Assembly: GCA_002269645.1 (NCBI GenBank)
Contig: NIVC01003337.1
Coordinates: forward strand, 39,463 to 103,462
Source of the DNA: Macrostomum lignano
Taxonomy: Eukaryota
Direction of reading: 5' to 3'
Length of the DNA: 64,000 nucleotides
Below, piece after piece: positions 1-64,000 of the stretch. Position 1 is the stretch's first letter, and each line of letters starts with the position of its first letter. The position numbers and the translations under genes are program-made. A model generated the notes under the pieces. The model saw only the letters and a list, made by a program, of their open reading frames with translations, had not been told where the DNA came from and did not search any database.

Positions 1-1287
1 CTCACTTGGCAAGCAACTCTGCCAGCTGAAATGCCTCGGCTTTGAATTGCGCCAAATCCAATGCAGTTCTGCCATACTCGTTCCTCAGGCTCCAATCGGC
101 ACCTTTCCCCAGCAGGATGCTCCCGACTTCTGAGGCTTTCGCAGGAGCCTCCACGGCGACCGCCATGAGAGGCGTGCTGCCATAGATGTCCTGAAAATTT
201 ACGGAGGCTCCTGCGTCTATCAGGGCGAAAACGGCGTCCGAGTTGCCGCTGCGAGCTGCCACATGCAGGCAGCTCAACGACGCAGTAGAGGCGCATGTTG
301 GGTCTGCCAGTGACAGCAGCTCCTGCCACAAATCCGTGTTGCTGCAGTTGATATTGTTGGCGGCCCACATTGCTGCGGTGAATCCATTAGGGTCAGGCAG
401 GTCGCAGTTGTCACGATTGGCAGCTCTAAGCAGGCCCTCGAAGTCACCAGCTTGAGCCAGCTGCTCCAGCCTCTGCCGATCTGCCTGCTCCTGCAGTGGA
501 GAATGCGGTGCAGTAAGGCCTGTCCTTTTATCACCCCACCTGTCAGGCACTCACCTCACTAGTCAGACCGCTGATCAAACCGTACTTATCAAAGACGAGT
601 CTCATCTCTCTGAATTGAATTTGTGACTGAAAGTGTGACTATTGATGATTTCAACATTTACATCTATCTATCAGTAGTACAAACAACTAACCGTTCAATG
701 AGATTGGCTATGGCACCTTTGGCGAGTGAAAACGCTGTTTGACCGTGCTTGTCTTTCAGTCCCAAAAGCTGCTCTCTCTTGGAGTTGCCTTTACTCAGGC
801 ATTCATTGTACTTAGATTGCCGCAGCTGGTGCAACAGGTGCTTGGCACACCTCCACGAATCAGCCCGAACCGCTTCCATCAGGGGGGTCGCGCCCTGCTC
901 GTTCTGCAGCCACTTGCTCTCGAACGGCAGCAGTACAAGAATCTGGAGGTTGTCAGCTCTGGCTTCCAGGTGAGCAGCCGTGTCGCCAGCCCGGTCGGTT
1001 GCAAAAGGGTCAAAGTTCTGAGCAAATAAGTACATTACGCACTTTTCTGTTCCGGCAGATTTCTGTTGCTGAGCAGTTTCGGCCAAACGCATGAGGACAG
1101 TCTTCTTCTTACTTGCTTTCAATAAGTGCACTATCTGTTGGAAGTCACCTTTGTTGACTAACTCGACCAATTTCTGCAAAATTAAAATGTATCAATGTCA
1201 GTTCTATTTTCTAGCATGTTGACTAGACAATCAAGGAACAAAAATAAATCAAATTACTCGTGCTTCATCGAAACCTCCTTCAGCCAT
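1..1287 (-). CDS. Multi-exon ankyrin-repeat protein (3' end runs off the window)
   Basis: Exons 1287-1258 (MAEGGFDEAR|gtaatt), 1173-692 (ttttgcag acceptor; phase-2 donor gttagt), 609-555 (ttcag acceptor; donor gtgagt) and 490-<1 (ctgcag acceptor) join in frame and merge ORFs 664..1179 and 2..550. Ankyrin motifs: GDTAAHLEARADN, GATPLMEAVR, GFTAAMWAA, CLHVAARSGN, GSTPLMAVA, GRTALDLA. Confidence 0.85.
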
Positions 1288-3117
1288 TGTTAATCTGGTG
1301 TCAAAAATCAGTGCGCTGATGGCCGCTGGACTGTTTCTTGGAAAGCGTCCAGACCGGTACGCCGGTTCGCGGTGTGACTCAATCGAATCCTGCGGTTGTG
1401 GTGCATTTTGAGTGAATGGAGTTAGTAGAAACTAGCAGTCTGGTGCCCCCCGCTTGGGGGCGGCCAATAGGCAAGGGACAAAAATTATTCATGTGAATTT
1501 TGTTTGCGTCGACATCTCAGCAACTCCCCTGTAAGTCTTGACATCTCAACAATTCCCCCCTCGTAAGCCTTGACATCTCAGCGATTAACTCCTAACAAGC
1601 CTTGACATCTTAGCAATTCCCTCCAAGCCATCTACGAGCTTTTCTTACTTATTTACCTAGATGGTCTGCGATCTGTAATATGTCTAGATTAAATTAACAA
1701 TTGCAGGCATCAAGCCCAGTGGGGCTGCATCAGCTGTATAATTTATTTTACGATTATATATTTTACATATTTAGCATTTACCAGTAACTTGGTTATTAAG
1801 TTTATTTCCTAAGGCAAGCACTTACTTATATTAGAACAAATTTTGCGTAAAAAACTCACCTCGAAGCTTTTAGAATTATTCAAATATATATTAAAAAGTA
1901 CGAGCTTACAATTATAAGTATCGTAAACCTGTTTTGCTGGCGTTGATAAAATTGTTTTTGCCTGGCCGTTTTAACTGGCAGGCATTCTCAGCATATATTT
2001 GTAGTGCTCTGAGAACAATAACTTTCTCAAACTGCCCGATCTCTAAAGAGTAGCTGTTTAGTTTATCGGCACTTTAACTTAACTCATAAGTCTAAAACTA
2101 GTCATGAGAGCATAGCTGCCTACTGAAATGAGACCTGGGGTGCCCAAGGGTGCAAAATTAACAATAGCAAGTTTGTCTGTGCACTCATCAGTCTAAGTCA
2201 AGCATTTTGCATCAAAATAACTGTGTAAACAATTTATGAGAGTCATGTGACAACTCTTTTATGAGCAGCTGAGTCTACTGGACGGGCAGTGAGCTGTCAA
2301 CTGTCTCGAGAGAGAGACACAGCCTCGGCGATATGAATAGATGGCGCGTACATCTTTTTGGTAAGCCATGTCTGACTGCCGTACAAAGTTGTTTAGGAAA
2401 CTGAACTTCCCAAAGGCACATCAACTGCATTATAGCTTAAAGCAGTTTTTACAGCAATTGAAACATTGCATGGCTTCAAGCATTGAAACGACAAAAACGT
2501 GCATCCAACGTTCTTTAAAGTCGCTCGGGGCGGTGAAAGGGCAGTGCGAAAGGACCAGTGGCTCCGACTACGATAGACATAGCTCAACCCTTTGCCAAGG
2601 CACCCTGCGCCTATGTTTGCTCTATGATATCATAATTAAAAATGGCAACTCTTGAAGGTTGAAATCTAGAAGACTGAAACTAATAGTGTCACTGTTGTTC
2701 GGCAGATGATAGTTCATAATCAGAATTCAGTGGAGTTCTCACCAATTGCAAGTTCCCCGCCTTCATTGATTTTGATCATACAGGCCTCGTCAAGATCCCC
2801 GTGTTTAGCATCGTTGGTCCAGGTGCTTTAAAAAATGAGCTCCAACCAGGTATTTACATGTAAATGTTAGATTCAGATAACATAGCTAATCGATGTATTT
2901 CAGTCGTGAATAATAAATATCTGAGCTAGAAAACTGTTTTTACGGTATGAGATGCAGTTGACGGAATCGAGAATTGTGCTCGGCTTCCCTTAAGCCTACG
3001 GGCGCCACAAAGGTGCTCTGATAACAGTGCCCCTGGCATCCTAGAAAACTCGAATTGTTAAACAAAAGCTCAGTACATTTCAACCAGTTTTATTTAACTT
3101 TCCTCTGAAGTTAATCG

Positions 3118-4119
3118 TTAATCGTTACAGCTTTCAAAGCTTCCAAAATAAAAAAGTCGTCCCAGAATGAGCACAGATTCCCAGTTGTCATGGTTGGGGC
3201 TGCTCGCATTGGACTTCAGAATGTTTCTGGCGATTCGGTTGAAATCGCGATTGTAGAGGAACGCGTGGTCGAAACTCTTCGCCAAAGCCGATCTCCTGGT
3301 CAAAGATGAGGCATTCGTGTATTCTAACAAATTTAATCATTTATCGCTGAGATAACTATTTCTGAGTAGTTGATACGGCAAAAAACAGCATCGATTTGTC
3401 ATCAACCAATTTGCCACATGATTCACCACTAAGGCTGGTGTTGCAGAAGCTGCTGAGCTCCTGCCTTGCTTGCAGTTCGGAGAAATAGAATGACTTGAAT
3501 GCCTCCGTGGCGACATCCACCATCAGCAGGTCCAGAATCAGCTGCTGCTTGGCCTTAGAATTGAGAGGCTTTAGTCTTAGACTTCTTTGTTCCGTCCAGT
3601 CTGGAGGTACGGAATGTTTTGTTATCCATATCTTTCATACTTGCATTGCATTGGTGAGGTACAGCGCCAGGCTGGCAAAATTGATCAGGTCCGGCTTCGC
3701 GCTGTCGTACAGCGGTGGCGCCAGAGCGGACACCGGTAGGTGGACAAAATTTAACAGCTCCATTTCGTCTCCAGTTTGTGAGAAGAGTGAGTCACGGTGA
3801 GGCAAAGTATTTCGCACTCTGCTATAATTAGATGAAGCCCACCAGCTTCCCGGATACCTGAAAAAACGCCTTGGGACTCGGATACCTCTTGCAGAACCTG
3901 TGCAGGTCCGCTTTCCACTGCGCGATTCGCGACAGTCTGAGCATTGTTCCCGAAATCGAGTATGTCTCTCGATCCTTGCGACTCCTGCAGTTCTTTGTGA
4001 TGTCGATAGTCTTGCAGAACAGGCTCATAAATCCTTTGCAGCTCATGCTCAGCGAGCTCATTAAAACCACCAACAAGGTGAACGGAATCGAATATGTCAG
4101 ACATATTTGTGTGTAACAC
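3118..4119 (-). pseudogene. Degenerate neprilysin/M13 metallopeptidase-like sequence, catalytically dead and fragmented
   Basis: NFVHLPVSALAPPLYDSAKPDLINFASLALYLTNAMQ aligns by eye with the M13 segment NxIVFPAGILQPPFY..P.ALNYGxIGxVIGHE, but HExxH is absent. A downstream frame LILDLLMVDVATEAFKSF..MLFFAV resembles ENIAD.GG..AY.AY..LFF. The pieces lie in different frames and I could not join them with canonical splice sites. Confidence 0.45.
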
Positions 4120-7100
4120 GTGTCATAACTGTGTATAAGTTTGACAGACAAATAACTTTCGTTTATTTACTCTCTTGAATTCATCGTCTCGAAAAAATTT
4201 AGCTTTTTATTTTTTCAGCACAGGGGTCAGGTGGACTCATAAAGTCCATAGTTAGGTGAAGTCAGTTCTTAGAGTTCCGAAAAGTTTCACCGAAGATTTT
4301 CAGAGAGAAAGAAGCTTTCGAACCACTTTCTAACCAGTCTAGCAAAATATAGTTTCGAAACTTTGGTCATCGAAATTTTTTGGGCAAGTGTCAGTTAAAA
4401 CAATTTGCAAAGTTGATTTTTTTACCTGTACATGTGTTCTCTCGTGGTTCAAAAACTCAGGTGGGTCGAGTCGAGTGTCATTTGAGTCGCCTTGCAGAGC
4501 GCTGACGAACTTCGGCTAAGAAAAAGAAACCTCAGTCTGGTTGCTGCAGCAATCGCTGAGATTCTGTATCCGAGAGGGCGAGCCGTCTTTTGGATACTCG
4601 TTGTGGCGACTGCGGTACCGGATGGGGGGGGGCGCAGTCGCGAGTCCAAGCGTTATAGTTGTCAATTGAAGACAACAGAGATGTTGCACTGTGGACAGTC
4701 TGGCTCACGTTCAGCTGAACAGACAACGAGATGCTGTGCTCTGACGAACAATCCGCTGATCTACTAGGCCAACTTTCTATAAATTTCAATAATGATGGAC
4801 TCGTCTGTCATTAAGTCTAACTTTGCAAATATTTCTCTTATTTTGGATTTGCATTTGGAGCGGTCACAAAAATTAAAAAGTTGAAGTTGAGTTCACCAAA
4901 CTGTTTGAAGCTGTTTCCCCCTCTGACAGTAAACATGGTATCGACGCCAGTTTTAACAAACTGTCGCAAGAAAATTCTCCATCTGCAGATGCCCGTCTCA
5001 TCGCTCAACGCTGCACAGTTGCTCCAGCAGTTCAGCAAGCGCCGGTCGGAAGTAATGCCTTTAAAATGAATGCTTAACCTCCTCTGTTCTAGCTGTTTGC
5101 TTCAATTTGCGTCCTGCAGCTCTGTTACAGCTCGCTCGTGAAGGCTGACAAAGAGTCCATGAATGAGCTGCTTGGGTTGCTCTCAGCTTGCTCGTCAGAG
5201 AGCAGCTTGTGTAGCCGCTGTACCGCAGTGCCGAAGCTTTGCTGCAGTTGGGCTGTTGGGTCCTTGAGATTGCTTCAGCTCAGGGTTGTTCAAGCTATCG
5301 TATACTTAAAGCTGAACGGGGTTGACCCACAAGATCCTGCTTTCCAAGGCTTTGGCAAGGCAGTTTTTCAGAGGCCAATCAAGTGATTATGCTTTTTCGT
5401 CGTCAGTTGCATATCTGCAGGCGCATTGGGACAGAGCGGCGCCAATAAGCACAGTACAAGCAGTATTCTATGAGTCTAGTTGTTCGTTTGCAAGCTGCCA
5501 GTTCTTTTTCAGATAAATTGAAAAAATGCAGGAAGGGCAAGAAAGAAATATCATTTTAGTTTCTTGAAGGAATGAAGTCTGAAGTTTTAAATCTGAATGT
5601 AGCCGTGTGCTCATTTTATGAGTTTGCAGTTTAATGCTTTGCTATCGTATCAGTATGTGTAGCTGAAAAGCTTCCAATCATAGTAGGCTCTGTACGATCG
5701 ATTTTGCCATATATTTATTTATCCGTTAAAAAGCGAGAAACAAGCAGGTTAAGCTTAAAAAGGTAGCGATAATAGCTGATCCTCAGCCAACCAGCAACCA
5801 CCAATCTGTGAAAATTGGTTTCACCAAACCAGTTAATCTGCTTCAGCTGCAGACTGCAGACAGCTCACGGCAAAAATTCAGAACTGCAGTGACTCCTTCA
5901 ACGAAAGTGCAAGACACCGTACTGCATGCATGTTTATCATTTAAACTTTTGAGAACTCAATTTGAATTTTTTAAAAAAATTTAGACCTTGGTCTACCGTA
6001 GGTACAGTTGCATACGATTGTGACGCAATAACACAAAAACCTAAAGCTTACTCAAAGCTTAGTACGATCTTAGTACTCGTACGTAGTGCCGGCATAAAAA
6101 ATAAGCCAAGTGTATTGAACAAGCTTGATAGATGTAATCAAATATATTTGAGGAAAGTTGGACGCAAGGATATTGGAAAAAAGGTAGTAGTTCAGCCAAT
6201 AAAATAGTCAATTCACTGCTGTCTACTGGATACATTAACTCGTTAACTTATTGGATAGATTTTAAAGCAGTTAATTTATATAGCCAACTTCATTTCGTCC
6301 TCTAATTCGTTATGAAAACATTGAGTAAAATAATAAAACACAGCAAAAATATAACAGAAGCAACAGACTTAATTTAACCTCTTAGCTGGATAAATATTTG
6401 CGAGAGACTACTGAGGATAAAATAGTAATCGTTATGAACTTAAAGTACTCGTACGCTCGTATAAAACATAATATTCTGGTTATGTGAAACACCGCGCGAA
6501 TAAGGCAGAGCAGGATAAATATTTTTGTTCAGCAGAAAGAGACAAACAAGAAACAAACAAACATAAACAAACTGAAACAAAATTGTGTAGAAACAAAATA
6601 TGAAAAACATGCTAGAAACAAAAACAAGAGAAACAAGCTTGAATAAAAAACAAGGTGTTACATTAAATCACAAACGCAAGAAAAGCGTAATATAAGACTT
6701 CCGAACAGCTCCTTCGATTTTTAGTAAGCCTCCTAATCACTTATTGTTTGTAGAATACATCTTTGCAGTTGTGCTAATTAAGAAACTTTCTTGTACCGAG
6801 TGATATCAATATATTTGGCGAAGGTCAACTCGCACCAAGATTTTACAAGTACAAGTGCCAAGATTTTACACCTGTCAAGATTTTACACATGCCAAATTTT
6901 TACGCCTATATAAAAATTTTGCTTTTCTTGGTTTCTGAATACGCAATTAAAGAGGATACAGTTAAATAATATGGATACAGTAAACAAAAAGAGCTTATAG
7001 TAACTGGGTAGTGAATAGTAGAACGTATAGTAGCGACATAGGATATTAGTACGTAGTACTCGTAGTAAAATTAGAGTATTGTAGCATTAAATTTTAGTTT

Positions 7101-7348
7101 CTTAGATTAAGCAGCCAAATTAAGTAGGAAAAGATGTTTGTGAAACGTGTAGTTGTACTAAAAAGATATGATTCTAGTTGCCTTGGCTTAGACATCAGGT
7201 ACCCTAGAAAAAAGTGAAGTTCAAGTAAAATATACATTGCTTTTTTTTAAGACCAGATTTTTGTAAAAGGAAAAAAACATGCCAGATGTAAAAACAAGAA
7301 CCAGTTCCGTTACACCGAAAACACAGTCTTCACTTTAACAACCGAGTG

Positions 7349-9298
7349 CTACGAAATTCCCACCTTAGGATTTGAACAATGGCAGCAAGCTAGTGGCTTG
7401 AGACAACAGAGGGGCTGTCGGCTTCTGGAGGAAGTCCTTGTACTTCTGGTACACTCTCGTCTCGTGAACTTGAACCACTTGGCAGCTTGGACTTTAATCA
7501 TGACACGGCGTGAGAAAACAGAGAGGCTTTTGGCTTCTGGAAGAAATCCTTGTACTTCTGGTACACTCTCGTCTCGTGAACTTGAACCACCTGGCCGCTT
7601 GGACTTGAACCATGACCCGGCTTGAGACAACAGAGAGGCTTTCGGCTTCTGGAAAAAATCCTTGTACTTCTGGTACACTCTCGTCTCGTTCTGCAGCAGC
7701 ACCTGCATCAGTTCATCTTTCTTCAAGTTCTCTGCACGGGCCGCGAGCTCTCTAATATCCCTAAGCTGCTGGATTCGCTCAGGGTATCCTTCACGCTTAT
7801 TCATGTCCTCCGCCTCAATCAGCTTGTCAATGTAGTCCACCTCACTCAGCGGATCAGGCTTCAGAGCAATCTCATGCAGTCTCTTAAGGCACTTTGTGCT
7901 CTCGCTAATCAGCTGCATCACTTTGGCTTCGGTTTGCAGATAATCTCCGTAGACTTTTTCCGCTAACTGGCTGGCTGTCAACAGCTTGCCCTGCGCATCG
8001 GTGTAGCGGTTCTTCAACTCTTCCGAAGTCTTCGTGACGGATTCCCGTACAAAAATGAACCGATTTTGCCTGTTCTTGTGCACCGACCACACACAGTGCC
8101 CTGGGCATTCGCGGCATATGCCATCAGACATTGCAACACAGCCTGCTTTGTCACTGTCTACCGGAATAGCACAAGGATAGTGACAGGTTCGGTTGCAGTT
8201 CAGACAGTTTGTGATGTAATGTCCTGGAGGAATAGCTTCTTCTACCCTATTTTCCTCAACAACCGTGTAGGTGAAGTTCTTGTTCCGGTTCAGATCTTTT
8301 CGATGACTTTTTATTACATCTATCTCACGCTCCAGTTGGTTAAGAGCGCTGATACCTAAGTGGATCTCGTTCTTGATGGCAATTAAGTGAGTTTGCAATC
8401 TCTGACGCTCAGTCAGAACGTCTTTTGTTAGAGTCAGACTTTTGGCCTCTGTCTTGTTTAACTGAGAAAAGAAGTCCTTAAAGCTCTGCATTCCCACGTC
8501 CCAGAACATCTTGTTGAACATCTGGCTCTTGGAATCCATTTCGTGGCTTTTGGCAAACACAGCCGAATTGTTGAACTTGGTGTGCGACTTGTACACGATA
8601 CCCGCTTCTTTGAGCGACTCCAGTACCGGTGGGACGCTAGCGTCGGCGGAAGTGATCATGACAAAGATGTTATCGCCAATGTCCTTCCCAAAGAGGGAAA
8701 TTATCGCGTCATAGACGGATCGCTGGGTCGATGTCAGCCTGGTGACACCAGACGGCACCACGAAGCCCACAGCGTCCAGATGATCGACGCCAGCTGGAGA
8801 AGAAAAGAACTCCCGAATTCGAGCTACAATCTTCTTCTTCTTCTTCTTCTTCACGATGCCGCCAGTGTCACCGAACCCAGGAGTGTCCAACAGCGTCAGA
8901 GTGAATGGCTGCTGGCAGCCCTCGCGGTGATGAAATGTATAGGAGGTGACCCACTGTGTCTGGCTTTTTGAATGAGACTTCTGCTGGCTTTTTTCCTTGG
9001 AATCGGGGCTAATACTGAAGCGATAATTGTCTTCGAACTTCAGTCCAAAGTTGTAGTTGACCATTGAATTAATCAGCGACCCAGTTTCACCAACCATCAT
9101 GATCACCTTCTCTTCAACAGCTGAAGTTGGATCTTTGCGACCGAGCTCCATTTTCCGAACCTGGTATTTCTCATCGCATGCTGTCTGGTCCATTTGCAGT
9201 TCGTACTCAACTGGCTCTGCATCGCTGAGCTTCCGCGAAGAAAGCAGCAATTCATATTTTAGTTTATCCACAGAATTTGGCTTGACTTTTTGACTCAT
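7349..9298 (-). CDS. TRAFAC-class (septin/AIG1-like) GTPase-domain protein with coiled coil and Cys-rich domain; Walker A deleted
   Basis: 649-aa ORF: VGETGS-LINSMVN (GKS/T missing), LLDTPGFGDT (G3), ITSAD (G4-like), KFNNSAVF, and CLNCNRTCHYPC..C..CRECPGHCVWSVH. It is collinear with the C-terminal half of the 54646 gene. The ATG has an in-frame stop upstream and a 3' splice acceptor 13 nt upstream. Confidence 0.85.
   Translation of the reverse strand: MSQKVKPNSVDKLKYELLLSSRKLSDAEPVEYELQMDQTACDEKYQVRKMELGRKDPTSAVEEKVIMMVGETGSLINSMVNYNFGLKFEDNYRFSISPDSKEKSQQKSHSKSQTQWVTSYTFHHREGCQQPFTLTLLDTPGFGDTGGIVKKKKKKKIVARIREFFSSPAGVDHLDAVGFVVPSGVTRLTSTQRSVYDAIISLFGKDIGDNIFVMITSADASVPPVLESLKEAGIVYKSHTKFNNSAVFAKSHEMDSKSQMFNKMFWDVGMQSFKDFFSQLNKTEAKSLTLTKDVLTERQRLQTHLIAIKNEIHLGISALNQLEREIDVIKSHRKDLNRNKNFTYTVVEENRVEEAIPPGHYITNCLNCNRTCHYPCAIPVDSDKAGCVAMSDGICRECPGHCVWSVHKNRQNRFIFVRESVTKTSEELKNRYTDAQGKLLTASQLAEKVYGDYLQTEAKVMQLISESTKCLKRLHEIALKPDPLSEVDYIDKLIEAEDMNKREGYPERIQQLRDIRELAARAENLKKDELMQVLLQNETRVYQKYKDFFQKPKASLLSQAGSWFKSKRPGGSSSRDESVPEVQGFLPEAKSLSVFSRRVMIKVQAAKWFKFTRRECTRSTRTSSRSRQPLCCLKPLACCHCSNPKVGIS
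7392..7689. repeat. 112-bp unit in about 3 tandem copies inside the 3' end of the GTPase ORF
   Basis: The motif cttgtacttctggtacactctcgtctcg recurs three times with period 112 (ORF-track starts 7398 and 7622 are 224 apart). Confidence 0.9.
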
Positions 9299-9649
9299 TG
9301 TGACTGTCTACCTGAAGTGAGAAACGCATTTGTCAATTTTTCTTACAATTTACTTCGTAACTCATGCTATTAAATTATGTTACGTACGGCAAAGCCGTTC
9401 TATATTTTTTTAGGTCATCGGGGATATGCCGATTTTTTTGTAGCCAACTGGGCCAAGAAGAGGCAAAGGGAAGCGAACGAAACGAAACGAAATGGGTGAG
9501 CGAGAAACGGTTGCATCAATCTTTTAAGCAAATTTCTTGACGTCATGTCAAAATAAAGAAAGGATGTAAAAGCAATCAACACCACAAAAATTCGAGCCGA
9601 GTTGCCCACACAGCCGAGCAAAGCACATGAATGAAATTCTGTCTCTGTA

Positions 9650-10290
9650 TTGGGGCTGTCTATGAGTTGGGGGCTGTCTTTGAGTTGGGGGTTGTCTATG
9701 AGTTGGGGGCTGTCTTTGAGTTGAGGGCTGTCTATGAGTTGGGGGCTGTCTATGAGTTGGGGGTTGTCTATGAGTTGGGGGCTGTCTATGAGTTGAGGGC
9801 TGTCTATGAGTTGGGGGCTGTCTATGAGTTGGGGGCTGTCTATGAGTTGGGGGTTGTCTCTGAGTTGGGGGCTGACTATGAGTTGGGGGCTGTAAATGAG
9901 TTGGGGGCTGTCTATGAGTTGGGGGTTGTCTAAGAGTTGGGGGCTGTCTATGATTTGGGGTTTGTCTATGAGTTGAGGGCTGTCTATGAGTTGGGGGCTG
10001 TCTATGAGTTGGGGGCTGTCTATGAGTTGGGGGCTGTCTATGTGTTGGGGGCTGTCTATGAGTTGGGGGTTGTCTATGAGTTGGGGCTGTCTTTAAGTTG
10101 GAGGCTGTCTATGAGTTGAGGGCTGTCTATGAGTTGGGGGCTGCCTATGAGTTGGGGGTTGTCTATGAGTTGGGGGCTGCCTATGAGTTGGGGGTTGTCT
10201 ATGAGTTGGGGCTGTCTTTAAGTTGGAGGCTGTCTATGAGTTGAGGGCTTTCTATGAGTTGGGGGTTGTCTATGAGTTGAGGGCTGTTTA
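9650..10290. repeat. 18-bp minisatellite (GAGTTGGGGGCTGTCTAT)n
   Basis: About 35 directly visible tandem copies with point variants. Confidence 0.97.
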
Positions 10291-11169
10291 CTCTAAACAG
10301 TAGGCTGTTTATAGTTGGGATTTCCATCACCAGTAAAAACAAGGGGTAATTGTTTCATAGTGGAGCAATGTGCCACACTTAAAGCAGCAATGCAGAAGCA
10401 AATTCTGCCGAACTCACCGACTGTGCAGGCGATTCTATGCTGATTTTAGAGTCTTCAGAAGCGCACCATTTAACCAAAGTTAAAAGCGCGCTTCAATTGT
10501 TCAATTGAATCAGTGCCCACCCCGTTTTATACGCTAGTAGATCCACGACGTTCCTTATTTTTCTAACAAGAGATGCAAGTGCTATTTTTAGAGAGGGATT
10601 TAGAAATGAAGATATTTGGCGGAGGAGAGATTGATAGTTTGGAGAGTACATGTTCTCTGTACATGTAGCTTATTGAAGTTCCCTTTTAATTTTGCTTTGC
10701 GTACTCACGGTACTCAAGGTAGGCTATTATGAGTCGAAAAAGCAGAAACAAAAATGTGCGTTTTAAAAGCTGAAGCTATTATATTTGTTTTCCCTACTGT
10801 GGAAGTTCCTCATTGGAACTGGAACTGAAACACGCCACGTCTATTTTTGAAATGATAGTACGCTTGCACTTTTGCTAGCATCGGAACGGAGCAACCCGGC
10901 TATGCACAAAAATTAAGGACACGGATTAATGTTTTCTTGAGCATCTTTTCAAACAAGAATCAATTCGCCAAGCCCACTGGACCGGCGAGATATTCAACGA
11001 TGCTACCAGAAGAGCTGCTACTCTCATGCATGGTGTAAGAGCTTCAATACAGCCTGTGCGTCAATCAGCACTGCGCCTCAGTGCGGACATCAAATTGCAT
11101 CCTCCAAAAGCTAATTCGTGTTTTTGAATCAATGACACCTAGATATTCTTATTTAGGGGTTCGGCATTT

Positions 11170-11926
11170 TAGGGGTGCCATTTCATGGGTGCCATTATAT
11201 GGGTGCCATTACAGGGGTGCCATTCCAGGGGTGCCATTACAGGGGTGCCATTACAGGGGTGCCATTCCAGGGGTGCCATTCCATGGGTGCCATTCCATGG
11301 GTGCCATTACAGGGGTGCCATTACAGGGGTGCCATTACAGGGGTGCCATTCCATGGGTGCCATTACAGGGGTGCCATTACAGGGGTGCCATTACAGGGGT
11401 GCCATTACAGGGGTGCCATTACAGGGGTGCCATTCCAGGGGTGCCATTCCATGGGTGCCATTACAGGGGTGCCATTACAGGGGTGCCATTACTGGGGTGC
11501 CATTACAGGGGTGCCATTCCAGGGGTGCCATTCCATGGGTGCCATTACAGGGGTGCCATTACAGGGGTGCCATTCCATGGGTGCCATTACAGGGGTGCCA
11601 TTACAGGGGTGCCATTACAGGGGTGCCATTACAGGGGTGCCATTACAGGGGTGCCATTACAGGGGTGCCATTACAGGGGTGCCATTACAGGGGTGCCATT
11701 ACAGGGGTGCCATTACAGGGGTGCCATTACAGGGGTGCCATTCCATGGGTGCCATTACAGGGGTGCCATTACAGGGGTGCCATTACAGGGGTGCCATTAC
11801 AGGGGTGCCATTCCATGGGTGCCATTACAGGGGTGCCATTACAGGGGTGCCATTACAGGGGTGCCATTACAGGGTTGCCATTACAGGGGTGCCATTACAG
11901 GGGTGCCATTACAGGGGTGCCATTCC
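11170..11926. repeat. 14-bp minisatellite (GGGGTGCCATTACA)n with a GGGTGCCATTCCAT variant
   Basis: Directly visible tandem array; it explains the three overlapping repetitive ORFs. Confidence 0.97.
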
Positions 11927-13981
11927 TGAGGTGATAAAAACTACTTCAACTTTTGCGAGTCAACGCTTATTAACCATTGACAGTTAACGAAGCATTAATA
12001 AACACTGCCCAGCACTGGGGTATCTCTCGCTTTCGATGGAATTTTTGCATTTGGTGAAAATTTACTTCAGTTTAGTAAGCAGCTGTTGTCTGTACTGAGA
12101 TAAATTCCTTATGGCGCATCATTCAGGCAATTTTGCCTGCTTGCTATTATCTACTGCTGGTTTTTCAAGTAGAAATATAATGAACAGCTTGTTTTGCCAT
12201 CCCATCGAATATTAGTAGTATTTGCAACTCGCCGCTTACATGTTGTTAACTGCGTTTTCGACTGTAACTCGTATTTTGAAAAATAATTCTAATTATAACA
12301 AATATATTCTATTTTGGATTAGCAATGACTCTATACGAGCTAACTATTATTTATTCTTTGATGTCTACTAGCATTCCAGTTTCAGTAGTATATTTTGTGC
12401 ATTTATATAGCCATAAACTCATATACATGTAGTTTACCAATCCAATACCAATGTTGATAGAAGTGAAAAATTATTTCTTCGCTAGACTTTTTGGCTGAAA
12501 TACCGCAATAGTAAACTGAAGCAAAATATTCAAATTTTAAGATTAAAAAAAATAATTTTAATTCTGCAATTACACTAAAACTATAACACACGTTGTTGGT
12601 GACTCAATTTCGGTTTTTTGAGGAAACAATTGTTGTGAGTTGCACCAGGCATGTTGAGTATTTACACGTCCAACTGGCTTCACGACCTCTCAATCAAACT
12701 TGACGGTGGACAATTATTATCAGTGATGTTTCTAGACTTCGAGTTCTATCAACAGTAAAAAAGACAACATGCGACAAAAGGAAACTCCTGGATTGAGAAT
12801 TGCAGTGCTCAAACGCACCAACACTAACAGACAATAAACTATATTTGTGTGTCGATATTGGCTAACTGGAGAGTGGTGGAGAGGAGTGAGACGACAGCCA
12901 CGAATATGGCTAGCACGACACTTAAGGAAACTTTGCAAACTAACTCAGCAAGTAAAAGTGCAGCAGTAGCCCTTACCATCATCACTATAAACGTCCGAAT
13001 CTCCTCTCCCATGAGCCAGTAGCTATTCAAGAGTTCGAGCTCACTTCGAAGCTCACCGAAGCGTGGCCGACTCATCTCGATCTCCCATGCAGCCGAGTCG
13101 CAGCCGTCGTATTTAGCAGAGTTCATCATATTCGCGCAGACTCTGCTCTTTCCCATGCCCCCCCCCCTCATGACACGGCTCGTTGGGTTTTGGACGGGAC
13201 TGACCGGCGGGAGAAGAACGCCAGCTCATCAGAGTTGCTGCCGGCCGCAGAGAAAGGAGCTCTGCCAAGACGCTGTAAATTCGAGAACGGGGGATAGATC
13301 GAGACGAAGTTGACTCTTTTTCAACCGCACATGGTTTTGCTACAGACGAGAATTATTAACATAGTTTTGCCTACAATTATTCATGCGTAAACTGGAGACG
13401 TGTTTGCGTCATTTCTGCTTTCCTAAACCATGATAAAAGTAGAATATTTTCATCAGCTGTTTTGGACCAGTCAAAAAATTTCACAGCCCTCTTTGAGACT
13501 CTTGGTGACTGGGTGCAAGCCAGCTGCATCTGAAAAGACTTTTTTTAACTCTGGCGCATTTTTTTTCTGGCGAGCACCTGCGCCACGTTCAGATTTCATC
13601 TCGGATTTTCAGTTTTATGATTTTTTCGAAGAAAATGGAGCACGTTGCGCTTGTAAGTTTTTAGGCAAGTTTTCAGAGAAAAAAATCCTTCACTTAAAGT
13701 TGACTAACAATTTCGCTCTGTGTTTTATTAGTAGTGTCTTATTAATGATCTTTTAGCGCCTGGGCTACATGCATACTATGAGTAGCATGAAATTCAGGCA
13801 TGATTTTCCCACGCTCGCCGCCCAACAAGCGCTGTCTCTTGGAGCAAAAGCAGGCTTCGGGCACCAGCTTGAAATCTTGAGCGCATCTCACCAGATTAAA
13901 GCACGCATTTTTTTGAGCTACTGGGTTCAACACACACGAACTGCATGTACATATGTGTCCAGGGGCCACGGGGGTCGCGGG

Positions 13982-14752
13982 CACCCTAAGCTGTCACCCT
14001 AAGCTGTCACCTTGAGCTGTCACCCTGAGCTGTCACCCTAAGCTGTCACCGTGAGCTGCCACCCTAAGCTGTCACCCTGAGCTGTCACCCTAAGCTGTCA
14101 CAGTAAGCTGTCACCCTGAGCTGTCACCCTGAGCTGTCACCCTGAGCTGTCACCCTGAGCTGTCACCCTGAGCTGTCACCCTGAGCTGTCACCCTGAGCT
14201 GTCACCCTGAGCTGTCACCCTGAGCTGTCACCCTGAGCTGTCACCCTGAGCTGTCACCCTGAGCTGTCACCCTGAGCTGTCACCCTGAGCTGTCACCCTG
14301 AGCTGTCACCCTGAGCTGTCACCCTGAGCTGTCACCCTGAGCTGTCACCCTGAGCTGTCACCCTGAGCTGTCACCCTGAGCTGTCACCCTGAGCTGTCAC
14401 CCTGAGCTGTCACCCTGAGCTGTCACCCTGAGCTGTCACCCTGAGCTGTCACCCTAAGCTGTCACAGTAAGCTGTCACCCTGAGCTGTCACCCTGAGCTG
14501 TCACCCTGAGCTGTCACCCTGAGCTGTCACCCTGAGCTGTCACCCTGAGCTGTCACCCTGAGCTGTCACCCTGAGCTGTCACCCTGAGCTGTCACCCTGA
14601 GCTGTCACCCTGAGCTGTCACCCTGAGCTGTCACCCTGAGCTGTCACCCTGAGCTGTCACCCTGAGCTGTCACCCTGAGCTGTCACCCTGAGCTGTCACC
14701 CTGAGCTGTCACCCTGAGCTGTCACCCCGAGCTGTCACCCCGAGCTGTCACT
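13982..14752. repeat. 13-bp minisatellite (CTGAGCTGTCACC)n
   Basis: Highly homogeneous tandem array of about 59 copies. Confidence 0.98.
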
Positions 14753-17700
14753 CCAAAAGCTCAAAACAGTTAAAAGTTCCCAGACTCAGTCTGTTCTGCC
14801 CATTTAATCATGTCTCAACATTACTCGAATCTCCGTCAGACCTGCTAGCCATTGTTTGCTCAGGCTTGTTGCCGCCGGGATCGGTAATCTTCCACCTTTG
14901 TTACCTGCAGTATACGACATTTCCTGGAGTTGCGGCCAGACGAATCAATCACGATTGTTCTGGCAGGCCCATCAGCTCAGAGACCCGCATATAGTTCATG
15001 CAAGTTCAATAGCAATTCTATACTCTGACTTCATCCACTGTGCAACGTCGTATCAGCCTTCCGATCATATATTCGGTAAGCGTATATGCTCATACGAGTA
15101 TTCGTGAACCCCCTGCCTCCTCTTCCTGCTTTCTTCCTCTGGGGCTGCTCAGCTCAAGGCAGCATCGAGGCTGCAGTTTTCAGCCACTGCCGCCCGACTT
15201 CCGCTCTCTCAAGTTTCTTTTTTTACCAAACGCTATAAAGAACTCAACCGAGGCTTCCCTACTCACCAGCCGAGTGTATTTAGGCTCAGTTCTGCTGGCA
15301 AACTGCTCACACGGGCTGGGACGCTTTTCTCAGTCAAAAACGTGTCGACCCTGTTTTCTAGGAAAGAAAAACCGTAAAGAAGAGGAGAAAGTGTAGAAGA
15401 GTTTTGAGCTCGCGCTGAGCAAACAATCCACCTGCAGAGAGAGTAGAGGGGTTAAAGAAGAAGAGGCCTCACACTGTGAACTGTGGCGGTGTGTCTTGTG
15501 GGAGGTCCATAATGCAAACTTCTCAATTGAAATTTGAATGCTCAAACTCGTGCTTAGAGTTGGCTTGACTGTCAACCAGGTTGAGCTGTCACGTTTCACT
15601 CGGCCAGGGCTCGCCCAGCACACACGGACTGAACAAGAGAAAGAGGTACTGAGTTACCTGACAAGCCCCGATTTTTTAATTAAACCCGCAACAGACTCGG
15701 ACAGACGCTTTTTCGTCAGCAGCCGGACTGGCCCACCTGCATCCCCATTTTTAATATTTCCTTTTGTATGCCTCGATTTTCCTCATAATTTTTGCAGGCC
15801 GAAATTGCTAAATTGCTTCTACAGCTGTCTGACTTTCCACCTGTCTGCATTTCAAATTTCCTGTATTTCCATCTGTCTGCATTCTCAACCTGTCCTGCCT
15901 GTAAAATAATTATGAAACGACTGTGAGCACATGCAAGTACGCCAATACTGTACGCAGGCACATAGCACATTACAATAATGCACACCCTCTCACAGGGCCC
16001 TGGCCTTCTCTTTGTCAAGCATGTACACTCTCTGTGTCCTGGGGGTTATCCCTCATTGTGGCTGTCAATCGCTCGACAACCTCCGGCTAATTTTTGTGCA
16101 CAAGAACCACATGAATTTAAGCCGCACACGGAATCGAAAGTGGTTTTTACCGACGTGTCAGACGCATTTACTGCTGAGCTGCTCGGAGCTGTCTTCTGCA
16201 TTTCTAGCTGTCTGCTTGAGTATAAGCCCTTGGTGTCCGTCCATCTTTATTTTCCTTCTTAGCATCCATCAACTTCCTTCACTACTGTCTTTCAACTGCA
16301 TATTTGATGAACATTATAGTTTCCAGCAGCCATTGTGACTTTGAAATTGCCTCGCAAATGATTGTTGTTATAGTTCCAGGATGAAGCTGCCCAGTGTCAG
16401 CCAGAAATGTGCCGACTTGCTCCTCTCCTCTGGGCGGTCAATGCGACGGAGCGGAAAAGTGCAGAATGGGAGAACAGCAATTATCCTACAGAGGCGACAA
16501 GAAGTCCCGCCTCTCTCCGCCACCTCCCTGGCAGTCAATCAGCAGCAGCAGCCAGAAGAGGGGCAATCAGGAGGCGCCCTGAAAGACGATTCCAGCCTGA
16601 ATTTCATCAAATTTCCATGCAGTCCCCATAAATGAATGCCAAACAGCTTAGCCGGCCACAGTCGGTTTTTAACGAGGTGGGACAAAGAAGTTGAAAGAAT
16701 CCGCCAAGCACAGATTGCCTTTGTCGCTAAATTGACTTCCATTAGTAAATTGCTGGTACAGGTAAGTCTGCCTCTTGCACTTTTCGAAGCGGGGGCTTGT
16801 TTAACTCATTCGATGTTTGGTAGTTCATTGCAATATCGATTCACTGCACTGGCAAATCTTGCGCTGTCCCAGATACAGCTGGTACCAGATGTGTAATAGA
16901 CTTGCGAAAAGCACCGGGCAGAAAAGGCTGCTTATTTAGCGTCAGGCAATGATTTTCGTGAATCGCCAAGCATGCTCGAACCCTCAATGATATCAGAGAT
17001 AGCCAATTTATCAGAACTGCTGATGGAGTCAGCTTCCAACACCTGAGCTCAATATAGGTCTCGATTCCTCAATCCTCAAGCATCTGGAATGAAAATGACT
17101 CAAGCCGATCATCTCAAATTTATATAAGACACAATCGGCAGAGCCCCATGTGCGAGATGAGACGGAGTCAGCTGGGACTGCTAATCAAACACGACATTTC
17201 GTTATTAAGCTGCAACGAGCGAAGTATGCACTTCCCAGCGTGTTTATGCATCGATTTTGTTAAATTTGTGGCGTGCTGGGATGGCTTTTCGGACCAAACA
17301 GGAATCGGCAGTGAGTCCGAAGCTCTGGAAAGTACAACGTGGTGGAGAGCTACTGATGCTGAAAGTCTCACAACAAGCGCAATGGCGTACGTAGGAATTT
17401 AACAGGTAACTAGAGACCTCGCAACCCTAAAGGGTCCCAATATTTGGTGTCTTGGTAGGCGCTACTGACTCTTGATGGGTGCCCCAACCACTACCTCTTG
17501 GGCCAGTTGATGTCGGGTTAGGGGAGCAAGGTCCATTCTGTGTACCCGTACATCAGATGAAGTCACGGATTCTTCATTTGCTTACCATCTCTGTTAAAAA
17601 ATAATTTGCCTTTTTATTTGCATCTATGATGGCGGTAATGTATGTAGACACGGGAGCTGCTCTCACGTAAAATACGTACATCTTGGAGAGTTTAGTGCAG

Positions 17701-18869
17701 CCCAAAAACCCTTTATTAGGCCCGGCCTTCTGTGCTGCGTTCCGGCTGCTCAACATGCTCTCTCAAGGCTCCACGAAGGCGTCCAAGACTGAGGTGTGGC
17801 TCCACGTGGGCACTGCGACTTCTTCGGTGCTGGCTCTGCTGAATGGAAACAACCGTCAAAGTGTGTGACGACTTCCGTTACCTCGGCTCCCTTGTGTTAA
17901 GGCTTGAGCCCTGACAACCATTATCTCCGACAGGAGGACTCAGCTGGCACGTCTGCTCAAAAATGTCTTCAATTCAACCGCACGTGACAACCTGAAGATG
18001 CCGCCCCTGATTGACTGATTGACTGACTTGCAGGCTATTGCGACTCAGCTCAGCCCCAGCCCCTCGGTTGCTTTACAAACTCGTCAGTGCAAGAGTTGGT
18101 TAGATCGCTTCTCTCTTCGTTGCGTTAGTCTTCTAGAGCAGTGCTAATCTGACGTACAATGAAGTAATTTATATGTAAGAGGATTGCAAATCTGATTTTC
18201 TTTGCGTCGTTGCAGCCCACATAACAGCAAAGAAGTCTAATCACAAGATACAGAATTAATTTTAGCTCAAAACACTTCAAAGGGTCCTTCTATGTAGACA
18301 CATTTTTTATTGAGAAATCGTATTACGAGCGTATATCGAGTAACAGTCTTCACTGAAGCGGAAAATTTAAATTAAATTAGCAAAATATTTGTTACCGTAC
18401 TATATTCTGTCAGGCCAAAATTCTATTAAAAAATGGGCTGTCATTAGATCACAGCTCATGGTACATGTGCGTCGCAAATTGTATTTGCGCAGGTACTCCA
18501 CGTAATTTAGCCCGTGGGTGAAATTGGCTCAAAATTCTATTTAAAAAGCTCGTGTTTATTAGATTTAATTGGCGCTAAATCGTCAATTTCGCTTTATATC
18601 AAGCTAGCTTTCATAAATTCTGTAAAATGTTAGTGGCGGAGAGCGTCAAGAAGATACTCAAAAAATTACGCTCAATCAATGTGTGTTATGGAATCACTCA
18701 ATATGGAATGTTATCAATATGAAGACAAGCTGGGCCGGGTGCAGAGGCTTTAAGCCGGCCGGCGCGGCCAACACCTCCACACCTCAACCCCCCCCCGCCA
18801 AAGTACAGCAATATGTACAGCTGCATCCCCCGGCGTGTCTAACACACCTTACTCAGAGAGTAACGATTG

Positions 18870-19290
18870 CAGTGTTATAGAATCACTCAATATGGAATGT
18901 TATGAAATCACTCAATACGGGGTGATGATATGGAATTACTGAATATGGGGTGTTATAAAATCACACAATATGGGGTGTTATGAAATCACTAAATATAGGG
19001 CGTTATGGAATCACTCAATATAGGGTGTTATGAAATCACTCAATATAGGGTGTTATGAAATCACACAATATGGAATGTTATGAAATCACACAATATGGAA
19101 TGTTATGAAATCACACAATATGGAATGTTATGAAATCACACAATATGGAATGTTATGGAATCACACAATATGGAATGTTATGAAATCACACAATATGGAA
19201 TGTTATGAAATCACACAATATGGAATGTTATGAAATCACACAATATGGGGTGATATAGATTTACTGAATATGGGGTGCTGTGGAATCACA
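18870..19290. repeat. 25-bp minisatellite (GAAATCACACAATATGGAATGTTAT)n
   Basis: Tandem copies visible. An outlying unit at ~18684-18720 is separated by ~155 bp of unrelated sequence. Confidence 0.92.
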
Positions 19291-21785
19291 GAGCAGACTG
19301 CTAAATACACGCCATTCCACTCGATGTGTGCCAGTGTATTTGGGCAAGCTCGGTGTTTACGACAATCGCTGACTCAAAAAAGAGAGCGTCTGTCGCTGCT
19401 TGACGCAGGACACTGCAGCGAATTGCGCAGGGAGCCAGTCAGAGAGAGAAAAAGATTCAGAGCCTGCCTGTGCTCGCAGATGCCCGCATGCAGTCCACCT
19501 GTGCTACAGATACTGAGCAATGGCTAAGCCGCCCAAGCTTATCAGAAGAAACTGCCCAACCCATATAGGCGTGATTCTGCATTATTAATAGAACGAGAAT
19601 GCATCCGGGTCCAGGTGAGACAGAAATGAGCAGCCAAGCCAACAACAGGCCTCTGAATTGATATATTGTGTATATATATATCAGCTATTAGCGGGTACAC
19701 CGCTTGCTCGGACTCTTATATTTACCTGCTGGCAAACAACAGCTTATCACAGCAGCAGTAACCAATGGCAACAGTGAGTTCAGGTTGAGATTGAGCAGCA
19801 CACGCAACAGTTGGCTCTGTAGAGCAGCAAATTGTGAGATCAAAGCGGATTAAACGCGGGTGAGGATGGCTACAAAAGCAAGAACAAACTGAAAAAACTT
19901 CTACAAAAAGCGCACTAAAAATGGCAAAAACAGGGAATAACAAAAATCGCTGTCAAAAATTAAGGAATGGGTAGCGAAACTGCTGGATTCCCGTGGAAAG
20001 TTAGGAGGGAGAAAAACTTGGACTGAGCAAAGAAAAACAAAGTGAGCTGTCAATACAAAATGGCAAAAACGCAAAGCCTATAATATCAAATTGTGCAGAC
20101 ATCGGTGAAGTCAACTCAGACTAATAATTAATTGGCATTGTGGCAAGCTGGCGGGGGCACGATATGAATTTGCAGGTATCCTACACTGAGCTAATTAACC
20201 AAGCCTACCCCTGTCCGAGTCTTGGCATCAGTGAGCCCTCGGTCACGGATCTCAGCTAGGTGCGCAGATGCAGCTCCCAGCTAATTCCCCATCACGCAGG
20301 CCCTCGAGGAGGCTCAGAAAGCAGACGGAAGCAGGTTCGGACAACGCAGAGCAGCGCACAAGAAAATCTTCTTTTTTCCCTATTCTAAAACCAGCTTGCT
20401 TCGCCTCGAATGACTCCCTAATTACCGCTGCTGCACCTGCTGATTTACCTGCCGCTTTGAACTGTGCGGTCACGAAAGCATAGGGAGAGTCAGAGGCTTC
20501 AGCGAGAAAGTAATTGCAGACCTGTGTCCAAGTCCCCCGATCTCCGAAGAACTCTAAACTGAACAAGGCCTGTAGGAGTTTGAGCTCCGCTGAGCTGCAA
20601 TTACAGCTTACAGTTGCAGAGAAGACAGACAAAGGAAGAGATTTCGGACCCAGCCTCTCATGTTTAGCCATCGCGCATCAGTCAAACAGCCTATCGTTAT
20701 TCTGTCAATAAAGCGAATAACTAAAAAATATCCCTAAAACAGACCTCCCTAAGAAATATCCATAAGCTATCAATCGCTACAAATCAATAAATTTGGCACC
20801 TTCGGCCGTCCGAGGTCAAGCAGAAAATCAGAGTCAAGCTCGCCAACTTGTTGGTAAATTGAAAACACTAGCAGATGTATTTAGATAGTAAACGCTCTGG
20901 AACACAAGACGCTGACCACACAACAAACAGCTCAGGCTGTCTGTCGGTAAACAACAACAATAATAACACAAAAAGTGAGAGAATACATAGCCAGGGCAGT
21001 TGGTCGAGTCAAATTTAAATATTATATAATGAAAACACAAAGTTGAAGAGAAACACATTGAACAGGTTAATAGCACACTCGCGATAGACAATGGCTAAAT
21101 TGGGTTAAGCATAGAAATAAGCTAGCATAAGATGTGAAGCTTCCCGTGGGCTCTCTATACACTTCAGGGACTGATTTCATGACGGACTGCTGGGTAGGTC
21201 AGCTTCCTTCCCATTCGGTCTTTGCAAGCCTTCCTACAAGCAAATCCCATTGCCAGACAACTCCAAAGCGAAGCTCAACAAGAGGACATTATGGAAAGAG
21301 ATGCCGAGATGGGGTGGAGGCAACTGGTCTGGACAAGTCTGCCAAGTATTGGCCATAGACAATACTGCGATGCATCCTCCTAGTAGACTGAAAAAGCACT
21401 TTTAGCAGGTGCTAAACAGCAACAAGCAGTCATTCATGAAATCGGTCCCAGGGAACAAAAACAGCTGGAGAACGGGTGAAAGTGAGCACACGGTGAGGTG
21501 GGGGTTTAATCTCGCAAAACTGGAGTTTCAAAAAAACGCTCACAAAAGCTGGGATTACATTTATGAAGCGAATGTTTATAAGACTGGGACTGGGGGAAGG
21601 GGAACACAGATAGAACAATGAGAGCAGCGTTCGAGCTATGATTTGTTTATCAATTTACAAAATCCAATAATCTAACGCTTGACAAACGGGCCATAGGAGA
21701 TTTTAAGGTAACGCCTGTGGACAGATGCATAGCGTATCAAATGTGTGTAGCAGAGGGGGGTCACTGGGTGCAGCCGATGCCGGGC

Positions 21786-24700
21786 CTACACGGCAGCCCT
21801 GGCCAGGGCGGCTTTGCCAGCCTCGTCGCCAAAGATGTCGCTCAGCTGCTTCTTGTAGGCGTCAATGTTCCGCTGCATCACCTCCACGCAGGGTCCGAGC
21901 AGGCGCTCAAAGTCGGACACGTGCAGCACGCAGACCTTCGTGTGGCCAACGGCGTAGCAGCTGGCGGCGCGCGGCTCCTTGGTGATGAGCGCCAGCTCGC
22001 CAAAATAATCGCCTTTGCCGAGCAGGTTCACCTGCGGGTGGCAGCGGGGTGTCGGTTTGCAAATCAGGCCAGCTATGCTTACCCCTCCTGGCCTCTGATT
22101 GCAGGTGTCAAAATGTGTGTATCTGTGTGCCAATGCCGAAATCCCAGACAGAGAAAAACCCTGCCACTAATTGCTTTTGAGCATGATTAAATTGGAAACC
22201 CAATCCAGACCCAATTACCACCCTCAGCCTCACCTGCGTCTTCATCCCAGCCTTATCTGCATCTCCATCCCAGCCTCACCTGCATCTGCATCCCAGCTTT
22301 ACCTGCATCTGCATCCCAGCTTTACCTGCATCTGAATCCCAGCCTCACCTGCATCTCCATCCCAGCTTTACCTGCATCTGCATCCCAGCTTTACCTGCAT
22401 CAGCATCTCCATCCCAGCCTTACCTGCATCTGCATGCCAGCCTCACCTGCATCTGAATCCCAGCTTTACCTGCATCTGCATCCCAGCTTCACCTGCATCT
22501 CCATCCCAGCCTTATCTGCATCTCCATCCCAGCTTTACCTGCATCTGCATCCCAGCCTTACCTGCATCTGCATCCCAGCTTTACCTGCATCTGCATCCCA
22601 GCCTCACCTGCATCCCAGCTTTACCTGCATCTCCGTCCCAGCCTTACCTGCATCTGCATCCCAGCCTCACCTGCATCTCCATCCCAGCCTCACCTGATCT
22701 CCATCCCAGCCTCACCTGCATCTCCATCCCAGCTTTACCTGCATCTGCATCCCAGCCTTACCTGCATCTGCATCCCAGCCTTACCTGCATCTCCATCCCA
22801 ACCTCACATGCATCTGAATCCCAGCTTTACCTGCATCTCCATCCCAGCCTCATCTGCATCTCCATCCCAGCCTCACCTGCATCTCCATCCCAGCCTCATC
22901 TGATCTCCATTCCAGCCTCACCTGCATCTCCAGGCCATTGTCGGAGTTGCGCCGCATCACCTTGACCTCGCCCTCCTCCACAAAGAACATCTCGTTGCCA
23001 ATCTCGCCCTGGTGCAGGATGGGCTCGCCATCCGAGAACTCCCGCTCCTTCAGCGCGTCCGCCACATTCTGCCGCTCGTACTGGGTGAGCTCCGCCAGCA
23101 GGTGCACCGAGGACAGGAAGGCCTCGTACTTCTTGCGGTGCTTGAAGGCGGCCATGAGCACCTGCGACAGATGGGAGGCCGGGCGGACCCGTGTACTTTT
23201 AGCCTTTCAACCATTTCAGCCTGTAGAGAGTGAAGAGTGCTCAGCTGCACTCATTATCCACATCTCTCAGCTTATCTAAATAAGCCACTCCCAGCAACAC
23301 AACAATGAAAGATGCGGACAAAAGCAAACAGTCAATCTAGTATTTTTAATCCCATTATGCAGCAATTTGCTCCCGTGTTGAGTGGGGCAGCGGAGGCGGA
23401 TGCAGCGGTGCGCACAGACTCAATTGAGCTGCTCAATGTGAGTAGGGAGAGAAATCCCAGTGCATCCAGCCACTAAGCTGCTCGTGAGATGACTCGGAGC
23501 GATTGTAATGAAGCAATCGGAGGTATTAGGAGTGAAAATATATTTCTTAGCAACTTGTATTGCTTCTCTTGCCGTCAGCCTGCCGTCAGTCTACCTGTCT
23601 GGCTGCCTACCTGTCTGGCTTGTCTACCTGTTTGGCTGCCTACCTGTCTGGCTTGTCTACCTGTCTGGCTGTCTACCTGTCTGGCTGCCTACCTGTCCGG
23701 CTTGTCTAACTGTCTGGCTTGTCTACCTGTTTGGCTGCCTACCTGTTTGGCTTGTCTACCTGTCTGGCTTGTCTACCTGTCTGGCTGCCTACCTGTTTGG
23801 CTTGTCTACCTGTCTGGCTTGTCTACCTGTCTGGCTGCCTACCTGTCTGGCTTGTCTACCTGTCTGGCTTGTCTACCTGTTTGGCTGCCTACCTGTCTGG
23901 CTTGTCTACCTGTCTGGCTGTCTACCTGTCTGGCTGTCTACCTGTCTGGCTGCCTACCTGTCCGGCTTGTCTAACTGTCTGGCTTGTCTACCTGTTTGGC
24001 TGCCTACCTGTTTGGCTTGTCTACCTGTCTGGCTTGTCTACCTGTCTGGCTGCCTACCTGTCTGGCTTGTCTACCTGTCTGGCTTGTCTACCTGTTTGGC
24101 TGCCTACCTGTCTGGCTTGTCTACCTGTCTGGCTGTCTACCTGTCTGGCTGCCTACCTGTCCGGCTTGTCTAACTGTCTGGCTTGTCTACCTGTTTGGCT
24201 GCCTACCTGTTTGGCTTGTCTACCTGTCTGGCTTGTCTACCTGTCTGGCTGCCTACCTGTCTGGCTTGTCTACCTGTCTGGCTTGTCTACTTGTCTGGCT
24301 GTCTACTTGTCTGCCTGTCTGGCTTGTCTGCCTGACTGCCTGTCTACCTATCTGCCTACCTGTTTATTAGCCTTAATTCTTCCACTTCTACCAAGTCGCT
24401 ACCCGAGTCAGCCAAGCGAGCCCCACCTTCTGCTGGAAGGTCTCCATGTCCAGCGACCAGAGCACGCCGTCAGTCTTGGCGATGACCGTGGCAGCCCTGG
24501 GGCAGTAGTACATAAGCGCCAGCTCGCCAAAGGAGCCCTCGTGATTGTAGGTGAGCACATGCCGGCTCTCGGAGCTCGCCTTGTCCCTCACAAAAGCCTC
24601 AAACACGCCGCGCTCGATCACATAGAAATTGTCGCCCTCGCCGTCTTGCTCGATGATGACCTCGCCGGCCGTCACCGGCTTCTCCTCCATGGCGTCGATC

Positions 24701-25161
24701 ACGTGACCCAGGCCGACCCGGTCCAGGCTGCGGAACAGCAGGATGTGCTTGACGGTCTCCATCAGCCGGCGCCGCTGCTCGTCGGACTTCGGCACCACCC
24801 GGCGCTGGTAGGTGGCCTCGTGCTTCTCCGGGTCGAAGGAGGGCGCCGCCACGCTCACCCGGCGCCGGCTGCAGGCGCCGCAGACGCGGGCAGCGGCAGC
24901 CGAGTCGGGCAGGGCGGCCAAATCGTCGTCGTCGTCAATTTCAGCGCCGGAGTCCTCGCGGCGCAGTTGGCGCTCGGCGGAGTCGGAGGAGGCGACGGCA
25001 GCGGCGGCTGGGCCGGCGGCCTCGGAGGACTGACCGAGGTCGAGCCGCTGGAAGTAGGCGGAGGCGAACTGGACCAGATTGGCCGGCTGGGCCCGCAGCA
25101 CCGCCACGGTGAAGTCCTGGAGCAGCTCGGTCAGGCCGTCTGGCACGGTGAATGACGACAT
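21786..25161 (-). CDS. PRKAR2: cAMP-dependent protein kinase type II regulatory subunit (3 exons, ~406 aa)
   Basis: Exons 25161-24427, 23161-22922 and 22031-21786, all phase 0 with GT-AG ends. D/D domain ([31 protein letters not shown]), RRVSV substrate-type inhibitor site (type II), and two cNMP-binding cassettes ([16 protein letters not shown]; [16 protein letters not shown]). Confidence 0.96.
22225..22930 (-). repeat. ~23-bp intronic tandem repeat made of the exon 2/intron 2 junction (GAGATGCAG|GTGAGGCTGGGAT)
   Basis: The plus-strand unit catcccagcctcacctgcatctc (variants cagctttacctgc, cagccttacctgc) continues without a break into the last codons of PKA-R exon 2. Confidence 0.93.
23580..24365. 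repeat. 16/17-bp intronic minisatellite (CTACCTGTCTGGCTTGT / CTACCTGTCTGGCTGC)n in PKA-R intron 1
   Basis: Directly visible tandem array; it explains the repetitive plus-strand ORFs 23489-25155. Confidence 0.95.
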
Positions 25162-25329
25162 CTGGCTGGTTGTGCTTGGCTGAGGTGCGAGATGTGGCGG
25201 CGGTGGAGGAGCTGGACTCCGGTCTGCAATGCCCGTGCTGGCTCAATAAGTAAGAGGGTTCGCACTCAGCCCACCCCCGCACTGACTGGCAACCAATTGG
25301 AAGGCCAGGAGGATTCAGTAAAATGCCAC

Positions 25330-28150
25330 ACTAAAAAATTCATTAAACTACTGATGTCAGTAGCGATGCGAGAGTATTTCTCATCATTTTCTTTAGAATT
25401 TCTATAGTAACTAGAAAAGCATTTTGTCAGAGGAATCTTCCTGGCAAATCAATGACTGTATTATCTAAATGATTGGAGACAGTAAGGACAAAAGCATTTC
25501 CAATAATACACTGTATTGGTATGTCTGCAAAGGTATTCTTCTACATAAGGAATATTGATGGCAGATGCCTCTGGCCTTTAACACCTAGTTTAGCTATCTA
25601 GTTTATTATAAATTCAAAGCCCAGGCCTTGGATGGCTGTAGCATAGTGCTCTAGGGCAGCACTCTCAAATTTGAATCTTAGCTTGGGTCTGTTAATGGAA
25701 TTACCCCAAGGCATAGTGAAGAGTATGTCTAATGATAAAGTTAGGGCTACTGTATAGTCCTGTGTGCCTGTGCATATGACTATGTATATTTCCATACACT
25801 TGCATCTCTATTTAAGGGAGAGGGTGGCAGAATGAGCAGTGATGCCTCTTATTGCTTCTGTAACAATTTCACCTAAATTGTAACAAGGCATATATAGCCC
25901 TTTGCTTTTAAAAAGTCAATGTAAAGACTAGGAAATTAAAGTAAAACAATATGATTTTCTAGGATATTATTCAATAATTTAAAAAGGTCTTAGATAATAT
26001 TAATACTAATAGTATATCACTTACCTAAATAATGCTATGGTCTGAAGCTATGACAAACCATAAAAGATTAGAATTAAGGGTAAAAATAATCTTAATTTTT
26101 GTTTCATATCTTATAAGTATAAAAGAAGTAGGCCTTTTGTGATAAAATATTTTGGATTATTCAATTAAATAATTATATTTATAGAGAAAAAAGTTAAATG
26201 ATTTTGATAACCTTAACCTCTGGCTTTGGCTTGATTAAACTTAAAGTTAAAAGGAAAAAATATTTTTATAACTTATTTTTTATATTGGTTTGGTAAGTCA
26301 TTTTGGTAATAAGAGATTTAGATAAGTCATTTTTATAAGTGTGCTAGTGGTTAACTTCTGTCCCTACAAATGATTTCACCGCTGTCACTAAGTTGTACTA
26401 GAGGTCTTTTGGCTCTAAGAATTCCACCGTTATGCCACCAAAAGCTGTCCCAGGGCTCTTAATTATTCTTTTGCTAGCCTTATTAGCTGCCACCAAGCTG
26501 TTGCAGGGGTTATTCCTTTTTGTTAATATTGCTGGTTATTACTTGACCTCTACTTGTAGTGCATGTACTTCTATTGGTAGTGTATGTACTTTTATTGGTA
26601 GCATCTGTACTTCTATTGGTAGCGTATGTACTTTTACTGGTAGCGTCTGTACTTCTATTGTACTTTCGGGCCTGAGCGGTCTCTTAGGCACTGTCTATCC
26701 TATATCCTAAAGATTCAGTCCTGGGCGTTCCCGGGATCAGAGGGTCACAGCGCACTTTGCTGGGTATTCGGCCCTGAGGCGGGTTTCTCAGACTCTAAGC
26801 CTGGATTTCTCTACCCCGTGGTAGGACTTCTGCCTCCTAAAGGCGGGTTACTAGACTCCTAAGTCTAGGATTTCTCGTTCTCTGAGAACGGACTGGACTC
26901 CCAATTTTCTGGGGCAACTCCTAACTACTGTCTACTACTTGAAATAAGTAACACAAGCAAATACAAGCTCAAGGCTGATAGAATTTCTTCTCAACTGAGA
27001 ATTGCTTATTGTTCAACGAGGAACAGACAAGAGCAAGCTGGTTTGCTAGGCTCTCAAATGGCCTCTATTTATAGTATAATTTTTCCTGTCATTTCAAACA
27101 AAAAGTAATATAAAGAATATAGAAAATATACAAAGTATACAAAATATTCGTGTAGTAAAACAAAATAATAGCTTTTTTGAATTTATACCCTTTCTAAGAA
27201 ATGTAAACTACTAAAAGAAGAAGGCCTATTGCATAAGCAAGTCATTATGAATTAATAGTATATTAAATTATGTTTTCAAACTATGAGTTGAGTATGACCA
27301 AACTAACAAAGCTAAGGCAAAACCTAGCTTGTTGAAAATAAAAATTTTGAATTATCTATTAAATTTTATTAAATTATGAAAAAATGAAGTATACAAGCTT
27401 TTTTAATTATAAAATAATTGGTTAGGACCTATAACTAAAAGAAGTATACTTTATTATATTGCCTTTACATTTACACTTTATATATTGACTATTTAAGCAA
27501 AAACTTCCATTTTTCAATTTTTCAATTCTTAACAAATTGTTCACCAAAATGGCTAGCTTTAGGCTAATGGTGACTGCAAAAATAGTTTTTGCCATTATTG
27601 ACTTTTGCCAAAAATTCATTTGTCAACAGTTAAAGTAGGTTGAAATTAAGACTAGCCTAGCAACACCAATGAATATAATATAGCACTCTTCTAATTTTAT
27701 ATGCTTAATTATTTTATTAAAAAATTGTCTTTAGTTGTGAATAAATATTTAAACTCCTGCATGCACATCCAAAAGGCTGTTTGACACCCACCTAGATGAG
27801 TTTCTATGGCACTGTTGCCACTCGCACAAAACTTTAGGGTCCTTGGCCTAGGCAACATAGGCCTACTTTTCTAGGTGGTGCACTACTATGATATCTAGTC
27901 CAAATGAACATGGTGAAACAAACTTGCTAATCGCTAGCCCTAAACCCTAACCCTATAACCATAACCTTTTTTAAGCTTTTTAAGCCCCCCCCCCTACTTA
28001 CAATCTAGTATTAGCAAACTTTTTAAGAGTGCTAAACTTGTTAAAACTTCATTAAAACTTCCTTCAAATTTTATTAAAACTATAAAAAATAATTAAACGT
28101 GCAAAACTAGAGGATTGCCTAAAATACGTCTAAATAGGCTATTTGTCTAC
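25330..28150. other. AT-rich, CpG-depleted block, probably a decayed element with relic reading frames
   Basis: Almost no CG over ~25400-26400 and frequent TA. A ~200-codon minus frame (~25900-25330) is broken by only a few stops. A 21-bp repeat at ~26565-26660 encodes EVxTLP heptads. TATA-like CTATAAATAG lies on the minus strand at ~27065-27074. Confidence 0.45.
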
Positions 28151-28202
28151 ATTGTCTACAAACAAATTAAAGCAGCGGGTGCTGGATGCCATAGCCGCAC
28201 TG

Positions 28203-28492
28203 GGCAATGGCTAGAGTTCCGGCACCGGAACCCATTTTCTAATGGCTATGGTTCCTGCAGTGCCATTATAATATAGATGGAACATTATATTTTTCTTTCT
28301 ACAGGTGGCTGATATTGAGATTTTGTTCTAGATTAAAATTTAAGACAATATGATAAGATTCGGGACGAGATGCTTCTAATATTCAGACTTCTTAAGATAT
28401 GTTCTTAGCAGTCTTTATATGCTTCTATACGGCACTGCCGGATCCCTAGCTGTTAGAAAACGGGTTCCAGTGCCGGAACTCTAGCCATTACC
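28203..28492. mobile_element. MITE (290 bp) with ~62-bp imperfect TIRs and a 9-bp TSD, Mutator-like
   Basis: The left end ggcaatggctagagttccggcaccggaacccattttctaa matches the reverse complement of the right end (ggtaatggctagagttccggcactggaacccgttttctaa). Flanks are GCCGCACTG (28194-28202) and GCCGCACCG (28493-28501). Confidence 0.88.
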
Positions 28493-30814
28493 GCCGCACC
28501 GTCTACTGCATAGCTGCGATCATTGAATGTTACTACATAATTGTAGCAGGTATTCGACAGTACGAGTATATAATTAGGACGCAGCGCAGACCGTTGCAGA
28601 GGAGAGAATCAGATGGTAGTGGGTGTGGGTGTGGCAGACGTTAAGGGCTAGGGGATTCCTTCCATCTGGCATCTGTTGTCCCTAGTCTTATTGACAATGA
28701 CAAACCTTGGGACTTAGCCGCATATTGCTTCGAGACATGACAGGTTTTTCATGCAAATGAAATTGCAAGCTTGGTCATAAAATCTAAATGAATCGTCAGA
28801 ATCGAATCTGAATTCTGAAATGAGTTTACCAAATGCATGTTTACCAATTATTTGTGACAATTAATGTCAACCGTTAATTATCGTGTGCTTGAATCGGCGC
28901 GACATTTCTGCGAAGTTCTGACAAGTTAAAACAAAGTTTATCTCGGTAGGGATCTCCAGCGGCAGTAGCCGTGTTTTTGGGTTTGAAAACGAAGTAGCTG
29001 CGATCATGGTTGGGTTTTCGAATGTAATGCTGCTTCGTAAAGTAGCAGGAAGATATTGCCGATTAAGGAGTTTCCCTACCAGCAGGTTGCAACTACGTAA
29101 CGCACATGAAAATTTTCGTACATGGTTACATGGATTTTGTGAAACGTATAGATACAGAAAATACAATTGTTATCGAGTATAGTTACCAATCACTCTGCAC
29201 AGTCAGCATAGTGGTTCGTGTGATGTGTTTTTTGTGAACTGACTGATATAGTATAATGGTATTTTTGGCTGTCGGCCGGGTTGTTGTTGTTTAGTTAGAA
29301 AGGCGCGTGGTACCCCAATGCTCTTGTCACCTTACACTGCGCCCAGTAGTGTTGTGACACAACCTGTCACAGAGCGCGTCTCAGAGCCTGGTTGTGAACT
29401 TAACAGGTGTAACGCGCCAAACGAATGCAGCTATAGTGCGCCGGCGTCAGACAGCAGGCAGACCCCGCCAATCGCGACCTAACATCGTGTGCATGCCTGC
29501 TGCCTTCGAATGGTAGCATCAGCAGCAACACCTTGCAGCGGCTGTTGGCAATAAAACTCGGCAAAAAATTATGTTGCTTGGATTGAGTCGCCATGCAACG
29601 GCGCAACCGTCGCTTGAGGCTGCAACAGGGTGCAGGCCTCTATCTCTAGTGCTCTTGTCTCTTCGTGGATGTCCTTAAGTCTCAATTGTTGAGTGCTTTT
29701 TTGTCTCTTTTTAGGCGCCCTTGGGTTGGCTTCTGTCTTTGATTGTGAGCGCCCCAAGCTGTCTCGTGACCAACCCCTACTTTTTCTAGGCCCGTGGATA
29801 CCACGCCTAAAAGGTGGCAAAAGTTGCATTGAGCTCCTGTCGTTGGTTTCTGAAGGAGCGTTATTTTGATAGTGCCGCTGCCGCAATTTTTGTCGTAGCG
29901 ATTTGGCCATACCCATTTAGAAGCTACATGTAGTACAATGCGTGTGATGTACAACATGTACGAGCGTATGTTACGTAAAAGATCTACGTTATATATATAT
30001 ATATTCATATGCTTTTTCAAATTTTATTATCCAACCAGCTGAATGCATGTTGGTAAATTTGACTGGCTATCACAATAGTGATACAGGCCGAATTGCCTAG
30101 CTAAATTGTGTAAATAAAATCAACTGTGGATCACGGGGGTTAAATCTTAACCATGTAGTAGTGCAGGGAGATGCGAATAAAATTTTTTGTGGAACTATGC
30201 GAGCGGTCTTGCTCAGCCGCGAACGTAGAACTGCAGGCCCTGTATGCTCAGCAGAGCAGCCGGAATGGCGGGCACGTCCATGAAGTGGCACAGGTGCAGC
30301 TGCTGGGAGAATAGCACGGCCTGGCAGTCCCCGGTGCACAGGTAGATGCAGGTAGCCAGGCTGAAGCCGCTGGCAGACCGGTAGCTGATCCGAAACGCAT
30401 TCAGTTTTAGATAGGACTCGTTGCCAGGTACGAACTTGTTCGGGTCTGCAAAAAAGCGATGAAACTCAAAACTGTAGGCTGTACGTTCATGCATGACGTC
30501 GGCTGCCTGACCGGTTAACCGCTTTATTTTTTACAGATTTGATTGCATCGCTCAGAGAAATAACAAAACGGAGAGAATTTAACTTCAAGCAGCGTTCATC
30601 AGCACGTCTAGAACATGGATCCCGAACAGCAATCCGACGTCGGGGCGACTTTATGATGACGTATGACGTCGTTTTTCGTAGATATAATGCACAGAAGCGC
30701 ATATTTGTCATCGACGTCGATAAACGCTGGGAACGCCGGTCGACGTCGCCGACGTTGGATTGCCGTACGGGGACGATGGCTTCAAGACCTTTCAAGTACA
30801 CGCCCATATGCAAC

Positions 30815-31854
30815 TGTAGTGATCCGCTAGTTGGTGTTAGGCGTCGCACTTTGTCAGCAGTCGCCCTTGCCCTCGCCCTCGCCCTGGGTTGCTGTTTGCC
30901 GCTGGTCAGCTTCCCGCCTCCCTCCTTTTGTCTGTCTGTTGCTGCTCTCTTGGGGTTTTGCCCGTTTTGCCCCTTGTTTCTCAGCCCTCAGCTTCTCTGC
31001 TGTGGGCTGTCTCTGTTTCGCTCGGTCTTTGTTTCCCCTGTCATGTGAGCGAGTCACATGACAGATCCTCTGTTCTTTGAGTCCTAAAGTTGGCCCTGTT
31101 TACCGGGAGAGTCACATGCTTTCGGCCCCCTCCCTTCTCTAAGGAGAGGAGTGACTCATGTTGCTAAAAATAGCAACTGAGTCACAGCCATGTGCACTCT
31201 GCCGGGAGACCCTCAAGTGACGTCAGTTCTAAAAATAGAACGAGTCACGAGGTCTTCCGCACGCTTGTACCCTGCCCGAGACTCTCAAGTGACGTCAGTT
31301 CTAAAAATAGAACGAGGTCACGAGGTCTTGTGCGTGGGTGTTTCCCGGTTATAAATAGGACCCCTCTCCCTTGTTTCCGTTAAGGAAAGGCTTCTTATCT
31401 GCGGAGAATTCACTAAGATCCCGTGTGCGTCAGTGTCTAACTAGTGCCCTTTGCGTACTGAATCCGTTTGTACTGGTCTGACTGAGACCCCAGTAAAGCC
31501 CAAGCCTAAGGGAGGCTAACACTGCCTTCCCAGCCACCCCTGAGCCCGGCGGGGAACTGCTGATCAGGACGCCTTGTTCATTAATCTGCAAATCTGCACG
31601 CTGTGCTGAGTTCGTTGACTTGTTTATTTCGTTCCGACGGGAAGCTCACCTCATCGAAGGCCGAGACCTGAAGGAACTGGTGGCAGCACTACCTACGCTA
31701 CTGAGAGTTGAGAGAATTTCCCACTGAAGAGGCTCGAGTCTTAAGGTAATCTTAAGCGCCTAAACCGGGAAGAAAACACCATTCCACTTCATTGGTGGCA
31801 GCGGTGGGATTCAAAGACCTACCAGGCCACCCCGAGAAAACAATAAGTATTTCA
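30815..31854 (+). mobile_element. 1040-bp LTR-like insertion (TG..CA) with 4-bp TSD CAAC, in the intron of WSC gene copy A
   Basis: CAAC at 30811-30814 and 31855-31858. The paralogous intron has a single CAAC (50125-50128) with homologous flanks. Internal TATA box at 31350, duplicated enhancer-like units, and a PBS. Confidence 0.85.
31793..31812 (+). promoter_or_regulatory. Primer-binding site complementary to the 3' end of tRNA-Leu
   Basis: TGGTGGCAGCGGTGGGATTC is the reverse complement of GAATCCCACCGCTGCCA-CCA, the conserved 3' end of eukaryotic tRNA-Leu. It follows ..CACTTCA plus 1 nt. Confidence 0.85.
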
Positions 31855-34289
31855 CAACCAGAAGCAATGCCTTCTCACTAGTGTAGTGCTGCCTGAACAC
31901 CGAGTTACGAAAGGTGGATCCGCATAGCTGAGTGAAGTTGCCGCTGCACTTTTTATAGCAATCGCTCTCCCTCAGTTGCATTTGCCCGTAGGAGCTCCCA
32001 CAGAAGCAGTGAAAACCGGCCTGAACTCCAAAGTACGGGTGACTGCCGAGCGCGCACAGGGCGCTGCACAGCTCGTGTGTCATGCTGTGGCTGGAGGCCC
32101 TGAACAGCTCTAGTTGATGAAGACCGACACCGCCAATCTTGGTGATGCCGTACATTCTCTGGTCAGTCATCTGCCACAGGCCGTTGACGCCGTCCAGATA
32201 GCAGCCGACATAAGGTGAAATGGCGGCTCCTGCCGGCGCTCGAGGCGATGCCGAAGACTCGACAGGCGAGCAGCAGGCCGGCTGCCAGGAGGATGAAGCT
32301 GTTCAGCCATCGCATGATCGGCTGAACTTTTAGCGAACCAAGGATTAGAGTCGCCTTATAATTTGACTTGAGTCGAAAATTTATTTCATGGCTGGAATAA
32401 CTTTGAAGTAGCTAATATTTAAGCTTTCATCCCGCCAATGTTTTTAAAAGCCTTTAGAATTTCCACTTCAGCTGATTGGATCGGTTGCTAATTATACAGC
32501 GCATTGTTGATCTTAAATGCAAACGCTATTTACTCAAATTGCACTTCAACCTTCTATCAAGCGCCATTAATTTATTTCCGTAGCATTTAGACTTAGAAAA
32601 TAATCGATTTGGGATCCATTGTTGCTCAATAAATGAAAGCAGACTCAAGAACCAGGGGGTCCTTGAGTCAGATTCGTTGCAAATGAAATTTATGGTAATT
32701 GGATGGGCCGATGCCAGGCAGCGGACAAGCTGCTCCCGTCGTAGCTACGACCTAGGTCGTAGCGTCGTAGCCACGCACATTTAAGTTACTATATTAGGCT
32801 GTCTTAATAACTACGTATCAGCTACAGTCTATACATTTAGCTCTTCCGTAGTTCCGGTTAGCCCGATCTTTAACGGCTATGAGTCAGCGTTTAAATGATG
32901 GAATCCTGGTGCACACAGCTGATGCGGGGATGAGCTCCTTCATCATTTTGACTAAGACCTGGTACATCCAGTTCCCTTGTCCCTAATTCCCTCTGGTACC
33001 GTATTGTGACGTTGCTAGTTTAAGGTGGTCCCGCAAAAGGGCCGTTGGACTATAGTTTCCCTTGCAATTTCTCATTTAAATTTCTCCAATAGTTTATTTT
33101 AACGTTTACTTGTAGTAGCGTGCAAATAATCTGTATCAATTGCTAATTCACTGTGTATTTGGTAGACCTTGCGTTCGTCTGTAAATTTTAGCACGATCGA
33201 TAATTTCAAGTTCCCTCGCCAGCCAATGAAAACTCTCCGTGTTTTATGCTAACCCTTCTGCGCTCTTTATTAACCCCCGCCTGGCGGCGGGCTGGGGGCC
33301 TCCTCACTTCTGGCTTCGGGCGTCTGGCTCTCGTTTTCCTTCTCTCTCCTGGCTGCCTCGAGCCTCCTTATCTCTCGCCATGGCTCCTCTGTCTGGGCCA
33401 GCCTGTTTACACACTGTACTCCACTGTGTACTGCCACGGCTAACGCCACTCTCACCGCTACTTATCTGCCTGTTTACTTACTACTCACTGCCTCCACTGT
33501 GCTCATCGCCATCACTCACTACGTTGCGTCGCCATCACTCACTTCGCCTGCCACTCGACTTCATATTCTAATCACTTTCAAAACCATTGTTGCAGCCGCC
33601 AGTGCCCAGAACACTATAAGTTTTGTATTGACATTAACCAGTCTAATATTGATCTCGACAATAAATTAGCTACGGCAGTTTCCTGCCCTTATACACCAAG
33701 TGCTCCGCTACACAATCCGCTTCGCAAGAACTGACTTCGATTCATTTTGGGACTACAACAACTTACGACAATTCTCGTCAAACAGCCCTTTTAAGGGTCA
33801 TAACCTCTACGCCAATAACGTGACAGTATCCACAATAGCAGACTTTTCCCGAAAGAATCACTCACTCGTCTTGAATTGACGCTTCGTCTACTAATCATGG
33901 CCGGGCGAGAAAGAGCGCGTGGGGTTTTCCTGATAGCGACAAGTGTTTCGAGGGATCGGTGTCCCTCGCCTGCCGCAAACTTATTCATACGTATATTTTC
34001 ACCGTTACACCCAAAACCGATTGGCCACGCATAGATCGCAAAAACAACATAATATTATCGTAGCAAGTTGAGGCGCAGCTGGGCCAGAGATAATTGGGGG
34101 GAACGTCAGGGGACAGCCCAGCCAATCAGACTGGGTGCGCATCAAGCTGGGGCAGACAAATGGGGGTTGCGAGACAAAACGGGGCTGGGTAAACAACTTA
34201 TGGGTGGGCCGTAAGTGTGCAGCTCCGGGGCACACCTGCCTGAGAGTCAAAGATTGCTCGTCAGTGCAAATGCACTCGGGCAAAAATAA

Positions 34290-34463
34290 CGTGTATGTGC
34301 TACTTTATAACTACATGTATGTGCTACTTTATAATTACATGTATGTGCTACTTTATAATTACATGTATGTGCTACTTTATAATTACATGTATGTGCTACT
34401 TTATAATTACATGTATGTGCTACTTTATAATTACATGTATGCGCTACTTTATAACTACATGTA
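34290..34463. repeat. 24-bp minisatellite (GTATGTGCTACTTTATAATTACAT) x7
   Basis: Directly visible. Confidence 0.95.
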
Positions 34464-34949
34464 TGGCCTCACACCAAAAACTTCTCAATAATCTCGAGCG
34501 CTTTCGGAAAGTCAATTCGATTAGACTGAACTGAGCGCAGATTCTTTATCTGACCCACTATATAGCTGCAAGGCTCACGTGCTCACGTGCTGCAATTGCG
34601 TGGCGCATCCGATGGCTGTACGGGTACAGCTGATACAGTGCCGGCACTTTTGAGGATCGCAACTCCAACCCCGTACATGTACATATATGTCTACGTACCG
34701 CGCCTAGCTCAGAGCTGCTGCCGTATCAAAGTAGTGAAATCTGGAACCAAACCTAACAGAACTCTAAGCTAAACCCACTCGGCTAGCAGTTCTACTCCTG
34801 GAAACAATATTACTTGTTGACATACTATTGTTGGTCTTTTGTGATGAGTGCGGAGACAAAAATCCAGTAAATGGTAAGGAGGTGCGCATAGTGACGACGT
34901 GTACAAGCAGAGAAAACTTTGATACCAATTTGTATTTTTGAGGAAGTTT

Positions 34950-35200
34950 AGCATGAATATATAGTTTATAAACATACATGTATAGTTAAATATACTTAGC
35001 CAGGATACATGTACCGTCAGGGGGAAATTTCTGATCAAATAGTGCAAATTTGGTGAAAATCGGTTGAGCCGTTTGAGAACTCTAAGCATGAATATATAGT
35101 TTATAAACATACATGTATAGTTAAATATACTTAGCGAGGATGTACCGTCAGGGGGAAATCTCTGATCAAATAGTGCAAATTTGGTGAAAATCGGTTGAGC
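34950..35200. repeat. Tandem duplication of a ~120-bp unit (period 135 bp), possibly part of a non-autonomous Helitron-like element
   Basis: agcatgaatatatagtttataaacatacatg..aaatttggtgaaaatcggttgagcc occurs at 34950 and 35085. The family assignment is a weak impression only. Confidence 0.7.
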
Positions 35201-35607
35201 CATTTTTTCTGAAATCAATCGCATACCTATAGATACCGACGTAGAAACAACTCATTTTACTAGTTAAATATATAATATATCGCTAAATATATAATATATA
35301 TTTAATAAGATTAAAAGCTCGTTCCCACAGCTATCAAATAAAGCCAAACTTAGAGTGATCACACAGCTTGTCCATATTTTTCCGTCGCTTTGTACGAGTA
35401 CATCAATGGCGTGTTTGATGATTGATGACTTAGTTGATTGCCGGTGTGAACGAGTTTTAAGAATCCAAAAAATAAAATCTTCAGATGGTTGACCACATGG
35501 TTAAAATACTTAACGACAAATAAAATTTTAAGAAAAGCGCAAGTCAAAAAAGGTGTCCTAAATCACTAAAGCAGCTAGTACAAAGCCATTCAATATCACT
35601 GAAATAC

Positions 35608-38600
35608 TTAAAGATGAAATTTTTGAATGAGTGAGTGAGCCTGATTGGGCTTACTCATTCGCTTAGAGGCAGTGGAGCTTGACTCTAATGAGCTGGGATC
35701 AACTTCAGAAATGAGTCTAAGCCGAAAAGGATCCTTATACTGCACTTTATAGAAAGCATTGGCGATTGCATTGACAAACCTGGACTTTCCCGTTCCAGTC
35801 TCGCCCACGACTAGCATATATTTTGAATGCTCTGTCAAGTTTTCCTTGCTCTCGCCAATATCAAACGACTCTGGGCAGTTACAGTCGCCCTCGGGACAAT
35901 GGCAGCTCTCAGGCAGCTTTAGAAGGCGCTTCTTGAGCTGAAAAATCTCCCCAGGAAAAGTTTTATCACCCTCTTTCTTCAGCGGCTTTGACTCGCACAG
36001 GACCTTACGAGCGTACTCGGAGCAAAGCTTCAGAGGATTAGTCTCGAAGTGAACACTCTTGGATTCCTCCGAGTCGCCAAATGCAGTCATCGTCGAGATC
36101 TTGGCTTTGAACTTTGTGCCTGGTTCGAGGTCGTGAATATCAATGCTCGTTTTGTCAGGTAATTTTGTGAAGACCAAGCACTTCGAGCTCTTGCTCGCCT
36201 GGTAGACTTTTATTCTGTAATGTACTGGGAGACCAAGGTCACACTTCACAGCTGACCACGAAAGCTTTGACGTAGTAGATTTGATCTCTTCGCACACAAT
36301 ATTCTTCGGTGCAAGTGGCAGTTCCAGAGGACACCACTGTTGCTCTTTTCTGTACAGCTTGGTGATTTGGATCCGATTACTGTCGCTACGTGTAGACTCG
36401 CTTACCAGAGCAACAGCCACCTGCGAACCAAGGATGCATTCGTTTCTTTTGGCAACTTCGATTAGCTCATTCGCGAGTTTGTTTAACGTGTCATGATCTT
36501 CCGAGTCAATCCAGGTGTCGGCGCTTCGTTCCACAAAAAATGTATGAGTCACTTTATTCAGAAAAAGCCTCAAGTCCTTTAGGTAGGGAGATGCATCTGG
36601 AAAGGTCAGCTGAGCCAGTAACTTTTGATTGGCTGAACTTTCAAACTGCTGTTTGTCTATTGAATCCTTGATGAGCTTGATGCCCACTGAACTCAGTTGA
36701 GCTGCCAACGCCTGCAGAGCGATGCACTCCCTCTCTCGATTCGAAATCCAGCCAAGAAGTTGAGCGGGTCCGAACGGAGAATTGTCCCGGAAATTGGTCA
36801 ACAGCTTGGCGATTTTGTCGCATCCTTTCTTGTGCTCTCGAGCACCTGGCAGAGTCTTCAGCAGCTTTTCCGTGTATCTGGTCTTCATCTTCTCAACTTG
36901 GTTTACAAACTCTGAAAGCTCTGCGCGCTGCGTCTGCCAAGGACTCGATGCCAGCACTCGTTGCTGTGTTTCGGCCGCGCTGATGACATCATTGAGCTTC
37001 TGAAGATAGTCGCCAGCTTCGTTCAGCTGCTCATCCGTGATCTTCCGCTTCAGCATAACTACTTTGCCTCCAAGCGTGCTCAGGGGTGTCAAGTATGCCA
37101 CCAGTGGAGTCTTGGCTCTGTCGCTTGAGAACCTGCTCACACAGCCGAACGCCTCTCGCAAGGTCGTCGGTGGAGATTCAACATCGAAGTCACCGAAGTA
37201 GCGGCACTTCACCCTGTCATACACGCTGTCGTCAAAGTCGCTGCTGTACTTGGGCGGCGCGTCGGACTCACTGAAGGCGGCTTTCAGAGCGGACACCATC
37301 GACTCGAGACTCTCTTCCGACGCTGAGGCCTCGCCAAGCAGCTCTCTCTCCTTTTCGAACACGAGAAAGGCATTGGCTCCGAACTTGATGCCCGTCACCA
37401 CATGGGTCGCCGGGGTGTCCGCCAGCTGTTGTGGAAACTCGACGCCTCCACTTGGCTCCAAGTGCAGCTCGTCGAACCTTGTGACAATCCGGTAGGCCAG
37501 AGTGACTTCCTCGGAGTTGAGACTGGTCTTTGAGTCGTTCAGGTACCGACCAGAGCCTTCGACCTCGGTGTTGCCACACAGGAAGCCGAGCTTTAGATCC
37601 GGACTGAGTTTGAGCAGCTTCGCCTTGTCCGAAAATGTGCACTCTTTTTCGATGCTTATAGTTGGAGTTGGACTCACTTCCACTTGACTTTTGGTTATGT
37701 TGAGCTTTGCGGCTTGCGACCACAGCTTGGTCCCGGTGATGAAGCGGTCGTTTCGCGCATCGTACAGCGTGCCGAGAGCAACGGGTCGGCCCAGACAGGC
37801 CGTGCGGAGGTCCTTGTCATGAGTAGCTTCGCTACTATCTAAAATAACGAAATTGTAAGTAGTTCTACATGCAGTGTCAATAGTGCACTTATTAAGATGT
37901 CTCCACTTCTGCACCCAGCAACAGCATGTATAGCAAGGTTGAATGCAGCTAATATTTAGCTCAATGCACCTATTACGTCATCTATAAAGCATCCACCACC
38001 TGGCTGGCTACATTGCTGTGAGTTAGGCATATTTCTTTGACCATAACTTTTATAGTTGCTTCGCTGTTTTCAAAGTGTTCGGCAGCCGATCGTACTACTG
38101 CTGACAGACTCATCGAACCTAGGTTTTGCCACCTGTTTTAATTGTAAATTGGGAGTCACTACCGAATAATTGAAAGTGTGTTTGAAAAACTGATGACTGG
38201 AGTATTTTGAGGCCAATTTAATTAGATCCAGACAGATAGTCGCTGTGTTTATTTGCGATAGATTCACAAGAGGCAGCTTATGGATGATTAAATTGACAGG
38301 ATGTCAGAGTAAGCTGAAATACCGATTGCTAATTCCATGTGAAATTAGTCCTTCTTTCATACTACTCAATAGTATGAAACGTTCAGAATCAGAGAAATAC
38401 TTAATTAGCCTAAATTAGCCTACAAAACTTACCAGTAAACGCGTTGAATCGCGTACTATTAGAATCTGCAGTTTTATCAGGCAAGCCCTGCTCCCAAACA
38501 AACATGCTTAAACATACGAGTAGAAAATTAACACCCAATAACAGTGATTAACTAATCTCGATATGATTTTCAGTGAGACTGATACTATAACCCCACACGG

Positions 38601-38957
38601 TCATGAGCTCACTGGACTACTTTTTACGCAACAAACAAGCTGAGAAGTGTCCGGATCGATACGAGCTACAAAAGTGAGTGCCTAAATGGCAGAAGCTTAC
38701 TCAGTGCAAGTCTGCAAGTCGGCTTAATGAGCCAATTTTTAGTTTCTGCCCTACTTGATGCTTCTTTTCTGCAGCAAGAATGTTGCATAAAAAGCTTTCT
38801 TCACTGAACACCGAAAGATGCATGTAAGTTAGCCACTCGTTTTGAGGGCTGCGGAGTGTGCAAGCGACTGCGTATTAACATCAGGCTGCTCACCAGTCGA
38901 TCGACCTCTGTTGAACTTCTCCTTCAGGCTCATCTTGACGGATGTAACCTTCTTCAT
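35608..38957 (-). CDS. Stonustoxin/neoverrucotoxin-like MACPF + FN3 protein, truncated after the GTPase P-loop (copy A, ~775 aa)
   Basis: Exons 38957-38894 (MKKVTSVKMSLKEKFNRGRST, donor gtgagc), a predicted 33-nt microexon 38465-38433, and 37838-35608, all phase 1. SNTX motifs LGRPVALGTLYDAR, ATHVVTGIKFGANAFLVFE, CRYFGDF; FN3 (WSAV..YRI..LEPGTKFKAKIS); GETGTGKS. Homology to copy B stops at NQAHS, followed by a stop. Confidence 0.85.
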
Positions 38958-39214
38958 TGTCGCTCGCACCTGAGGTCAGGAAAGTACACTCGCTGATAAA
39001 GTTTCAGTTCTACTTGTACTTGTACAGAAGTAGCTACTTCTATTGGTGTCCAGGGCTCTTGAAAAATTTGCGCTCTGAATTTTAATGAGCGAGTTATGAG
39101 GTAGATTCCAATCTTATTTCATGCAGAAAAGTCTACAGGGAATGTTGCTCAAATCTAAGACAAGCAAAAAGAAAATGATAGCATAAAGTAATAAGTAACA
39201 CTAGCAAAGAACAG

Positions 39215-40806
39215 GAACACCCAGCCATGGACAGGAACACCCAGTCATGGACAGGAACACTCAGCCATGGACAGGAACACTCAGCCATGGACAGGAATAC
39301 CCAGCCATGTACAGGAACACTCAGCCATGAACAGGAACACTCAGCCATGGACAGGAATACCCAGCCATGTACAGGAACACTCAGCCATGGACAGGAATAC
39401 CCAGCCATGGACAGGAACACTCAGCCATGAACAGGAATACCCAGCCATGGACAGGAACACTCAGCCATGGACAGGAATACCCAGCCATGGACAGGAACAC
39501 TCAGCCATGGACAGGAACACCCAGCCATGGACAGGAACACTCAGCCATGGACAGGAATACCCAGCCATGGACAGGAACACCCAGTCATGAACAGGAACAA
39601 CCAGCCATGGACAGGAACACCCAGCCATGAACAGGAATACCCAGCCATGGACAGGAATACCCAGCCATGGACAGGAATACCCAGCCATGGACAGGAACAC
39701 CCAGTCATGAACAGGAACAACCAGCCATGGACAGGAACAACCAGCCATGGACAGGAATACCCAGCCATGGACAGGAACACCCAGTGATGAACAGGAACAA
39801 CCAGCCATGGACAGGAATACCCAGCCATGAACAGGAATACCCAGCCATGGACAGGAATACCCAGCCATGGACAGGAACACCCAGCCATGGACAGGAACAC
39901 CCAGTCATGAACAGGAACACTCAGCCATGGACAGGAATACCCAGCCATGGACAGGAACACCCAGTCATGAACAGGAACAACCAGCCATGGACAGGAACAC
40001 CCAGCCATGAACAGGAATACCCAGCCATGGACAGGAATACCCAGCCATGGACAGGAATACCCAGCCATGTACAGGAACACCCAGTCATGAACAGGAACAA
40101 CCAGCCATGGACAGGAACAACCAGCCATGGACAGGAATACCCAGCCATGGACAGGAACACCCAGTCATGAACAGGAACAACCAGCCATGGACAGGAACAT
40201 CCAGCTATGGATAAGAACACCCAGTCATGGACAGGAACACCCAGTCATGGACAGGAATACCCAGCCATGGACAGGAACACCCAGCCATGGACAGGAACAC
40301 TCAGCCATGGACAGGAATACCCAGCCATGGACAGGAACACCCAGTGATGAACAGGAACAACCAGCCATGGACAGGAATACCCAGCCATGAACAGGAATAC
40401 CCAGCCATGGACAGGAATACCCAGCCATGGACAGGAATACCCAGCCATGGACAGGAACACCCAGTCATGAACAGGAACAACCAGCCATGGACAGGAACAA
40501 CCAGCCATGGACAGGAATACCCAGCCATGGACAGGAACACCCAGTCATGAACAGGAACAACCAGCCATGGACAGGAACATCCAGCTATGGATAAGAACAC
40601 CCAGTCATGGACAGGAATACCCAGTCAGGGACAGGAACACCCAGTCATGGACAGGAACACCCAGTCATGGACAGGAATACCCAGCCATGGACAGGAACAC
40701 CCAGCCATGGACAGGAACACCCAGATATGGACAGGAATACCCAGCCATAGACAGTAACACCCAGCCATGGACAGGAACACCCAGCCATAGACAGTAACAT
40801 CCAGCC
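39215..40806. repeat. 20-bp satellite array A (CCCAGCCATGGACAGGAACA/TA)n, continuing at 46710-46745 beyond the LINE
   Basis: About 80 tandem units, with a 380-bp higher-order duplication (marker aacatccagctatggataag at ~40196 and ~40576). Confidence 0.97.
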
Positions 40807-41049
40807 GCACGCGAAGGCGTATTCAGCATGCCAGTGAAGTATGAGACAGACTAGGCCCATGGGCTAAGGTCTGCGATGCTTCACGCCTGCCCCTATCTTC
40901 AGCAGGTCAAGGCTGGTGGGAGGTCTGCACCCTCTATTTGCCTCTGGCAGCCGCAGACCCCCCCCCACGCTGTCTCGCAAGTCGACCCAGGGTACTCGTC
41001 CCCGCGTGTGTTCAAGACAGTCCCTAGGGCTGCTGGACAGACTGGGCTC
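40807..41049 (+). ncRNA. HDV-like self-cleaving ribozyme at the LINE 5' end
   Basis: P1 GCACGCG 40807-13 / CGCGTGT 41003-09 (G.U first pair). P2 GACCCA 40984-89 / TGGG(C)TC 41043-49. P3 GGG/CCC around L3 TACTCGT. P1.1 AC:GT (41010-11). P4 41012-41037. J4/2 CAGAC fits C-N-R-A-N. J1/2 is 170 nt and structured. Folded by eye. Confidence 0.82.
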
Positions 41050-41267
41050 CGGCGCTGGCGACCCTATCCAGTGGCTTCGGCCGAATTTGGGTATGCGGGT
41101 CTGGCTCGCCAACCTGCAGGCCGTGGTACTGCTCAACGTACTCTCTAATGCCTAAGGTGTTGACCGTGCCGATGGGCTGGAAGGCCGGGGAGTAGTCCGG
41201 TCGCAAGCGGTCCCCCTCCTGGTGTCGGGCCAGCCTTGAGGGTGCTATTGGCCTACTGCCCGGTCAG

Positions 41268-42830
41268 GTGGAGCGGCCGGGTGGGTACCGCGCCCCTTTG
41301 AGGGTAGCCCACCAACCTTTTATCATGGCCTTCGAGCCGACTATGGATAAACAAGCTATTTCTAGGGACGGGGACCCTTCTAAACCCCAACCTCAGTCCG
41401 AAGGACCGGCCGGTCCTGCTGGCAGATCCCAACCGACTGATTCAACTGTGGCAAAGGAAGGACCGGCTGGCTCTGCTGGCAGATCCGACCAGAGCTACCA
41501 AACTCAAAATACCCTAAGACCTGCCAGCTCCGCTGGTGGATCTAAGGGAACCGCGAGCTCTGAGCCTAAAGGACCGGCCAAATCTGGCAGATCCGATGAA
41601 GCTCAGCGGGCTCGGCTTGAGCGCAAACGCGCTAAACAACGCGCCAAAAGGCAGGCCAAGAAGGGAGCTGCGGGGGCCAAAGCGGCGGCGTCCACCATGG
41701 ATGCTGAAGCGACTGGAGTCCCAAGGCAACCAGGCGGGCCGGCCGGTGGAAGCTCCAGTAGTTCAGCGGCGGCGCTCCCTGGAGCTGCTGCCGCGGCTGC
41801 TGAGGCCGAAACCACGGCGCAACAAATGGCCACTGCCAACAAGGAGGTTCCTTCGGGAGCTACCTTTGCGGCGAAGGCCAAGGCCAAAATCCCGGGAGTG
41901 ATCATCCAAGGTCGCGACCAGGACTGGACCACTGATCAGCTTCAAAAAGTGTGGAGTGCTGTTGACTCCTATCTGATTGAGCTGACTGTCGAGGAGGGAA
42001 TCTCCATCGGCGTTGAGCGGATGGTGCTGCGAAGCACATTCGTTCTTATTGCTCCTAGCAGCGAGGAGGACGCTCGGCGGCTGCTCCAGCGGCTACCGAC
42101 GGTCTCCTTGGATGCTGACCTTGGCGGAGCTCTTTTTCTTCGTGAGGGCCAGCGTCCAAAGACGATACCCTATGTGGTTTTCGTCCCTGCTAAGAGCACC
42201 GCAGCTGGACCAGACGTTATTCGCCGGGTCCTACTGCGTCTGAACCCCGACCTCCCTGCTAGTGGACTGGTGTATCACCGTAAAGTCCGCAGGGGGGAGA
42301 CGGGCAACTCAATTGTCCTCGGCCTTTCCAGCACTTGGGCGAGTCGGTACCCTAATGGATCCTCTTTCCAGCTGGGTGCCCTCAAGCTCAAGTTGCACCG
42401 AGGAAAGTCGGCCAAAGGGAAGGCTACTGCCAACCCCGGCATCTCCGGCAAGAGCGGGGCGCAGTCTAAGGCCCAAGGAAAGGCGCAAGCCGATCCCAAA
42501 GCCAAAGCTGCATCTCGCCCCTCTGCTAGCAGCAGTTCGGCGACCGCGGTAACGGCTCCGGCCAAGCCCCGGGAACCAAACCTGCCAGTCGGAGAAGGAG
42601 TTGAGGACGAGGCCGGGTCTTCGGAATCCGAGCTCTCCTCGGCCACCTTGGTGGGGTCTGAAGGTAAAGATGCAGGTGAGGAAGCTTCCTCCATCCTGTC
42701 ATCGGAGCCTGAGGACTCTGCTGGGGGGGCCGGTGGGGGTGAGGAGGCCATGGACGTCGACCAACTCCCATCTCCCAGTCAAGCCCCAGCGGCCTGGGAT
42801 GAGGACGATCTGTTGTCCAAGTCTCCTTGA
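41268..42830 (+). CDS. LINE ORF1 (gag-like nucleic-acid-binding protein); first ATG at 41325
   Basis: 520-aa ORF upstream of ORF2, with low-complexity basic/Ala-rich termini around a central globular domain. Position and composition are typical of ORF1. Confidence 0.8.
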   Translation: MERPGGYRAPLRVAHQPFIMAFEPTMDKQAISRDGDPSKPQPQSEGPAGPAGRSQPTDSTVAKEGPAGSAGRSDQSYQTQNTLRPASSAGGSKGTASSEPKGPAKSGRSDEAQRARLERKRAKQRAKRQAKKGAAGAKAAASTMDAEATGVPRQPGGPAGGSSSSSAAALPGAAAAAAEAETTAQQMATANKEVPSGATFAAKAKAKIPGVIIQGRDQDWTTDQLQKVWSAVDSYLIELTVEEGISIGVERMVLRSTFVLIAPSSEEDARRLLQRLPTVSLDADLGGALFLREGQRPKTIPYVVFVPAKSTAAGPDVIRRVLLRLNPDLPASGLVYHRKVRRGETGNSIVLGLSSTWASRYPNGSSFQLGALKLKLHRGKSAKGKATANPGISGKSGAQSKAQGKAQADPKAKAASRPSASSSSATAVTAPAKPREPNLPVGEGVEDEAGSSESELSSATLVGSEGKDAGEEASSILSSEPEDSAGGAGGGEEAMDVDQLPSPSQAPAAWDEDDLLSKSP

Positions 42831-42869
42831 TGGCCCTGGGCTCTAGCCAGATATTGCATTTAATACAGT

Positions 42870-45800
42870 ATGACTAAGCTCCACGCTGCCAAAGGAGCGA
42901 CATTCTGTCTGCAAATAAATTTACAGCATTGCGTATCTGCGTCAGTTAATCTGATGAAGATTGCTGAGCTGTACAGGCCAGGCCTCATCCTGATCCAGGA
43001 ACCCTGGATGCGCAACGGTAAGTTGCCCAACATTCCCTCTGGCTACTCTGATTTTTATGTGTGTGGCCCGGGGAACAGCCGCCCTAGAGCGGCTATCCTC
43101 GCTGCTAGCCATCTCCAGGCTTGGCTGAGGACTGATCTCTCTGATGGAGACCTTTGCGTCATCCAATCTAATCATTTCTCTCCGCGTACGTGTCTTGTTG
43201 CCTCGGTTTATATCCCAGGCGACAGAGACCCTGCTCCCGAGAGTTTACTGCGCCTTGCGCAGTACTGCGAGTCCCAGAACGCTGAGCTGTGCTTAGGGGG
43301 CGACCTCAACGCGCACCACAAGCACTGGGGCAGCAAAGATACCAACACTAGAGGAGAGGAGCTTCTGGCCCTCATCTCTAACACAAACCTCATGCTCTGC
43401 AACCGCGGCAGCACTCCTACCTTTAATAATGGCAGATGGACCGAGGTCCTCGACGCCACACTCGTTACCCCAAGACTCTTTGACAGAGTCAAGGAGTGGA
43501 GAGTCTGGTCTGAGGAGCCCTCCCTGTCTGACCACTGCTTTATCGCCTTTAATATCGCGGACACTAAAACCCAGTCTCCGATCACTTGGAGACGCAATAT
43601 CCGCAACACTGATTGGGCGGCCTACAAGGCTGCCCTTGATCTGCACCTGCAGGAACTCACGGACTTACGTCCGATTGAGACCTGCGAGGATGTGGATCAT
43701 ATGGCTGAGACGCTGACAGGTTGCATTATTGCAGCCTACGAAGCGGCTTGTCCTGCTCGCGCCTACAGAGGCAAGACCTCGGCGCCGTGGTGGAACCCGG
43801 AGCTGGGGAAACTCAGGCGGAAGGCCAAAAGCCTTCATCGCCGTGCCATGAAGACCGGAAACCCGGAGGACATGGAGCTTTTCCGGCAAGCCTCCCGCAA
43901 TTTCAAATCTGAAGTGCGCAAGGCCAAGGAATGTAAGTGGCGCCAATTCTGCAATGAATTGGATCAAGACAGACCTACTTCTAGGCTTGTCAAGGCCCTT
44001 ACAATGGACAAAATGTCCAAATTAGCCATGATCAAAAAAGATGATGGCTCTCTTACTAAAGACCCTGAAGAAGTGCTTCAGCATATGCTTAGCACATTCT
44101 TCCCGAGGGTACCTACTGCTAGACCGGAGCCCAACCATTCGATGGATGGAGCCACCCTAGCGGCGGGCATTGTCACTGAAGACCTAATCGCTCGTGCGGT
44201 CAGAACCTTCAAACCCTTCAAATCTCCTGGACCTGATGGTATCTACCCTGTTCTCCTTCGTGAAGCAGCCAAGATACCCTCGTTCCTGAGACTCACCCGC
44301 AATCTTATGCGGGCCTCTATCCAGCTGGGATACGTTCCCAAAAGCTGGACTGAAGCTCGAGTAGTCTTTATTCCCAAACCTGGGAAGGGTGACTACCAAA
44401 GCGTCAAGGCCTTCCGGCCAATTAGCTTAACGTCAGCAATGCTTAAGCTCACTGAGAGGCTTATTCTCTGGCGGCTGCTCTCCTGCGAGCTGACAGCGAT
44501 GCCCCTCAGCAATAATCAGCACGCCTTCCGTACCGGGAGGTCGACTGACAGCGCCCTGCATGCGATTGTCGAAAAGATTGAACGGGCGGTACTGGGTGAC
44601 GGTTACGCCCTGGCTCTCTTTCTTGACATTGTTGGCGCCTTCGACAACGTTATCTTTGAAGCGTTTCAGAGGGCCCTTCAAAATCGCAAAGCTCATGCTA
44701 CCCTCATACGGTGGATCATGTACATGATCTCCAACCGTACGGTCACTGCCCAACTTCTTGGGCAAACTGCCTCCACCAGAGTCTGTAAGGGTGGACCCAA
44801 GGCGGAGTCCTCACCCCGACGCTCTGGAACCTGGTCATGGACGCTCTTCTGAGTGACTCCCGACCTGACCCCGTCTTCAAAGTCGGGTATGCTGATGACG
44901 TCACGGCCATTGTGGCAGGACCGTCTCCCAGCACGCTCAGGGATCTGATGCAGAGCTTTATCCGCAAAGCAGAATCCTGGGCCAATGACAATGGTTTGGA
45001 ACTCTCTGAGCCCAAAACCGTTGCCATTATGTTTACCAGCAGACTACGCTGGAACATACGTCCTCTGCAGCTCTACGGCAGAGATATTGCCTTCGCGCAC
45101 CAGACCAGATGTCTCGGGGTCACACTTGACCACCGGCTCAACTGGTCCTTCCACGTGAAAGCAAAAGCTAAGCGTGCCTCAGCCATCCTGGCCCAGCTCC
45201 GACGAGCACTTGGCACTTCTTGGGGTCTATCCCCAAAGCGGCTTTGGTGGATCTATACTTCCGTAGTTAGACCTGCCATTACGTACGCCTCTGTTGTCTG
45301 GGTTAGCGCTACCCAGGTCAAAAGCCATGCAGACCTGCTCAACACGATCCAAGGCAGAGCGTGTAGGCTCATCTGCAACGCCACCAGGTCCACGCCCTTT
45401 GCTGGCATGGGGGCCTTTCTTAATCTTCCGCCTCTTGACCTCTTCATCAGGGGTGAGGCGGCTAGAACGACGCGGCGTCTAATTGATGCCGGCGTCAAAT
45501 TCATTTACATGAGAGCACCTGCTAAGCGGAACCTTGTCCCGCATAGCGATCTGTGCCTCAACTTTCTCAACGAGTGTCAGGCCAATCGCGTCTTCACCGA
45601 TGGCATTGCCTCAACGCTCAACCTGAGACAGCGCTACTCCGTAGCTATCGACTCGCGCGATAACATCAATGACCATTGGAACCCTGGTGAGCTTCATTGC
45701 TACACCGACGGTTCTAAGCAGTCAGCCAACACCGGCTTTGGTGTTGGAATCTTTCTGAACGGGAGGGTCATCGCTACCCACGCTCAATACACTGGGGTCA

Positions 45801-46609
45801 ACTCCAGTGTTTTCCAAAATGAAGTTCTGGCCATCAGCTCCTGCACTGCAGAGCTTCTCGCCACTGGCGTTACTGGTAAGAACATCATTTTCCATTCGGA
45901 CAGCCAAGCTGCCTTGCACGCCATCAGTGGCTGCAGCACCAACTCTGCTACAGTCCTTGACTGTATCAAACTCCTCAATGTGTTGGGTTCCGCCAACAAA
46001 ATTACCCTTAAGTGGGTTCCGGGGCATGTGGGGATCCGAGGAAATGAGTTGGCTGACACCCTTGCAAAAGTTGGTGCCTCCGGCTCCTCTCTCGGCCCCG
46101 AACCTCTTGTCCCGATTCCTGGCTGTGTCATCGACTCGCGCATCAAAGCGTGGATCAGGACTCAGCACCGCTCGACTTGGGCGAACCGCACGAACTGCAG
46201 GCAATCCAGAGGCGCTGTCCCTCAGCCCTCTCACCAGCTCCGGAAGCTCCTCTTGCGCCTCTCGCGCAGAGACATCCGGGCTGCCACCATGACCCTCTCT
46301 GGTCACGGCTGCTTCTCCAGGCACCAGTACCTGCAGGGCAACGCCACCAACGCCACCTGTAGTTTCTGCAACTCAGGTGACGAAACCGCTGAGCATTTCG
46401 TCAGCATCTGTCCCGCCTTCACGCGGGCCAGACTCACTTACCTCGGGCCACACACATCTATTACTGAAGCGTGCAAACCCGAAAACTTTAATCAGCTCAT
46501 GCGCTACCTTCGGGCCACCCGCAGGGCTGAACTCTCCTTTCCAGAGAGCACCATAGCTGCTGGCGACACTGGGGGACCTCCCTGGGCGGCGCCAACCCTC
46601 CGTCCATAG
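42870..46609 (+). CDS. LINE ORF2: AP endonuclease - reverse transcriptase - RNase H - CCHC, with one -1 frameshift at ~44798
   Basis: APE (QINLQH, LIQEPW, GGDLNAHH, SDH); RT (PGPDGI, FRPISLTS, LFLDIVGAFD, YADD); RNase H (YTDGSK, HSDSQAAL, KWVPGHVGIRGNELAD); CSFC..ETAEHF..C. Adding one C in ggacccaagg restores KGGPQGGVLTPTLWNLVMD. Confidence 0.93.
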
Positions 46610-47404
46610 CGACGCGTCGGCCGTTCAGGGACTAGCGGAATGGGCGCCCGCGCCTTCCCGCTGTGTCCCCTCCGGGACAGCCCTGCAGCTAAGTCAAGTA
46701 AGTCAAGTCAACATCCAGCCATGGACAGGAATAGCCCCAGCCATCGAGAAAAACCTTCAACGATAGATGACATTAGCCAAAAGTTGAAAGCCCAGAAGAA
46801 AACTATAGAAAGCTACAGCCAAGGATTAAAATTAAACTTACAGGTAGGAAAAATTGCAGATTTCCTTTTCAAAAGCAGATGAGATCAAAGTGAAACCAAG
46901 CCGAACCAAAGCATTTGCTCCGCAAGCAAGCGCTGTCTGCTAAAAGCTAGACTGTATCTGTCGCTATTGTACAGTCAGTGAAAAAGGAACTTCCGTTAAA
47001 CCCAAACAATCTCCCCAAGCTGCAAATCAGTAAGTGCGTCCGTCTGCACACTCGCATGCGTCCACACGCAAAGTGCACAACCCGACGTACAGTTCCTTGT
47101 AAGTTCCTCGTTCCTTGCTTAATCGTCTGCTACCACCACAGACCAATAAGTATAACTAGACTGCTCATGAGGGGCATGAAATTTGCCTCTTTTCATGTAG
47201 GAAAAATGGCATCCCAGCTCCCACCCCCTCACGATCAATAGTCAGGGCTTCCATTCCCTTCCTACCCTTCAGTCGTTAGGGCCGCTGTATTAATTGTTGC
47301 CTTTTGCCATGGAACATGCATTGCTAACCATTTAACAAACTTTATGTGCAACTAGTAATTTAACAGTTTAATCCAGTATTATTTTACGATTTATTTATTA
47401 AAAA

Positions 47405-48180
47405 CTAAAAAACCGTAAAAAACGCTTGCAGACAAAATGAGACTTTTTTGTTGTTGCTGATAGCTGATAGCCATCTTCTAAGCGAAGCTGGATGTGGAAG
47501 CTGAAAGTACGGTCTCACATACGCATAGGCCTTCGGGCTGTAAAAGTGCAATGTGGAGGCGAATTTCCGCACTTCGTGGGAGAATATTTTTGTCCTCTTA
47601 GTAATCTTGCTTGGCAAAATGTTGCTAAGCAGTGAATCGGGGGTCAAGAAATTCTGCCGAGATGCAGCAGCTTCATTCAAAATACATTTGGCCCTTAACT
47701 CTCGAATCACATCTTTCAGGGTCTTGGCTCTTTGTTTAATTTGACTATATGCTTTGAGCGCAGAGATCGAATTTTACGGTACTTGCTCTGGAGCGACCGC
47801 CTTAAGATTTCAACAGCCTTTGCAATTTTCTTGGACCGGCTATGAGTAGATACATGTAGAAGCCTATATTGTACCTGCGCCGAAGGTTTTTAAGTGCTCT
47901 CACCTTCTTGTTGAATTCTTCTCTGGGCACGCTGCGGCTGCGGTGGCAGTCTTCCGTTTCTTTTCAGCTTTCGGCAGCAGATGGTCAGGGAACGTCGGGA
48001 AGATAGAAGGAACGGCATTTGGATATAGCCGTCTTTTGACGCTAGGCAGAAAGCCTACAAATTGCTCTTTAAAGCAAGATTACTCAAAATGCATTGAGCA
48101 GACTTGCGTGGATGGCGATGGCTCAAAATCTTTTCTTCTCAGCGCTATCAGCACTTTCAAATTCAATGCACTACGCTCGT
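47405..48180 (-). pseudogene. THAP-domain / P-element (THAP9)-like transposase relic
   Basis: The minus frame LIALRRKDFEPSPSTQVCSMHFE*SCF..RLYPNAVPSIF is a THAP signature with an internal stop. Downstream FASTLHFYSPKAYAYVRPYFQLPHPASLRRW is typical of P/THAP9 transposases. Frameshifted and truncated. Confidence 0.8.
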
Positions 48181-48629
48181 ACAATGCACTTTCAAATTCT
48201 CGGAGACAAGTGTCGATTATTGAGCTAATTGAGGAAAATCAGTTAACGAAAAACAAACAGAGCTGTCTCAATGTTCAGACTGAGTTAAGTCAGATTGAAT
48301 TGGATAAAAATTGGACAGTGTCTGGGGCGAAAGGCCAAACGTATATACATTCAGTTAGTGAGTGTGACTTGGGCGTAGGTTAAAAAGGGATGTTATTAAC
48401 CTACAGATAACGACAGTTCACGCTTATTTGCGCATCCGAGGTCTTTCCGTCATTGACACCAAAAAGACAGACACAGATCGTACGAGCGCACTTAATCTGC
48501 TGATATTCCTCGTTTTGTGCTTTCAGTCTTCATTCTTCATTGACGCTTGGCCATTGCACTGGTAGAGAAAGAGCCAAGGAAATGAGCGTGAGCCGTCATA
48601 TCTGTAGGCCATAGGGTAATATACCAATA

Positions 48630-48756
48630 CCATAGACCTTGTGAGGGCAGAAAGATGGAGAATCCGAGGGTCGCGAATAGATAGTTAGATAGATAAGATA
48701 GATAGATAGAAGCGACCCTAGGATTCTACATCTTTCTGCCCTCACAAGGTCTATGG
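48630..48756. repeat. 45-bp inverted repeat with a GATA-microsatellite spacer (mini-MITE/hairpin)
   Basis: Arms 48630-48674 and 48712-48756 are reverse complements with 2 mismatches. Confidence 0.9.
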
Positions 48757-49437
48757 CATGGATGAAGGAATTCACTGGATTGCTCATCTGAAATAGTCTA
48801 TGGTCGAGTTCTTTCCTCCAAACTTGGAATTCACCCCTAGGAATCTATTGGCTGATGAAAGTTAAAAATTTCGTCATCGTCTCGTCATGATGCGAACCGC
48901 TTATAACGCCACCGTGAATCGATTTTAAGTCAAGGAGAGACATGTATCGAGACAGTACTTCTACTGTATGTTTAATGCAATTCAAGATATTCAGCAGAGA
49001 AACAGAAATTACAGTAAACTTGAGACGTACGAAGCATTAACCCGTGAGTACTATACATGCACCGTCGTCCAAGAGGTCAACAACAGTTCAGCTCGACCTG
49101 CAGGTCTATATATTGGTTTCTAAAGGAGCGCTACTTTTATAGGGGCGCAACTTTTTTATGCTGCAATCTTGTCGACGCTAGTTTGGGGTGACCCTTTGTC
49201 AACTGCAGTGCGCGTGTAATTTTTATGCACATGGTAAGAGATCGACGTTGTATGCTCTTTCCAATTTTATTAAATATTCGAACTGAATGCATGGCATACA
49301 TGTATCACAATAGTGATACAGGCTGAAATCGCCTGACAAAAGTTTGCAATCTGTAATCTATTGGATCAAGGGATTCAGAACCATTCAAGCGGATTCGAAT
49401 GGATATTTTCGGTGCTACTGTGCGAGCGCGGCCCCTC

Positions 49438-50584
49438 TCAGCCGCGAACGTAGAACTGCAGGCCCTGAATGCTCAGCAGAGCAGCCGGAATGGCGGGCAC
49501 GTCCATGAAGTGGCACAGGTGCAGCTGCTGGGAGAATAGCACGGCCTGGCAGTCCCCGGTGCACAGGTAGATGCAAGTAGCCAGGCTGAAGCCGCTGGCA
49601 GACCGGTAGCTGATCCGAAACGCATTCAGTTTGAGATAGGACTCGTTGCCAGGTACGAACTTGTTCGGGTCTGCAAAAAAAGTTCGTTGAAACTCAAAAC
49701 TGTAGGCTGTACGTCCATGACGTCTGGCCGTCTGACCGGTAAAGGCTTTATTTTTACAAAATATTTATCGCTCAGAAAAAATACAAAGCGAAGAGAATTT
49801 AACTTCAAGCAGCGTTCATCAGCACGTCTAGAAAAAGGATCCCAAACAGCAATCCGACGTCGGCGCGACTTTTTGATGACGTCGTTTTCTGTCGATGCAA
49901 TGCAAAAAAGTATGTATTTGTCATCGAACGTCGATAAACCTCGAGAACGCTGGTCGACGTTGTCGACATCGGATTGCTGCTGTACGGGGGTGGCTTCAAG
50001 ACGTATCATGTACGCACATATGCAACCAGCTGTACGGGGATGGCTTCAAGACGTGTCATGTACGCACATATGCAACCAGCTGTACGGGGATGGCTTCAAG
50101 ACGTGTCATGTACATGCACATCTGCAACCAAAAGCAAAGCATGCTCACGAGTGTAGTGCTGCCGGAACACCGAGTTACGAAAAGCGGATCCACATTTCTG
50201 AGTGATGTTGCCACTGCATGTTTTAAAGCAATCACTCTCACTCATTTGTATTTGACCGTAGGAGCTCCCACAGAAGCAGTGAAAACCGGTCTGAACTCCA
50301 AAGTACGGGTGACTGCCGAGAGCGCACAGGGCGCTGCACAGCTCGTGTGTCATGCTGTGGCTGGAGGCCCTGAACAGCTCTAGTTGATGAAGACCGACAC
50401 CGCCAATCTTGGTGATGTCGTAGTTCCTCTGGTCAGTCATCTGCCACAGACCGTTGATGGCGTCCAGGTAGCAGCCGACGTAGGTGAAGTTGCGGCCCCT
50501 GCCGGCGCTCGAGGCGATGCCGATGACTCGACAGGCGAGCAGCAGGCCGGCTGCCAGGAGGATGAAGCTGTTCAGACATCGCAT
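49438..50584 (-). CDS. Secreted WSC-domain + PAN/apple-like protein, copy B (intact, 222 aa)
   Basis: Exon 1 50584-50149 (436 nt, phase-1 donor gtgagc) and exon 2 49670-49438. Signal peptide MRCLNSFILLAAGLLLAC; WSC pattern YVGCY..CSALC..YFGVQ.G.HCFCG..C...CSG...CG; C-terminal C-x3-C-x2-C..F..C apple-like pattern. Confidence 0.85.
49980..50130. repeat. 50-bp unit in three tandem copies in the intron of WSC copy B
   Basis: ctgtacgggg.tggcttcaagacgt.tcatgtac starts at 49980, 50030 and 50080; copy A has a single unit. Confidence 0.92.
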
Positions 50585-51344
50585 GATCAGCTGCGTCTTT
50601 GTGAAATCAAGGATTATTGACTTACCTAAGACTTGAAATTATTTTTTGAGTTGGCTACGGATTCGAGCTTTATTAGCGATCTCAAGCCAATTATTTTAAA
50701 AGCCTTAAGAGTTTCTACTTTCAGAGCATTTGAAATCCCAAAGCTATTCATTAAAATTGCCATTCAGCACTCCTTTTTGATTTTTATTTAGAAAAATAAA
50801 TCAAATTGAGATCTATTGATGCTCAACAATTGAAAGCAGACCCAAGAACCATGTGGGTCCTTAAGCAGGCAATGTTTAGATTTTTCGAAAAAAATAAAAA
50901 TTTTGGTAAATTAGATAGGCCGATGCAAGGCAACGGACGAGCTGCTCCCATTATATCTACTCCGAAATTCATAATGCGTGTACGATGTACGTCAGGTTAG
51001 CGTGAAACACAACCCTGCACAGATTTATAGGCAGGTATGGTTAACATACATTATAGCTAGTTAGTGCAATCGTATGCAAGTAGCGCGCATGCAGTTCTGT
51101 GGTTCCGGTTTATCTCGCTTTAGTGGCCAGGCACTTAAGGAGGCGTTCATATATACTCAGAAACTGCTCCATGGTGTGATGTCTATACTCGTACAAGCTG
51201 TTGAAAACCGCGGATTTTTTAACACAATAGATCAGAAGACTTTCTAAGACTATGCAAACACTTACAGCATCAGGACAGTAATCTAACTAAATAGTTTTTA
51301 GGTAAGAAGATGAGATTAATTTGCAGCTGTTAAATAAAATGAAA

Positions 51345-53660
51345 AACACCCGGCCATGGACAGGAACACCCAGCCATGGACAGGAACACCCAGCCATGGA
51401 CAGGAACACCCAGCCATGGACAGGAACACCCAGCCATGGACAGAAACACCCAGCCATGGACAGAAACACCCAGCCATGGACAGAAACACCCAGCCATGGA
51501 CAGGAACACCCAGCCATGGACAGGAACACACAGTCATGGACAGGAACACTTAGCCATGGACAGGAACACCAAGCTATGGATAGAAACACTCAGCTATGGA
51601 TAGAAACACCCAGCTATGGACAGAAACACCCAGCTATGGATAGAAACACTCAGCTATGGATAGAAACACCCAGCTATGGATAGAAACACCCAGCTATGGA
51701 CAGGAACACCCAGCTATGGATAGAAACACTCAGCTATGGATAGAAACACCCAGCTATGGATAGAAACACCCAGCTATAGATAGAAACACCCAGCTATGGA
51801 CAGGAACACCCAGCCATGGACAGGAACACCCAGCTATGGACAGGAACACCCAGCTATGGACAGGAACACCCAGCTATGGACAGGAACACCCAGCTATGGA
51901 CAGGAACACCCAGCTATGGATAGAAACACCCAGCTATGGATAGAAACACTCAGCTATGGACAGGAACACCCAGCCATGGACAGGAACACCCAGCTATGGA
52001 CAGGAACACCCAGCTATGGACAGGAACACCCAGCTATGGATAGAAACACTCAGCTATGGATAGAAACACCCAGCTATGGATAGAAACACCCAGCTATGGA
52101 TAGAAACACCCAGCTATAGATAGAAACACCCAGCTATGGATAGAAACACCCAGCCATGGACAGGAACACCCAGCCATGGACAGAAACACCCAGCCATGGA
52201 CAGGAACACCCAGCTATGGACAGGAACACCCAGCTATGGACAGGAACACCCAGCCATGGACAGGAACACCCAGCTATGGACAGGAACACCCAGCCATGGA
52301 CAGGAACACCCAGCTATGGACAGGAACACCCAGCTATGGACAGGAACACCCAGCTATGGACAGGAACACCCAGCTATGGACAGGAACACCCAGCTATGGA
52401 CAGGAACACCCAGCTATGGATAGAAACACCCAGCTATGGATAGAAACACTCAGCTATGGACAGGAACACCCAGCCATGGACAGGAACACCCAGCTATGGA
52501 CAGGAACACCCAGCTATGGATAGAAACACCCAGCTATGGATAGAAACACCCAGCTATGGACAGGAACACCCAGCTATGGACAGGAACACCCAGCTATGGA
52601 TAGAAACACTCAGCTATGGATAGAAACACCCAGCTATGGATAGAAACACCCAGCTATGGATAGAAACACCCAGCTATAGATAGAAACATCCAGCTATGGA
52701 TAGAAACACCCAGCCATGGACAGAAACACCCAGCCATGGACAGGAACACCCAGCCATGGACAGGAACACCCAGCCATGGACAGGAACACCCAGCTATGGA
52801 CAGGAACACCCAGCCATGGACAGGAACACCCAGCCATGGACAGGAACACCCAGCTATGGACAGGAACACCCAGCCATGGACAGGAACACCCAGCTATGGA
52901 CAGGAACACCCAGCTATGGATAGAAACACTCAGCTATGGATAGAAACACCCAGCTATGGATAGAAACACTCAGCTATGGACAGTTACACCCAGCCATGGA
53001 CAGGAACACCCAGCTATGGACAGGAACACCCAGCTATGGATAGAAACACCCAGCTATGGATAGAAACACCCAGCTATGGACAGGAACACCCAGCTATGGA
53101 CAGGAACACCCAGCTATGGATAGAAACACTCAGCTATGGATAGAAACACCCAGCTATGGATAGAAACACCCAGCTATGGATAGAAACACCCAGCTATAGA
53201 TAGAAACACCCAGCTATGGATAGAAACACCCAGCCATGGACAGAAACACCCAGCCATGGACAGGAACACCCAGCCATGGACAGGAACACCCAGCCATGGA
53301 CAGGAACACCCAGCTATGGACAGGAACACCCAGCCATGGACAGGAACACCCAGCCATGGACAGGAACACCCAGCTATGGACAGGAACACCCAGCCATGGA
53401 CAGGAACACCCAGCCATGGACAGGAACACCCAGCTATGGACAGGAACACCCAGCCATGGACAGGAACACCCAGCCATGGACAGGAACACCCAGCTATGGA
53501 CAGGAACACCCAGCCATGGACAGGAACACCCAGCCATGGACAGGAACACCCAGCTATGGACAGGAACACCCAGCCATGGACAGGAACACCCAGCTATGGA
53601 CAGGAACACCCAGCTATGGACAGGAACACCCAGCTATGGACAGGAACACCCAGCTATGGC
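51345..53660. repeat. 20-bp satellite array B (CCCAGCYATGGAYAGRAACA)n, same family and orientation as array A
   Basis: About 115 tandem units; the variant cagctatagatag recurs at ~51776, 52116, 52676 and 53196. Confidence 0.97.
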
Positions 53661-54295
53661 AGTTGCACAAAAAGCCCATAAGTTAAACCTCCAGCCAATT
53701 TAAAACCCAACTCGCAGTGTGAAAGAAATTGCAGATTTATTTCCCATACTGGACAGGAGTGAGAGCGCACGTTTTTATTTATTGATTTTTGACTGCGTTT
53801 ATAACGGCTATAGCAATAATATTATGACGTAAAAAACATCTAAAAAGTTAAACAGGGTGATGACGGATACAAACAGTTTGACTGAGAGCGCTTTAAACAG
53901 AAACACGCTTAGCACAATACAAATTATCAAGGAGTTAAAACAAAAAAGAATGCTTCATATAACGAGTAGCCAACGATTGGTTGATGAATGATGCTGGCCT
54001 AAAGTTAAAAACTGAGTTTTAATTAGGTAGGCATAAATAATTTAGTAGAGTATTTATAAGCTCAAAAATGTAAGCCTTCAAAGAAATTATGAATTATTAC
54101 GGTGCAACTAATTAATATATCGCGATTAATGAGAAGTCGAAGTTAATTAGGAGAAATTCGAGAGTAAATTACTTTGAAAAAGCAATTGTCTTAATAATAA
54201 GAAAGCAGCTGCAAATGTGGAATGAACTGAGTGAAGAGTAAGCGTAAGCTACACTTCGTGAATATAATATCAGTTTAGTTATAATAGCAGTCAAA

Positions 54296-54565
54296 TTAAT
54301 AATAATAATAAATACTTCATTACACCTGCCCTAATGGGCAGATGTGCAACCGACAGCTCAGCCGCAGCTGTTGCGTGGCGCATCTGAAGGCTGCGTACGG
54401 CTATTCAGTCCAATGACTGGGGGTCGCCACACCCTCAATTACCCCAGCTAATGCTGGCACCCATTTTACAGCTGGGTGAACTGAAGCAGTGCAGAATTAA
54501 TTGCCTTGCTCAAAGACACCATGCAGTTGTTATAGTGGTATCGGGAATCGAACCCACGACCTTCA
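54296..54565 (-). mobile_element. 5'-truncated tRNA-derived SINE (CORE/V-domain-like)
   Basis: Minus strand: B-box GGGTTCGATTCCC, then gtgtctttgagcaaggcaattaattctgcactg..cccagctgtaaaatggg, ending in a (TAT)n-type tail. A related 3' fragment (ttgcgtggcgcatc.ga.ggctg) lies at ~34595. Confidence 0.6.
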
Positions 54566-54645
54566 AGGTAACTTTTCAAGGTAAAAAACTTTTTAAGTTT
54601 CAAAAGCTATTCAAGACTATGCAAAAAGCCAATTAGGTTCAGGGA

Positions 54646-57600
54646 TCACTTGGGCTCACTCGTGGCGCTCTCGCAGCGCTGCAGCATCTCGGCGATCTTG
54701 TTGCCGAACGGATCTTCGCCACGGCGAGTCTGGGCGATCATTTCGGCAGATTTTCGAGCCTCTGCTAGGTACTTGACGCGGCTCTGCCAGCCAGGCGTCT
54801 GCTCCATCTCCTGGCTGCTAATGAGGTTATCAATGTACTGCACTACGCCTAGAGGGTACTGCCGAAGTGCCAGCTGATCAAGAGCTTCAAAGCACTTGTG
54901 AATTGTCACAATGTTGTACGTGAGCTCCTGGTGCTCTGCCGAGAGTTCTTCTCTCAGAGTTTCAATCAGTTTCCGTTTAGCCTCCCGATCTTTGACGCTG
55001 AGCTCGTACTTCTCAAAGATCTCCGTCACGCTGACGATCTCCTCCTCGGTGGTGTGCACGAAGTAGTGATCCGAGCACTCGTGCTCCTTCCAGCTGCACT
55101 TTTTCGGGCACACGGAGCAATTGCCAAAGAGCGTGAAAACTCGGCACTTTTTCCTGCTTTCTGGAAGTCCCCTGGAACAGTCGTTGTGGCAGGTGTTCTC
55201 GCACACTCTGCAGCGCATCACGTAGCGACCAGGACCTGGAGTCTTCTTCACCTTTTTCGGCACCATCACTTTCCGAGTCTTGTTCATGTCGGCGTCCTTG
55301 ATCACGGCGTCCAATGTATCCACGAGGTTGAGCTGCTCTTCAAGTAGAGCCATTTTATCGAAGCACACCTGCACCTTTTCCCACATCTTCTCCTTTGAGT
55401 GCTCCAGCGTGCTGCGCTGCCTCAAAACATTTCGAGTGGTCTTCAGGGAGATCGCATCAGCTTTGCTTAGCCAATCGAACAGCTCAGAGTAGCTAAACCA
55501 GGCCTGCTCCCAATCGAGCTGGCTCGCCCGAAGAGCCATTTGATGCTTTTTCTCTTCTGCTGAACAGGCACCCTGCGGTTCCGGCTCTGAGTTGTCGGAG
55601 TAAAGCACGCCATTGTTAAACTTCAGGATTTGCTTATACGGTACATTGTGCTCGCTTAGAGCAGCCAGTGCCTGTGGCTCATTGCTGTCTGCAAATGTCA
55701 TGACCGGAAGAATTATCTTTGCGATATCCTTTCCAAACAGGGATAGAACCTGATCGAAAATGTACTTTTGTGTCGGGGTCAGTCGGTTTTGAGACGCCTT
55801 AACCACAAAGCCAACGGCGTGCAGGATGCCCGTCATTCCTGGAATGCAGGTGCTGTCTTCTCCGAGCACTCGGGCGATCTTCTTAACGACTCGCTGATCC
55901 TCTTCGAGACCCCGGGTGTCTCCGAAGCCGGGAGTATCGATGACGGTCAGCGGGCAGTCCAGGGCACTTCTGCCCGAGCTGCACCCGCCCGAGGTGTCCA
56001 CCGGATGAAGAGTATACAATGACACCTTGGACGTCTGAGAATGCGCCTGGTTAATAATTTGACTTATTCTATTTGAAGCAGTGGATTCCAACGCCGAACA
56101 TTCCGGGGCGGTTTCAGAAATCAAGCGCAGTCGAAAGTTGTCCTTGTATTCAACTTTGTAGAAGGCATTTACAAGCGCGTTGATGAATCTGGTTTTTCCT
56201 GTGCCAGTCTCGCCCACAACCAGCAGGTACTTCCCTGGACTGCTTTTGCACGCGCCAATGTCGAATGACTCAGGGCAGATGCAGTGGTCCGCAGGGCACT
56301 GGCAGCTCTCAGGCAGCTTTAGGAGTCTCATTTTGAGCTGGAAAATCTCGCCAGGAAACGCTTCGTCGCCTTCTTTCCTCACGGGCTTCGACTCGCACAT
56401 GATCTTTCGCACGTACTCGGAGCAGAGCTCCAGAGGCAGCGTTTCAAAACGGACGCTACGGGACTCAACTGAATCCCCAAACGGAGTCACTGTAGAGATC
56501 TTGGCCTTGAATTTGCTACTTGGATCGAGCTCGTGAACGTCAGTAGTGACTTCGTCAGTGAGTTTCGTGACGACAAGCTCACTCGAGTCTTTTTTGGAGG
56601 AAACGTAGATATTAATTCGGTACTGCACAGCTGGCGCAAATTCGCTCTTCACGGCCGACCATGAAAACTTGGCCCGAGTGGACTTAATTTCCTCGCATGA
56701 CAGATCCTTCGGTGGTGGCGGAATCTCCAGAGCGCACCACTGGTGTCCCTTTCTGTACTTTTTTATAATTTCGATTCGGTCCGTATTGTTGCGACCGGCT
56801 TCGCTAATTAGAGCTGCAGAAACGGTGAATTTATCGTCTGTTCTGTTTCTTTCAACAATGGACACAAGCTCGTTCACCAGTACAATGATCTTTTCATGCT
56901 CTTCAGTGTCATGCCAGGTATCCCGGCTCCGCTCCACAGTAGAGTAATTGCTTTCACCATTGAGGAATCTCTGAAGACTTTTTAAATAGAAAGATATCGT
57001 TGGAAAATTAAGCTCAACTAGAAGCTTCTGTTCAGCTGATTTTTCAAACTGCTGTTTGTCTGTGGCATCCTTGATGAGCTTGATGCCCACTGAGCTCAGT
57101 TGAGCTGCCAACGCCTGCAGAGCGATGCACTCCCTCTCTCGATTCGAAATCCAGTCAAGAAGCTGGGCGGGTCCGAACGGAGAATTGTCCCGGAAATTGG
57201 TCAACAGCTTGGTAATTTTATCGCATCCTTTATTGTGCTCTCGAGCATCTGGCAGAGTCTTCAGCAGCTTTTCCGTGTATCTGGTCTTTATCACTTCTAC
57301 CATATTCACGAACTCTGAAAGCTCTGCACGCTGCGTCTGCCACGGACTCGATGCCAGCACACGCTGCTGTGTTCCGGCCGCGCTGATGGAATCATTGAGC
57401 CTCTGAAGATAGTCGCCAGCTTCGTTCAGCTGCTCATCCGTGATCTTCCGTTTCAGCATAACTACTTTGCCTCCAAGCGTGCTCAGAGGTGTCAAGTAAG
57501 CCACCAGTGGAGTCTCGGCGCTGTCGCTTGAGAAGCTGCTCACACAGCCGAACGCCTCTCGCAAAGTCGTCGGTGGAGATTCGACATCGAAGTCACCGAA

Positions 57601-59254
57601 GTAGCGACACTTCACTCTGTCATACACACTGTCGTCAAAGTCGCTGCTGTACTTGGGCGGCGCGTCGGACTCATTGAAGGCGACTTTTAGAGCGGACACC
57701 ATCGACTCGAGACTCTCTTCCGACGCTGAGGCCTCGCCAAGCAGCTCTCTCTCCTTTTCGAACACGAGAAAGGCATTGGCTCCGAACTTGATGCCCGTCA
57801 CCACATGGGTCGCCGGGGTGTCCGCCAGCTGTTGTGGAAACTCGACGCCTCCACTTGGCTCCAAGTGCAGCTCGTCGAACCTTGTGACAATCCGGTAGGC
57901 CAGAGTGACTTCCTCAGAGTTGAGACTGGTCTTTGAGTCGTTCAGGTACCGACCAGAGCCTTCGACCTCGGTGTTGCCACACAGGAAGCCGAGCTTCAGA
58001 TCCGGACTGAGTTTGAGCAGTTTCGCCTTGTCCGAAAATGTGCACTCTTTTTCGATGCTGATAGTTCGAGTCACTTCCACTTGACTTTTGGTCATGTCGA
58101 GCGTCGCGGCTTGCGACCACAGCTTGGTCCCGGTGATGAAGCGGTCGTTTCGCGCATCGTACAGCGTGCCGAGAGCGACGGGTCGGCCCAGACAGGCAAT
58201 TCGGAGGTCTTTGTCTTTGAAGGAACCGTGGGCATCTGAACAGCAAAGTAGTGTGGAAACAAGAATGTTAAAAAGTGTGGGACTTAACACGTTTGGATCT
58301 ACCACAGGTACTTTGCTAGCTTTGGTACTGAGACATGCGGTATGTAGTGGTACGTTAAACAATCAATAAAAAGCGCTGTTGCTTCGATCGTGAAATTTTT
58401 TAAATCTCTAGCGGTGACCAAAGTGTGGGTGGCAAAAAGCAAGGACAGCAAAAGTTTCCTAGACAACCGATAGTGTCAATCGTGATATGCAGGGTGGTTC
58501 AGAAAGGCCTCCCTGGCTTTTCTGAGTACTGGGTTGATGGATTGGGCACAACCTTGACCTGCTTAAACTTTTTAATGATATTTTTACTTTAGAAGCTTGT
58601 TACTTGCTTCAATAATCTTGAAATTACACTACCGGACGTATCTGCTGTATTTCAGTTCTCTGCATGGCTTATACGTCAGTTGAGAGATTCAAAATGACGT
58701 CCTGACTTTAAGAGACTTTAAGAGGTATAGACAACTATGGGCCGTCAGGTTGAGAAGTTACTAACAGCTTTACAGCAGATTGTTACAATTGTGCTTAAAC
58801 ACAAGTCAATGCATGTAATAAAAAGCTGTGTTTAAGAAAACTGCTCTGTTTTTTTAACCGAGAGACCTTACTGGACCACTCTGTATAGCTTTATACAATG
58901 CCATTCGAGAAACAGATTAGGAGTATCGTCACAGGTACATGTAAGTCATTGGTAGTGCATTCACGAATGAGAAATGAGGTGGTGAATCAACTAAGAAGCA
59001 CTGGTCGAAAGCATTTGGCGCATGGCTAAATAGTACACAAGCAGTATTGATTTGATTTAAGAAATATCGGCAACCGCATGCATTTGGCCAGCCAGAAAGA
59101 AGCAAGAGAAAGTTCACTGTCTGCCATTTTACTTTCGGAATTATGCTAACGACTTTACGTTAGCATACGTTAGCATAACGCACTCACCAGCCGGCGGTCT
59201 CCGCTTGAACTTCTTCTTGAAGGCACTCCTAGCGGCCGAGAGCTTCTTATTCAT
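54646..59254 (-). CDS. Stonustoxin-like MACPF - FN3 - TRAFAC GTPase - coiled coil - Cys-rich fusion protein (copy B, ~1218 aa)
   Basis: Exon 1 59254-59188 (MNKKLSAARSAFKKKFKRRPPA, phase-1 donor gtgagt) and exon 2 58235-54646 (gttcag acceptor). SNTX-type motifs as in copy A; G1 GETGTGKT, G3 DTPGFGD, G4-like TFAD, KFNN; CRVCENTCHNDC..C..CSVCPKKCSWKEH. Confidence 0.9.
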
Positions 59255-60109
59255 GTCTGCGCAATGGTCTGCAAGTATTGCAGTGGAGAAGGTGCGTAGC
59301 CTGACTACCCCCTATAATTGGCGGAGTTTGCAACAAACTTTACATTTTTGGCCACCTCAAGCGTTAGACAATAAACCTATGGTTGGGCAACCAAGATTTA
59401 ACCGTAAACCAAATTAGTCAAGGATTTTTCACAATATAAATTTCATAATCTGACTATAAAAAATTACATACCATTAGACAGTTTAGTACCGGAGTAGGAA
59501 ACTTACAGGTTATCACTGAAGCTTTTAATTATAGCTCGTAAAGAATTACACGTGGAACAGAGGCGCTCGTTCTGCAATCGGACTCAGCTTTAAATGATCT
59601 ACTCAGATTCGATGCCTCTCATCATTATGTATAGGAGAACTTTTATACTCCCAGCGAATCACCGAAGTCAGCGGGCGCGAGCGGCATTCAAGTGCAAGCG
59701 AACTTCAGCCACTGAGGAGCGGGTAAACACACGGCTCCAGACTATGCACGAAGACTATATATGTAGTTCCCCCAAATTTTATTCCCCGCCAGGGACAGAG
59801 TACAGACTACATGTACAGCAGCCTGTCGCTGCTGCTATGCGGGAGGAGCTGGCGGGCTAGGAAACCGCTGCACATTCAGACAGGGATGCCAAAAGTGCAT
59901 GGCATAGGCAGACTGGCTGAATATTTTAGCAACCTCCAAATCCAGACACGTTTTTTCGTGTCATGTGACCAGACGGAGCTGCAATATCAGAAAGCATAAC
60001 AGTGTACGAATGGGCCAGTTAATTTCAAACAGATATGCGGTTGAACTGCTTGTCCTGTCAGCTTTTAGACAGTTCACTAAGCATTATGAAGTTTATACAC
60101 TGCTAGTTT

Positions 60110-60188
60110 ACAGACAGAAAGACAGACAGACAGACAGACACTGGGACAGGCAGACAGACATACACTCTAATAGACAGACAGGACACGA

Positions 60189-60245
<57 letters not shown>

Positions 60246-60285
60246 TACAGACAAATAGACAGACAGGACACGAAGACAGACACTA

Positions 60286-60374
<89 letters not shown>

Positions 60375-60700
60375 TACAGACAAATAGACAGACAGGACAC
60401 GAAGACAGACAGGACACGAAGACAGACAGGACACGAAGACAGACAGGACACGAAGACAGACAGGACACGAAGACAGACAGGACACGAAGACAGACAGGAC
60501 ACGAAGACAGACAGGACACGAAGACAGACAGAAAGACACTAAGCACTAAGACACACAGACAGACTTTAAGACATACATATACTAAGGCAGACTGACATAC
60601 AGACACTAAAACACACAGAAACTAAGACAGAAAGACACTAAGGCAGACAGACAGACAGATAGACAGACAGACACTAAGATAGACAGACAGACAGGCAGAC
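60110..60700. repeat. (GACA)n microsatellite with 18-bp GACAGACAGGACACGAA-type units
   Basis: Directly visible. Confidence 0.95.
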
Positions 60701-61510
60701 AAACACTAAGGCAGACAAACACACTAAGGCAGACAAACACTAAGGCAGACAAACACACTAAGGCAGACAAACACTAAGGCAGACAAACACACTAAGGCAG
60801 ACAAACACTAAGGCAGACAAACACACTAAGGCAGACAAACACTAAGGCAGACAAACACACTAAGGCAGACAAACACTAAGGCAGACAAACACTAAGGCAG
60901 ACAAACACACTAAGGCAGACAAACACTAAGGCAGACAAACACACTAAGGCAGACAAACACTAAGGCAGACAAACACACTAAGGCAGACAAACACACTAGG
61001 CAGACAAACACACTAGGCAGACAAACACTAAGGCAGACAAACACTAAGGCAGACAAACACACTAAGGCAGACAAACACTAAGGCAGACAAACACACTAAG
61101 GCAGACAAACACTAAGGCAGACAAACACACTAAGGCAGACAAACACACTAGGCAGACAAACACACTAGGCAGACAAACACTAAGGCAGACAAACACTAAG
61201 GCAGACAAACACACTAAGGCAGACAAACACTAAGGCAGACAAACACACTAAGGCAGACAAACACTAAGGCAGACAAACACACTAAGGCAGACAAACACAC
61301 TAAGGCAGACAAACACACTAGGCAGACAAACACACTAAGGCAGACAAACACTAAGGCAGACAAACACTAAGGCAGACAAACACTAAGGCAGACAAACACA
61401 CTAAGGCAGACAAACACTAAGGCAGACAAACACACTAAGGCAGACAAACACTAAGGCAGACAAACACTAAGGCAGACAAACACACTAAGGCAGACAAACA
61501 CTAAGACAGA
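60700..61510. repeat. 15/17-bp minisatellite (ACTAAGGCAGACAAAC[AC])n
   Basis: Directly visible alternating units. Confidence 0.95.
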
Positions 61511-62280
61511 CAGACAGCATGTGGATATGCAGGCAGTCGCACACTGATATGAGATGAATAGTGGCTCTGACTTTCCTACTTTCATGCCTGAAGGATCAGT
61601 CATGTACTGTCATGTACTGTCATGTATTTACACAGTGGGCAGAATCGCATGACAAGCTTTAAGGTCCTGAACTCTAACGCCAGAACCCGAAGCCAGTGAA
61701 GGTTTGCAAGGAATCAAGCTTTAAAAATAGAAAATCGGGTGTGTTTTCTCCCGGCTACCCGGCATCGCACAGCAGTTTTCGCTGTCGCTTTGGAAACATG
61801 ATAACCGTCCGGCGGTTAGCTTACTAATGAGTAGTGAGGAAAGAATCTGAAGCGATTTTGAATCTTCTTTAGGGTGTAGCATTTTTTCACGTCCAGATTT
61901 AAGTGCAATCTACGCTTGAGTTCACAGTTCCGCTGCCAACACAAATACAAGGCCGAAAAAATATGCAGACCTCACAACAAGGACCACTGCATTGAAGTTA
62001 CCGTCGTAACTGTTACGGAACTTCTGGTGGTCCTTGGCTCACAACAGGTCCTACAGGCGCTTTGACGATCGAGACAGATGTAAATTTAGAAACCCTATAT
62101 TATATACTAACAACAGCATACAATTTTCGCTTTCTGCTTGGATTGCAAATTAGTTATTAAAGGCCATTCATGTTTATTGTGACTTGAATTTATTACAACA
62201 GTAAAAAAAAGTACGCGAAGACAGGTTGTCATGCTAGTTTCCATGTAAACTGTTCACTGTCCAACAGGCTCAGGTGTACA

Positions 62281-63360
62281 TTAGCACCGGAGGATCGCCT
62301 TAAAGTGCTGCCTGAACGACTTTATCTGCCTGAACACGATGATGATAGTCAGGGTGCCAGTCCACTGCAGCATCAGGTCGCTGATGTCGTGCAGGTTGAT
62401 AAGGAACCGTGTCTCCACGGGCGCATCCGGGTTCTCCATGGAGTTGTACAGGCCGCGAATGCCGATAATCTTGGGGATGCAGGTCAGGAAGTACACCAGG
62501 TTGATCAGCACGATGGAGAGCGAGGCGGAGGTCTCCTCGCGGCTCAGCTGTGGCCGGCGTGGCTGCGGCCAGCCGCCCGGATTCACAACGCGCCTGCGCT
62601 GCGAGTGATGCTCACGATGCGGCAGGTGATCAAGACATTGACGGCCAGGGCGGGCGCGATAAGCAGAATGGAGGTGTCGCCAGCCACCAGCAGGCGGTAG
62701 ACCATGGCCGCGTAGTAGCTGGCAGACTTGGGCTTGAACACGATGCCGCACAGGATGGAGGAGTTGTAGCCGCGCATCGGGACCGCCGTGTGGCCCATGA
62801 TGACCACCATCGGCAGCGAGACCAGGATGGCCGCGGCCACGCTGGCCAGGACCCCACGAAGGCGTGGTTCCGGGTCAGTCGGTGCGCCCACAGCGGCCAG
62901 TGGACAGTCAGACAGCGGTCGATGGCGCCAGCCAGCAGCACAATGATGACGCACACGGCGCTGAATGCCTGGACAAAGCGCGCCGCTTTGCAGACGCCGT
63001 CGCTGTCGTTCATCAGCAAGTAGCCAGCACTGCCCCGAGTCATGAACGGGACGCCCCTGGCCGGAAGACCCAGGCGAAGCCCCACACCAAAGGACTGGAC
63101 GGTTTGTCGCACAGGCAGAAGGCGCAGAGGTAGACGCTGAAGCGGCTCTCAAGCCGCAGGCGCACGATGCAGACGTAGATGACGAGGCAGTTGCTGACCA
63201 GGCACAGGCCGAACATCAGCGGCAGGCCGTAGGCGGACAGGACGCCCAGCATGGTGGCCAGAGCGCACTGCGCGCTGCTCTGGTCGGCTCGACACTCAAC
63301 CAGCAGGTCCTCCTTCGTGTCCACAAACTGCTGGTTGCTGGCGTAATTTTCAGTTGTCAT
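62281..63360 (-). pseudogene. Intronless rhodopsin-class orphan GPCR (~360 aa if three 1-nt deletions are corrected); pseudogene or assembly errors
   Basis: TM1 GLPLMFGLCLVSNCLVIYV; TM2 FSVYLCAFCLCD; TM3 C..ARFVQAFSAVCVIIVLLAGAIDRCLTVHWP; TM4 LVSLP; TM5-7 follow in successive ORFs. Each frame switch (~63095, ~62865, ~62590) is repaired by adding one base. Confidence 0.8.
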
Positions 63361-64000
63361 GACAACATGCAGTTGGGACTACGCAGAGAGACTATATCGA
63401 TAGTTGCTACCTAGTTTGAAGGCCACAAGAAACCACAAGGAAGCGTGGCCGCTCACAGGTGGGTGGAGTAGGCAGGTAAGTCAGCAGGCTAATATTGAAG
63501 GCGTTGCTGGGCAGCCGATAAAGATAACAGATAACAGCCGCGCTGTTTTTCCAGCAGTCAGGCACGTCCCGTAGGGTCAAGTCAGATAGCCGTGGGCTTT
63601 TAGAGGCAGAATCTGGATGGGAAACTGACCAATGAGGAGGCTGATGGGGGCTACTTTTGGTATTCATGACTTAAAAATATGAATTTTATAAATGTGGTTT
63701 CTTTAAAAATTCTTACGAGAATGATTAGTGCTGTTGGTGTTCTCATTTCGCACCTACAGCAAGTCTATCGATACAAGCGTATAGTCGCAACCCCTCTCGA
63801 TGCTTTGATCATAAGATAGCAACAACTGCTAACTACTTTTGTTTATCTTTGAGCACTTGTGTAGGCCAGGAAAATGGGTGCTATACCCAGCCCAGCCAGC
63901 AATTTCCACTCCTGCAGTTTCTTTATCTAGAGCTCCATGTGAAAGCAGACCATTGCGGCAGTAAGCAATAGGCATTTCGAATGAGCAAAAATAAATGCTC

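Follow-up and report, generated by a model that had tools for sequence, protein, structure and literature searches.

The window analysed here, a stretch of 64,000 nucleotides from Macrostomum lignano, carries three minus-strand ORFs that are homologous to one another, and probably represents a birth-and-death cluster of paralogues from a widespread animal family in this neopolyploid species rather than a coordinated immune module. Gene B is the sole intact family member in the window. An initial annotation had described three same-strand homologs with split architectures, and the domain contents it gave were recovered in full at 54646-58239 (gene B), 35608-37914 (copy A) and 7349-9298 (the 7.3-kb ORF). 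The genes do not form a tight cluster, since an unrelated gene for a PKA type II regulatory subunit (21786..25161, minus strand; RIIa and cNMP-binding exons, Pfam), a LINE retrotransposon and several kb of satellites intervene. The LINE (41268..46609, plus strand; ORF1, APE endonuclease and RT, RNase H; Pfam) is missing from the subgenome copy of the locus, L002, by contig comparison. The satellites form two unstranded arrays of one 20-bp family, with ~116 copies between gene B and WSC-B (51345..53659; TRF and self-blastn) and ~80 copies upstream of copy A (39211..40806; TRF).

The intact gene and its family

Exon 1 of gene B (BOX15_Mlig008863g1; 59189..59254, minus strand) reads MNKKLSAARSAFKKKFKRRPPA, a basic sequence without a signal peptide, which is 100% identical to residues 1-22 of protein P0001 (tblastn) and is followed by a GT donor reading G|GTGAGT. 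Exon 2 (54646..58239, minus strand) encodes an SNTX-type MACPF domain, a helical domain, FN3, an AIG1/septin-like GTPase with the motifs GETGTGKT and DTPGFGD, a Cys-rich region and a coiled coil (Pfam). The product of 1218 aa, already present in the annotation, is 99.9% identical to P0001. Residues 51-438 match stonustoxin (PDB 4wvm_A) in phmmer with E = 1.5e-32, and both gene B and copy A exceed the Pfam cut-off of 27 for MACPF_SNTX (29.5 and 32.2 bits) and Stonustoxin_helical (29.0 and 29.9 bits). For AIG1 gene B scores 30.5 and the 7.3-kb ORF 23.2 against a cut-off of 27, and both are under the cut-off for Septin. The G1 P-loop signature GxxxxGK[ST] is whole in gene B and in copy A (GETGTGKS). 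P0002, the subgenome copy of gene B, carries a frameshift, which fits decay still under way after polyploidisation (PMC10733133).

An exhaustive HMMER search recovered 3896 representatives of the family at E <= 1e-3, many of them matching over their full length. Flatworm, shrimp, reedfish and environmental eukaryotes all have proteins of the full architecture, and fish, cnidarians, sponges and crustaceans commonly have GTPase-only members whose P-loop is intact. The same full architecture as in gene B is seen in two other M. lignano proteins, BOX15_Mlig029040g1 (P0130) and BOX15_Mlig032689g1 (P0129), both intact, single copy within +/-10 kb and without a WSC neighbour. A word-indexed search with the full protein returned 8 matches and missed both P0129 and P0130; absence from that search was therefore not counted as evidence. 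An exact-product look-up for the reedfish protein P0135 gave no match, and the literature searched yielded no description of these gene identifiers or of the fused architecture.

The intact protein belongs to a leaderless animal family that combines SNTX-type MACPF/CDC, helical and FN3 domains with an AIG1/septin-like GTPase, a Cys-rich region and a coiled coil. It resembles stonustoxin and the SNTX-like proteins of fish (PDB 4WVM) in the MACPF/CDC and FAT-like helical domains over ~390-420 residues (E = 1e-32) and in lacking a signal peptide. However, where stonustoxin ends in PRYSPRY, the proteins described here continue with FN3, the GTPase and the Cys-rich and coiled-coil parts; Pfam finds no Thioredoxin_11 (THX), PRY or SPRY in the window proteins, FN3 and the GTPase sitting there instead, although THX is found in the shrimp homologue, and no venom context is known. 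The G domain of gene B, with its GxxxxGK[ST] and DTPGFGD motifs, is reminiscent of the AIG1/GIMAP- and septin-like TRAFAC GTPases, from which the window clade differs in its Cys/His-rich module, its C-terminal coiled coil and its marginal AIG1 and Septin scores, the 7.3-kb copy falling under both cut-offs and lacking the P-loop lysine. In fish the SNTX-like genes are likewise arranged in tandem, with partial genes and pseudogenes among them (PMC10566576), and lancelet AIG1 genes are reported to have expanded in a lineage-specific manner, to vary in their N-terminal effector domains and to be dispensable (PMC12373286).

Copy A, a 3'-truncated mosaic paralogue

Copy A (35608..37839, minus strand) retains the MACPF, helical and FN3 domains and the linker, but of the GTPase only the P-loop segment, followed by a stop. 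Its homology to gene B ends abruptly within the G domain at ~35640, past 'NQAHS', and gives way to eight unrelated codons and the stop. A splice acceptor, TTTTAG|AT, is kept at ~37840; upstream of the MACPF domain there is no in-frame ATG and no match to exon 1 of gene B. Nucleotide identity to gene B is 84% over codons 1-50, 88-99% over codons 51-400 and 53-79% beyond; dS comes to 0.12 for the MACPF part but has reached saturation for the FN3/linker part, with omega at 0.15-0.36. We propose that copy A is an old tandem paralogue of gene B whose first ~1.2 kb (400 codons) was homogenised with gene B, probably by gene conversion, and whose 3' 1.4 kb, encoding the bulk of the GTPase together with the Cys-rich and coiled-coil regions, would have been lost at the sharp breakpoint. 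Against decay, its long open frame, conserved acceptor and omega of 0.15 in the old part indicate that it was functional through most of its history, and it may still be expressed by way of some other upstream exon. In the annotated stretches of GCA_002269645.1 that were fetched, it has not been called as a gene.

That the truncated copies are artefacts of collapsed or chimeric contigs in a repeat-rich neopolyploid genome is scarcely credible. Chimeric scaffolds are indeed reported to account for 36% of the length of the Mlig_3_7 assembly (PMC10733133), and the breakpoints adjoin satellites. However, an independent contig, L001, is 99.9% identical to the window over 14 kb, and L002 repeats the order gene B - WSC - copy A at 92-98% identity, including the start of copy A; moreover the 7.3-kb copy is 10% substituted relative to its source and is thus not a misjoined piece of it.

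The 7.3-kb unit, a solo exon of a divergent paralogue

The 7.3-kb unit (7349..9322, minus strand) is a solo exon 2 of a BOX15_Mlig029040g1-like gene, with an ORF (7349-9298) that covers the GTPase, Cys-rich and coiled-coil regions. It is 29% identical to gene B, as against 84% (amino acid) and 90% (nucleotide) to exon 2 of P0130, and homology to the latter begins at the intron/exon-2 boundary. The 3' end of the intron and its acceptor are kept, followed by a TAG in the ancestral frame and, four codons on, by an ATG (9298). The pseudo-GTPase call made for this ORF proved sound: a 12-nt in-frame deletion has removed GKTT from Walker-A, so that the P-loop reads GETGS----LINS and its lysine is gone, and there is in addition a 9-nt poly-K insertion. 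A 112-bp tandem repeat (2.6 copies, 7395..7689, unstranded; TRF and self-blastn) spans the last 35 codons of the unit, having removed the native stop and added an 83-aa out-of-frame tail; residues 1129-1163 of P0130 match this region in three frames (tblastn). The unit lies in a block of ~9 kb (825..9295, minus strand) that is collinear with the P0130 locus (L004 14185-25002; 76-90% at the nucleotide level, blastn) and also contains an ankyrin-repeat gene downstream of it, which makes the unit part of a separate segmental paralogy. The idea that all members arose by local duplication stands for copy A and gene B and for the two WSC genes, which are local tandem paralogues found in the same order in L002, but not for the 7.3-kb unit, whose flanks are collinear with the BOX15_Mlig029040g1 locus.

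Protein evolution of the unit is accelerated and its 3' end scrambled. Its lineage has accumulated 42 derived amino acid changes and that of P0130 13; at sites that distant homologues conserve, the counts are 14 and 1. The dN/dS ratio to P0130 is 0.44 in pairwise comparison and ~0.66 on the 7.3-kb lineage, not the ~1 that the initial annotation had named as counting against a functional set, and the Cys-rich and coiled-coil parts have diverged least (omega 0.27 in the last quarter). The ORF is stop-free across 566 codons, for which simulation gives P ~0.016-0.044 at 75-100 neutral substitutions, and both internal indels are multiples of three. It is hence more intact than strict neutrality predicts, and is likely either to be under some constraint or to have lost its function very recently. 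An exact look-up found no record of its product in the gene collection. Taken together, the unit is best explained as a remnant of a third full-length paralogue, divergent and akin to BOX15_Mlig029040g1, which would have lost exon 1 and the intron and had its nucleotide-binding loop deleted.

Three other origins were considered for the unit. A 5'-truncated processed retrocopy is ruled out by the intron 3' end and acceptor that are still there. The unit and copy A, in which the P-loop is absent and present respectively, were also considered as two exons of one gene, and this was rejected because the stop of copy A comes before any GT donor, because the ancestral acceptor of the unit leads to a stop in 2/3 splice phases, including the TAG in the GTPase frame, and because they fall into separate subfamilies (29-37% identity). 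Finally, a homeologue from the recent polyploidisation is unsupported: the paralogy is 10-15% diverged (dS 0.17), whereas the S, L1 and L2 subgenomes of M. lignano are ~2% apart (PMC10733133). On this divergence it is to be read as an older segmental paralogy.

In a further reading the partial copies were sub- or neofunctionalised independently of the WSC genes, copy A as a GTPase-less pore-forming subunit pairing with gene B by way of the homogenised MACPF/helical half, the 7.3-kb ORF as a nucleotide-free scaffold modulating oligomerisation of full-length paralogues, or both. The gene-conversion-like tract limited to the dimerising MACPF/helical region, the conserved acceptor upstream of copy A, the maintenance of the 7.3-kb ORF with in-frame indels and an ATG just past the new TAG, and the low divergence of its Cys-rich and coiled-coil parts are all consistent with it. 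Yet substitutions at otherwise conserved sites, the repeat-derived tail and the absence of the exact product from the gene collection speak against a working 7.3-kb protein, and the G domain of copy A would be reduced to an orphan beta1/P-loop/alpha1 fragment at its end; on balance we consider this reading unlikely. A more specific form of it, in which copy A is kept as such a subunit, gene conversion actively homogenises its MACPF/helical dimerisation half with gene B, the two form a stonustoxin-like heterodimer with a GTPase switch on one protomer, and the 7.3-kb protein caps the oligomers of its own paralogue nucleotide-independently, is decidedly unlikely, but if true it would be a naturally split regulatory system of a GTP-gated pore-former.

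The WSC genes and their linkage to the toxin-like genes

The duplicated signal-peptide WSC genes reported a few kb downstream of toxin genes were recovered at 49438-50584, 4.1 kb downstream of gene B, and at 30213-32315, 3.3 kb downstream of copy A. WSC-B has a clean GT-AG two-exon model, in which exon 1 (50149..50584, minus strand) encodes a signal-peptide-like N-terminus and the WSC domain and ends in phase 1 at a GTGAG donor, and exon 2 (49438..49670, minus strand), in frame after the acceptor TTTTTTTGCAG, encodes a 76-aa four-Cys C-terminal module and the stop; the spliced product has 222 aa. In WSC-A, a 1-nt insertion at ~32213 in exon 1 (31879..32315, minus strand) puts the sequence that directly follows the signal peptide out of frame, and this single-base frameshift could be an assembly error; its exon 2 (30213..30445, minus strand) is identical to that of WSC-B at 76/76 aa, with 3 synonymous differences. 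Both copies score 44.7-49.9 bits for Pfam WSC (cut-off 27.8; E = 1e-11 to 4e-13), and their exons are 92-99% identical against 68-82% in the flanks (omega 0.34). The 222-aa protein matches the WSC domain of Kremen-1 (PDB 5fww, E = 7e-5), but unlike Kremen it lacks kringle and CUB domains, is small and predicted to be secreted, and has the extra four-Cys module. The PAN domain assigned to these genes was not upheld: PAN_1 reaches a sub-threshold 10.1 bits (E = 0.74, cut-off 21.4) against spliced WSC-B, exon 2 alone has no Pfam match, and a single-sequence AF2 model of this exon (pLDDT 49) is too poor for fold comparison. A WSC exon found no match in the word-indexed protein search, which was likewise not counted as evidence, and in the fetched annotated stretches of GCA_002269645.1 the WSC genes have not been called.

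The initial annotation had combined these genes into a working effector, partner and decoy set, by analogy with the alpha/beta subunits of stonustoxin, with the secreted WSC(-PAN) proteins as glycan sensors of an innate-immune locus. Stonustoxin does pair two paralogous subunits as a heterodimer (PDB 4wvm chains A and B), the MACPF/helical half of copy A is held at ~95% identity to gene B, all three long ORFs are open with pairwise dN/dS < 1, the 7.3-kb ORF has frame-preserving indels and is longer than neutrality predicts, and the WSC exons are conserved. However, we found no positive evidence for such a set: both partial copies are truncated full-length genes, the 7.3-kb unit has another origin and lies 26 kb off with unrelated genes between, no start codon was identified for copy A, WSC-A is frameshifted, PAN is unconfirmed, and neither copy A nor the WSC genes are called in the reference annotation stretches. 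Moreover, the toxin-like proteins have no signal peptide and the WSC proteins have one, so they would occupy different compartments. Failure of the toxin-WSC linkage to recur elsewhere had been named beforehand as counting against the set, and no WSC domain occurs within +/-10 kb at 5/5 other family loci (L003 and L004 of M. lignano, L005 of a Palaemon shrimp, L006 of an Acanthaster starfish and L007 of an environmental eukaryote); outside the window the adjacency was found only in L002, the subgenome copy of the same locus. We therefore regard such a set as very improbable. Under the birth-and-death reading, the WSC genes would be paralogous copies beside copy A and gene B, their adjacency deriving from one ancestral neighbourhood rather than from a recurrent functional linkage.

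Functional and evolutionary implications

The domain content of gene B suggests that its protein is most likely a nucleotide-gated pore-former, cytosolic or unconventionally released, in which GTP-dependent oligomerisation of the G domain would control assembly of the MACPF pore. If GTP binding does gate pore assembly, the protein would represent a novel type of regulated pore-former, perhaps one of cell-autonomous defence. The large family of which gene B is a member joins a pore-forming domain of the stonefish-toxin type to a GTPase and extends from flatworms and crustaceans to fish. To this the locus itself adds little beyond showing the turnover of the family in a neopolyploid genome by tandem paralogy, gene conversion, truncation and decay, and it cautions against inferring functional modules from an adjacency that is due to a single duplication.

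A leaderless fusion of pore-forming and GTPase modules

In the window, which is from the flatworm Macrostomum lignano, the longest ORF, gene B (BOX15_Mlig008863g1), lies on the minus strand with exon 1 at 59254-59189 and exon 2 at 58239-54646, and is about 100% identical to the NCBI proteins BOX15_Mlig008863g1 and g2. The region is also represented by contig NIVC01002141.1 (GCA_002269645.1), which shows 99.94% identity to window positions 49870-64000. Including exon 1, the product is a 1218 aa protein with MACPF_SNTX, Stonustoxin_helical, fn3 and AIG1 domains scoring above the Pfam cut-offs, and both stonustoxin subunits (PDB 4wvm) align with it at E-values of about 1e-32. Its P-loop (GETGTGKT) is intact, and the motif DTPGFGD, a block rich in Cys and His and, at the C-terminus, a coiled-coil-like region are also present. 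There is no signal peptide, the N-terminus encoded by exon 1 being basic and non-hydrophobic. In gene B, a stonustoxin-type pore-forming module and a P-loop GTPase module are thus fused in one intact, leaderless protein. Drawing on established knowledge of MACPF/CDC proteins and oligomerizing immune GTPases, we propose that the G domain and coiled coil probably assemble in a nucleotide-dependent way and thereby gate or position the formation of the pore.

At E <= 1e-3, an exhaustive HMMER search recovered 3896 cluster representatives; dozens of these match over the full length, and the named full-length members include two further M. lignano genes, one reedfish protein and one shrimp protein. 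Proteins consisting of the GTPase part alone, about 550 aa long and with an intact P-loop, abound in fish, crustaceans, cnidarians and sponges, and other N-terminal fusions to the GTPase module also occur, implying that modularity is a property of the whole family. The nearest paralogs in M. lignano, P0130 (BOX15_Mlig029040g1; 84% identical to the query) and P0129 (BOX15_Mlig032689g1), escaped a word-indexed protein search; hence, absence from its matches is not proof of absence from the database. P0055, a 1010 aa protein from a cyanobacterial Roseofilum sp. MAG, shows 42% identity to the animal GTPase/Cys-rich module over 78% of the 7.3-kb ORF; either horizontal transfer or host DNA contaminating the MAG could account for this. 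We found no description of the fused architecture in the literature. Fish sntx genes form tandem arrays that include partial genes and pseudogenes (PMC10566576), and lancelet AIG1 genes are expanded, dispensable and variably fused (PMC12373286).

Two truncated relatives of different origin

Pfam and sequence comparisons bore out the layout described in the initial annotation, with a complete gene B, a copy with MACPF-FN3 and P-loop only, and a GTPase-Cys ORF. The second of these, copy A (37839-35608, minus strand), contains the MACPF_SNTX, helical and fn3 domains but of the GTPase only the P-loop segment. It is 77% identical to gene B at the protein level overall, with sharply mosaic divergence: nucleotide identity is 88-99% over codons 51-400 (MACPF and helical domain) and 53-79% over codons 401-745, while dS rises from 0.12 in the MACPF domain through 0.59 in the helical domain and 1.7 in FN3 to saturation in the linker/P-loop. 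The simplest reading of this pattern is that A and B are an old tandem paralog pair, whose 5' 1.2 kb were probably homogenized recently by gene conversion. Omega between the two is 0.15-0.36, and its low value in the older part of copy A implies that this copy was constrained, and presumably full-length, during most of its history. Homology to gene B ends sharply at about 35640, right after NQAHS; the frame then runs through 8 unrelated codons to a stop, and no trace of the missing part of the G domain was found downstream. The splice acceptor of copy A (TTTTAG|AT) is conserved, and in its long exon no ATG stands in frame upstream of the MACPF domain; no counterpart of gene B exon 1 was found for this copy.

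The 7.3-kb ORF (9322-7349, minus strand) comprises GTPase, Cys-rich and coiled-coil parts, and the earlier designation of it as a pseudo-GTPase stands, as the four Walker A residues GKTT are deleted; its AIG1 score falls below the Pfam cut-off. Its identity to the GTPase half of gene B is only 29%, versus 84% (aa) and 90% (nt) to residues 598-1163 of P0130, an intact full-length gene of MACPF-FN3-GTPase type that sits at a different locus (L004). The coding sequence of P0130 is divided between two exons at residue 588; the 7.3-kb copy corresponds to exactly exon 2, and the window contains no copy of P0130 exon 1. Downstream of the copy about 9 kb, including the ankyrin-repeat gene (1179-2, minus strand), are collinear with L004 at 76-90% identity. 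A retrocopy was considered and rejected, as the last intron nucleotides and the acceptor are still present, which points to copying at the DNA level. Thus, the proposed origin of the cluster by local duplication holds for A and B but not for the 7.3-kb ORF. With a dS of 0.17 between the ORF and P0130, this paralogy is older than the divergence of the S/L1/L2 subgenomes, which is roughly 2% (PMC10733133). Modular as the family is, both partial copies in the window came from truncation of full-length genes.

The 7.3-kb ORF shows several signs of relaxed constraint. With P0009 as outgroup, 42 derived amino acid changes fall in its lineage versus 13 in that of P0130, and 14 versus 1 at sites conserved in distant homologs; omega for the pair is 0.44, with about 0.66 apportioned to the 7.3-kb lineage. 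The last 35 codons of the ORF are covered by 2.6 copies of a 112-bp repeat, whereby the native stop was lost and an 83-aa out-of-frame tail gained. Through a small deletion, the acceptor is followed directly by a TAG in the ancestral frame, and the ATG of the ORF lies 4 codons past this TAG, where P0130 has Ser. Against plain neutrality, however, stand 566 codons without a stop (simulated P about 0.016-0.044 at 75-100 neutral substitutions) and two indels inside the ORF, of 12 nt and 9 nt, which both keep the frame. We accordingly read the ORF as a young or weakly constrained relic, though a residual role as a nucleotide-free protein is possible.

The WSC genes and their linkage

The initial annotation additionally described two secreted WSC-PAN genes. 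The WSC domain is significant in both, and each has a hydrophobic signal-peptide-like N-terminus, but the PAN assignment did not hold: PAN_1 matches the spliced WSC-B protein at E = 0.74 and the exon alone not at all, and a single-sequence AlphaFold model of this exon (pLDDT 49) was too poor for use. WSC-B (50584-49438, minus strand), downstream of gene B, gives a clean two-exon model, in which exon 1 (50584-50149) ends in phase 1 at C|GTGAG and exon 2 (49670-49438) continues in frame after a TTTTTTTGCAG acceptor at 49671; the predicted product has 222 aa, with an AATAAA about 170 nt downstream. A 50-bp repeat (3 copies, 49979-50130) lies in the intron directly after the exon 1 donor. WSC-A (32315-30213, minus strand), downstream of copy A, is 92-99% identical to WSC-B in the exons versus 68-82% in the flanks and intron, exon 2 differing by 3 synonymous and 0 non-synonymous changes; omega is 0.34 overall. 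WSC-A goes out of frame just past the signal peptide through a single additional T at about 32213, and its intron is about 940 bp longer through extra sequence. Neither gene is among the called genes of the reference annotation in the stretches examined, and a word-based protein search, of a type that misses known close paralogs, found no WSC relatives.

A further contig, NIVC01002895.1 (L002), is 92-98% identical to the window, consistent with another subgenome, and has the same order B' - WSC' - A'; the arrangement is therefore real and older than the subgenome split. Its B' (P0002; gene at 10001-13787) is frameshifted to 944 aa with loss of the Cys-rich and coiled-coil C-terminus, reflecting either duplicate decay or assembly error. 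At five further family loci, two from M. lignano (P0129 and P0130) and one each from Palaemon, Acanthaster and an environmental eukaryote, tblastn and phmmer on six-frame translations detected no WSC domain in the 10 kb on either side. The toxin-WSC pairing in the window is therefore accounted for by one ancestral neighborhood, present here in two paralogous copies.

Genomic setting and status of the locus

A LINE retrotransposon (41268-46609, plus strand) with three open, nearly contiguous ORFs (ORF1; APE endonuclease and reverse transcriptase; RNase H) has no counterpart at the matching place in L002, and is thus a recent insertion, possibly still active. Short-period satellites are very dense, their units of 13-34 bp being repeated up to 116 times, and they give rise to numerous spurious long ORFs on both strands. 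One 20-bp family occupies two sites flanking toxin genes (53659-51345 and 40806-39211), with further arrays at 9652-10287, 11171-11924, 13982-14751, 18873-19248, 22225-22929, 23589-24345 and 60110-61516. Between copy A/WSC-A and the 7.3-kb ORF lies a PKA type II regulatory-subunit gene (about 25161-21786, minus strand; RIIa dimerization and cNMP-binding domains) with satellite-filled introns. Within the window, neither this gene nor the ankyrin gene or the LINE provides an immune context.

The observation behind the initial annotation was largely right. Its functional interpretation, an effector, partner and decoy set with extracellular glycan sensors, is unsupported. A birth-and-death cluster within a known but uncharacterized family, in a genome under post-polyploid decay, is the best description of the locus.

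Follow-up and report, generated by a model that had tools for sequence, protein, structure and literature searches.

This locus raises the question of whether a single flatworm gene joins a stonustoxin (SNTX)-type pore-forming domain to an intact GTPase and, if so, what such a protein could do. The original prediction described one ~1218-aa frame that joins a MACPF region to a fibronectin type III (FN3) domain, a complete TRAFAC G domain, coiled coils, and a multi-Cys domain, with no signal peptide. We examined the gene within the window (the whole 64-kb stretch of Macrostomum lignano DNA that was analysed), its predicted domains, and its relatives.

Gene structure

The frame proved to belong to a two-exon gene on the minus strand (Table 1), whose 1218-aa product was 100% identical to M. 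lignano BOX15_Mlig008863g1, annotated as a hypothetical protein. The minus-strand orientation was absent from the original prediction. An uninterrupted open frame of 1238 codons ran over 54646..58362 (minus strand), and an open frame of 3.7 kb with full-length homologues in many phyla is far beyond chance. The exon join (...RRPPA followed by DAHGS) agreed with the annotated protein, and a start codon provided by SL trans-splicing at the exon-2 acceptor was rejected, as translation from there would not be in frame. Since the MACPF and GTPase halves lie within one exon, joining them needs no splicing and transcripts cannot separate them, which removed the concern that transcripts might never join the two.

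The exon-1 leader MNKKLSAARSAFKKKFKRRPPA contained nine K/R residues and lacked a hydrophobic core; it was peculiar to this gene, other family members beginning straight at the MACPF domain. As predicted, the protein sequence contained no signal peptide, hydrophobic leader, or transmembrane segment. An NCBIfam scan of the whole protein, with a library of prokaryotic families, returned only generic P-loop noise.

Table 1. Features of the target gene and its 1218-aa product
Feature	Residues	Position	Strand	Evidence
Exon 1: ATG at 59254 and 22-residue polybasic leader MNKKLSAARSAFKKKFKRRPPA	1-22	59188..59254	-	tblastn, 100%
Intron, 952 nt, GT..AG		58236..59187	-	read from sequence
Exon 2, 3590 nt including TGA stop at 54646-54648; every domain	23-1218	54646..58235	-	
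SNTX-type MACPF/CDC domain	~30-270	57493..58215	-	phmmer to 4WVM, fold, signature
TMH1 (part of MACPF domain)	85-128	57919-58050	-	
MACPF signature ATHVVTGIKFGA	164-175	57778-57813	-	invariant in animals and fungi
TMH2 (part of MACPF domain)	185-230	57613-57750	-	
Stonustoxin helical (FAT-like) domain	271-410	57073..57492	-	Pfam PF21109, model helices, 4WVM alignment
Thioredoxin-like (THX) domain as in SNTX	~411-527	56722..57072	-	alpha/beta model pattern, Foldseek
FN3 domain	528-622	56437..56721	-	E 0.0035 (single sequence); E 2e-21 (profile)
Linker with small Cys/His motif CQCPADHCICPESFDIGAC (residues 667-685)		56236..56436	-	sequence
G domain, septin/AIG1(GIMAP)/Toc clade	690-915	55558..56235	-	motifs, profile, fold
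G1 GETGTGKT	697-704	56191-56214	-	sequence motif
Candidate switch-I Thr (SQT)	757	56032-56034	-	sequence motif
G3 DTPG	789-792	55927-55938	-	sequence motif
G4-type TFAD	869-872	55687-55698	-	sequence motif
Two long helices, outgoing stalk arm	~915-1003	55276..55557	-	model helices 276-308, 315-364
Beta-rich Cys/His cluster domain	1010-1090	55033..55275	-	pattern, model, conservation
Returning long helix and C-terminal helical bundle	1091-1218	54649..55032	-	model, conserved motif

The stonustoxin-type N-terminal half

The N-terminal region matched stonustoxin alpha (E 1.5e-32) and beta (E 4.2e-32) in phmmer (PDB 4WVM; SNTX residues 3-394 and 6-427), and Pfam MACPF_SNTX (PF24674) was recorded for the target protein, marked weak. 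An AF2 model of this half, for which the alignment was shallow (17 sequences), showed pLDDT values of ~80-94 over most of the MACPF domain, and its long strands and clusters of helices lay where the MACPF fold expects them. Foldseek with this model returned 4wvm_B (1e-27, 577 columns) and 4wvm_A (3e-25, 500 columns, 4.4 A), followed by TgPLP1, CDCs, MPEG-1, C8/C9, and perforin; as AF2 has probably been trained on 4WVM, this fold match does not stand wholly apart from the match by sequence. Both searches agreed with the SNTX-type MACPF fold that had been proposed for this region.

At the MACPF signature, the target reads P-A-T-H-V-x6-G-A, versus the consensus (Y/W)-G-(T/S)-H-(F/Y)-x6-G-G. The T, the H, and the first G stand at the correct spacing and were invariant in animal and fungal members (T-H-x7-G); the aromatic-Gly pair and the second Gly are replaced in the target, and likewise in SNTX according to the alignment. 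Among 83 family MACPF domains, TMH1 showed the highest period-2 hydrophobic moment in the domain (2.23), and TMH2 showed moderate amphipathicity (1.57). Pfam Thioredoxin_11 (PF18078) was recorded on homologues and is not among the families listed for the flatworm protein. Judged by sequence and predicted fold, all parts of a stonustoxin-type module are present in the N-terminal half: MACPF/CDC pore-forming, helical, and thioredoxin-like domains.

A PRY/SPRY domain was neither on record nor detectable in the target protein, which carries FN3 and the GTPase module there instead; in view of this layout, the protein should not be filed as a stonustoxin orthologue. The predicted FN3 domain was weak by single sequence and clear when a profile of four flatworm paralogs was searched against PDB (titin, 2.3e-21; PTPRF, 5.1e-21).

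The GTPase module

The G domain was complete, as had been predicted, with G1, G3, and G4-type motifs intact. Profile searches matched it to Cdc10 (3.8e-8), SEPT9 (2e-7), Toc34 (7e-7), and GIMAP7 (1.7e-5), and Foldseek with the G-domain model returned GIMAP2 (1.2e-5), Toc34 (1.7e-5), and SEPT2 (7.5e-5), so that the septin, GIMAP, and Toc families matched about equally by profile and fold. Pfam Septin and AIG1 were faint or weak on the target protein and clear on its relatives, and an R-L-T-x-x-Q segment resembles what we take to be the conserved box of GIMAPs. The domain is best treated as a separate branch of the septin/AIG1/Toc clade. A dynamin-type large G domain was considered and rejected, as the septin-like clade fitted better in Foldseek; whole-chain matches to the bacterial dynamin-like proteins IniA and DLP1/2 and to Fzo1 were weak (TM ~0.2, rmsd ~30 A).

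The G1, SQT, DTPGFGD, and TFAD motifs were nearly invariant among 65 module sequences, and Walker A and D[TS]PG were retained in 78 of 85 fusion proteins. Fungal members carried TNTR in place of the animal TFAD, so guanine specificity may not be universal. Residues 733-755 formed a disordered insertion that is apparently flatworm-specific.

Beyond the G domain, the model contained long helices where coiled coils had been proposed; the helices were supported, coiled coil as such was not. The proposed multi-Cys domain corresponded to a Cys/His cluster at residues 1031-1076 (CxxCx3CHx2Cx10Cx8CxxCx3CxWxxH), in which C, C, CH, C, C, C, C, W, and H were invariant or nearly so and which probably binds zinc. 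The model placed this domain between both stalk arms. A profile search against PDB sequences yielded no significant solved homologue (best E 0.075), and a C1-like or RING-like identity was rejected on this basis. The motif ALxxxPL..V.YID.LI..E was conserved in the C-terminal bundle.

Distribution and phylogeny of the family

Indexed homologue searches with the full protein and with the N-terminal alignment returned eight matches each, and an exhaustive search revealed the family. The MACPF-GTPase fusion was present in at least 88 of the 267 collected proteins, with hosts that included flatworm, shrimp, crayfish, soft coral, sea urchins, sea cucumber, mullet (Mugil), reedfish (Erpetoichthys), bowfin (Amia), and ascomycete fungi; the named fusion proteins were all annotated as hypothetical or uncharacterized. 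By sequence, a family of the same layout is conserved in fungi, cnidarians, flatworms, crustaceans, echinoderms, and ray-finned fishes. The fusion therefore does occur in an invertebrate, and the guess that similar fusions lie unannotated in fish was correct, whereas its supposed singularity has to be given up, the protein being one member of a large, old family. Family-wide, the first MACPF motif began a median of 15 residues after the initiator Met, with nothing hydrophobic ahead of it.

Most family members consisted of the GTPase module without MACPF, and this toxin-free module occurred in hundreds of proteins. Its N-terminal additions varied (none, FN3, Ig, SAM, THX, or MACPF), a pattern that suggests, by analogy, a switch chassis carrying interchangeable effectors. 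Module matches were also found in bacterial sequences, on a Pseudanabaena contig and on small Mycoplasma and Eggerthellaceae MAG contigs, of which the small ones may represent contamination. Contamination was rejected for the Pseudanabaena match, whose contig has RelA/SpoT and peptidase neighbours, and the cyanobacterial homologue adjoins a dynamin-like GTPase gene. In the MACPF tree, the fish PRYSPRY toxins nested among the GTPase fusions, and the stonefish toxins may derive from this fusion architecture.

Within the searchable literature, no paper described the MACPF-GTPase fusion or gave experimental or expression data for any family member, and the papers searched did not mention the target gene identifier; the statement that no functional description exists stands as far as that literature goes. 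Surveys of nemerteans, cerianthids, and corals list SNTX-like transcripts as putative toxins, leaving the GTPase unmentioned.

Paralogs in the window

The window carried a cluster of three related genes showing truncation, P-loop deletion, and mosaic divergence, with a LINE situated between gene copies. The paralog at 35608-37914 ended within the G domain, and relaxed tblastn did not find its missing 3' part in the window. The ORF at 7349-9298 lacked the GKT of Walker A, and the neighbouring copy P0002 (944 aa) had a frameshifted tail. The dN/dS between the target and the neighbouring paralog was ~0.28. Damaged, mosaic, LINE-interspersed copies of this kind would be typical of fast-evolving defence loci.

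Comparison with known systems

The target shares with SNTX and neoverrucotoxin homologous MACPF, helical, and thioredoxin-like domains in identical order, the ATHVVTGI..GA signature, and a leaderless start within ~15-30 residues of the first MACPF strand. It differs in having FN3 and a ~530-residue GTPase/stalk/Cys module in place of PRYSPRY; its host is not a venomous fish, and no sign of the alpha/beta heterodimer of SNTX was found. With septins, GIMAPs, and Toc34/Toc159, the family has in common G1 GxxGxGKT/S, the septin-like G3 DTPGFGD, a T-x-x-D G4, and an AIG1-like segment (H-A-x-x-F-V...R-L-T). However, the target fits no single one of these families (E 1e-8 to 1e-5 only), its helical stalk with an inserted Cys/His beta-domain is absent from all three, and its G domain is fused to a pore-forming domain.

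The likeness to GBPs, IRGs, and dynamin-like proteins is conceptual, consisting of a cytosolic G domain with a stalk and nucleotide-dependent membrane assembly. The G domain of the target is of another type than that of dynamins and GBPs, and whereas these proteins have no MACPF domain and recruit separate lytic effectors, the target carries its putative lytic domain in the same chain. Plant NLR resistosomes and fungal HeLo-NLRs, which combine a nucleotide-driven oligomeriser with an N-terminal permeabilising domain, may offer the same logic as that proposed below, although the target has a septin-like GTPase as its switch and no STAND/NACHT ATPase. MPEG1 (perforin-2), which was among the fold matches, illustrates an intracellular site of action for MACPF pores; it is a signal-peptide-bearing transmembrane protein that acts from the vesicle lumen. 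The analogy to these NTPase-switched systems and to MPEG1 would be purely one of function.

Proposed function and alternative explanations

Perforin-like proteins are known as secreted or lumenal weapons, and septin/GIMAP-type GTPases as cytosolic assemblers. Lacking a leader, the target protein is probably cytosolic, a setting that the GTPase and the Cys/His cluster would fit. Our tentative reading, to which we give nearly an even chance on the grounds of sequence, models, and analogy, is that it may serve as an effector of cell-autonomous immunity or of cell death, forming pores from the cytosol once GTP-dependent assembly has armed it. At rest, its MACPF domain would stay monomeric and soluble. 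GTP binding would then drive dimerisation or polymerisation of the G domain as in septins, GIMAPs, and Toc34, perhaps on a membrane that the Cys/His domain of the stalk, the FN3 domain, or both would recognise as the target. The raised local concentration would allow MACPF domains to form a prepore ring, whereupon TMH1 and TMH2 would open out to form a beta-barrel in an intracellular membrane. Candidates for this membrane are a pathogen-containing vacuole, an organelle, and the plasma membrane at its inner face. Assembly would be reset or limited when GTP is hydrolysed. This cytosolic, GTP-gated reading draws on the absent leader, the conserved G motifs, and the behaviour of septins, Toc34, and GIMAPs, in which nucleotide-dependent G-G dimerisation is established. 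Also in its favour are the SNTX match by sequence and fold, the signature residues shared by animals and fungi, the period-2 moment of TMH1, the dN/dS value, the single exon for both halves, the defence-like paralog cluster, and the exchangeable N-terminal additions of the module; the moderate TMH2 amphipathicity and the fungal TNTR count against it.

SNTX itself has no signal peptide and is nevertheless present in venom, so a missing leader is no proof of intracellular action. The protein could instead be a leaderless venom- or defence-like cytolysin that gland or epidermal cells store and, on rupture or by unconventional secretion, release to act on foreign cells from outside, with the C-terminal GTPase/Cys module merely standing in for PRYSPRY in targeting or storage. 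Strong homology to a genuine, leaderless venom toxin and the routine listing of SNTX-like transcripts from nemerteans, cerianthids, and corals as putative toxins speak for such a role; we nevertheless regard it as distinctly unlikely, as strongly conserved G motifs are hard to explain in an extracellular space poor in GTP, the architecture is present in fungi and many non-venomous animals, and the module occurs without a toxin domain so widely. The prevalence of MACPF-free members speaks for a second alternative, a non-lytic, membrane-associated GTPase that would scaffold or remodel membranes as septins or dynamin-like proteins do, in organelle dynamics, trafficking, or the repair of membranes, and would use its SNTX-type MACPF only for membrane binding or protein interaction. 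Non-lytic MACPF proteins exist, the G-domain-plus-stalk layout weakly matched dynamin-like whole chains, and the cyanobacterial homologue has its dynamin-like neighbour. Against this, the family as a whole retains the MACPF signature and an amphipathic pattern in TMH1, the nearest solved relative is a proven pore former, and the tandem, truncated, and mosaic paralogs resemble a defence locus more than a housekeeping one; we consider this alternative unlikely.

Damage to the neighbouring copies (35608-37914, ORF 7349-9298, and P0002) could also suggest that the target is itself a pseudogene in decay, or that annotation or assembly created a chimera. This is highly improbable and, for the target copy, effectively refuted already by its 3.6-kb open exon with all motifs intact, the same end-to-end architecture in at least 88 proteins from many phyla, and the dN/dS value given above.

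Under the proposed GTP-armed reading, a MACPF pore would be controlled by a nucleotide switch rather than by secretion, pH, or proteolysis, which would be a new mode, and the family would supply candidate effectors of a new class, for cell death or the lysis of pathogen vacuoles. A broader scenario, which we rate as somewhat unlikely, is that the MACPF-GTPase fusion is ancestral to the stonustoxin branch: GTP-armed, perforin-like cytosolic executioners, acting in programmed cell death or cell-autonomous immunity, would be opisthokont-wide, and the fish toxins would have arisen late, in vertebrates, by exchange of the GTPase switch for PRYSPRY. The origin story of the stonefish toxins would then change, in keeping with their position in the MACPF tree, and the SNTX-like toxins of invertebrate venom surveys would largely be intracellular immune proteins, which calls for caution in labelling such transcripts as venom components. 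M. lignano serves as a flatworm model in which transgenesis and RNAi are available, so the hypothesis is directly testable.

Other features of the window

Rfam and tRNA scans of the 64-kb window were empty. Small plus-strand ORFs overlapping the target gene (<=149 aa) were taken as chance. The linker motif CQCPADHCICPESFDIGAC was found in the truncated paralog too.

Gene structure and pore-forming half

The target gene lies on the minus strand, where the ORF listing shows a single open frame of 1238 codons (54646..58362). Comparison of the upstream DNA with the database protein resolved two exons separated by one intron (see table). The 1218-aa product is 100% identical to the Macrostomum lignano 'hypothetical protein BOX15_Mlig008863g1'; searching that protein back onto the window with tblastn recovered both exons, and domain coordinates were confirmed via back-translation. 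Exon 2 carries every domain, and because the MACPF and GTPase regions both lie within it, the concern that the two halves might never be joined is removed at the level of gene structure. A second M. lignano protein, encoded on another contig (P0002, BOX15_Mlig008863g2; 944 aa), matches the target to about residue 920 with 99-100% identity and closes in a 20-residue tail unrelated to it, which suggests a sequencing error or the frameshift of an allele or paralog.

Exon 1 is a polybasic leader, MNKKLSAARSAFKKKFKRRPPA (9 K/R in 22 residues), which may act as a nuclear localisation signal or form a patch that binds membranes. It was confined to the target and its near-identical copy, the MACPF domain standing directly at the start of other family members. 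Hydrophilic residues and a strongly basic charge mark the N-terminus of the target; along the protein, hydrophobicity stayed below the TM-like level in every 19-residue window. Across the family, the first MACPF motif lies a median of 15 residues past the Met with nothing hydrophobic upstream of it; absence of a signal-type leader is therefore a family trait, shared with SNTX.

For the N-terminal half, a phmmer search against all PDB sequences returned stonustoxin (SNTX; PDB 4WVM) alpha at E 1.5e-32 and beta at E 4.2e-32, with matches spanning SNTX residues 3-394 and 6-427, respectively. The AlphaFold2 model of residues 24-645, confident across the first ~500 residues, showed long bent strands and two helical clusters, TMH1 (residues ~85-128) and TMH2 (~185-230), with a helical domain and then an alpha/beta thioredoxin-like domain behind the MACPF domain; the MACPF-FAT-THX order is common to the target and SNTX. 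Foldseek matched this model to 4wvm_B (1e-27) and 4wvm_A (3e-25; 500 columns, 4.4 A), followed by TgPLP1, cholesterol-dependent cytolysins, MPEG-1, C8/C9 and perforin. Because the model was built on a shallow alignment (17 sequences) and 4WVM was probably known to AlphaFold2, we take the sequence E-value as the independent evidence for SNTX likeness.

The equivalent of the MACPF signature in the target is ATHVVTGIKFGA, in which T, H and G are invariant across animal and fungal relatives. Analysis of 83 family MACPF domains revealed that TMH1 has the strongest alternating (period-2) hydrophobic moment in the domain and TMH2 a moderate one, a pattern that agrees with membrane-inserting hairpins without proving them. 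The FN3 domain (residues 528-622) was weak in the single sequence (E 0.0035) and reached E 2e-21 with a profile of four flatworm paralogs.

GTPase module

The G domain (residues 690-915) contains the motifs GETGTGKT, a candidate switch-I SQT, DTPGFGD and TFAD. A six-sequence profile of the domain matched Cdc10/SEPT9, Toc34 and GIMAP7 (E 4e-8 to 2e-5), and the model of residues 640-1218, which was confident (pLDDT 81, pTM 0.73, 65-sequence alignment), was nearest to GIMAP2, Toc34 and septin-2 in Foldseek. In 65 relatives, G1, SQT, DTPGFGDT, R-L-T..Q, TFAD and FNNS were invariant or nearly so. Judged from sequence and model, the motifs, profile and fold matches together indicate that the G domain is intact and belongs to the septin-like clade. 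Since profile and fold match septins, GIMAPs and Toc proteins alike, the domain was not assigned to any one of these groups, nor was the target filed as a septin or as a GIMAP.

Beyond the G domain, the chain is modelled as a pair of long helices followed by a beta-rich Cys/His domain, a return helix of 53 residues and a helical bundle, so that the Cys/His domain would sit between the two arms of a stalk. Bacterial dynamin-like proteins gave weak whole-chain structural matches (TM about 0.2). The Cys/His cluster follows the pattern CxxCx3CHx2C...C...CxxCx3CxWxxH, and a 17-sequence profile of the domain had no significant match among solved structures. The original prediction had described one reading frame joining an SNTX-type MACPF region, FN3, a complete G domain and a multi-Cys domain, with no signal peptide, and each of these elements was recovered.

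Family distribution and evolutionary placement

When the exon-2 protein was searched exhaustively with phmmer against 1.84 billion representatives, 3898 matches reached E <= 1e-3 and 904 reached E <= 1e-30; many aligned the whole query in one stretch. Local domain classification of 267 collected proteins found the SNTX-type MACPF and the GTPase module together in 88 and the GTPase module alone in 143; Walker A and D[TS]PG were kept in 78 of 85 fusion proteins. Fusions occurred in M. lignano (three or more paralogs), the shrimp Palaemon carinicauda and crayfish Cherax quadricarinatus, the soft coral Dendronephthya gigantea, echinoderms (the sea urchins Lytechinus pictus and L. variegatus and the sea cucumber Apostichopus japonicus), fishes (reedfish, bowfin and the mullet Mugil cephalus) and ascomycetes such as Daldinia vernicosa. 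All named members are labelled uncharacterized, hypothetical or by the name of one domain (FN3). The survey shows a family, not a one-gene fusion, and bears out the original suggestion that fish may carry similar unannotated fusions. Fungal and animal members aligned end to end, with a Cys-rich insert in fungi at the FN3 position of animals and TNTR at that of animal TFAD. In several proteins (P0009, P0132, P0151, P0155, P0190 and others), of up to ~3000 aa, one chain carried the GTPase/stalk module two or three times in tandem, or the MACPF-helical unit two or three times; such chains could be genuine concatenated oligomers or fused gene models.

The target belongs to an as yet undescribed MACPF_SNTX-GTPase family. 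It does not end in PRYSPRY and is therefore not to be filed as a stonustoxin orthologue. The literature searched contained no description of stonustoxin or MACPF fused to a GTPase, septin, AIG1 or GIMAP, and no mention of the target gene id, in line with the earlier statement that no functional description was known. Nemertean, cerianthid and coral SNTX-like matches have been catalogued as putative toxins, with the GTPase unmentioned. The stonefish genome carries four neighbouring 'sntx-like' genes on chromosome 6, longer than normal SNTX, in which exon 3 is lost and exon 2 extended, with full-length Iso-seq support; their extra sequence was left undescribed, with no GTPase mentioned (PMC10566576). 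These four fish genes may belong to the MACPF-GTPase family.

A neighbour-joining tree built from the MACPF plus helical region of 18 sequences (200 bootstrap replicates) placed fungal fusions, then flatworm fusions, outside a 95%-supported clade that unites the fish PRYSPRY-type SNTX-like proteins with the coral, crustacean, echinoderm and fish fusions; within this clade branching was poorly resolved, and the sample was small. On the simplest reading, the GTPase-fused layout would be older and the PRYSPRY toxins derived from GTPase fusions.

The GTPase module alone was found in sponge, coral, rotifer, ostracod, shrimps, many fishes, shark and frogs, with N-terminal additions that vary (none, FN3, Ig, SAM and THX among them). 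Cyanobacterial proteins of ~1010-1026 aa showed 32-35% identity to the animal GTPase/stalk/Cys module, Cys/His cluster included. One is encoded in a Pseudanabaena MAG (see table), where its RelA/SpoT and dynamin-like neighbours make the context truly bacterial; a second is P0020 (Roseofilum sp. SID1). The shared module suggests inter-domain gene transfer.

Proposed mechanism

The fusion protein is leaderless; in it, a complete SNTX-type pore-forming module is combined with a stalk-borne septin-like G domain that is intact and conserved. Septins, GIMAPs and Toc34 are established to dimerise or polymerise through their G domains in a GTP-dependent manner. By analogy, such assembly on GTP would concentrate and orient MACPF domains at a target membrane, where the gathered domains would assemble first into a prepore and from it into a pore. 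Target recognition would come from the Cys/His domain and/or FN3, and GTP hydrolysis would limit assembly. We tentatively favour a GTP-armed MACPF pore former, most likely acting in cell-autonomous defence or regulated cell death. The anatomy behind the original prediction is backed by sequence, profile and fold evidence; its GTP-gated pore we still infer.

Among the rival readings, a non-lytic membrane GTPase seems unlikely, and a released cytolysin less likely still. An artefact or dead gene is very improbable. Other mechanisms take up the remaining probability.

Genomic context

Three related genes occur in the window, all on the minus strand: the target, a truncated paralog and a stand-alone module gene. 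The truncated paralog stops inside the G domain directly after 'NQAHS', ahead of the switch-I SQT, G3 and G4 motifs, and the missing remainder was absent from the whole window; for this copy, a pseudogene is one possibility and a partner subunit without the GTPase another. Its divergence from the target is mosaic, with dS of 0.12-0.19 in the MACPF and helical domain and about 2 in residues 421-640 (overall dN/dS 0.28), which suggests gene conversion or exon-scale recombination. In the stand-alone ORF, Walker A reads GETGS-LIN, a deletion of GKT by comparison with the M. lignano relative P0088, and a poly-A tract yields seven consecutive lysines; this ORF may encode a pseudo-GTPase, or it may be a pseudogene or reflect an error in the assembly.

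Coordinates of the target gene, its neighbours in the window and a cyanobacterial module gene
Feature	Position	Strand	Description
Target exon 1	59254 to 59188	minus	ATG at 59254; from upstream DNA vs database protein
Target intron	59187 to 58236	minus	952 nt, GT..AG; from upstream DNA vs database protein
Target exon 2	58235 to 54646	minus	ends in TGA; from upstream DNA vs database protein
Truncated paralog	35608..37914	minus	77% identity to target residues 23-762 (MACPF, helical, THX, FN3, Walker A)
Stand-alone GTPase/stalk/Cys gene	7349..9298	minus	649-aa ORF; 29% identity to target residues 691-1196
Three consecutive large ORFs	41268-46609	plus	520, 660 and 590 aa; LINE-type retroelement
Tandem array	51345-53659		20-bp unit x about 116; downstream of target
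Tandem array	60110-61516		ACAG-rich 34/68-bp units; upstream of target
tRNA T-arm-like string	~54540-54570	minus	GGTCGTGGGTTCGATTCCCGATACCA; about 80 nt past target stop codon
Cyanobacterial module gene	L002 4393-7473		Pseudanabaena MAG contig JANMFC010000321.1; between RelA/SpoT and dynamin-like GTPase gene

The middle of the three plus-strand ORFs matched an APE-type endonuclease and reverse transcriptase of LINE/R2 type (TRAS1 1.2e-16, LINE-1 ORF2p ~5e-10), and a predicted non-LTR retroelement therefore sits between the paralogs. The tandem arrays flanking the target give rise to repetitive pseudo-ORFs in the ORF listing. Rfam and tRNA (ARAGORN) scans of the window were empty, including at the T-arm-like string. 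The string may come from a tRNA-derived SINE, as a fragment lying in the flank or 3' UTR.
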